A stretch of DNA of 46,317 bases from assembly GCA_030390025.1 (NCBI GenBank), contig CM059434.1:45649684-45696000 (forward strand), in the 5' to 3' direction. The position numbers and the translations under genes were made by a program. The stretch is from Squalus acanthias. Taxonomy: Eukaryota. The notes under the pieces were generated by a model, which was not told the origin of the DNA, ran no database searches, and was given only the letters and a program-made list of their open reading frames with translations. Positions 1 to 46,317 of the stretch are shown piece after piece (the first letter of the stretch is position 1; each line of letters begins with the position of its first letter).

Positions 1-250
1 GCACGGCCACCAATGGTGGAGCGATTAAAATCGGTGATGTGCAAGAGGCCAATATTGGAGGCGTTGTCGGGCTGTCCATTTATGGTATAGTTTCGGGGGA
101 TTTGAAAACTAGGATGATAATTTTAAAATTGAGGCATTGCTGGGCCAGTGTCGGTCAGCGAGCACAGGGGTGACATTAGATAAAGGGTGAGCGGGACTTG
201 GTGCGAGTTGGGATACGGGCAGCAGAGTTTACCATGAGCTGAAGTTTACG
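1..250 (-). mobile_element. L2-like LINE 3' fragment
   Basis: gcacggccaccaatggtggagcgattaaaatcgg recurs nearly identically at 26735-26770. Shark L2-type sequence. Confidence 0.55.
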
Positions 251-449
251 GAATAGTTAGCACATCAAGGAGAAAGGAATAGAAGGGTTCTGCTGATAGG
301 GTTAGATCAAGTGTTGGAAGAGGCTTGTGTGGAGCAGTTGGGCTGAAAGGTCTTTCTTTGCTGTACGTTCTATGTTAGTTGAGGTAAATATAAGCACACT
401 CTTGGATGGTGGACATTAATAAAATAGCATTATGTTATTGAATCTGCAG

Positions 450-803
450 AAGGAAAGTTGGAGTTGAGAGTGAGTCAACATACTGTGGAAGTAATGTTTA
501 ATGAAAATGGGCTTCTACAGTGCGAAATTGCTGAACTCACTGGATCTACGCTGAGCGCAGAGAACTTGGGCGTTTTATGGTCTTTCACTAGTGACACTGA
601 AAAATCAAATGCCTTTGACTACAGAAATGGAGTAATAACTGCGCCATGGAAAGAAGCTGTGCTGTCAGAAAGCTCCATTCTAAATGGAAACATGTCACTG
701 TTGCTAAAAAGTGTCACATTTAAACACACCGGACTGTATCAATGTGAAGTTTTTATTCCACCAAATGATAAGGCCTCTAAGACGGTAAAGCTTGAGGTTT
801 TAG
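450..803 (+). CDS. NCR3LG1: B7-H6/NCR3LG1-like receptor, Ig V-set exon (first coding exon in window; leader exon upstream)
   Basis: Acceptor ctgcag|aa (NAGNAG alternative at 453) and donor G|gtaagc, phase 1-1. Protein GKLELRVSQ..LLQCEI..LGVLW..GNMSLLL..GLYQCEVFIPPNDKASKTVKLEVL has V-set Cys/Trp/YxC and resembles the human B7-H6 V domain (MGITW..GDASLRL..YRCEVVVTPLKAQGTVQLEV, recalled from memory). The gene is adjacent and convergent to KCNJ11, as in human. Confidence 0.8.
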
Positions 804-954
804 GTAAGCTGATTTATGTACAGTTACTGTAAACTATTGCACATTGCCGTGTAACACAATGCCATCCGTGTTCATATATCATAACTGTTTGTCTTTCTAT
901 GAAAATAGCTTTTGGAAACAAAATCTCGCAAATGAAATACCCTTAAATATAAAA

Positions 955-1085
955 TCAATATACTGCAGATGCTGCAAATCTGAAATAAAAACAGGAAATG
1001 CTGGAAACACTCAGCAGGTCAGGCAGAATCTTTGGAAAGAGAAACGGAGTTAACGTTTCAGGTCGATGACCTTTCGTCAGAACTA
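955..1085 (-). mobile_element. Penelope-like element terminal fragment
   Basis: Matches the termini of the element at 14236-16159 (aaatgctggaaa..cagc..ggagagagaaac..gttaacgtttc). Confidence 0.7.
1048..1084 (-). ncRNA. Minimal type-I hammerhead ribozyme motif (Penelope type)
   Basis: Minus strand reads AGUU-CUGACGA-A-AGGUC-AUC-GACCU-GAAACGUU-AACU: both core boxes, a 5-bp stem II, palindromic stem III (ACGU) and stem I AGUU/AACU. Confidence 0.65.
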
Positions 1086-2315
1086 TTGAAAAAGAAAATG
1101 CTTTGCACCGAGTGTCTAATGTTTTCTGAACTGATTAGTATACTTTTATTAATGGCCCAATAATACATGTGTGTAGAAGTTGCCACACAATCTAACAATC
1201 CTCATTCAGATCTTGAAACATTTTATTTGTGTGATGCATAGTAAAATCTCATTAAGTTGATCACCAAAAGGACTGGTCAAAGGTAGTTGATTCTGTAAGG
1301 TGCTTGGGTTAGTGGGAGATGAAGTACTCGGTTGAAGCTGACTATTAAGTGCTCTAGCATTAAAATGAAAGTTTGAAAAGCATTCTAACAGCTTTCATCC
1401 CAGCAGAAGTAGAAGGAGGTTCTAACAGCAATTTTTCTTTACCTTCACTTGCACACCATGATTATCTGATCCTTCTGGCTGATACTATAATAAGAGTTAG
1501 TAATAACCAATAAATGCCGTCCAATTTTCAGACAGCCATGCAGAGCTCACAATCAGTTGGAATTTTCTCTTAACACCTTTAGGGAACCTTCCAGATTTAT
1601 AGATTTCTCTATCTGCTTGATATTGTTCAAATTCTAATAATGGAATGATAGAAACATATAAACAAATCACTTGATTAAGTAATCAAGTTTTTATACAACG
1701 TATTTGTACAAATGCTGGAGTTTCTTGGAATGCAAACTTTTTTTTTATAGTTCAAAATCCTTGCGTATAACATACGCAATGAACTATAGCTAACAGAACA
1801 AAATGAGAATAATGTAAACTTCACAGCGTTGCCAGATGTATCCCCAGTCATGTTCCTTTATATATATTTAACAGTGACAAATACAAGATGATACATATTG
1901 GTATCAAATCATGTACTTTTTTTTAGGTGTATTGTATATCATTAGTTGAATTAATAACAAGAACTAGATGTAATGTAAAAGTTAACCAAATTGAAAGTGT
2001 CAACAAACAGTCGGCATTTACAAAGGGAAATAAAACACAAGCGTGCGCTTGACTGAAGAACTGGCACATGCCTCAAATAAGCACATTGTTGCCCACGGAT
2101 AAATGTGCTACATTAACACTTAACTACTGTTAGTTATGATTAACAATGATGTTTAAACTCTCTCTCAATTTTTTTCACATGTGGAACTGAAATAGATTAA
2201 AAAACCTTCTGCACATCAGCAGTCATGGATCTCTTAAATTTAAATGTTATACTGTATCAAGAAAGAACTTGCATTTATATAGCCCCTTTTACTTCTTCAG
2301 GATGTCGCATCGAGT

Positions 2316-3790
2316 CTACAGCACAGAATCAGACCATTCGGCTCAACTGGTCTATGCCAGCATTTATGCTCCACACGAGCCTCCTCCCATCTTTCTTTAT
2401 CTAACCCTATCAGCGTGTACCCTTCTATTTCTTCCTCCCTCATGTGCTTATCTATGCTATTTGCCTCAACTACTTGTGACAACGAGCTCCACATTCTTGC
2501 CATTCTTTGGTAAAGAACTTTCTCCTGAATTCCCTATTGGATTTATTAGTGACTATCTTATATTTATGACCTCTAGTTTTGGTCTCCCCACAAGTGGAAA
2601 CATTTTTTCCACTACTACCCTATGAAACCCTTTCATTATGTTAAAGACCACTGTCACCCCCTGCCTTCTCTTTTCTAGAGAAAAGAGCCCCAGCCTGTTA
2701 AGTCTTTCCTGATGGTTATAACCTCTCAGTTCTGGAATCATTTTTGCACCTTCTCCAGTGCCTCTATATCATTTTTATAATATGGAGACCAGAACTGTGC
2801 ACAGTACTCCAAGTGGGGTATAACCAAGGTTCTATACAAGTTTAACATAACTTCTCTGCTTTTCAATTTTATTCCTCTAGAAATGAACCCCAATGCTTGG
2901 TTTGCTTTTTTTTTTAATGGCCTTATTAACCTGCATTGCTACTTTTAGTGATTTGTGTATCTGTACCCCGAGATCCCTTTGCTCCTCTACCCCATTTAGA
3001 CTTATTATCCAACCAGTATGTGACCTCCTTATTCTTCCTACCGAAATGCATCACCTCACACCTATATTGAAATTAATTTGCCAATTACACGCCCATTCTG
3101 CAAGTGTATTAATGTCTTGTATTTTTGTCACAATCTTCCTTTGTATTAACTACACCCCTCAATTTAGTGGTGTCTGCAAATTTTAAAATTGTACTTCCGA
3201 TTCCCGAGTCCAAATCGTTAATGTAAATTGTGAACAACAGTGGTCCCAGCACCGACCCCTGTGGAACACAACTTACCACCTTTTTCCAGTCTGAGTAGCT
3301 ACCCTTAACTCCTACCCCCTCTTTTTTTGTTTTATAGCCAACTTGCTATCCACTCTGCTACCTGTCTCATGATTCAATTTGCGCTGACCTTAGTCATGAG
3401 TCTACTATGCGGTACCTTATCAAAGGCCTTTTTGAAAATTCAAATATATTGCAACTACTGCATTACCCTTGTCTACTTTTTCTGTTACTTCTTCAAAGAA
3501 CTCAATAAGGTTGGTCAAGCATGACTTTCCCTATTGAAATCTGTGCTGACTACTCTATTTTCGGTTTCTCGATGTTTTTCTATTACATCTTTGAGTAAAG
3601 ATTCCATTATCTTTCTTGCAACCAGTGTTAAACTAACTGTTCTATAGTTCCATGATCCTGTTTAACTCCCTTTTTAAATATAGGAATCACAATAGCTGTC
3701 CGCCTGTCCTCTGGCACTATTTCCTTTTCTAATGATTTTTATATATATATATATATATATATATGTAATAGTGCCTCTTCTATCTCTTCC
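2316..3790 (-). mobile_element. Degraded CR1-like LINE (3' part of ORF2 plus tail)
   Basis: Fragmentary ORF2 peptide ERLNRLGLFSLEKRR. Homologous to the young copy at 9374-11928. Confidence 0.85.
3741..3764. repeat. (AT)12 microsatellite
   Basis: Read directly from the sequence. Confidence 0.9.
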
Positions 3791-3888
3791 CTAATTTCTT
3801 TTAATATGCACAGATCCAATTCAGTGAATTACTTTTGAAGTATAGCCACTGTGATTAGTGCCGCTAACGTACCTGTTTGTTTTGGCAG

Positions 3889-4215
3889 CACGTCCCACAG
3901 TGACTGTGGTTTCAGAAAAAATTGTGGAAGTTGGCACTGGTGGAGAGATGGCCTTGGGCTGTCAGTTAAGCGGATATTATCCTTGCGACAGCAATGCTGA
4001 ATGGTTTCAGTCAACCCCACCACAAGGAGAAACAAAACCGTTAACTGACATTTGCATTGCTCCGCCAGTCAAAAACCCTGATGGAACATGCAATTTAACC
4101 ACTGAAGTTAGATTGGAGCCTCGTGTAGAAGACATTGGCAGCACTTTCGAATGCCGTGTGACACACAAGACTTTTTCGGAGCCATACTCTGTGAATGCTT
4201 TAGTGACTTTGAAAG
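3889..4215 (+). CDS. NCR3LG1: NCR3LG1-like exon: extracellular Ig C1 domain
   Basis: Branch point ctaac 3864-3868, acceptor ttggcag|ca, donor G|gtcagt. ARPTV..LGCQLSGYYP..EWF..KNPDGTCNLTT..FECRVTH fits C1-set and carries the B7-H6-like KNxDGT motif. Confidence 0.85.
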
Positions 4216-4774
4216 GTCAGTTGTGGTGGTCTTAGCTTTTTATTAAAATGCAAAACACGAAACTTTTTGGTTAAGTTAGTATTGAAAAGCACGCCAGTGT
4301 TAACCGATGTATTGTAGTTTTAACTTTTATAGGGGAGCAAAGGCCTTTTGAACTTTCATGTGTTTATTAAACTGATGTATTTTTAAAGCATGTTTTAAAT
4401 TGGTGTTAATACAAAACTCTGCTATTGACTTCTTCCTACAGTAAATTAGATTACATGTATATTGTGAATAATAACTATTATTTTGCTACGGTTTTGAGCA
4501 TTTTGTGGGAGGTTTTTTGAATCCATGGAAAGCATTTTTAAGTACCAGACTTGTGTTCCATCCAATAATCTGGACACCTTTTCCTTACCAAACATCCAGT
4601 TCTGACCTCCGCATGTGTTTTGATGACTTTTCACAACTCTTGAGAAAGGTTAATTGTAACTTGTTTATTTGACTCGTATATTTTCCACTTCACTGCATTA
4701 ACAAATCTTTTTCGTGGGAAATTAGCCTGCGACCGTTGTTCCTCATGGAGTAGGTTCCAATCTTGACTAAGATT

Positions 4775-5625
4775 TTTACATAGAAGATACAGCACAGAAA
4801 CAGGCCATTCGGCCCATCTAGTCCGTGCTGGTGTTTATACTCCACGAGTCTCCTCCTATTCCATCTGCCTCATCTCAGCCTTTCAGCACATCTTTCTATT
4901 CCCTTTTCTCTCTTGTACTCATCTAGTTTCCTTTTGAAAGCATCTCAGTTATTTGTCTCAAGCACTTCCTGTGGTAGCAAGTTCCACATTCTCACCACTC
5001 TGAGTAAAGAAATTTCTCCTTATTTTGCTATTGGATTTATTAGTAACTATCTTGTATTTATGGCCCTTAGTTTTGGATCCTCCCCTAAGTGGAAACATTC
5101 TCTCCACATCTACACTGTCCAACCCATTTATAATTTTTAAGGTCTCCATCAGGTGACCTCTGAGTCTTCTCTTCTACAGAAAAAAGCCCAACCTGTTCAT
5201 TCTTTTCCGATAGCTGTAATATCTCAGTTCTGGTACCATTCCTAAATATCTTTTTTGCACTTTCTCCAGTGCTTCTATGTTCTTTTTATATTAGGAGACC
5301 AGAACTGTGCATCCTGACCAGGGTCCTATACAAGTTTAACAAATTCTGTACCCCTAGAAATAAATCCCAGTGTTTTGTTAGCATTTTTAATGCCTTTGCT
5401 GCGATGCTTCTTTTACTGATTTGTTCACCTGTATCCCTAAATCCCTTTGCTCTTCTACTCCATTCAGTTTTTTTTATTTTCTAAGATGTCGGTGATGTTT
5501 CTATTTTTCCTAACAAAGTGCATCACCTCACATTTATCAATGTTAATGTTCATTTGCCACTAAACTGCCCAGTCTGCACGTTTTCTAATGTCCCATCGCT
5601 GATCCTTGTGGAACACCGCTTTCTA
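4775..5625 (-). mobile_element. Degraded CR1-like LINE 3' fragment
   Basis: Peptide ETLKIINGLDSVDVERMFP..RRNFFTQ and a CR1-type 3' tail. Confidence 0.8.
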
Positions 5626-5853
5626 ACTTACCAATAGCCAGATTGCAAATAATATGAGACACTCGGGTGTGAACAAATGCCTGTTATTTGTGAGCACTTT
5701 CCCTGATTGGCTGGTCCAGTGCTGTGCTAAGTATTTCTCTGGCATACTTTACTCTTATTACATAGATTTACACTTATGCAGTTTTACACTAGTGAGTTGT
5801 GGAACCATTAAAAAAAGATCCAATATGAGAGATATGTAACTTTTCTTTTACAG

Positions 5854-5970
5854 AAGCAGAAATTCGTCTGAGCACAGGATCAATAGTTGGAAGCATCATT
5901 GCGAGCATTATTATTTCTGTTGTAATAATAGCAATAGGAATTTTCCTCTACATGCGGTACTATTATAAAG
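5854..5970 (+). CDS. NCR3LG1: NCR3LG1-like exon: transmembrane segment (absent from ORF track)
   Basis: Acceptor ttttcttttacag|aa, donor AAAG|gtaaac, 117 nt, phase 1-1. Translates to EAEIRLSTGSIVGSIIASIIISVVIIAIGIFLYMRYYYK: a hydrophobic stretch of about 24 aa followed by basic residues, with no stop. Confidence 0.88.
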
Positions 5971-7540
5971 GTAAACCTACATTCTCGGTGTTGTGTGCTA
6001 CTTTGGACAGATTAGGGAATAAACTTGGGAATAAAATGACTCAAAGGAAACTTGGGCTATGGGGAGTGGGGGGTGCAATGAAAACTCTTACTGCTGCATA
6101 GTTTCTGCTGTTACAGCAAATTCTTGTGTCTTCTGGTTAACCAATGCTGCCCCAAACTTTCTACAATTGCTTGATTTTTTTTTTTGTTGCATCAAGTTGT
6201 AGCAGCCCCAGTCTAGTGTTAGTAGATGGTTAATCTGCCAATTTGAGTGCTTAATTGAGATGCAAACTACATATGAAATGTTTAACCATGAAGTGCATTG
6301 TATTTGTGTTTTGTATTTTGATGGATAATTTTCATAAATTTTCTGCTTAGAATCTTCTACCTTCATAAACTCCTTAATAATTTGCTCTTTGCAACTAAGG
6401 AGTGTTACTGTACTCTGACCTTTTATGTTGTCTTATTGTACTTTAATCTTTGATCTGGTACCAGTGTTGCTGATAACCATTTAGTATATTCTGGAATTTA
6501 CTGTCAGTGGATCAGGTGAACATTTACAAGGGAAGGAAACTCTAAAGGGAGTAATTGTTAATTCAAAATGCTCCACCTTTTGAAAGGAAAATGAGGAGCT
6601 TACTTTCAATTTATTTAATATTTACTTCCAAAATGTAAATTTTTCTGCTAACATGAAAGTCCTCAAGTAGGGTCTTTGTACCTGTTGAACTTCAAGTTGA
6701 CTTGCGGGCCCTTTGGCGTCTTGAAACCGTTCCATAGGCTTGGAATGTGGATACATCATTATTTTTGTTATTTCTCATTTGTTCTCCTTCTTAAAATAGT
6801 TCAGTTCTCTTTTGCAATTTCTTCTGTGTTCCATTACCCAATTTCCCTTCTGTTAACACCCTTTTCTGTTGCTCTCTTTTTAATCTTCATCTCTAAACTT
6901 CCAGTATTATTTCGAAGTGCATCATTGTTGACCCTGACTCTGTTGCAATCCCACATTTTTAGACAGTATTTAATTGTTTTCCTTTTTGCTAACTCCATTT
7001 TGCACTTAGCCTGTATATTTTTGTGCTCACTTCACGAACCTGTTTCCTTGATCACTACCTTCCAGTAAACTCTAAGCTGGTAAGTTACCATAGGAGAAGA
7101 TGTCCTCCATGCACTTGGTGTAGTGAAATTGTAACTGTGTTCTTCATAAATTTTTTTTTTGCAATTTTGCTATACCTTGTGCATAGAGAAAATCTTCCCC
7201 CTCCACTAATCAGTTTCTCCAAGCTCATGCCAGATTAAGTGAATCCCAATATTAATGTAATTCATTTAAATTTAGGCTAACATCAGTCTCTACTTAATGT
7301 TGGCATAAATCCCCTGCGTGACTGTGAGCAATTTCATAGATCTGCTAGTGTTCATAATTTTTAAGAAGGTTTTTGGCTAATCTAGATGGTGAACGTGAAA
7401 TATGAAAATTAAATCAAATGACAGCATTTCACAATCGGTGAAGACCACTTTATACCAACTGATAGGAATTTTCAGGAAGTGTCAATGATAATTTGGAACA
7501 ATCCAACTTGAAATTTCTTTCAATTTTCTTTTATTCCCAG

Positions 7541-7963
7541 TTGCACCAATAGTATCAGACATTCAAATACCTGCCCGAATTGTACACCAAGAAACTGCAG
7601 AGTTTACCTGCCATGTGTCTGGATTCCGACCTGATGTTATTACTGTCTGCTGGTATTTGAGGAGGGCGAAGGGCTCTGAAAAGAAATTGATTAGTGACTG
7701 GCACAGAGACAACATGTTCCACATACCATTCGTCAAGGACAGGAGAATAGACATGACTGGAGAAAGGAGTGAAACTAAGAACGGATGGAAAGTCAAGGTG
7801 CCCAGTTTCCAGAAAAATGCTGATGGAACATTCAGTTTTTCTAGCATTCTTGAAGTTTATCCTGACATCAATGAGGACAATGAAGCAGAAATCATATGTA
7901 AAGTGATACATTCCGCCAGCAGTGAAGACACCTCCAAAAGCATTCGTTTACAAATTGATGGAG
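7541..7963 (+). CDS. NCR3LG1: Post-TM Ig C1 domain 1 (with long insertion)
   Basis: Acceptor ttttattcccag|tt, donor G|gtaagc. VAPIVSDIQIPARIVHQETAEFTCHVSGFRP..CWY..KNADGTFSFSS..IICKVIH. Confidence 0.85.
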
Positions 7964-8549
7964 GTAAGCTTTTTATAAGTCAATCAAAAGTCACTATTCT
8001 GTTAGGTAGAATATGTGGACACTTCGTGTTCAGGTTGATCGCACCTCCAATTTCCACTGCCATTTGTTGATTACAGTCATTAAATGTTGCAATCCCAGGT
8101 CATGTACCCTAGAATTGACAATCTTGAGTTTTCAAATTAGTGCATTATGGTATTGTGGCCCTCAGGTTTTCTCATAATTAAAGAGAGTAGAACTTTTCTG
8201 GGATGAGGAGGAAATCTAATTATGGAAGATGAAAGTATGGTGGAGATATTAAATAGATCATTTGTCAATTTTTATATGATGGCGGAAGTGAGAATTCAGT
8301 TGTATTAGAGGAGGATGTGAACATCGCTATTTTGTGGGACAGATGGATTTTTTCTACAAATATGTTCATTTACACTTCCAAGAATAAACAAACTTATTGT
8401 AGAAAAGCAGAGGTGCAATTTGCTGCAGTTTTCTTGGCTGATTTACAAAACATGTTAGTAATTCAAGGTTTGGTCATTTTTAGAATAACTAGTTGATATC
8501 CTGTGGTGTTGCTCGTGGATCAACAAGAAAGTGGCTCCCGTTTACTGTC

Positions 8550-9005
8550 CCACTCACATTCACTCGTGCAGGAGTGAACAAAAGTGGGCCCAGCACTGAC
8601 CCCGGGATATATCACTTACAACTCTTCTCCAATCTGAGCAACACCTATTAACCCTGACCCTTGATTGCTGTCTCAACCAACTTTCTGCTACATTTCCTCT
8701 TCTACTATATACTTGAGTTTTTGTAACCAGTGTCTTGATAACCTTATCAAACTGCTTCTGAAAAATCCAAATGCAGTACATCTACTGAATTCCCTTTATA
8801 CAATCTGTCACCTCTTTTTTAAGAAAAGCTATTAAATTTATCAAACAAGACTTGCCTTCAACAAATCCGTGCTCCATGTCCTTGATTATCCTCTGCATCT
8901 CTAAATGCTGGTTAATTTAATCACAAATTATGGATTCTAAAAATTTGCCCGCAACTGATAAATTAACTAGTCTATAGTTACCTGCTTTATCCTTCTTGAA
9001 CAACA
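8550..9005 (-). mobile_element. Old CR1-like RT fragment
   Basis: Degenerate DFQKxFDKV and GSVLGP-region sequence. Confidence 0.65.
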
Positions 9006-9066
9006 GTTATCTGGTACAGTGGCAAATAAATTATTTTACTTCCAATATCCTTATTAAAAATAAATA

Positions 9067-9351
9067 CAGTAAACTCTTGTTTAAACGGCACTTTATCATC
9101 CAGAATACTTTAATAACCGGCAAAATAGATATATCTCAATACAAAACAACACCTCAATAACTGGTAATCTTGCCGAATTTAACGAAACATTCTGTAGGTG
9201 AGTACCCAATTATACAGTACATTTCTTGATTTTTTTTATTTTTGTTTGTGTTAAAAATTGCCTTGGTAGGTATACCTCTCTGTTATCCAGAATTTTTCAT
9301 CAACCGGCACCATCCTGGTCCCTTAGGTGCCAGATAAGAAGGAGTTTACTG
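9067..9351. mobile_element. Tc1/mariner (Tigger/pogo-like) MITE, copy 1
   Basis: TIRs CAGTAAACTC...GAGTTTACTG flanked by TA at 9065-9066 and 9352-9353. Confidence 0.85.
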
Positions 9352-9373
9352 TAGTAAAGACTTCTATATTATA

Positions 9374-11928
9374 AGAACATAAGAAATAAGAACAGGAGTA
9401 GGCCAATCGGCCCTTCGAGCCTGCTCCGCCATTCAATAAGATCATGGCTGATCTGATCCTCACCTCAAATCTAAAGAACACAAGAAGTAGGAGCAGGACC
9501 CGGCCACTCAGCCCCTGGGCCCGCTACGCCACCCACAGGGCCTCGACCGATCCGAACTCAGCCTCATGTCCAATTTCCTGCCCGCTCCCCGTAACCCCTA
9601 ATTCCCTTTACTTCTAGGAAACTGTCTATTTCTGTTTTAAATTTATTTAATGATGTAGCTTCCACAGCTTCCTGGGGCAGCAAATTCCACAGACCTACTA
9701 CCCTCTGAGTGAAGAAGTTTCTCCTCATCTCAGTTTTGAAAGAGCAGCCCCTTATTCTAAGATTATGCCCCCTAGTTCTAGTTTCACCCATCCTTGGGAA
9801 CATCCTTACCGCATCCACCCGATCAAGCCCCTTCACAATCTTATATGTTTCAATAAGATCGCCTCTCATTCTTCTGAACTCCAATGAGTAGAGTCCTAAT
9901 CTACTCAACCTCTCCTCGTATGTCCACCCCCTCATCCCGGGGATTAACCGAGTGAACCTTCTTTGTACTGCCTCGAGAGCAAGTATGTCTTTTCTTAAGT
10001 ATGGACACCAAAACTGTATGCAGTATTCCAGATGCGGTCTCACCAATACCTTATATAACTGCAGCAATACCTCCCTGTTTTTATAATCTATCCCCCTAGC
10101 AATAAAAGCCAACATTCCGTTGGCCTTCTTGATCACCTGCTGCACCTGCATACTAACTTTTTGATTTTCTTGCACTAGGACCCCCAGATCCCTTTGTACT
10201 GCAGTACTTTCCAGTTTCTCGCCATTAAGATAATAACTTGCTCTTTGATTTTTCCTGCCAAAGTGTATAACCTCACATTTTCCAATATTGTATTGCATCT
10301 GCCAAATCTCCGCCCACTCACCCAGCTTGTCTATATCCCCTTGTAGGTTTTTTATGTCCTCCTCACTTTCTACTTTCCCTCCCATCTTTGTATCATCTGC
10401 AAACTTTGATATGTTGCACTCGGTCCCCTCCTCCAAATCGTTAATATAGATTGTAAAGAGTTGGGGACCCAGCACCGACCCCTGCGGAACACCACTGGCT
10501 ACTGGTTGCCAGTCCGAGAATGAACCATTTATCCCAACTCTCTGCTTCCTGTTAGATAACCAATCCTCCACCCATGCCAGAATATTCCCCCCAATCCAGT
10601 GATTTTTTATCTTGAGCAATAATCTTTTATGTGGCACCTTGTCGAATGCCTTCTGGAAGTCTAAATACACTACGTCCATTGGGTCTCCTTTATCCACCCT
10701 GTACGTTATGTCCTCAAAGAACTCAAGCAAATTTGTCAGACATGATTTCCCCTTCATAAAGCCATGCTGACTTTGTCCTATCAAATTATGTTTATCTAAA
10801 TGTTCCGTTACTGGCTCCTTAATAATAGACTCCAAAATTTTACCCACCACAGATGTTAGACTAACTGGTCTATAATTTCCAGCTTTCTGCCTACTACCCT
10901 TTTTAAATAAGGGTGTTACATTAGCAGTTTTCCAATCTGCCGGGACCTTTGCTGATTCCAGGGAATTTTGGAAAATTATTACCAAAGCATCCACAATCCC
11001 TATTGCCACTTCCCTCAAGACCCTAGGATGTAAGCCATCAGGTCCAGGGGATTTATCCGCCTTGAGTCCCATTATTTTACTGAGTACCAATTCCTTAGTG
11101 ATTTTAATCGTATTTAGCTCCTCCCCCCCCTAGAGCCCCCTGTTTGTCCAGTGTTGGGATATTCTTAGTGTCCTCTACCGTAAAGACTGAAACAAAATAT
11201 TTGTTCAGCATTTTTGCCATCTCCATGTTTCCCACCATTAATTTCCCGGTCTCATCCTCTAAGGGACCTACGTTTGCCTTAGCCACCCTTTTTCTTTTTA
11301 TATAACTATAGAAACTCTTGCTATCTGTTTTTATATTTTTTGCTCATTTATTTTCATAATCTATCTTCCCTTTCTTAATCAATCCTTTAGTTACTTTTTG
11401 CTGTCTTTTGAAGACTTCCCAATCTTCTATCCTCCCACTAAGTTTGGCTACCTTATATGTCCTTGTTTTTAGTTGGATACTATCCTTAATTTCTTTACTT
11501 AGCCACGGATGGCTGTCATTTCTTTTACACCCTTTTTTCCTCAGTGGAATATATATTTTTTGAAAGTTGTAAAATAACTCCTTAAATGAACATCACTGCT
11601 CATGTACCGTCTTACCCTTTAATCTATTTTCCCAGTCCACTTTAATCAATTCCGCTCTCATACCATCATAGTCTCCTTTATTCAAGCTCAGTACGCTTGT
11701 CTGAGAACCAACCTTCTCACCCTCTAATTGGATATGGAATTCAACCATGTTATGGTCACTCATTCCAAGGGGATCCTTAACTAGGACATTATTAATTAAT
11801 CCTGACTCATTACACAGGACCAGGTCCAAGGTTGCTTGCCCCCTTGTAGGATCAGTTACATACTGCTCAAGAAATCCATCCCTAATACACTCAATAAACT
11901 CTTCCTCAAGGCTGCTCTGCCCAATTTG
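9374..11928 (-). mobile_element. Young 5'-truncated CR1-like LINE with uninterrupted 508-aa RT-containing ORF (9564-11090)
   Basis: KSPGPDG, YRPVSLTS, YLDFQKAFDKV, GVPQGSVLGP and FADD motifs. The upstream part has two TGA stops (about 11593 and 11344) and a frameshift at the C8 run 11123-11130. Most of the endonuclease is missing. Possible TSD ATTATA (9368-9373 and 11929-11934). Confidence 0.95.
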
Positions 11929-12588
11929 ATTATATAGTAGCCATTCTTTTTTGGCCCTTCTATCCTTTTCACCTGCTCACTATACCTTCTATATTTTGAT
12001 TTCCTTTAGTATTCTTAGCCCTAGTTTTATCATATGCCTCCTTTTTAAGTTTTAATTTAGGTTTTACCTACAAACTCTATTCTTTGATGCATTCTTTTTT
12101 GCCAGATATATAAATATATTTTCGACACCTTTCATCTAACATTTGAAAATTCTTCACTGCCGATCCGTGGTCCTGTTTTCTAACGTAAAATCACCCCAAT
12201 ATTATTGCCCAGTTGTTCTTGCATCTCTCTGTGAAATGTCTAAATATTTCCTCTTGTATCTTATCTTCACTATTTGGTGGCCTACAGCAATGGTAAGATA
12301 GTACCTGTACTATTTTTCTTTTTCCTTAGCTTTATCCATATAGACTCTATCTTAACCTAAGCTTTTAGAACATCCTTACATTTTAACACTGGGCTAGAAT
12401 ACTTTACGAATACTGCTACCCCACCCCCTTTTTCCTTCTCCATCTCTCCTGAGGCAAATAGATGGAGTTAAGATACAGATTAGCCATGATCTAATTGAAT
12501 GACGGAACCAGCTCGTAGGGCTGAATGGCCTACTCCTGTTCCCATGTTCCTAACTCTGTCCTGGGTGAGATTATCTCTCTGTTGCATT

Positions 12589-12689
12589 CAACGTTCCCTA
12601 TAAGCTGTGCGACTGCGCAGCTCTCTGCCGGTCCCGTGCAGCCCTTTAAAGGGGCAGTGCACCCAAAATAAAAATAAGATGGAACATTG
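12589..12689. mobile_element. Small hAT-like MITE
   Basis: Ends CAACGTTCC / GGAACATTG, with 8-bp flanks GTTGCATT and GTTACACT (6/8 identical). Confidence 0.55.
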
Positions 12690-13007
12690 GTTACACTTGT
12701 CCTGAATTTGGAGCTGCACTATTGGCATGTCTGGAAATTGCTACAGGTGAAAAAGAAAAGAGATCTGCAGCATGGGTTAGGGTGGTGGAAGTAGGATAGG
12801 GAGCAGACCACTTACATGATTGCCAAAGAGAACTGAAATGGCTTAAGATTAATGGACACGCACCATTGTTTGTTTAATACATATATAGATAATGCTTTTT
12901 CATTTTGTGAATCATGTATGATAGAAGATAAATCAATAACATTTATCTTCAGAAATTGTGTATAATTAAAACTCTTTTTGTGTTTTGTGTTTCTCCCCCC
13001 CCTTTAG

Positions 13008-13370
13008 TTGCTCCTAAATTGGCTGAAATAATTCGACCCCATATCGTGCATCATAACAACTCAGCGATGCTGACTTGTCAGATAAATTTTTTCAAGCCAC
13101 GTCCTTTAAGGATCACATGGTACAAAATAATGAATAAAAAGAAACATCCTTTACTGAAATACGACAATGAAGCTGAAGAGAATATCTTTCTGAGCAAATA
13201 TTCCCATTATGTGAGTGAGTTTAATTTTCCTGACCACACTCTCAGTGTCTGGAGCATGTTGCTCTTTAATGCAACAATCCGAGAAGATGACGACAGTGAA
13301 TATTTCTGTGAAGTTGAACACATTGGTTTGAGAAATCCAGCAGAGAAACAGGTTAAACTGAAAGTAAAAG
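13008..13370 (+). CDS. NCR3LG1: Post-TM Ig C1 domain 2
   Basis: Acceptor ccctttag|tt, donor AAAG|gtaatc. VAPKLAEI..MLTCQINFFKP..ITWY..EYFCEVEH. Confidence 0.85.
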
Positions 13371-14235
13371 GTAATCCAAACCCAAAGTTCTTGATATTGC
13401 TCAGTCCTTTTTAAAATGTGTTGGTGTCTTCTTTCCTGTGTTCATATTGATACGAAGAATTTCAGTACTAGGGAATAGAACACCCTTCTATTCTGTGCAT
13501 TTATTGTCAGCATTAAGCACTTCCAGGTGTTTAGTTGTAAAGATGTGACCAACTATTGCAAATTTGATCATTTTTAAGTTGGTTATCTCTGCGGCGCCTC
13601 TGAGTGAAATTATCAATTTGCGGGCATTAAGAATTGTGTTGTGATTACTCTAACTTCCCTTGTGTAGGATTCTTACAAGTCATTAAAATAGGGAGACGTT
13701 CATCCTATCTTTTTGGAATGTATTTAAATCCAGGTACCAGAAGTGACAGAATAATGTGCTAAGTCATGGTGCCACCCTATCCCAGCCCTTTAGATTGCCT
13801 AAATTTTCCATAAATCTGTATGAATATACTTTTATTAAGCACTATCATCCAAATTCCATAAAGATTTAGCCTTTGTGAATGTAACATATCCAGAGTACTT
13901 TTATACATTATCTGAGAAAATAGTTGTGCTAAGAAAGCTCTTTGAGCTGGAGCTGACGTCCTTAGGGGTGGGTATCCTGCATCTAGTTGATTCTACACCT
14001 GAACTCAGGACGTTTAGTGTTGTTAGTGGATATAATTAGTGGAAAAATGCTGTTACCCTGCACCTGATCCCTTCATCTCGAGAGTCTATTCCCAAAACAA
14101 TAACATCTCTTATCTTTACAGATGCTGGTGGACCTGCTGTTTATTTCTAGCAATTTTTACTTCTATTTTCAATATGTAGTTTCTTCTTTTTCTTACTGTT
14201 TTAATTTATTCTGCCAACATCGTTAAAAATAGATT

Positions 14236-16159
14236 CAGGAAATGCTGGAAATACTTAGCAAGTCAGGCAGCATCTGTGGAGAGAGAAACAGAGTTAACGT
14301 TTCTGGTCGACCTTTCGTCAGAACTGGAAAAAGTTAGAGATGTAACAGATTTTAACCGGGGGAAGGGAGGGAAGGTCTGTGATAGGGTGGAAGGCAGGAG
14401 TGATTAAATGACAACAGGTATGATTGTACAAAGCAAAAGGGGATGGTAATGGGACAAGTAAAGAAACAAAAGATGGGACAAAGATGTAAATGGATATAGC
14501 AGAATCATAAACAGCTGCCATCTGGAAAAAATAGGGGCAGAGGTCATGGTCTGAAATTGTTGAACTCGATGTTGAGTCCAGAAGGCTGTAAAGTGCCTAA
14601 TCGAAAGATGAGGTGCTGCTGTTCGAGTTTACGTTGAAGTTCGTTGGAACAGTTTAAGAGACCGAGGTGGGAGTGGAGCGGAGAATTAAAGTGACAGGTG
14701 ACCGGAAGCTCAGGGTCACGCTTGCGAACTGAACGGAGGTGTTCCGCAAAATGGTCACCCAATCTGCGTTTGGTCTCCCCAATGTGGAGGAGTCTGCATT
14801 GTGAGCAGCGAATACAGTATACTAATTTGCAAGAAGTACAAGTAAATCGCTGTTTCACCTGGAAGGAGTGTTTGGGGCCCTGGACGGTGGGAAAGGAGGA
14901 GGTAAAAGGGCAGGTGTTGCATGCCCTGCGCTTGCACGGGAAGGTGCCAGGGGAAGGGGATGTTGGGCGTGATTGAGGAGTGGACCAGGGTGTCGCGGAA
15001 AGGGGAGGGGAAGTAGAATCAAGTTGTTGGCGGAAATGGCAGAGGATGGTGGTTCTTATTTCGACTCTTTTTCTCCCCTTGTCCAGTCTCTTCCCACCTA
15101 CATCCACGACTCTTCCGATGCCCTCCGCCACTTTAACAGTTTCCAGTTTCCTGGCCCCAACCATCTCCTTTTCACCATGGACGTCCAATCCCATTACACC
15201 TCCATCCCCACCAGGACGGCCTGAGGGCGCTCCGCTTCTTCCTTGAACAGAGGCCCAACCAGTCCCCATCCTTCACCATCCTCCTCCGCCTGGCTGAACT
15301 TGTTCTCACATTGAACAGCTTTTCCTTTGACTCCACTCACTTCCTCCAAATAAAAGGTGTTGCTATGAGTACCCACATGGGTCCTAGCTATGCCTGCCTT
15401 TTTTGGGGATATGTGGAACATTCTTTGTTCCAGTCCTACTCGGGTCCCCTCCCTCACCTCTTTTTCTGGTACATTGGTGACTTATCGGTGCTGTTTCCTG
15501 CTCTCGTCCTGAACTGGAAAATGTCATTCAATTTGCTTCCAATTTCCACCCTTCCCTCACCTTCACATGGTCCATCTCCGACTCTTCCCTTCCCTTCCTC
15601 GACTTCTCTGTCTCCATTTCTGGGGTTAGGCTATCGACAGATATCCACTATAAGCCCATTGACTCCCACAGCTACCTGGACTACACTTCCACCCCCGCTT
15701 CCTGTAAGGACTCCATTCCATTCTCCCAGTTTCTCCATCTCTGTTCTGATGATGCCACCTTCCATACCAGTGCTTCTGATATGTCTTCCTTTTTCCTCAA
15801 CCAAAGATTCCCCTCTACCGTGGTTGACAGAGTCCTCGACTGTGTCCATTCCATTTCCCAAACTTCTGCTCTCACCCCTTCCCCTCCCTCCCAGAACCAC
15901 GATAGGGTTCCCCTTGTCCTCACCTTTCACCCCACCAGCCTCCAACTTCAACGGATCATCCTCCGCCATTTCCAGCGTGATCCTACTACCGAACACATCT
16001 CTCCACCCCCCCCCCCCCTCCTCTTCGGCATTCCAAAGGGACTGCTGAAACATTAATCCTGTTTCTCTCTCCACAGATGCTGCCAGAGCTGCTGATTATT
16101 TCCAGCATTTTCTGATCTTTCGTCAGACTTCCAGTATCCGCAATATTTTGCTTTTGTAC
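14236..16159. mobile_element. Penelope-like retroelement with internal inversion (GIY-YIG part on -, RT part on +)
   Basis: Minus-strand LVYCIRCSQC..HIGETKRRLGDHFAEH..QPSGLN (GIY-YIG). Plus-strand LFTMDVQSHYTSIP and KGVAMSTHMGPSYACLF (RT). Inverted termini, and 12-bp direct repeat TAAAAATAGATT at 14224-14235 and 16160-16171. Confidence 0.9.
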
Positions 16160-16469
16160 TAAAAATAGATTATCTGGTCATTATCACATTGCTGTTTGTG
16201 GGACCTTGCTGTGTAAAAATTGGCTGCGCATTTCCTACATTACAATGTACATCGTATTGGGACATTTTTTTCTTTCCTTCCCTACTCTGACTTATAATTC
16301 AGTGCCCCCCCCCCCCCCCTGCACGCTGGATCCCAGATTGTGAATTGCCTAATTGATTGGCTAGATACTTTTAGGATGAGATCAGTTATCACACTCAAAT
16401 CCTTTGTCTATTCCTGCTAATGAACACCTTTCAGATTTTACACAAATTTACCATTACCTGTTTGTATAT

Positions 16470-16700
16470 CTTGGCTCAGTCGGTAGTTGAAAGTTGTGGG
16501 TTCAAACCACATTCCAGGCTGACCCTTCAGTACAGTACAGAATGAGTACTGCACTGCTGGAGGTGCCATCCTTTGGATGATATGTTAAACTGAGGCGCCA
16601 ACTTTCCTGTTCAGGTGGATGTTAAAGATCCCATTGAAATACTTTAAAGAACCGTGGTGTCAGGGCCATTCTTCTTTCAACCACCATCAAAAAAGATTCT
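16470..16700 (+). mobile_element. tRNA-headed Deu-type SINE remnant
   Basis: A-box-like TGGCTCAGTCGG, B-box-like GGTTCAAACC and core caggtggatgttaaagatccca. A second Deu-like piece lies at 14205-14235 plus 16160-16245. Confidence 0.6.
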
Positions 16701-16794
16701 GTTTTGAAAAATTAGTTTATCACAAATATGTAATATATATATATATTTATATATGTATGTATGTAGTAATATTCTACTGTTTTATATTTTACAG

Positions 16795-17106
16795 CTTTTC
16801 CTTCACTTAATGCCATCTTGTGTGAACCAGTGAACCCTGTAATTGGAAAAGAGTTGACTCTGTCCTGCAAAGTGCATTCATTTTATCCTGAAGCCATTAC
16901 TGTCCAATGGTTTAAAAATAAAGAAGCTATGAAGGATACTGAAACATCTGAAAAAATTCTGAATCTTGAGAATGAGTTGTATGAATTTACTAGTTCATGT
17001 ACAATTATTCCAACATTATTAGAGCGAGAGAGTAAATATAAATGCCAGGTTAATCATGAGAGCCTTATGTATCCAAGATTTGAAGAATATACTCCTGAAA
17101 ATTTGG
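16795..17106 (+). CDS. NCR3LG1: Post-TM Ig C1 domain 3
   Basis: Acceptor attttacag|ct, donor G|gtatgt. AFPSLNAILCEPVNPVIGKELTLSCKVHSFYPEAITVQWF..KYKCQVNH. Confidence 0.85.
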
Positions 17107-17652
17107 GTATGTTTATTCTCAGTTTAAAAACATTTCTGCAATATAAAACAGGTGGAACTTTTTGTTTATAATGAAACTAAATTTTGTTCTAATTTCATAA
17201 ACTGTATTCACTCAAATTTTTGTTATCGCTCCCCACCTTTCATCAGGATGGTTGAGTTTAGCAGTCAGCTGTTTCTGGTGTGCAAAACAGTATTACTGGA
17301 GTTTAAATGTGTTCTAATGCTACAGTTCCTCAGACAGTTAGGCAAACCTAATAGTACCCTAAATAGGTCAGCAAGAGAAGTTCACCAGCAAAAGTAGTTG
17401 TTCAGAGGGAATCCTAGCCAAGACTCAAGTTATACTGGTAGTCATAGTACTCTGACCATGGTAAAATTAGCTCACTGTCATCAAAATGAAGCGAAATTTT
17501 AATGTTAGTAGAGCATTGATGGGACATTAAGTTCCCCAGACCACATGGGAGTGTTTATAAATTTTAAACTTTGAAGAGCTACACTTAAAATAATGTGAGT
17601 GAAGGGGAGGGGAAAGGGGACAAAATTAGTTTGAACAAATTGGGTTTCAATG

Positions 17653-18098
17653 GGCCAAAATTTGCGGTCGGAGGCGTACCTCCAGAGTATGCCTCCGACC
17701 CGATTTAAAAAAAAAAAAAAATCCACACCTACCTGCTGGCTCCCGGGCTTCGGAGACTTCGGATCCTGGGCCTCCAGGTGTAAAGGCCCAAGCATCCCTG
17801 GGATCACGTGGGCCACGTCCTCCTTTCATAAAGGAGGATTCCTCATATGCTTATGGGGATTCTATTTACGAACATAATCCCCAAATAATTAAATAATTTA
17901 CACAACTGGAATAAAAGATTTTTGGGTCGGTGCAGATGATCTGTCACGGCGAACCATGACGGATCACAAGTACCGGGTTTTCGCACATGTGCAGCGCATG
18001 CGGAAACCCGGAACTTGCGGGCTCTTTCGCAAGTTTTACCAGGTTTACAATGGCGTACGCTGTGCATACGCCAGCATGGGGAATGGAAAATCTGGGCC
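17653..18098. mobile_element. PIF/Harbinger-like MITE
   Basis: Ends GGCCAAAATTT / AAAATCTGGGCC, with 3-bp ATG duplication (17650-17652, 18099-18101) and several internal hairpins. Confidence 0.7.
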
Positions 18099-18847
18099 AT
18101 GGTTACTAGTGGACCTGGTATCAGTGAAATCACATGGGACATTAAAAAGTCTTATTTCCCAAAAATGTGAACAGTGATGTTCAGGAAATAATGCTTGATC
18201 AGGCATTAAGTTCTTGATATGTAAATTTTATATGAAGTGATATTACAGTAAAGCAATTTTATTTTGCCACGCAATGACTGATCTAAATGTATCAGCAGTA
18301 ACATTATTGCATTGTGTTATGTTCCCATAATTTGAAATTAGTTAAAACACAAATTACTCCATTTTTGAAAAGCTTCCAAGTGCAATGCTGATTGGTGTCA
18401 TGCAATGCCAGGTGATGTGCCAAAATCCTGGTGACAATCCTGCGGTAGTTCAGCATATATTAGGAATTGAATCTTGGACCTTCCTGATCTGTGTAGTTTA
18501 CCACATTGTGCCTTTACATACTGAGCTATTCTGGTGCTTAAAATGTAATTGTTAGTTGGGAAGAAGGACTGAAGTAACCCTTTTCTGTGGAGCATTTTTT
18601 TAAATGACAAGCTCTAGCCTAGAGAATGACATTAGTTTAAAATACTAAGATTCATTTGCATTTCTGTGAGTATATAAATGTAGGGGTGAATGTTAATAGT
18701 CCACTTATTTGCTGCTTTCCAATTATCTTACAAACATTGAATACATTCAAAATAGTTTGTTACATAGATTTTTGGTACTAATATCTGAAACAAAGTTTGG
18801 AAAGATGTATTTCAGTTTTACTTACTTACTGTTTCTCTTTATTTCAG

Positions 18848-19174
18848 TATCTTTCCCCAAAGTATCTGAAATTGTCTGCAATCCTGCCATCCCTGAACTA
18901 GGGAAGAAATTGACTTTAATCTGTACTATAAGTGAGTTTTATCCAGAGGATATTCAAATTGACTGGTTCAGAGATGAGGTGAGAATGAACGAGATTTCAA
19001 AACATGGAAACATTAAGGAAGAATCATCCTGTGAAAATGGTCTGCACAAAAAAGTCACCCAAGTAACCTTGACTCCAAGTACTGATGATCATCAAGCTGA
19101 ATATAAAATTGAAGTTTGTCATTCAAAATCTTCAACCAAACCTCTTAAGCAATGTTTCCAGCTATTTCTTAAAG
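18848..19174 (+). CDS. NCR3LG1: Post-TM Ig C1 domain 4 (F-strand Cys replaced)
   Basis: Acceptor tttatttcag|ta, donor AAAG|gtgagt. VSFPKVSEIVCNPAIPELGKKLTLICTISEFYPEDIQIDWF..EYKIEVCH. Confidence 0.85.
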
Positions 19175-19569
19175 GTGAGTTTAAATTTTGTTTGCTGAAG
19201 ATGAAATGAGTTCTGCTGACAGCTGTTCAAAGATCGTAATCAAGAGGCTAACCTGAATTGATTGCAGGATCTGTACTTGCCCTGTGAAAGGTTAATGGAA
19301 ATGTATTTGAAATGCTAAAACATCTTAATTGTGCCATTATATATTTCTTTTGCTTTTCTTTGTTCTGAATATGGATTGCTCAATTTACAACTGATATTTG
19401 CTGCCTAAGTAGCGTTGTTGAGAAATATCCTGATCATACAACCATCTGCCAATTTGCCAATGCCATTTTCTGCTTCATCTTGGCCTGTGCAGGCTGAAGA
19501 AAATGAGTACAATAATGAAAAGTCTGCTTACTGCATATTGATATATTTAAGTTTTGAATATGAAGGGAA

Positions 19570-20230
19570 AATCTAACCACCCCCCTCTTGACATTCAATG
19601 GCATTATCATCGCCAAATATCCCACCATCCATATCCTGGGGGTCACCATTGACCAGAAACTCAACTGGACCAGCCACACAAATGTCACTAGAGCAGGTCA
19701 GAGGCTGGGTATTCTGTGGTGAGTGACCCACCTCCTGACTCCCCAAAGCCTCTCCACCACCTACAAGGCACAAGTCAGGAGTGGGATTGAATACTCTCCA
19801 CTTGTCTGGATGGGTGCAGTTGCAACAACACGCAAGAATCTCATCTATAACCAGGATAAGGCAGGCTGCTTGATCGGCACTCTATCCAGCATAAACATCT
19901 ACTCCCTCCACCATCGGCGTACTATGGATGCAGTGTGTACTGTGTACAGGAAGCACTGCAGCAGGTTGCCAAGGCTTCTTCGGCAGCAACTCCAGCAGGT
20001 GCATGGGAACACCGTCACCTCCAAGTTCCACTCCAAGTCACACATCATCCTGACTTGGACATATATTGCAATTCCTTCATTGTAGCTGGGTCAAAATCCT
20101 GTAATTCCCTACCCAACAGCACTGTGGGAGTACCTTCATGTTGAGGTTCATCTTCTCGAGGGTGAGTAGAGATGGGCAATAAATGCCAGCCTTGTCAGCG
20201 ATGCACATATCCAAAGAATGAATAAAAATA
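19570..20230 (+). mobile_element. Non-LTR retrotransposon ORF2 C-terminal/3' fragment (clade uncertain)
   Basis: Peptide TYKAQVRSGIEYSPLVWMGA..SLHHRRT, typical of the post-RT region, ending in aagaatgaataaaaa. Confidence 0.7.
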
Positions 20231-20303
20231 TAATTTTTGGCAGATAGGATGTGGCTTAATTTGGCCTTTTGTAACTATTAAATGTATTTTCTATGTGTTA
20301 TAG

Positions 20304-20615
20304 GCTCACCCAAATTTTCAGAGTTCAAAATGGAACCAGAGATCCCTTTGTATGGCAAGCCTTTATCTGTGTACCATTCAGTGTCTGGTCTTTTCCATGA
20401 AAATATTACTGTTCAGTGGTACAAAGCATCTGAGCAGGTTAAAGATGGAGTGACAATTTCAGATCCTGTGCGTACCCGTGAAAACACTTACAAAATAGAC
20501 AGTTGTCTGAAGTTTTCAGTGACTGCAGAAGACTTTGAAAGAGAGCTAATCTTTCAGTATAAAGACAATTCCAAAAGTGATGTATTCAAAAGACGTATTC
20601 AACTGCCCCTCAAAG
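20304..20615 (+). CDS. NCR3LG1: Post-TM Ig C1-like domain 5 (both canonical Cys lost)
   Basis: Acceptor tgttatag|gc, donor AAAG|gtgagt. GSPKFSEFKMEPEIPLYGKPLSVYHSVSGLFHENITVQWY..TYKIDSCL..ELIFQYKD aligns to its sister domains and has an open frame. Confidence 0.8.
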
Positions 20616-20715
20616 GTGAGTGTATTTCATGCACTGATGTTTAAATATGTTTTTAATGCAGGATTTGTCGATAATTTCTGTTAAAATATATGTATGATAT
20701 AGCATTGAAGATAAT

Positions 20716-21050
20716 GGCCTGGATTTTGTTGTGAGTGGTGAAGGAACAGGATTTACCGTTTACTTCGCGTACAGTTGGCCTCAGACTTTTAGCGGGCTTG
20801 TCAGCATAGACTTCCTCTCTTCCGGTGTCTCTTTGAATTTGGTGCCCTCTACAGGGGATCTGTGGCGTCTGTGCAGGGAAAGCATCAGGGAAGCTGTTCA
20901 ACCAATCAGATTGAAGAATCCTCACTGACACACGCCGACAACAAAGCAGGAAGTAAAAAAAAAAAGGACATATAAATTACATTTAAATCATTGTACAGGA
21001 AGCAAAATAAAGATTGGGACATACACATGGTATTAAGAGAAATACATAAA
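20716..21050 (+). repeat. Partial copy of the dispersed non-autonomous DNA element (family of 45603-46317)
   Basis: Shared gtgccctctacaggggatct..ccaatcagattgaagaatc..caggaagt. Starts with ggcctggattttg. Confidence 0.6.
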
Positions 21051-21273
21051 AGAGCATGTGTTCAGTGGAAATTACTTGGTACAAGTTTGAAGTAATTTTG
21101 TTTTGTATACATGGATTGTAAATATGTTATACCATTTTTTGGAACGTAAAATAAATATTCAACTTGAGCAGTTATTGAAAAACTTTTGAACCCATGAAAA
21201 TAATTATCTTTTTAGGAGTCTGATTGTATTGGTATTTGTGAGAATTACATTTTGTTACTGCATTTTTTCACAG

Positions 21274-21581
21274 CTGTGACTCCCAAAGTATCAGAAATCC
21301 AGTGTTGCCCTGCTGATCCCAAAAAGGGTCAAGACGCAACTCTTACTTGCATGATTGAACATTTTTGCCCAGTGGACATACTTGTTGTTTGGAGCAAGGG
21401 ATGGACGGAATACAAGGATAAACAAATCGTAGAAAAGCCCAAAATTGATGACAAGGGACTTTACTCTACAATTACAAAACTACCTATCGTTGCAGGTGCA
21501 GGTTCAGAAGAGTATACTTGTGAAGTTCGACACACAAAAACTAATGATATTATAGAGAAGACATTCACTCTGTGGATTTAG
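21274..21581 (+). CDS. NCR3LG1: Post-TM Ig C1 domain 6, terminal coding exon with stop
   Basis: Acceptor ttttttcacag|ct. AVTPKVSEIQCCPADPKKGQDATLTCMIEHFCP..VVW..GLYSTIT..EYTCEVRH..FTLWI-TAG. Confidence 0.85.
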
Positions 21582-21651
21582 GTATATTCTGTCATTTCAG
21601 TGCACCTTAATCATTTCTTTTAATAATGGCTGTTTTTGAAAATTTGAGCAT

Positions 21652-21657
21652 AATAAA
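21652..21657 (+). promoter_or_regulatory. Candidate polyadenylation signal AATAAA
   Basis: First AATAAA, about 70 nt after the stop codon of the Ig gene. Motif match only. Confidence 0.3.
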
Positions 21658-22241
21658 TCCAACTAATGGAGATGCAGAGCAGGAGATATATCCAACAACA
21701 AACCGTAGGTAAGGGAATAGGGAACAAGAAAAGAATGTTTCGCTGATGTAACTCATTTCATTATAATCCAAATTTCTGGATTAATTCTGTGGACAATCGC
21801 TTGCCTCCCATAATCTTACTTTATTTTTAGTTTGATTACCTGAACTGTGACAGCGATGAGTTAGCCAAGCTGTTCTATCCTAATTTATAGCCAACAAGAC
21901 CTGAATTCTTGTGAAAACTGAATTGAAAGCTCTCCTGAGCACTAATGAACTGTTGAAAACATACAGGCCTTTTTAATAATGATTCCCTAGAATCACCATT
22001 TTCTAACTGCCAAAGAAGTTTATTTTCCTGAAATGAGAATTTCATATTTTATCATGTTAGCATTGTGCTTGTGCTGTATAGATCATGAAAATAATTGATC
22101 ATTAATTGGTAAGTACATTTTTAGACAACTAAAGAGATGCCATTTTATATACAATTATACTCAAAACAATGTGCAATATTTGCCACTTTAGAATTGACAT
22201 TTTATATTTTTCTACCTACCATTTTGGCAGAATTTATACTA

Positions 22242-22498
22242 CAGTAAACTCTTTCGTATCCGGCCCCTATGGGACCAGAATGGTGCCAGTTGATAAATTC
22301 TGGATAACAGAGGTATACCTACCAAGGCAATTTTTAACACAATCAAAAATAAAAACCACTGACTAACTCTGCCACCGCGGGAGACTTGGACTCAGCAAAA
22401 CGAGTGCTGGATGGATTCGGCAAGATTACTGGTTATCTATTTTGCCGGTTATTAAAGTATTCTGGATGATTAAGTGCCGTTTAAACAAGAGTTTACTG
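22242..22498. mobile_element. Tigger/pogo-like MITE, copy 2 (inverted relative to 9067-9351)
   Basis: Same TIRs and TA flanks. Terminal regions are the reverse complement of copy 1, while the central part differs. Confidence 0.85.
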
Positions 22499-22879
22499 TA
22501 TTGTGATAGTTCTAAAGTTTGTTGACTTGTTTTGAAGCTTTCAACAATAATTCCAATTTTTGTAATTGGAAGTGTTCAAGTTGCATGTCTACAAATATAT
22601 AACGTGTTTAATTATGTAAATTTATTTTGAGGTTTTTTAACAAAATATATTAAATATGTATAATTAAATGTCCAAATTAATGTCTACTGTGCAGTCCACG
22701 TGTTCTTTTGAGGTTGTTTGCTATGTACTGTTTGCTATGCTCTGTGTATTTGTAAAAAAATATATAATGAATGGTCTTCTGATTTAAGGAAAAGATCTGT
22801 ATGTGCTAAAGCAACTGTTGACTTTACAGTTGTCGCTTTCTATGGCTACTTTTTTAAAATTTGAGAATTTGTAAACATA

Positions 22880-23180
22880 CTGGAACTTGCTGTGATTAGA
22901 GTGCCCTCTACAGGGTATCTAGGACCTGTATGAAAAGGACAAGCAACTGTGTATCTCCTTAACCAATCAGATCAAAGAATCGTTAGAGCTGCACAGTCTC
23001 AACCAGGAAGTGTAAGTTTTAATATTTAATTCAATGTCAAATCATGTACATAAAGAATAATAGAGAGGGAAAGAAAGATGGGATTAAGAGACAAAGAAAA
23101 AGTTTTAAAAATTATTTAATTAAAAAAAAAAATCAACAATAATAAAAATTTCAAGGAATGAGACTCTACACTTACAAAAG
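22880..23180 (+). repeat. Internal copy of the dispersed DNA element family
   Basis: Aligns with 45640-45970 (gctgtgattagag..aaccaggaagtgtaagtt..aattcaatgtcaaatc..tgagactc). Confidence 0.7.
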
Positions 23181-23664
23181 CCTTGTTCTTGATTTCTACT
23201 CTTCATGATTTTTTAAAATAACTTACTGACCAGCAATTTGGTAGTTCTTGCAGGACTCCTATTTTCAAGACTGTCCTCATTAGAAAATGTGGAGTTAGTC
23301 TTACAGATGTCCCTGGAATAATCAACTTACTGTACAATCAGTTGCAGCCAATTACTCCGCCACAGGTGACACATGCAGTGCTGCATTCTTTCTTCATTCT
23401 GGCTTCACAGAATGGGCCAATGGTTCTATCCTGTTGCCCTATGTGCCCTATTCCATTTTACAAGTATGATAATGATGTGGAAATCACTACTGAGAGATTA
23501 CACATTAGCCACAACCTGAAATAATTACTTATTAGATAACTCAGTTACTGTATGATAACAGCAACAACTTACATTTCTATAGAATCTTTAACATAGTAAA
23601 ATGTCCCAAGGTGCTTCATAGGCGTGTTCATTGAGCCACATGAGATATTAGGACAATTCTGCCA

Positions 23665-23885
23665 GTGCCATTTACACTTCATCTAGTCATCTTTTGTTTG
23701 TTAATGTGTCCCATTACCATCTCCTTTTGCCTTGCACCATCTCTTAATCTCTTAATGTCTCTTAATCTCTCCTGCCTTCCATCCTATCACAGACCTTCCC
23801 TTTTGTTCTTTCCTCCCTCCCCCTCCCCTTTCCCTGCACTTGCTTAAAAACCTGTTCCATCTCCAGCTTTTTCCAGTTCTGACAA
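23665..23885 (+). mobile_element. Penelope-like 3' region fragment
   Basis: Reverse complement of about 14320-14480. Ends at ttccagttctgac, where the CR1 begins. Confidence 0.6.
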
Positions 23886-23894
23886 AGTATGTAA

Positions 23895-25652
23895 AAAGAA
23901 AAAGATTCGTGAAGACAAATGTAGACTTTATAATGGGGAACAAGGAAATGGCAGAGCAATTAAACAAATACTTTAGTTCTGTCTTCACGGAAGAGAAATG
24001 CTAGGGAACCAAGGGTCTAGTGAGAAGGAGGAATTAAAGGAAATTAGTATTAGTAAAAAAAAATAGTGCTGGAGAAATTAATGGGACTGAAAGCTAATAA
24101 ATCCCCAGGCCCTGATAATCTGCATCCCAGAGTACTAAAAGAGGTAGCCATGGAAATAATGGATGCATTGGTTGTCATCTTCCAAAATTTGATAGATTAT
24201 GGAACAGTTCCTGCAGATTGGAGGGTGGCAAATGTAACCCCACTATTTAAAAAAAGGAGGGAGAGAAAACGGAACTACAGACCGGTTAGCCTAACATCAG
24301 TAGTAGGGAAAATGCTAGAGTCTATTATAAAGGATCTGATAACAGGACACTTAGAAAATATCAACGGGATTAGACAAAGTCAACATGGATTTATGAAAGG
24401 GAAATCGTGTTTGACAAACCTACTGGAGTTTTTTGAGGTTGTAACTGGTAGAATAGACAGGGGAGAACCAGTGGATGTGGTGTATTTGGATTTTCAGAAG
24501 GCCTTTGATAAAGTCCCACAAGAGGTTAGTGTGCAAACTTAAAGCACATGGGATTGGGGGTAATATACTGGCATAGATTGAAAATTGGTTAACAGACAGG
24601 AAACAGAGAGTAGGAATAAATAGGTCTTTTTCAGGGTGGCAGGCGGTGACTAGTGGGGGACCGCAGGGATCAGTGCTTGGGCCCCAGCTATTCACAATAT
24701 ATATCAATGATTTGGATGAGGGAACCAAATGTAATATTTCCAAGTTTGCTGACGACACAAAACTAGGTGCAGTTGTGAGGAGGATGCAAAGAGGCTTCAA
24801 GGCGATTTAGACAAGTTGAGTGAGTGGGCAAATGCATAGCAGATGCAGTATAACATGGATAAATGTGAAGTTATCCACTTCGGTAGGAAAAACAGAAAGG
24901 CAGAGTATTATTTAAATAGTGATAGATTGGGAAATGTTGATGTACAAAGGGACCTGGGTGTCCTTGTACACCAGTCACTGAAAGCAAACATGCAGGTGCA
25001 GCAAGCAGTTAGGAAGGCAAATGGTATGTTGGCCTTCATTGCAAGAGGATTTGAGTACAGGAGCAAGGATGTCTTACTACAGTTGTACAGGGCCTTGGTG
25101 AGACCACACCTGGAGTATTGTGTGCAGTTTTGGTCTCCTTACCTAAGAAAGGATATACTTGCCATAGAGGGAGTGCAGCGAAGGTCCACCAGACTGATTC
25201 CTGATGGCAGGACTGTCGTATGAGGAGAGATTGGGTTGACCAGGCCTGTATTCACTAGAGTTTAGAAGAATCAGAAGGGATCTCGTGGAAACGTATAAAA
25301 TTCTGACAAGGCTAGACAGACTGGATGCAGGGAGGATGTTTCCCCCGGCTGGGGGGTCTAGAACGGGGGGTCACAGTCTCAGGATACGGGGTAAGACATT
25401 TAGGACTATGAGAAATTTCTTCACTCAGAGGGTGGTGAACCTGTGGAATTCTCTACCACAGACAGCTGTGGAGGCCAAGTCACTGAATATATTTAAGAAG
25501 GAGATGGATAGATTTCTAGACACAAAAGGCATCAAGCGGTATGGGGAGAAAGCGTGAATATGGTATTGAGATAGAGGATCAGCCATGATATTGAAAGGCG
25601 GAGCAGGTTGGAAGGGCCGAATGGCCTATTCCTGCTCCTATTTTTCTATGTT
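23895..25652 (+). mobile_element. CR1-like LINE, 5'-truncated and frameshifted
   Basis: ORF pieces 24066-24542, 24843-25223 and 25285-25557 are homologous to the 508-aa ORF. 3' tail ends in ttctatgtttc. Confidence 0.93.
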
Positions 25653-26675
25653 TCCTGCACCCCCTTTAGAATTGTACCCTTTAGTTTACATTACCTCCTT
25701 GTTCTTCCTATCAAAATGTATCATTTCACACTTCTAGTTTATATTGCCTCTCCTTGTTCTTCCTACCAAAATGTATCACTTTGCACTTTTCTGCGTTAAA
25801 TTTAATCTGCCGGGTGTCCGCCCATTCCACCAGCCTGTCTATGTCCTCTTGAAGTCTATCACTATCCTCCTCACTGTTCACTCTCACTTCCAAGTTTTGT
25901 CATCTGAAATTTTTGAAATTGTGCCCTGTACACCCAAGCCCAAGTCATTAATATATATCAAGAAAAGCAGTGGTCCTAGTATCGACCCCTGGGGAACACC
26001 TTCCTCCAGTCCAAAAAACAACCGTTCACCACGACTCTCTGTTTCATGTCACTTAGCCAATTTTGTATCCATGCTGCCTCTGTCCCTTTTATTTCATGGG
26101 CTTCAACTTTGCTGGCAAGCCTATTATGTGACACTTTATCAAATGCCTTTTGGAAGTCCATGTACACCATATCAACTGCATTGCCCTCATCTGTTACCTT
26201 ATCAAAAAACTCAATCAAGTTAGTTAAACACAATTTGCCTTTAACAAATGCATGCTGGCTTTCCTTAATTAATCCACACTTATCCAAGTGACTGTTAATT
26301 TTGTCCCGGATTATCGTTTCTTAACACTTCCCCACCACCAAGGTTAAACTGACTGACCTGTAGTTGCTGGGTTTATCCTTGCACCTTTTTTGTACAAGGT
26401 GTAACATTTGCAATTCTCCAGTCCTCTGGCACCACCCCTGTATCTAAGGAGGATTGGAAGATTATGGCCAGTACCTCTGCAATTTCCACCTTTACTTCCC
26501 TCAGCATCCTAGGATGCATCCCATCCGGTCCTGGTGTCTTATCTACTTTAAGTACAGCCAGCCTTTCTAGTACCTCCTCTTTATCAATTTTTAGCTCATC
26601 CAGTATCTCAACTACCTCCTCTTTCACTATGACTTTGGCAGCATCTTCTTCCTTGGTAAAGACAGATGCAAAGTA
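25653..26675 (-). mobile_element. CR1-like LINE RT fragment
   Basis: KTPGPDGMHPR and YMDFQKAFDKV peptides, with a tandem duplication of about 55 bp at 25680-25790. Confidence 0.88.
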
Positions 26676-27159
26676 GAGAGAGGTGAAGAGGTTTAGGGAG
26701 GGAATTCCAGAGCTTAGGGCCGAGGCAGCTGAAGGCACGGCCGCCAATGGTACAGCGATTAAAATCGGGAATGCGCAATAGGCCAGAATTAGAGGAGTGC
26801 AGAGATCTTGGAGCGTTGTAGGGCTGAAGGAGGTTACAGAGTAGGAAGAAGCAGATGAGTTGGCAACATCCCATGTGTGGTGTTAATAGCAGATTGCCAG
26901 AACAATGGAGACACCAAAGCTAACAGATTAGCAACTATTAGCAAGGTCACATTAACTTTCTGGGATTGTCCAGGCCATCTCCTGTTCTTTGTAAATTCAG
27001 ACAAGAAACATTAGGTTAAATTGATTAGCAGTTAAACCAAGATAGCCATTATGTCAAGGTCTGGAAGTTTGGTGAGAAGGAACCTCGCTTCAATATACAT
27101 TCTGGGCATTGTGTGATATGACTCACCTTAAAAGTCCAACACCTATGGAAGCCAATCTT

Positions 27160-27350
27160 GATCACCTTGGGTCTACCTCTCTCTTCTCCTTTAAGAACCT
27201 CCTGAAAACCCACCTCTTTGGCCAAGCCTTTGATCACCAATCCTAATATCCCCTTCTTTGACTCTGTGTACATTTGTACCTGATCTCGCCTTTGTGAAGC
27301 ACCTTGGGGTGTTTTTCCACGTTAATGGTGCTATACAAATGCAAGTTATT
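27160..27350 (+). mobile_element. L2-like 3' end
   Basis: ctcctgaaaacccacctctttg..gtgaagcaccttggg..ggtgctatacaaatgcaagtt tail. Confidence 0.6.
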
Positions 27351-27437
27351 CTGAATAAACAGTAAGTCCAAACAGTTATATGGTAAATAGCCCTTACCCT
27401 GCTGAATAAACTCTATCTGCAAGCCCCACCCCACCCC

Positions 27438-27602
27438 ACACACAGATACACACTCACTCACACACGCAGATACACACACCACAGATACACAGACAGATAC
27501 ACACTCGCACACCATATAGACACACACACAGACTCAGTCACAGACACACACCACACAGACGCACCACACTCACAGACACACCACACTCACAGACACACAC
27601 GC
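27438..27602. repeat. Imperfect (CA)n-rich simple repeat
   Basis: Read directly from the sequence. Confidence 0.85.
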
Positions 27603-28840
27603 ACTGTTCACTCCGCCCTCTTGAGCTCTTGTGAACATATTGCCACTTTTAGAAGGTCCATTAGAGAGGAAAAAAGGACCGGGCAGAGGAGCGTGTGAGA
27701 GACTAACTTCCATTCCCAAGTACCGTCCTTTAAACTTCACCTCCCTCTTAAGTTTGGGCCAAAGTCTCTCTCACAGGGCAATTGTTTCTCATACAGAAGA
27801 ATCAAATACCCACATCGCACTGCCTGGAAAGACCATAACGTTCATCGACTCTCGGCAGGCACAATAAACACTAGCCCTGCTTGCAACATCTGCTGCCAAC
27901 TTTCATCTGAGCTAAACTGAGGCCAGATAATCTCCAGATGAAGGGGTTGTCATAGAAACCATGCTGTGGTTGGTATAACACACCAAGCAGCAGCGGTCAA
28001 GTGGTTTTGAGCCTGGAAGCCTAGTGCGCTGAGGTACACAGCAGACAACGGGCAGTCAACGAACCGTGTACTTTTAACTAGTGCCTCGCTCACCAGGCGC
28101 AAATCTGAAATCGATCAATCAGAGAACTCAATCCTGTGGGTCCGGCTGGTTTTCCTTTTAAGCTGCCGGGTGCAGAGTGTCAATGAAATAAAGTGAAACT
28201 CCTTGGAAAAGATTCAAAATTCTTCTGTGAAAGACGATGGCAGATGGATTGTGCCGCCACTATCCTGAGGAGGAGGGGTAACGGAATCTGCAAAAGAACT
28301 CGAGTGACTCCGTTCTCCGATAACTCGCCGCTCGTTTACAAAAAAGATACAACAGGATCAGCGAACGATGCCTGGGCTTTACGGAGCGATTTTGTGAAGA
28401 TGCGAGATTCTTGCAGAATGAAATTGCAGGTCACGTCATCGCAGCACGTTACTTCAGTGCCAGGGGTCCGGAAGGCTTGAGGAAGGCAAGGTCACTCTGG
28501 TGAGGAGTACTGGCATTCTGAAATCCTTACTTATGTTTTTGTCATCTATAGATTTCTATAGATTTCTGGCCTCCCGTTCTGCACCTGCCATAACCTCCAA
28601 TGTGTCCAACGCACAACTGACCCATAATCTATGCTACACTAAGTCCCACATATCCATCACCCATTATTGCTGACCTACAGACTCCCTGTCCAAGATATCA
28701 AATCTAAACGCCTTGTCCTTGGTTTCAAATCTCTTCAGGCCTTGCCACATCCTATCTCTACAACTTCCTCCAGCCTCGTATCATCAACCCTCCCATAACT
28801 TCAATCCTCTGACTTAGGCCTTTTGCAGAGGATCGAAGGA

Positions 28841-29897
28841 TGTGGGAGAGGGGGTGGAGTGTGTGGGAGAGGGGGTGGAGTGTGGGGGAGAGGGGGTGGA
28901 GTGTGTGGGAGAGGGGGTGGAGTGTGGGAGAGGGGGTGGAGTGTGGGGGGGGGGGTGGAGTGTGTGGGAGAGGGGGTGGAGTGTGGGGGGGGGAGGGGGT
29001 GGAGTGTGTGGGAGAGGGGGTGGAGTGTGTGGGAGGGGGGTGGAGTGTGGGAGAGGGGGTGGAGTGTGTGGGAGAGGGGGTGGAGTGTGTGGGAGAGGGG
29101 GTGGAATGTGTGGGAGAGGGGGTGGAGTGTGTGGGAGAGGGGGTGGAGTGTGGGGGGGTGGAGTGTGTGTGGGGGGGTGGAGTGTGTGGGAGAGGGGGTG
29201 GAGTGTGTGGGAGAGGGGGTGGAGTGTGGGGGAGAGGGGGTGGAGTGTGAGGGAGAGGGGGTGGAGTGTGGGGGGGGTGGAGTGTGGGGGGGGGGTGGAG
29301 TGTGTGGGAGAGGGGGTGGAGTGTGGGAGAGGGGGTGGAGTGTGGGGGGGAGGGGGTGGAGTGTGTGGGAGAGGGGGTGGAGTGTGGGGGGGTGGAGTGT
29401 GGGGGAGAGGGGGTGGAGTGTGGGGGGGGGTGGAGTGTGGGGGAGAGGGGGTGGAGTGTGGGAGAGGGGGTGGAGTGTGGGGGGGGAGGGGGTGGAGTGT
29501 GTGGGAGAGGGGGTGGAGTGTGTGGGAGAGGGGGTGGAGTGTGTGGGAGAGGGGGTGGAGTGTGGGGGGGGTGGAGTGTGGGGGAGAGGGGGTGGAGTGT
29601 GTGGGAGAGGGGGTGGAGTGTGGGAGAGGGGGTGGAGTGTGGGGGAGAGGGGGTGGAGTGTGGGGGGGGGGAGGGGGTGGAGTGTGTGGGAGAGGGGGTG
29701 GAGTGTGGGGGGGGTGGAGTGTGGGGGAGAGGGGGTGGAGTGTGGGGGGGGGTGGAGTGTGGGGGAGAGGGGGTGGAGTGTGGGAGAGGGGGTGGAGTGT
29801 GGGGGGGGAGGGGGTGGAGTGTGTGGGAGAGGGGGTGGAGTGTGGGGGGGGGGTGGAGTGTGGGGGAGAGGGGGTGGAGTGTGGGGGGGCGGGGGGG
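28841..29897 (+). repeat. G-rich minisatellite, unit ~GGGAGAGGGGGTGGAGTGTGT, about 50 variable units
   Basis: Near-invariant core GGGGGTGGAGTGT with variable G-runs. The + strand is almost C-free. Confidence 0.97.
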
Positions 29898-31819
29898 AAT
29901 TCAAGGCCAGCAGAGGTTTTCCCACAAGTGCAGACAGAGCTGTCAGCTGCCTTAGACTCACCCATGGGGCCTCCCTAAACCCCTTTGCCTCGCAACTTTT
30001 CTTTCCTTTTTAAAAGACTTCTCAAAACCCATCTTTTCCTACAGGCTTTTGATTCCCCCTTCTATTGTCTCCCTCCATGGTTGTGTTCATTTCCCTGTCC
30101 ATTTCCACCTTGGGATTTTTTTTACATTAAAAGTGCTATATAAATGGAAATTGTGTATCCTTTGTAGCATTCTGCAGGGTTTTCTTACAGTATGCAGTAC
30201 CATATATAACCTGACAAAAATATAATTATTTTTCCAAAAGTGTTTTTTTTAATTGCTGTGGGAATGTATTTATAATTTTACTTTTTTTCACCATATTTCC
30301 TCCTCTATCCTCTTCTGGTATAAATTTTCAGTCATTCGGACACCATTGCATGGTCAGCTCTAAGGCAACCTTGCCTCGCCTTTATACACTCCAAACTCCC
30401 TGACCCATTCTTCAGCCTTTTTGCTCTGGCCTCTTGTTCTCCAGGTCACTGCCTGTCTGCTTCCCTCCCCGATGAGCTGCTCCTGATGGGCCTGCTGCTC
30501 CTCTTTAGGTGTACTGCCCATTTGAAGTCACTGCTACTCCCTGATCTGAGTACCACTCCTTGATCCTCAGCCCATTCTTTAGCCTATTGGCTCTGGCCTG
30601 TTTATCCTTTGTATGCTGTTCTTCTTACCCAACTGCTCTCCCTGACTTGTTCTTTGGTCATTTGGCCCTGACCTCTGGTCTTCTTTTAAATCTCACTCCC
30701 CAAATCCTGATCCATTCTTTGGCCCTTCGGCCCTCCCTCATAGTCATGCTCTTCAGATGTAGCCCGTCCATTCCTCACACTCATTACATCACTTTCACTC
30801 CAAGTTCTCTTCTTTCCCTCCTTGCAAAAGAGAGCCCAGAACAACAGGAAGAGGCAACGAACCGGAGGTGGCCCGCCAATGTTCACCAACTTGACTCCAG
30901 CAGAGGAAGAGGCACTTGAAATCACTGGAGTTGCAGAGCTGCTGGCAGTTGAAGACGGAGAGAAGGAACCTCCCAGCAGCCTGGTGAAAAATTAAATCTC
31001 ATACAGCCACATGGCATACAACAGTCACTCATGATGACTTGATGTCAATAGCAAGTGAAATGTCATCATGTGCATAATGGTAACGTTACACATTCTTATC
31101 ATAAGACTTCTAATTCATCTCTTTACTCTCCCACAGATCCATCAAGTGCCCTCCCACCCCACTGTCCAGCCGGAGGAGGAAGATGACTCCTCAGAGGAAG
31201 CTCCACTCCTTGAGAGTGCACCGTCACCAGACCCATGTGCACCCAGCACCAGCGCAGATATGCATACCTCGGTGGGTGCAGCGAGACATAGAGCACTGTT
31301 GTTACCTGGTATCTCACAGATCACAAGTGAGCAAGAGCAGATGATGGCGACAGGGACAGCATGGAGAGACCTCGCCGGAGGGTGCAGGACACTCCCAGCT
31401 CTGCTGAGCTGTATGCAGATGCTGAACCTTGGGGGCCATCGAGAAAGAGGGTGATCTTGGAGGAGCAGCAACAAATGCGTGAGGCTCTGACAGCTTTTGT
31501 AGCCACGATGTGTGCGACTGTACAGAGAATGGAGGAGTCCATCTCCAACATGAGCACCACCATCTCGCAGGCGATGGCGACGAAGTGCTGTTCCATGGAA
31601 AGGATGGCCACCTGCATGGAGCAGCAAATGCGCCAGTCGAACGAGAACATGCTTGCTGTGAACAACAGATTGCAGACACTCATTGACCTCATCTCGAAGA
31701 GAGATACGAAGGTAGACTTGGATGTTCATCGCCCCACTGGTTGTGCAGCAAGGTGCTCTCTAGCAGGGAAGTGCGGGTGGCCTATGAGCGGGATGATGGT
31801 GAGAGGGGACATGGAAGCT

Positions 31820-31980
31820 GTTGTTTCGTATGATGAGAAAAGCTTATAATGGGATGTCTAGTTTGGCTATCCATTCGATGGCTTCCTGAGATGCTGTGAG
31901 GAGAAATGAGGTGCCTCCCGCAACAGATCTTAGAGGGCAGGTTGATGTGATGTGTTCCATGGTCTGGGACTCATGACATC
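31820..31980 (-). mobile_element. Short 3' end of an RTE-X-like LINE
   Basis: QTMEHITSTCPLR..EAIEWIAKLDIPL-stop followed by tail CATACGAAACAAC. Clade assigned from recalled motif similarity. Confidence 0.55.
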
Positions 31981-31984
31981 TAAT

Positions 31985-33002
31985 GACGATTATTCTAGAG
32001 TCCCTAGAGTGCGTACTGAAGGGCTCCTCCAGATCTGTCAAGGTATCTGAAGCGCATCTTCAGCATACCTATTGTTTACTCTATGTCACGTCTGGTGAAC
32101 ATGTGGCTCTCATTATAATGTTCCTGGGCCTCAGTACTTGGCCTCCTCAAGGGTGTCATGAGCCACGTCTTCAGTGGATAGCCCTCATCTACAAGCAGCC
32201 AGCCGGTAAGTCTGTTTGGAGTTGCGAAGAGCTGAGGGAGGGTGGACTGGCGCAGCAAGAAAGAGTCATGGCAGCTGCCAGGGAATCTGGCGCACACATG
32301 CATGATGATCTTTTTATGGTTGCAGATGAGCTGATCATTGAGGGAGTGGAAGCCCTTGTGGTTCACAAACATTCTTGGGTGATGTGGGGGTGCCTTGATG
32401 GCCACATGTGTACAGTCAATGACGCCCTGCACCTGCGGGAAGCCAGCCAGAGCCGCAAAGCCGAGCAGCAGCTCAGTAACACTGGCTTCATCAGTGGCAA
32501 AGTTCACATAATTGGCTGACTTGTGAAACATGGCATCGGTCACCTGGGTGATGCATCTATGGACGGCCGACTGTGAGATCCTGCAAATGTCTGCTGCAGA
32601 TCCCTGGAAGGAGCCTGAGGTGAAGAAGTTGAGGGCGGTGGTGACTTTGACAGCCACTGGTAAGGCTTGTTCACCAAGTCCTCTGGGCAGCAGGTCTTCT
32701 TCCAGCAAGGTACAAATGTCTGCGACCACCTGGTGCGATAGCCTGAGCCCCCTGAAGCACTGCTGCTCAGTCATGTCCAGGAAGCTCATCCTCTGCCTGT
32801 ATACCCTGTCTTGGGGATATTGCCTCTGGCACGGTGCATCCCTGTGCTGATCCCCTCTCTCCTGTGGAGCACCAGGTCGGTGAGGAGAAGGCTGCTGGTG
32901 TTGCTGCTGCTGCTGCTGGTGTTGCTGCTGGTGTTGTTGGTGCTGGGGCTCATCTTGGTCCAATTCTGAGGTCCAAGGTGAGACAGCATAAGTGGCACCC
33001 AT
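31985..33002 (-). pseudogene. Harbinger (HARBI1-like) transposase pseudogene
   Basis: [23 protein letters not shown] and IE motifs. In-frame TAA at 32076-32078, after which homology continues (TIGMLKMRFRYLDRSGGALQY). N-terminal poly-Q/H tract. Confidence 0.9.
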
Positions 33003-33664
33003 GCTGATCTAATAGATGCCAGGTAAAGTGGAGATCAGAGGCACAATCCTCCAATGTGGTGAGAGTGGCTTCCGAGGTTGCAGAAATCACCTGAAAACTT
33101 CTGACAGCTAAATCTCTGCACAAAATGGTGTCAGCCAGAGCCTTTCCCTTAGGCAAGGAAGCAGGTGTAAGGTGTGAGTATTTATATGCTTTTCCAGCTG
33201 TCACTTCATGAACTCGCACAATGGCCACTGAGCTTCCGCCTACCCTTCACAGGCGACGTTCCCGAGGTGCGTGAATCCCGTGCGCAACCAGTTAATGTCC
33301 AAACCTGACGTTAAAAGGCAGTTAAGAGTCTGAAAATGAGCAGTTAATGACCTCAATGAGGTCGCCCGCCTCTCCCGAGTGGGTCTGTGGCGTGCCTCGA
33401 AACGCGCCCGAGTTAAAGGCGGAAGTCGTCGGGATAATGACGGGTTCCGGACACGCTGTCAATTTCCGACCCACCCTCAACCTACACACTCTCCAATGTG
33501 AAAATTCCGGCCATGGATTCATAAAAGGTATGTTTCTGTTTTTCTTAATTTGTTGATTCACTGATGTGCCCAATGCCTGGTGCTGTTTATTAATTTACTG
33601 GTACCTGCTCCTCTTTATTTTCCATTCACTGCTGCCTGTTGCTCTATGGATGTATTGATTCACT

Positions 33665-35435
33665 GATGGATGGGGCTATATTGATTTTCGGAAGGCGTTT
33701 GACAAAGTACCACATAGAAGGCTGGTTAACAAAATTGAGGTGTTATATGCTTAGAGGTGTAGGGCAAGGCTAGAATACTCAATGAGTACTTTGTACTAAG
33801 GAGATGGATGCTGACAAAATATCGGTAGCAGTGGAAAAGGTCGAAGCAATGGAAGGGGTGAAAATTGATAGAAAGGCTGGGTATGCTTAGAGTGGATAAG
33901 TCGCCTGGTCCAGATGGCTTGCATCCCAGATTGCTAAGGGAATTGGGGGAGAAGATAGCGGAAGGGCTTGCCATAATTTTCCAATCTTCCCTAGATGCGG
34001 GGGAGGTGCCTGAGGATTGGAAAGTGGCAAATGTGACACCATTGTTCAAGAAAGGGTGTAAGGATAATCCTAGTAACTATAGGCCAGTCAGTTTAACATC
34101 AGTGGTGGGTAAAGTTATAGAAACAATAATCAAGGAAAAAATTAACGGGCACTTGGAGAGGTTTAAGCTAATTAAGGAGAGCCAACACGGATTTGTAAAA
34201 GGCAGATCATGTTTGACTAATCTAATTGAATTTTTTGATGAAGTAACAGGGAGGATCAATGAAGGGAATGCAATGGATGTTGTCTACATGGATTTTAGGA
34301 AGGCGTTTAACAAAGTACCACAGAGAAGGCTGGTTAACAAAATTGAGGCTCACAGAATAGGTGGGTCAGTTGCAGCTTGGATAAGGAATTGGCTTAAGGA
34401 CAGAAAACAGTGAGTTGTGGTAAATGGCTGTTTTTCAGACTGGAGGATGGTAGACAGTGGTGTTCCCCAAGGGTCAGTGCTGGGGCCACTGCTTTTTTGA
34501 TATATATAAATGACCTGGATATTGGAATACAAAGTAGAATTTCTAAATTTGCCGATGACACCAAACTTGGGGGTGTGGCAAACAGTGAGGATGATACCAA
34601 TCGACTAGAAAGGCTAGCAGAATGGGCAGACAAGTGGCAGATGGAATTTAATACAGAGAAGTGTGAGGTGATGCATTTTGGCAGAAGGAACAGGGAGAGG
34701 TAATATACACTTAATGGCAGTTTTAAAGAGTATGCAGGGACAGAGGGACCTGGAGGTAATGTGCATAGGTCCCTGAAGGTGGCAGGATATATTGAGAGAG
34801 TGGTCAGCAAAGCATATGGGATCTTGGGTTTCATAAATAGAGGTATTGAGTACAAAAGTAGAGAAGTTATGCTGAACCTTTATAAAGCACTGGTTAGGCC
34901 ACAACTGGAGTATTGCGTCCAGTTCTGGTCACCACACTTTAGGAAGAATGTGAAGGCCCTTGAGAGGGTGCAGAGATTTACCAGAATGGTTCCGGGGATG
35001 GGGGATCTTAGCTACAAGGACAGGCTGGAGAAGCTGGATTTGTTTTCATTAGAGCAAAGGAGGTTGAGGGGTGATTTGATAGAGGTGTACAAGATTATGA
35101 CGGGTTTGGATAGGCTGGACGGGGAAAGGCTGTTCCCACTAGTTGATGGTACAAGGACTAGGGGACACAGATTTAAGGTTTTGGGCAAGAGATACAGGGG
35201 GGATGTGAGGAAAAACTTTTTTCCAGGTGAGGACCTGGAACTCGCTGCCGACGGAAGTGGTGGAAGTGGAGACACTCAATGTTTTCAAGGGGAGACTGGA
35301 TAGGCACTTGAGGGAAATAAACTTGCTGTGCTACGGGGATAGAGCGGGGGAATGGGACTGACTGGATTGCTCTACAGAGAGCCGGCACGGACTCGATGGG
35401 CCGAATGGCCTCCTTATGTGCCGTTATGACTCTAT
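33665..35435 (+). mobile_element. CR1-like LINE, 5'-truncated and frameshifted
   Basis: ORF pieces 33865-34413, 34410-34703 and 34761-35303 with RT motifs. 3' tail at about 35340-35435. Confidence 0.93.
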
Positions 35436-35499
35436 ATTAATTCACTGGTTCTCTCTTAGCTTCTTTTGAAGCAACAATCTAATTCCTTTTTAAAAGAAT

Positions 35500-35985
35500 T
35501 ATGGGTTCTGCATCAATGGGCTGTGGCAGAGAATTCTGTATTTTAACAATCATCTGATTAAAAACATTTGTTCTAACCTTTGTTCAATTAATGTTGTGAT
35601 TAGCTTAAATGTGTACCTTCTCAACACCATCCTGCTGACCATTGGAAACCATCTATTACTATTTATAATCCTTCATCATGTTGAAGACCTCACAACGCAC
35701 CTTAACCTTCTCAGTTCTAGTAAAAACACCCTAGCTTCTCATGCTTCCCTTCATAACTGTAAAGTCTTGGGATATTTTTCTACATTAAAGGTGCTATATA
35801 AATGCAACTTGTTGTTGTAGCACCTTTATCCCTGGTAACATCCTGGTGAATCTATGCTGCACCTTTTTGTTGCTTTAATATCCTTTCTATCCCAAAACTC
35901 TACACTGTAATCGAATGCCAGCTTAAGGTGTTGTACAAGTTCAACATTGCCTCCTTATTTTTGTAATCTATGCTTCTAGATACAA
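35500..35985 (-). mobile_element. Highly degraded CR1-like fragment interrupted by a short L2/SINE tail (about 35755-35818)
   Basis: ccctggtaacatcctggtgaatctatgctgcacc and ttgtacaagttcaacat remnants. Confidence 0.5.
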
Positions 35986-37654
35986 GAGTGAATTAATATT
36001 TAGTCTGAGCAAATAAAGCCGTTGGAAAAAAATGGTTGAGTTTTTAAATGGTTACAACTTACACTTTTCTTTAAGCAATCAATATTTGATTGTGATAATG
36101 GTTGAGTTAATATTTGATTGTAAACATAGTCATGATTATAATTATTTTTGTATAAATTCAATTGCTGATAAATGTTTAGGGCATTAGGTAATGTGCTGCA
36201 GTTTGGTTGGGCTTGCCACAGGAATTTGATTTGAGGTGTCACAGAATTCTAGGGACCCCGACTGTAATTAAGCAAAATCCAGCGTCACTTTTTGAGTTAT
36301 TTTAATACATATTTTCTCAGTTATTGTTTCACTGGCCAATCTATAAGTAAACCTGGTGTCTCCTACGATCTGGCTACGTATTTTTTGTCCAATATTTAGG
36401 TAAATGATAGTGAGAGCCAGGGACTGCAACAATTAACCCTTAATCGGAACACCGCCTACTGGAATATGTCATGTGACACCACGCGACTTTCCTTTTCGAA
36501 CAGTGGCCGAGATATAAAGTTACGGAATCAAGATGCAAATTTTGGACCAATAAGTGGCTTTATTTACATAAGATGATTGAACAGTAAACAATACAACAGT
36601 GATATATACATTCTTGTACACATCAATTACATTATAAAAGTAATGAGGCCACTCGCTTTCTCTCTAAACATAGACTCTAAACAGAAATCCACTTATTGTA
36701 AATGCTATTTAGTTTACCTCCCTGGCTAGGCTGGCACTGATTTTAAAACCATAGCGCCTTGCAACTTTTGGCTGCAATATTCACCAAATGATTGCTTGCT
36801 GATTTCCAATATAATTCTGTGAGAGGTGTGCTCTGGCTGCTGAGCAGTCAACTCAAAGGACTCACGCCAATCAGTGACCCTACCCATTTTTGAAATGGTC
36901 TCCAACAGCTGTCAGTCACTATCCAAACCTGGGGCCTGTCATTTGATCGGTGCCCAGGTAACTTGTGGACATCCTGACACCAAAGCAACAGATGATACAC
37001 CTCTTATGATTTCATTAAAACAAACAGGCATTCATCAATATTGAATGAGAGCAAACTCTGATAATGGCCCAAGTCGTTGAATGTGATAACTCCATCCAGT
37101 CGACACCTTGAACCTACAACTGTCCCCAGCCTTATCAATTCACACTTATGAAGACCACTGCAGCCAGCTCAGTTGGAACTGAGCTAATATGTTCTTCTTT
37201 AAGAAATCCTTTATATCTTAGGTGTTAACTTCTTACATGAGGTTTCTAGCAGTACAAAATATTACGTTAAAAAAATTCAATATAGGCAAAAATCAATTTT
37301 CACACACACAGCTAGTGCTGAGATATTGGGATATGCACAATTAAATGAATTGTGTTTATAATGGTTTAGATTTGTTTTTAATCACTTTACTCTTACCATA
37401 ATCACCGATATCAAAGCTTGTCATGGTTCTAATTGTATTATCACAGATAACCCAAATAAATTGCTGAAAGTAATGTATTTCTGTGTATGATTTACATTTG
37501 AAGCCTCTGTAAAGTAAGAGTTAATTGCACTTCATTCATTGTTGTGCTTTCTTGGTTCTGTTGACAAACTTGGCTGCCTTCAATTGTCAATATCTTTTGG
37601 ACTGTCATGTAGGATGATTCAAAGTGAGTTAATTTAGGTACCATATATGAATGT

Positions 37655-37770
37655 ACAGACAGGCAGGAAAGTGGAGTTGAGGCCAAGATCAGATTAGCCA
37701 TGATCTTATTGAATGGAGGAGCAGGCTCGAGGGGCCGAATGGCCCTACCTGCTCCTGTTTCTTATGTTCT
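37655..37770 (+). mobile_element. Isolated CR1/SINE-type 3' tail
   Basis: agatcagattagccatgatcttattgaatgg..gaggggccgaatggcc..ttcttatgttctt. A similar tail lies at 12455-12552. Confidence 0.75.
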
Positions 37771-38428
37771 TAAATTCAAAATTAATTTTGTGTGTGTGTA
37801 AGGGATGGAGGAAGAAGCATTTGATACCCTTCCAACTACTATAGGCTGCATATTGGAATTTTTCAGTAGAATATTTCCTACACATTGTGCAAGATTTAGC
37901 TTTCACATTTTCTAACATCCCCTTCTTGGCATGTGGGATAATAGATTACTTCAAATCATTAATATTGAGATATGTATTGGTAATTCATCTGGATAAAATT
38001 ATCTTTTTGTATCTTCTAAAATCAGATAAAATTACTTGACCATTTCATTGTTCAAGTGAAATGTGTCCCTCATAATATTGTTTGCTTTATAAATTGCAAT
38101 GGTAAATGAGACAGGATTATTAAGGTGTACAGACTGATGCACAATATGCATAAAGCATGAGAAAGGGGCTCTATTTTGAAAGATAGATTAACATTTTGGG
38201 TCGATCAGTGATGACTAATGATTATTTTTAACCTATGTTTCTTCTCTCATACTGATGAACCTGGTGTATTTTCTATTTTTATTTATGCTCTTAACATTAG
38301 CTGACCTGTTTTTCTTCACTATTCACACAGTTTGGTGTTTTACAAACTGCCTCGTAACACTGAGTCTGGGCACCCCTCTGCTTTCTGAGGGAATGACAGT
38401 GGAGTGTTGTGTTGGGTATCTTTTACAC

Positions 38429-39475
38429 CAGGGGTTCTCAACCAGGGGTCCGCGAGAAGATGTCAAAGGGTCCGCCAGCCAATCGGTGCGAGGAAAAAGC
38501 AAGACCCTCCTGAAGCACGTCAGTGACTGGACATGCCTGCCAATCACACGGTTGCCATCAAGGTTAGCTTACAACGCAGCTGCCTGCCTGGAGTCAGGGT
38601 TGCCGGGGCGAAGGTGCAGTGGGAGTGGAGCCCGAGGGAATTATTTATTAGATAGTCAAAGGCAAGTCAATAAGTACCTCAACAACCCAAGTGTTTATCA
38701 GCATGCAATCCTAGCCAGTAACAAGTGTAGTTTTAACTATTCAGGTTACACCCTCCGCCTGGCAGCCTGATTGTACTGTTATCAAGCTCAGAGCTTCAGT
38801 AATCTCCTGATTACAGTAATAGGAAATGCACAGTAACAACATTCTCTTTAAAGCTTAGTCACTGAATTATTTTAGTTACAATCCACTACCGTCTATTTCC
38901 CACAGGGGCTTTGTTGAAGGTACAGTGCTATCCGGCTTGCTACCAACTAGAAGTTCAAGGTCATAAATAATGCCTACCCATGATCATTTGTCTTAGTTAA
39001 ATGTTGCAGATGTGTATTTAATCATCGAGTACTAGATTCATATATTCAGTTGGTTTTTAAAATCTTCACGAAAGAAGGAGCATGCATGTTTTCATGTATG
39101 CATTAAATTGAATGTTATCCATGATTTGAAAACAAAATAACCTCCTCCACGCCCAGCAATTATGTAATTTGGTGAACTAGGAGCCAGCAGCAGCGGATTG
39201 GTTTCTGCTTGAGATTGTTTCCTGCTTGGCACACAACAGCTCACTGGTAACTTTTCAGGGGGTTGCGTACTTGGATTTCAGGAAAATGCCGCATTCGTGT
39301 AACCTCTATGCCTTAGTTGATTCAATTTCTCCTGTTATTATTTCACCTTTTAAAACATAACTAAAAATCTTGCAATCGCTTATACAGAAAAAAATACTTG
39401 TGTTACAGGGGGTCCGTGGAACTTTTATAACACGGGAGGGGGGTGCCTCAGAAGCAAAAAGGTTGAGAACTCCTG
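38429..39475. mobile_element. Non-autonomous hAT (Charlie-like) element
   Basis: TIRs CAGGGGTTCTCAACC / GGTTGAGAACTCCTG, with 8-bp TSD TTTTACAC (38421-38428) and CTTTACAC (39476-39483). Subterminal GGGGTCCG repeats; no transposase ORF. Confidence 0.9.
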
Positions 39476-42400
39476 CTTTACACTACATGTAAATCCGTGT
39501 TCATTTAAATATCTAAGTCTCTTTTTTTATATTTCTGATCAATAAAATGTAAGCTTGAATTACAAACTACAAATTGAATTCCTGGAAGACAATTATTCTT
39601 TGAATAATTCTTTTGAAGTATGAATTTAGCTGGGAAAGCAATAGAGGGCGCCATGCACTTAAGACCTTATACAAGGGTAACAGTAAGCAATCCAACTGAT
39701 ACCAGTAGCTTCAGATGTTATATCCTGATGTTTGCACTTTGAATACATGGCTTTTTTATTACGTAGTGTGAGGATGGAAAGAAAGAGGAAATTCAGATGG
39801 TGAATAACAAAACCAAAGGCTGAAGAGAAAATGTTTCCTTGCATTTCTGAGGATTGGGTTTCTGAAGAGTAGGAACAGACAAAAATAACTAACAATTTGG
39901 GAGACCTTGGTCATTTTTTGTGACTGTAGATATACATGATAAATATGTTTCAGAAATAGCTAGAATTAAGTTGTCTTAGCTTACTCCACTTCAAACTGTA
40001 GACTGGAGCCCCACAGCAACACTGGCAGATTTCTGATCTGTAGTTACAGAAGCTTAACTCTAGAGGGTAGATTTTTTGAGTCCTCAATCACTGCCAGCAC
40101 ATTGACCTGCTTAATGTTTACTATTTTCCCCTTCAAACTGACTTTATTTAGTAGTTCAGTTGCAGTGAGACTGGAGTGAAATGTAAATTAGACCAAAATG
40201 TGTGTGTTTGGGGTTGGAAAACTGATTAAGAGATGCTAACATAACTGCTTGAAAGAAAATAAAATGGATATTCGGTAGGCTGATTAAACTGAATTAACAG
40301 CAGTCTTGATGAGTTTACTAAAAATAACCCTAGCTGTGTTCTGTGCAGGTGTGAACCACTAATCATAACACACCAGCATACCCCAGGTATTGTATAGAAC
40401 AAAGAGAATAATAGAGTGGATTGGTATAGTTCAAAATGTGCTATGTCGCCCACTTTCAAAACTAAATAACTGTGATTCAGGAAAAAAATCTGAGTTGCAT
40501 GGACAACCTCACTTGAAATATTAGTGAATTGTTTTCTATTTGGAAGCTGTTAAGAGCTCTGTTTAAAAATGAAACTTTTAAAACTATCAGATTTAATTGT
40601 TGCTTTGCTAGTGCAAAAGAAACCTCTCCCTGAAAGTCTGAAATGTGTAGTATTAATTGTGTAGCTACATTAAACAATGCTGTTGGTGGGATTACCTGCA
40701 AGAAAGGTATTGATTTTCTGTACAGGGTATCGTACCACAGAAGCTTTTGTAGGTTGTTCTGCTTTCAATTTACACTGGATTTTCTCTTTCCTAGAGCCCT
40801 TGTGTCCAATATTGTTGGGACACAGAAACCACTCAGAATTTCAAATCCAATTTGTTTTTTCTTTAGGATCCTCAACTGTCGCGTTGTCAATCGTTTGTAC
40901 ATTACGTGCATTTAAGACTTTCTGGATGATTTCTCAATCTTGTTTCATGCAGTAGGTGTGAAACATAGGATTTTATTTCTACAAATTACTACACAATGCC
41001 CTTGCAATTAATGCATATGTTTTATATAACTATTGTCTTTTTTTTACAAATCCATTTATATTTAGGATCATTGGTTAATGCTAATTTCTCTTACTGCATG
41101 GGATTCCAACTTTCTTTGCAGCATTTTGGGGATCAAATTCCACAATTCTGTCCATTTTCCCATGAAAAATGTAAATCAGTTGCCTTACATTATGGTGCAT
41201 TTATACTGTAGCTACCAGTCTGATTCTAGGCAATATCTAATTTATTATACCAGCTTCCAACTGCATTTGTTCTACCCATAAGGGAGATTGATACATGTGT
41301 ACTTCACAGCAGTTACATTTTAAATGTTTACAGAGCACAGCAGGAACATTTGAATTCTCTAAGCATTTTAAATCAACTCCAGGTAAGTTTTTTTTTAAAT
41401 GCCTAGGTGATTGAAGAGGTCTTTGAGCATTTTTTTAAACCAGGTTTGACAGCACTCTGGTGTTAAACTTCATGTGGTATCAAAATCCAAGCAATGAAAT
41501 GACCTCCTCCAGGGAGTTTCATCACTAGGCTCTGAAGTTGAGCTGGGTTGGGACTTGACCCGAGTTGTTGCAAAGCAAGAATTGACACCGAAGCTGCACA
41601 TAAACACACCCTTACTGTATCTAAATAGTTTGGTTTCTACTGGAAAATCAGTCTCTTGTATTAACTTTTTAAGTTGCAAATCTTGATGTGCATGTAAGGG
41701 GGAGTGCTCAGTTATTGGCATGGCTTATTTTTTTTAAATTGGGTTTCTACTTATGCTGCTACTGTATATTTTGCAGATGCAGGTCAGATAAACTGGTTCC
41801 AGATATAAGTTCTCAATGTTTGCTTTCAATCTTTGGTTGTAATGATGAAACTATGTAGCATCTGCGGTATTCTGATTTTAGAAAATATGCATCAGTCTGG
41901 GAGCTGTGGTAAACTCTCTCACTTGCACTCAACTATGTGCTCCTAATTATCATAGACTAACTGTTTCAGTAATCAATAATAATCAGGGAAGCTTTTCCTA
42001 AAATGTATGGGTGCAATGACTGGGTGAGCTTGAGCCCTGAATCGGGCCATCTATTGTAAATAATTTGAATAGCAAACGTAGCAAGCTTATAACGGAAGTT
42101 TTGATGGGAGGACATTATTGCCAAAAAAGATCTTTAGATTGATCAATTTCTGTTAATTCACTGATTACTTTAATAAGATGTTGACTTGATGGGGTTAGGG
42201 CCCAATTACCCTGTAAATCAATTCTCTCAGGCTGGAGGACTGAGCCTTGTAAACGAGTCTCCCTCCACACCACAAAGGATTTTTCTTTGGTTTTAGATCA
42301 ACTCTTGTGTTAAACTGAAATATAGTAGATTAAGATCTCTAATGTTGGTTGGATGTACCTCGAGATATCTTTTTAATAACCATATTTTAGGGCACTTTCC

Positions 42401-43559
42401 AGGATGGTTTCTTCATTTGTGTTTATTGTGAATGTAAGAATTACCACAGAATTAATTCAATTATTAGACTGGAGATTCAATATTTACGGGGTGAATTCAG
42501 TTGTCTTTCTTCGTACTTTTCACGTAAATTCTTCATAATTGGTAGTTTAGTAGCAAATATCAGTGTAATTTTATTTGACGATAATGAGAAGGAATTAACG
42601 ACGTCGAACCTGGTGAACGCCCATACATTTTTACATTTAAACTGCCATTCCAATGGTTTAAAAAGTGAAGTGGTTTGAAAGAAAACGCACGGAAGGATAG
42701 GCTCACCCAGGTACTCGAGGAGTGCGTACACTTGCATTGCTATGGGTTTGTAAACTGTTAATGCACTCTGAGGAAACTAGCTATTGGAACAGGGAAACGA
42801 CCGATGAGAGAACGTTACCGCTGATCTTGAATGTTGTTGCCACAAAGCAACAGACCGAAAAATGTGCTTTCCATGTGTTAAGTACTCGGGAGTATAGTAG
42901 TTTGAGGCATACATATTAAAAATGATCATATGCTGGTTTTAGTGTCCGAGGCTGGGGTGATTCTGCGCAGTACTTGGGTGGGATGTATAAGCTAGATCTG
43001 AATGACTTGGGGAATGTGATCCCAATCAGAACATTCATGTGATTGACTTGTGGAGGCATAAAAAGCCACATAAAAGGTATTGTGCGCAGAGTACTTATTT
43101 ACTGCTCGATCGGGGCTCTCAGTTTGTATGATTATAACGCTGCCGAGTTCTTAGGACAGTTGTAACGGCGCTTTACTGGAAACGATCCGTTAGCCCTCTT
43201 CAGAATTTGGACTTTCGTCCTATCCTACACTTCAATAGCGATTTTGTTCCCCGTCTGAGATACTTACTGTGTGAGCAATGCTTCGCCGATCAGCGAATCC
43301 GACGATAGTTAAGCGTTGGGGATGAGGAACTGTTAACTTCAGCACTTCTACCTACCAAGAGCCCCAATCTCCTGTCACTTAATGACACCGTCTGGAGGTT
43401 TATTTCTTCACAAAGTTGCTTCTGAGACTAACGCGTTTTAACTAGATCCACACAAAAAAAACGCACCAGTTGAAAGAGTTCCCATTTAAAAAAAAAACTA
43501 CCTTTTTTGTATCTGAAAAGTTTAAGGTAGTGAGCGATCTCGATATGGTTTTTGGATGG

Positions 43560-45240
43560 CTCCCAGAGCAGTGCAGGCCTCCTCCTCCTCGGCATCAGCG
43601 GGGAAGCGCCGGTCAAGACTCCTCGGACTGGGGAGCCGAGGCCCTCCTCCTCAGCGAGCCCCGCGAGGGGAAGATGTCGAAGGTGGCGGTGCCGGTGCCG
43701 GCGCCCTGCTCGTCGGCCCGCTCCAGCTGGCGGGCGCCGAGGGGCGGCGTGGGCACCTTGACGGTGTTGCCGAACTTGGAGTAGTCGACCGAGTAGCGGC
43801 CCTCCTCCTCGCTCACCACCGGCACGAAGCGGTGGCCCCACAGGATCTCGTCGGCCAGGTAGGAGGTGCGGGCCTGGGTGGTGATGCCGGTGGTCTCCAC
43901 CACCCCTTCCAGGATGACCACCACCTCGAAGTCCTGGCGGTGGAGGTCGGCGGCCGAGAGCTGGTAGAGCGGGCTGCCGCGGTCCATGACGTGCACGATG
44001 ATGAGCGGCGACACCAGGAAGATGGCGCCGCCCGCCGAGCTGTCCATCTCCACGTCGATCTGGTCGAGCGGCAGCACCTCGCCTTCACCCGTCGCCGTCC
44101 GCCGCACCACCTGCATGCGGATGCTGGCGCTGATGATCATGCTCTTGCGCAGGTCGCCCACGCGGCACATGAGGCACAGGCGCCCGTTGCGGGGCGCGAT
44201 GACGGCGTGCTTGCTGAAGATGAGCGTCTCGGCCCGCCGGTGGGCCTGCGAGGTCTTCATGAAGATGCAGCCCAGCATGATGGCGTTGATGACCAGGCCC
44301 ACGATGTTCTGCACGATCAGCACGGTGATGGCGGCCGGGCACTCCTCGGTGATCATGCGGCCGCCGAAGCCGATGGTGACCTGCACCTCGATGGAGAAGA
44401 GGAAGGCCGAGGTGAACGAGTGCAGGCTGGTGATGCAGGGCACGGCGGGCGGCTCGCTGCGGTGCAGGTCGCCGTGGGCGAAGGCGATCAGCCACCAGAT
44501 CATGGCGAAGAGCAGCCAGCTGCACAGGAAGCTCATGGTGAAGATGAGCAGCGTGTGGCGCCACTTGAGGTCCACCAGGGTGGTGAAGACGTCCTGCAGG
44601 AAGCGGCCCTGCTCTCGGATGTTGGTGTGCGCCACATTGCAGGCGCCGTTCTTGGCCACGAAGCGCACCTTGCGCTGCTTCTGCTTGTAGCGGGGCTGCG
44701 ACACGTCCTCCACCAGCCGCAGCACATACTCCTCGGGGACGAGGCCTTTTCTGGCCAACATCTCCGGCCCATCGCCAGGCGGGCTTCAAAGAGAGAGAGA
44801 GAGAGAGACGGAGCGACCCAGCTCAGGCTCACCTCAGCCCGGCCAACGCTCTGCGCACCAGCTGGCCGGGAGATCGAGGGAGGGATGAGATGAGACGAGG
44901 GGAGGGGAGGACAAGACATCGCGGCTTGCAGCCGCCCGGCTGGCGCCGCCAATCATGGCAGTAACCGGATAGGGGCGGCCATTGGGGAGGATGAGGGCAT
45001 CGAGTGCCTGGGAATAAATAACCCGCCCAGCAGGGACTGGGAGCCCGGCTCAGCGCGGTCCATATTGCGGAGGATGGGAGGGCTGGACACCGGCTCTCTC
45101 TGCCCTCCCCTTCACCCCCTGTGGGAGAGCGGCCCCCCGGGGGCTTGGGGGGGGAACCGGCCACTTTCTCCCCGCTCTGGCTCGGGGGGTTTAGCGGCAG
45201 CTCCTCGATGGGCTCCAACAGACAGCTCGCCGTGCGCACG
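43560..45240. promoter_or_regulatory. CpG island over the KCNJ11 CDS and 5' region, with CCAAT and GC boxes
   Basis: Abrupt GC/CpG-rich block in AT-rich background. CCAAT at 44949-44953, GGGGCGG at 44972-44978, ATTGG at 44981-44985, (GA)9 at 44791-44808. Confidence 0.7.
43613..44761 (-). CDS. KCNJ11: ATP-sensitive inward rectifier K+ channel Kir6.2, intronless CDS, 382 aa
   Basis: [40 protein letters not shown] filter..[17 protein letters not shown], and C-terminal LRRR (RxR ER-retention type). The short extracellular loop and single exon favour KCNJ11 over KCNJ8. Confidence 0.95.
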
Positions 45241-45602
45241 GAATTTCATTTCTCGCCTGGCAATTAAATAGTGCCCCGAATGCCATTGGCTGTGACATTT
45301 GAGTGGAGCACTTTTGTTTTAATTATGTTACAAACCATTAGCCTGAATGCAGCCTGATTTTTTAAGAATTCGCGGAGAGAGATGACGCAGTTCAGCCAAG
45401 GTTTCACCCAAGGTGACGGGGCTGTACGCTGCGCCATCTCTCCTGCCCCGTGCGGTTCATCGGATTTGAATGGCAGGACAAAACTTTTCAGGTTCGGCTG
45501 GACATCCGCACCACCCTTTGATATTTTGAACCTGGCTGTAGGAAGCGAGTTCCAGCACTGCGGGCGTAGCAGAGGGATTAGTCATGTGGTAGTGGTTACA
45601 TT

Positions 45603-46317
45603 GCCGGATTTTGCGGTCAACGGGGCGTTTGCGCTGGAATCTGCTGTGATTAGAGCGCCACTTCCGCGCAGTCTCCACAGGGGATCTGGGACCTGTGTGA
45701 ACAGGGCACTGTCTCCATAAATAATCAGATTGAAAAATTGTTACTGAGCAGCTTAGAGTCTGAACCAGGAAGTGTAAGTTAGAATAGTGAATTCAATGTC
45801 AAATCGGGTACAGAAAGCGAAATAAAGAGAGATAGATGGGGTTAAGAGAGAGACAAAAGAGACAGAAAGAAAAAGATGGAAAAAATATTTAGTTTATTAA
45901 AGTTTTAAAATAATTTTAAATCTCCAACAATAATTAAAATATGAAGGTATGAGACTCGACACTTACATAACTTAATTTTCAGTGCCAGAGAGGTTGCTTG
46001 GCAGTAATTAAGACTTTTCACACCTTAAAATTTTTATTTACACTGGAATGGACAAGCCCTAACTTTTTCTGGCGAGTTTAGTGTGTATCTATCATGTAAG
46101 TACAGCAACTTTACGCTGTTCCATGTGTTTCAATGCCGAGTCTCTTGGCAAGATACTGTTAAAGCGAAGTTTCTAGAGGAGCAGGGCAACTGGAACAGCA
46201 ACTTCCTGATTTCCGCATTTAACTGCACATGTGCTGTCACCAGAAGTTGCTGTTCGATTAACACCTTAATAAAGATGAGTGCTGATAGCCTCACTGTTAT
46301 TTTTACTGCAAATTCCG
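45603..46317. mobile_element. Non-autonomous Harbinger-like DNA element reaching the window edge
   Basis: Begins GCCGGATTTTGCGG and ends CTGCAAATTCCG (inverted match). Related partial copies lie at 20716 and 22880. Confidence 0.65.

What the first reader, a model, noticed from the sequence alone, without database searches (positions are those of the whole stretch)
450..21581. B7-H6-like membrane protein with six Ig C1 domains AFTER the transmembrane helix: a predicted cytoplasmic immunoglobulin array
Seen: nine exons, all with canonical AG/GT signals and phase-1 junctions, splice into one open frame of about 947 aa: V - C1 - TM - C1 x6 - stop. The TM exon (5854-5970) has no stop and ends RYYYK, a positive-inside signature. 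I found no second TM or leader exon between 5971 and 7540. Established: C1-set domains (Ig, TCR, MHC, tapasin, B7-H6) are normally extracellular or lumenal, while known intracellular Ig folds are mostly I-set. B7-H6 is the NKp30 ligand and is V-C1-TM-tail in mammals. Inference: about 680 aa of C1 repeats face the cytosol, forming an Ig-on-both-sides immune ligand whose tail could act as a scaffold, a pathogen-protein decoy or sensor, or a retention module. I cannot tell whether this has already been reported.
Basis: partly seen in the sequence, partly recalled or inferred. Interest (0 to 1): 0.92.

Follow-up and report, generated by a model that had tools for sequence, protein, structure and literature searches.

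The report
B7-H6 gene with post-membrane Ig tail
This shark gene is a relative of the natural-killer-cell ligand B7-H6 in which a membrane-spanning segment sits between two outer antibody-like domains and six further antibody-type domains, so that these six most likely lie inside the cell, a place where this domain type has not been described.

Summary
Nine phase-1 AG/GT exons lie at the stated places. Pfam calls one V-set and seven C1-set domains, and one exon encodes a strong hydrophobic helix followed by basic residues. Spliced transcript contigs from 4 of 4 runs (2 studies) join C1a>TM and TM>C1b exactly as predicted. No TM-skipping joint was listed. At least 14 cartilaginous-fish orthologues of 890-974 aa share the order leader-V-C1-TM-six C1 and stop at the same point. 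The same plan recurs in coelacanth, lungfish, bichir, a teleost and many amphibians. NCBI names six members NCR3LG1 (B7-H6), and KCNJ11 lies in the window.

Cytosolic placement of the tail is inferred, not shown.
- For it: leader plus a single helix, and the C-side of the helix is more positive in 70 of 79 members. Both canonical cysteines are kept in 202 of 433 post-TM domains, against 77 of 78 pre-TM C1 domains and 42 of 42 domains in arrays with a C-terminal TM. Glycosylation sequons sit at chance after the helix.
- Against: four of the six tail domains keep their cysteine pair across all orthologues. NCBI also models TM-skipped isoforms in two paralogues.

I found no paper describing this architecture. 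An earlier scan note on this window (s1-890831) had flagged the cysteine erosion.

The parts
450..803 (+). V-set Ig exon (phase 1-1). The leader exon lies upstream of the window.
   Evidence: (V-set 40.7 bits). PDB sequence search: best full-length matches are B7-H3 (29.4 bits) and B7-H6 (25.8 bits). 53-81% identical to 14 orthologues.
3889..4215 (+). C1a, the membrane-proximal extracellular C1-set exon.
   Evidence: 31.6 bits; B7-H6 41.3 bits; in the spliced contig in 4 of 4 runs. Five cysteines conserved in 14 of 14 orthologues.
5854..5970 (+). Connecting-peptide and transmembrane exon. A hydrophobic core of about 23 residues is followed by R..K.
   Evidence: KD19 2.96; joints 4215>5854 and 5970>7541, GT..AG, in 4 of 4 runs. 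Conserved in 14 of 14 orthologues.
7541..7963 (+). C1b, the first post-TM C1-set exon (140 codons) with a disordered loop of about 20 residues.
   Evidence: (36.7 bits). AlphaFold2 pLDDT 81.1, with residues 58-77 below 50.
13008..13370 (+). C1c, the second post-TM C1-set exon.
   Evidence: (28.2 bits).
16795..17106 (+). C1d, the third post-TM C1-set exon.
   Evidence: 62.3 bits; closest solved sequences are IgA/IgG constant domains and SIRP C1 domains.
18848..19174 (+). C1e, the fourth post-TM C1-set exon. The canonical F-strand cysteine is absent.
   Evidence: (45.0 bits). Absent in 14 of 14 orthologues.
20304..20615 (+). C1f, the fifth post-TM C1-set exon. Both canonical cysteines are absent.
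   Evidence: (31.5 bits). AlphaFold2 pLDDT 94.1. Foldseek top matches are C1-set domains of MHC II, Ig C-lambda, IgE-Fc, IgNAR and beta-2-microglobulin.
21274..21581 (+). C1g, the sixth post-TM C1-set exon, ending in the TAG stop (21579-21581). It probably runs on as a 3' UTR to about 22340-22380.
   Evidence: 41.9 bits. All 14 orthologues end at the same residue position. The UTR length is inferred only from the length of the X5 contig and an AATAAA near 22348.
43613..44761 (-). KCNJ11 (Kir6.2) single-exon ORF, the synteny marker.
   Evidence: IRK 197 bits, IRK_C 226 bits. Kir6.2 620.7 bits against Kir6.1 559.5.

Best explanation
This is an expressed orthologue of NCR3LG1 (B7-H6) in a cartilaginous fish. 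Its main mRNA encodes leader - V - C1 - transmembrane helix - six C1-set Ig domains - stop.

Shown: the exons, the splicing of the TM exon to C1 exons on both sides, the domain types, conservation of the whole plan across jawed non-amniote vertebrates, and purifying selection on the tail.

Inferred: with a cleaved leader and one stop-transfer helix with basic residues on its C-side, the V-C1 pair faces outward as the ligand part. The roughly 680-residue rod of six C1 domains then stays in the cytosol, beginning about 7 residues below the membrane.

Most likely working (inference, low certainty): the tail is an intracellular binding module. It couples the state of the cell interior to the display, clustering or turnover of the outer ligand for an NKp30-type receptor. 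This parallels the way butyrophilins couple an intracellular B30.2 domain to a B7-like ectodomain. Frame-preserving skipping of the TM cassette may add a minor secreted all-Ig form.
For: - Splicing: one contig per run joins C1a>TM>C1b in 4 of 4 runs from 2 studies.
- Orthologues: 14 proteins of 890-974 aa, holocephalan included, match all nine exons in the same order. Tail-domain identity is 40-84%, against 53-81% for V. Three skate transcript-contig ORFs of 949 aa include the helix.
- Family: 79 of the 147 representatives that carry a C1 hit have one internal helix at residue 150-400 and at least 250 residues after it. So do 45 of 49 further amphibian and coelacanth hits.
- Topology signals: leader peptides are present in the orthologues. 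The C-side of the helix is more positive in 70 of 79 members. The window exons hold no second hydrophobic segment.
- Redox signature: both canonical cysteines are present in 77 of 78 membrane-proximal pre-TM C1 domains. In post-TM domains the count is 202 of 433, with one cysteine only in 108 and none in 123. Replacements are V, L, I or A, and the core tryptophan is kept in 395 of 433. Three related arrays with a C-terminal TM keep the pair in 42 of 42 domains.
- Sequons: 1.25 per 100 aa before the helix (observed/expected 1.66) against 0.64 after it (1.13). The density is higher before the helix in 63 of 79 members. The control arrays have 0.86-1.26 per 100 aa.
- Fold: the cysteine-free C1f still models as a confident C1 fold.
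- Tail motif: a Heterodontus paralogue carries the same acidic motif directly after the helix and again at its C-terminus, beyond the Ig array.
- B7-H6 link. KCNJ11 in the window. Human NCR3LG1 neighbours KCNJ11/ABCC8 (PMC8065166, passages).
Against: - No topology experiment exists.
- C1-set domains have no known cytosolic precedent (recalled). Some Xenopus paralogues carry Tachylectin domains after the helix, another domain type usually found outside cells.
- In the orthogroup, C1b, C1c, C1d and C1g keep both cysteines in 13-14 of 14 species over a very long divergence. One N-x-S site in C1c is kept in 11 of 14. Both facts would be easier to explain if these domains fold in the ER.
- NCBI models isoforms that lack exactly the TM exon in 2 paralogous genes, so a secreted form is possible.
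- The cysteine and sequon counts are not corrected for shared ancestry.
- Contigs drop rare variants, so TM skipping in this species is not excluded.
- The runs are labelled RNA only by guess.
- The butyrophilin-like mechanism rests on analogy alone.
Confidence: 0.6

Rival explanations
1. The six C1 domains do their work outside the cell. The TM exon is a frame-preserving cassette, and skipping it yields a secreted V-C1-C1x6 chain, an Ig-like soluble ligand or decoy. The tail of the TM-containing form is merely carried along.
For: All exons are phase 1, so skipping keeps the frame. NCBI models lack exactly the TM exon in Microcaecilia LOC115468918 X3 (-37 aa) and a Heterodontus paralogue X3 (-31 aa). 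Cysteine pairs in 4 of 6 tail domains and one sequon in C1c are strongly conserved among 14 orthologues. C1-set and Tachylectin are domain types usually found outside cells (the usual location is recalled).
Against: None of the orthogroup members and isoforms I looked at lacks the helix, apart from short fragments. The helix and its basic flank are conserved in 14 of 14 orthologues. Across the family, 231 of 433 post-TM domains lack a complete cysteine pair and 108 keep a single unpaired one, against 0 of 42 in the extracellular control arrays. Sequons sit at chance after the helix.
Confidence: 0.22
2. Transcripts that start without the leader use the hydrophobic segment as a type II signal anchor. 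V-C1 then stays inside the cell and the six C1 domains are displayed outside.
For: NCBI models N-terminally shortened isoforms without a leader in Chiloscyllium plagiosum, Scyliorhinus torazame and a Heterodontus paralogue.
Against: The C-side of the helix is the more positive side in 70 of 79 members, which opposes a type II orientation. The ectodomain-type features (complete cysteine pairs, enriched sequons) lie on the V-C1 side. Leaderless models are common annotation by-products (my judgement). The contigs in this species carry 8-28 nt upstream of the V exon, and I could not see those letters.
Confidence: 0.05
3. The model is an artefact. Either two genes (V-C1-TM and a separate C1x6 gene) or decaying pseudo-exons have been joined only in silico or by chimeric assembly.
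For: Any neighbouring phase-1 Ig exons can be joined in frame. Logan contigs are assemblies, not single molecules.
Against: The exact GT..AG joints on both sides of the TM exon appear in 4 of 4 runs from 2 studies. The collinear architecture and the same stop position recur in 14 orthologues. Tail domains are about as conserved as V. The cysteine-free C1f is 84% identical to its Pristiophorus counterpart and folds confidently.
Confidence: 0.02

Closest known systems
Mammalian B7-H6 (NCR3LG1), ligand of NKp30
   Same: It has a leader, a V domain, a C1-type domain and a single TM. Both window ectodomain exons match solved human B7-H6 chains (V 25.8 bits, C1a 41.3 bits). It neighbours KCNJ11. NCBI names six family members NCR3LG1.
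   Different: The human tail is about 170 residues without Ig domains (recalled, not tested here). This gene has six C1-set domains after the helix. No amniote member with an Ig tail appeared in my searches.
Butyrophilins (B7-related V-C ectodomain, TM, intracellular B30.2)
   Same: A B7-like two-domain ectodomain is joined through one helix to a large folded intracellular module. This is the model for inside-out signalling (recalled).
   Different: The intracellular module here is an array of C1-set Ig domains, or Tachylectin in some Xenopus paralogues, not B30.2. No Pfam B30.2 or SPRY match was seen.
UrIg / UrIg2 of elasmobranchs (VJ plus 3 to 11 C1 domains, TM at the C-terminus)
   Same: Both are long arrays of C1-set domains in cartilaginous fish (PMC12227049, passages). 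The solved UrIg2 chain 9dmx is among the C1a hits.
   Different: In UrIg2 the TM follows the whole array, so all domains are extracellular, and each solved domain has the canonical disulfide. UrIg is MHC-linked and UrIg2 lies near the TCR/IgH loci, whereas this gene is KCNJ11-linked. The three C-terminal-TM control arrays in my hit list kept the cysteine pair in 42 of 42 domains. I did not test whether they are UrIg2.
Integrin beta-4 and the titin/obscurin class (beta-sandwich modules in the cytoplasm)
   Same: They set a precedent for modules usually found outside cells, or Ig-like modules, working in the cytosol, often without disulfides (recalled).
   Different: Those modules are FnIII or I-set domains, not C1-set, and are not attached to an immune-ligand ectodomain.

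Membership tests
B7-H6 / NCR3LG1 | Ectodomain of one V-set and one C1-type Ig domain followed by a single TM | tested here: met
   The order is confirmed in transcript contigs and in orthologues.
B7-H6 / NCR3LG1 | Sequence kinship with bona fide B7-H6 in both ectodomain domains | tested here: inconclusive
   B7-H6 matches both exons (E 8e-5 and 1.7e-9). B7-H3 scores higher on V, and IgG constant domains score higher on C1a. No tree was built.
B7-H6 / NCR3LG1 | Conserved linkage to KCNJ11 | tested here: met
   A Kir6.2 ORF lies at 43613-44761 on the minus strand, tail to tail with the gene. Human NCR3LG1 lies in the same domain as KCNJ11/ABCC8 (PMC8065166, passages). The exact human gene order is recalled.
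B7-H6 / NCR3LG1 | Binds NKp30 | not testable with these tools
   This needs a binding assay.
C1-set Ig domain (Pfam PF07654) | Score above the curated cut-off and a C1 fold | tested here: met
   7 of 7 C exons score above 21 bits. C1f and C1b model as Ig sandwiches. The best structural matches for C1f are C1-set domains.
C1-set Ig domain (Pfam PF07654) | Canonical B-F disulfide | tested here: not met
   The pair is missing in 2 of 6 tail domains of the window, C1e and C1f, and incomplete in 231 of 433 post-TM domains of the family. It is present in C1a.
Type I membrane protein with cytosolic C-terminus | Cleavable leader, one hydrophobic stop-transfer segment, positive-inside flank, no further hydrophobic segment | tested here: met
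   The leader is seen only in orthologues because the leader exon lies outside the window. Helix and flanks. Crude hydrophobicity scales were used; no dedicated predictor was available.
Type I membrane protein with cytosolic C-terminus | Experimental topology | not testable with these tools
   This needs protease protection, glycosylation mapping or tag accessibility.
Butyrophilin | Intracellular B30.2/SPRY domain | tested here: not met
   No such Pfam match in any exon. The resemblance concerns the way of working only.

The most novel reading that the evidence does not exclude
The ancestral B7-H6 of jawed vertebrates is a two-sided immune molecule. It has an outward NKp30-type ligand wired through one helix to an intracellular recognition rod built of C1-set Ig domains, which would be the first C1-set domains working in the cytosol. 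The intracellular module is interchangeable across paralogues: C1 arrays of 2 to 14 domains, Tachylectin propellers in Xenopus, and acidic tails. On this reading the family is an inside-out sensor system, older than and parallel to butyrophilins, that amniotes lost or replaced.
Probability: 0.3. Interest if true: 0.92.

Novelty: new variant of a known kind. Interest (0 to 1): 0.82.

Why it matters
C1-set domains are the hallmark modules of adaptive immunity (Ig, TCR, MHC, beta-2-microglobulin, tapasin), and as far as I recall they are known only outside the cell or in the ER lumen. This is a conserved gene family running from chimaeras to frogs that places arrays of them behind a stop-transfer helix. 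If the tail really is cytosolic, that changes what this fold is thought able to do. It would also give B7-H6 an ancestral intracellular function that mammals no longer show, and it would add a second example of the butyrophilin principle. If the arrays instead work in a secreted splice form, the family is a new class of soluble multi-C1 proteins switched by a mid-gene TM cassette. That would also be unusual. Either way, dozens of database entries now called 'uncharacterized', 'titin-like' or 'hemicentin-like' can be named and studied. The question can be tested directly with simple topology assays.

Tried and rejected
- Separate gene or hidden exon between 5971 and 7540: rejected. The contigs splice 5970 directly to 7541.
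- Further Ig exons elsewhere in the window: none.
- Leader exon in 1-449: not found.
- UrIg/UrIg2 identity: rejected, because those have a C-terminal TM and a different linkage.
- Pseudo-exon reading of the cysteine-free C1f: rejected on its conservation and confident fold.
- Literature: seven searches found no description of Ig domains behind the TM of B7-H6 or of these loci. For four papers I saw passages only: PMC12227049, PMC10751288, PMC3964593 and PMC11599192. The two most relevant papers were not held, so I saw nothing of them: Flajnik et al. 2012 (PMC3709836, also tried by DOI) and Ohta and Flajnik 2015 (PMC4594805).
- A word search of the scan's earlier notes gave nothing.
- I did not build a domain tree, estimate dN/dS (no orthologue DNA was available) or fold a full-length protein.

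Full report
**What is in the sequence.** Each has an AG acceptor, each internal exon has a GT donor, all junctions are phase 1, and none has an internal stop. Pfam, run on each exon separately, calls the first exon V-set (40.7 bits). It calls seven exons C1-set, all above the curated cut-off of 21 bits (28.2 to 62.3). The 117-base exon at 5854-5970 encodes a connecting peptide, a hydrophobic core of about 23 residues (19-residue hydropathy mean 2.96) and a basic end. No other exon exceeds 1.40. A six-frame scan of the whole window with a family-trained C1 profile hits 7 of 659 fragments, and these are exactly the seven C exons. The last exon ends in TAG at 21579-21581. The leader exon is not in the 449 bases upstream of the V exon.

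**Is it spliced that way?** One run search gave nine runs guessed to be RNA. I laid four of them, from two studies and two coded organism labels, on 3700-8100.
- In 4 of 4 runs a single contig (1906, 1572, 1925 and 3634 nt; depths 168, 69, 29 and 51) covers C1a, the TM exon and C1b. The joints are 4215>5854 and 5970>7541 with GT..AG removed, and there are 0-2 differing letters.
- The intron bins 4288-4728 have zero depth in all four runs. This fits RNA, although the tool only guesses the library type.
- No joint from 4215 to 7541 was listed. The tool warns that contigs drop rare variants.
- Three contigs extend exactly 675 nt beyond 7963, which equals C1c plus C1d (363 + 312). The fourth extends 2384 nt, which equals the five remaining exons up to the stop (1622) plus 762. 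I could not see those letters, so the match to downstream exons and to a 3' UTR ending near an AATAAA at about 22348 rests on length alone.

**Relatives.**
- A search of 1.84 billion representative proteins with the C1b exon gave 210 hits at E up to 0.001. Most are proteins of 600-2100 residues.
- The sawshark protein P0002 (969 aa) has a leader, V, C1, the same helix and six C1 domains, and it ends at the same residue position as the window.
- With P0002 as query, 13 further full-length orthologues of 890-974 aa appeared, from sharks, rays, skates and the elephant shark.
- Each window exon aligns to every one of the 14 in the same order. Identity to the elephant shark is V 54, C1a 62, TM 58, C1b 46, C1c 61, C1d 55, C1e 62, C1f 51 and C1g 49 percent. 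The tail is therefore about as constrained as the ectodomain.
- Three transcript-contig ORFs of 949 aa from skate runs also include the helix.
- The same plan, with 2 to 14 post-helix domains, occurs in a second chondrichthyan paralogue group, coelacanth, lungfish, reedfish, an electric eel protein, caecilians, newts and many frogs.
- Of the 147 representatives with a C1 hit, 79 have one internal helix at residue 150-400 and at least 250 residues after it. Of 49 further amphibian and coelacanth hits, 45 do.
- No amniote member appeared. The searches are length-limited and word-seeded, so this is not proof of absence.

**Is it B7-H6?**
- Against solved structures, the V exon's best full-length matches are B7-H3 (29.4 bits) and B7-H6 (25.8 bits).
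- The C1a exon matches B7-H6 at 41.3 bits among many Ig constant domains. Among the matches I inspected, B7-H6 is the only molecule that matches both exons in the right order.
- NCBI names the Amblyraja radiata orthologue and five amphibian members 'natural cytotoxicity triggering receptor 3 ligand 1'.
- The window also holds KCNJ11, with Kir6.2 at 620.7 bits against Kir6.1 at 559.5. It lies tail to tail with the gene. In humans NCR3LG1 lies in the same domain as KCNJ11/ABCC8 (PMC8065166, passages).
- I accept orthology as likely. No tree was built.

**Where is the tail?** Standard rules put everything after the helix in the cytosol. The leader is present in orthologues, there is one stop-transfer helix, and the C-side is the more positive side in 70 of 79 members. 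I looked for independent signatures.

Cysteines:
- I used a profile built from the window's C exons and iterated once on the hits.
- The membrane-proximal pre-helix C1 domain keeps both canonical cysteines in 77 of 78 members.
- Post-helix domains keep both in 202 of 433, only the B-strand one in 71, only the F-strand one in 37, and neither in 123. Ten further domains with gaps at these columns were set aside.
- The replacements are V, L, I or A, and the core tryptophan stays in 395 of 433.
- Three related proteins in the same hit list have the helix at the C-terminal end, so their arrays are extracellular. They keep the pair in 42 of 42 domains.
- Fisher's test on 77/78 against 202/433 gives 1e-21, but it ignores shared ancestry. 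Patterns such as 'absent, kept, kept, absent, absent, absent' recur among orthologues, so the independent events are far fewer than the counts.

Sequons:
- Before the helix there are 1.25 per 100 residues (observed/expected 1.66). After it there are 0.64 (1.13). The density is higher before the helix in 63 of 79 members.
- In the orthogroup the figures are 1.13 (1.33) and 0.70 (1.06). In the three control arrays they are 0.86-1.26 (1.22-2.78).

Fold:
- C1f lacks both cysteines in the window and in 14 of 14 orthologues. It models at pLDDT 94.1, and its best structural matches are C1-set domains of MHC class II, Ig light chains, IgE-Fc, IgNAR and beta-2-microglobulin.
- C1b models as an Ig domain with a disordered loop of about 20 residues.

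Tail motif:
- A Heterodontus paralogue carries the same acidic motif directly after the helix and repeated at its C-terminus, beyond the array. This suggests both ends of the array lie on one side of the membrane.

**What speaks against the cytosolic reading.**
- In the 14 orthologues, C1b, C1c, C1d and C1g keep both cysteines in 13-14 species.
- An N-x-S site in C1c is kept in 11 of 14, about as well as the best ectodomain sequons.
- NCBI models isoforms that lack exactly the TM exon in two paralogous genes, a caecilian gene and a Heterodontus gene. All exons being phase 1, this yields a secreted all-Ig chain.
- Leaderless models also exist.
- Some Xenopus paralogues carry Tachylectin domains after the helix. 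Together with C1-set, that makes two domain types usually found outside cells sitting behind the helix.
- I therefore rate the cytosolic reading at about 0.6 and the secreted-isoform reading at about 0.2.

**How it probably works.**
- Shown: a conserved, expressed gene with a B7-H6-like ectodomain, a helix, and a constrained array of C1 domains.
- Inferred: the array is cytosolic in the main product and starts about 7 residues below the membrane.
- Speculative: the array is a binding or sensing module whose occupancy alters the display, clustering or turnover of the outer ligand. This would parallel the B30.2 domain of butyrophilins. The varying domain number and the swap to lectin modules in frogs fit a recognition role under diversifying pressure.

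**Novelty.** The proteins are in public databases as automatic models named 'uncharacterized', 'titin-like', 'hemicentin-like' or NCR3LG1. Seven literature searches found no paper describing Ig domains behind the TM of B7-H6. The two key papers on B7H6 evolution and all supplements were out of reach, so prior mention cannot be excluded. My counts agree with it and extend it to the family.

**Verdict.** This is a new architectural variant of a known family, and simple topology assays can test it.

Noticed in passing
window 16795-17106 / 18848 (C1d-C1e junction): Three of the four transcript contigs end exactly 675 nt beyond C1b, which equals C1c plus C1d. This suggests a graph branch at the C1d/C1e exon boundary, possibly alternative splicing that varies the number of tail domains.
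   Followed up: partly
window 21579-21590: The TAG stop is followed directly by GTATAT, a donor-like site. All 14 orthologues nevertheless end at the same residue, with a hydrophobic-x-hydrophobic C-terminus (L-x-V/I).
   Followed up: partly
P0281, P0282, P0144, P0283 (Xenopus paralogues): In these proteins the region after the helix holds one to three C1 domains and then Pfam Tachylectin domains (105-241 bits). In two of them the unit is repeated, with a further unassigned beta-rich stretch after each lectin.
   Followed up: partly
P0003 and its isoforms (Heterodontus francisci paralogue): An acidic motif of about 20 residues containing D-x-x-L-L occurs right after the helix and again in three to four copies at the C-terminus, behind seven cysteine-poor Ig domains.
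   Followed up: no
window 3889-4215 (C1a): Five cysteines are conserved in 14 of 14 orthologues. One must be unpaired within the domain, which makes it a candidate for a covalent dimer on the outer face.
   Followed up: no
window 4729-5169: A repeat in the C1a-TM intron reaches summed contig depths of 4,670 to 44,769 in the four runs. It has many variant letters and loose ends, so it is an abundant, transcribed interspersed repeat.
   Followed up: no
window 9564-11090 (-), 24066-24542 (+), 33865-34413 (+): These are reverse-transcriptase ORFs (Pfam RVT_1 at 105, 39 and 56 bits). The first is a 508-codon open frame inside the C1b-C1c intron, antisense to the gene.
   Followed up: partly
window 32076-33002 (-): A 308-codon ORF with a DDE_Tnp_4 transposase domain (76.9 bits), Harbinger-like, lies between the gene and KCNJ11.
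   Followed up: no
window 28841-29895: A G-rich tandem array with a 21-base unit and about 52 copies at 81% matches gives the GC and GC-skew peak of the window.
   Followed up: no
Callorhinchus LOC103174893/LOC103174894, Protopterus LOC122810504/5, Microcaecilia LOC115468917/8: Two family members have consecutive locus numbers in each of these species, which suggests an old tandem pair. The window shows only one member, and the partner may lie upstream of it.
   Followed up: no
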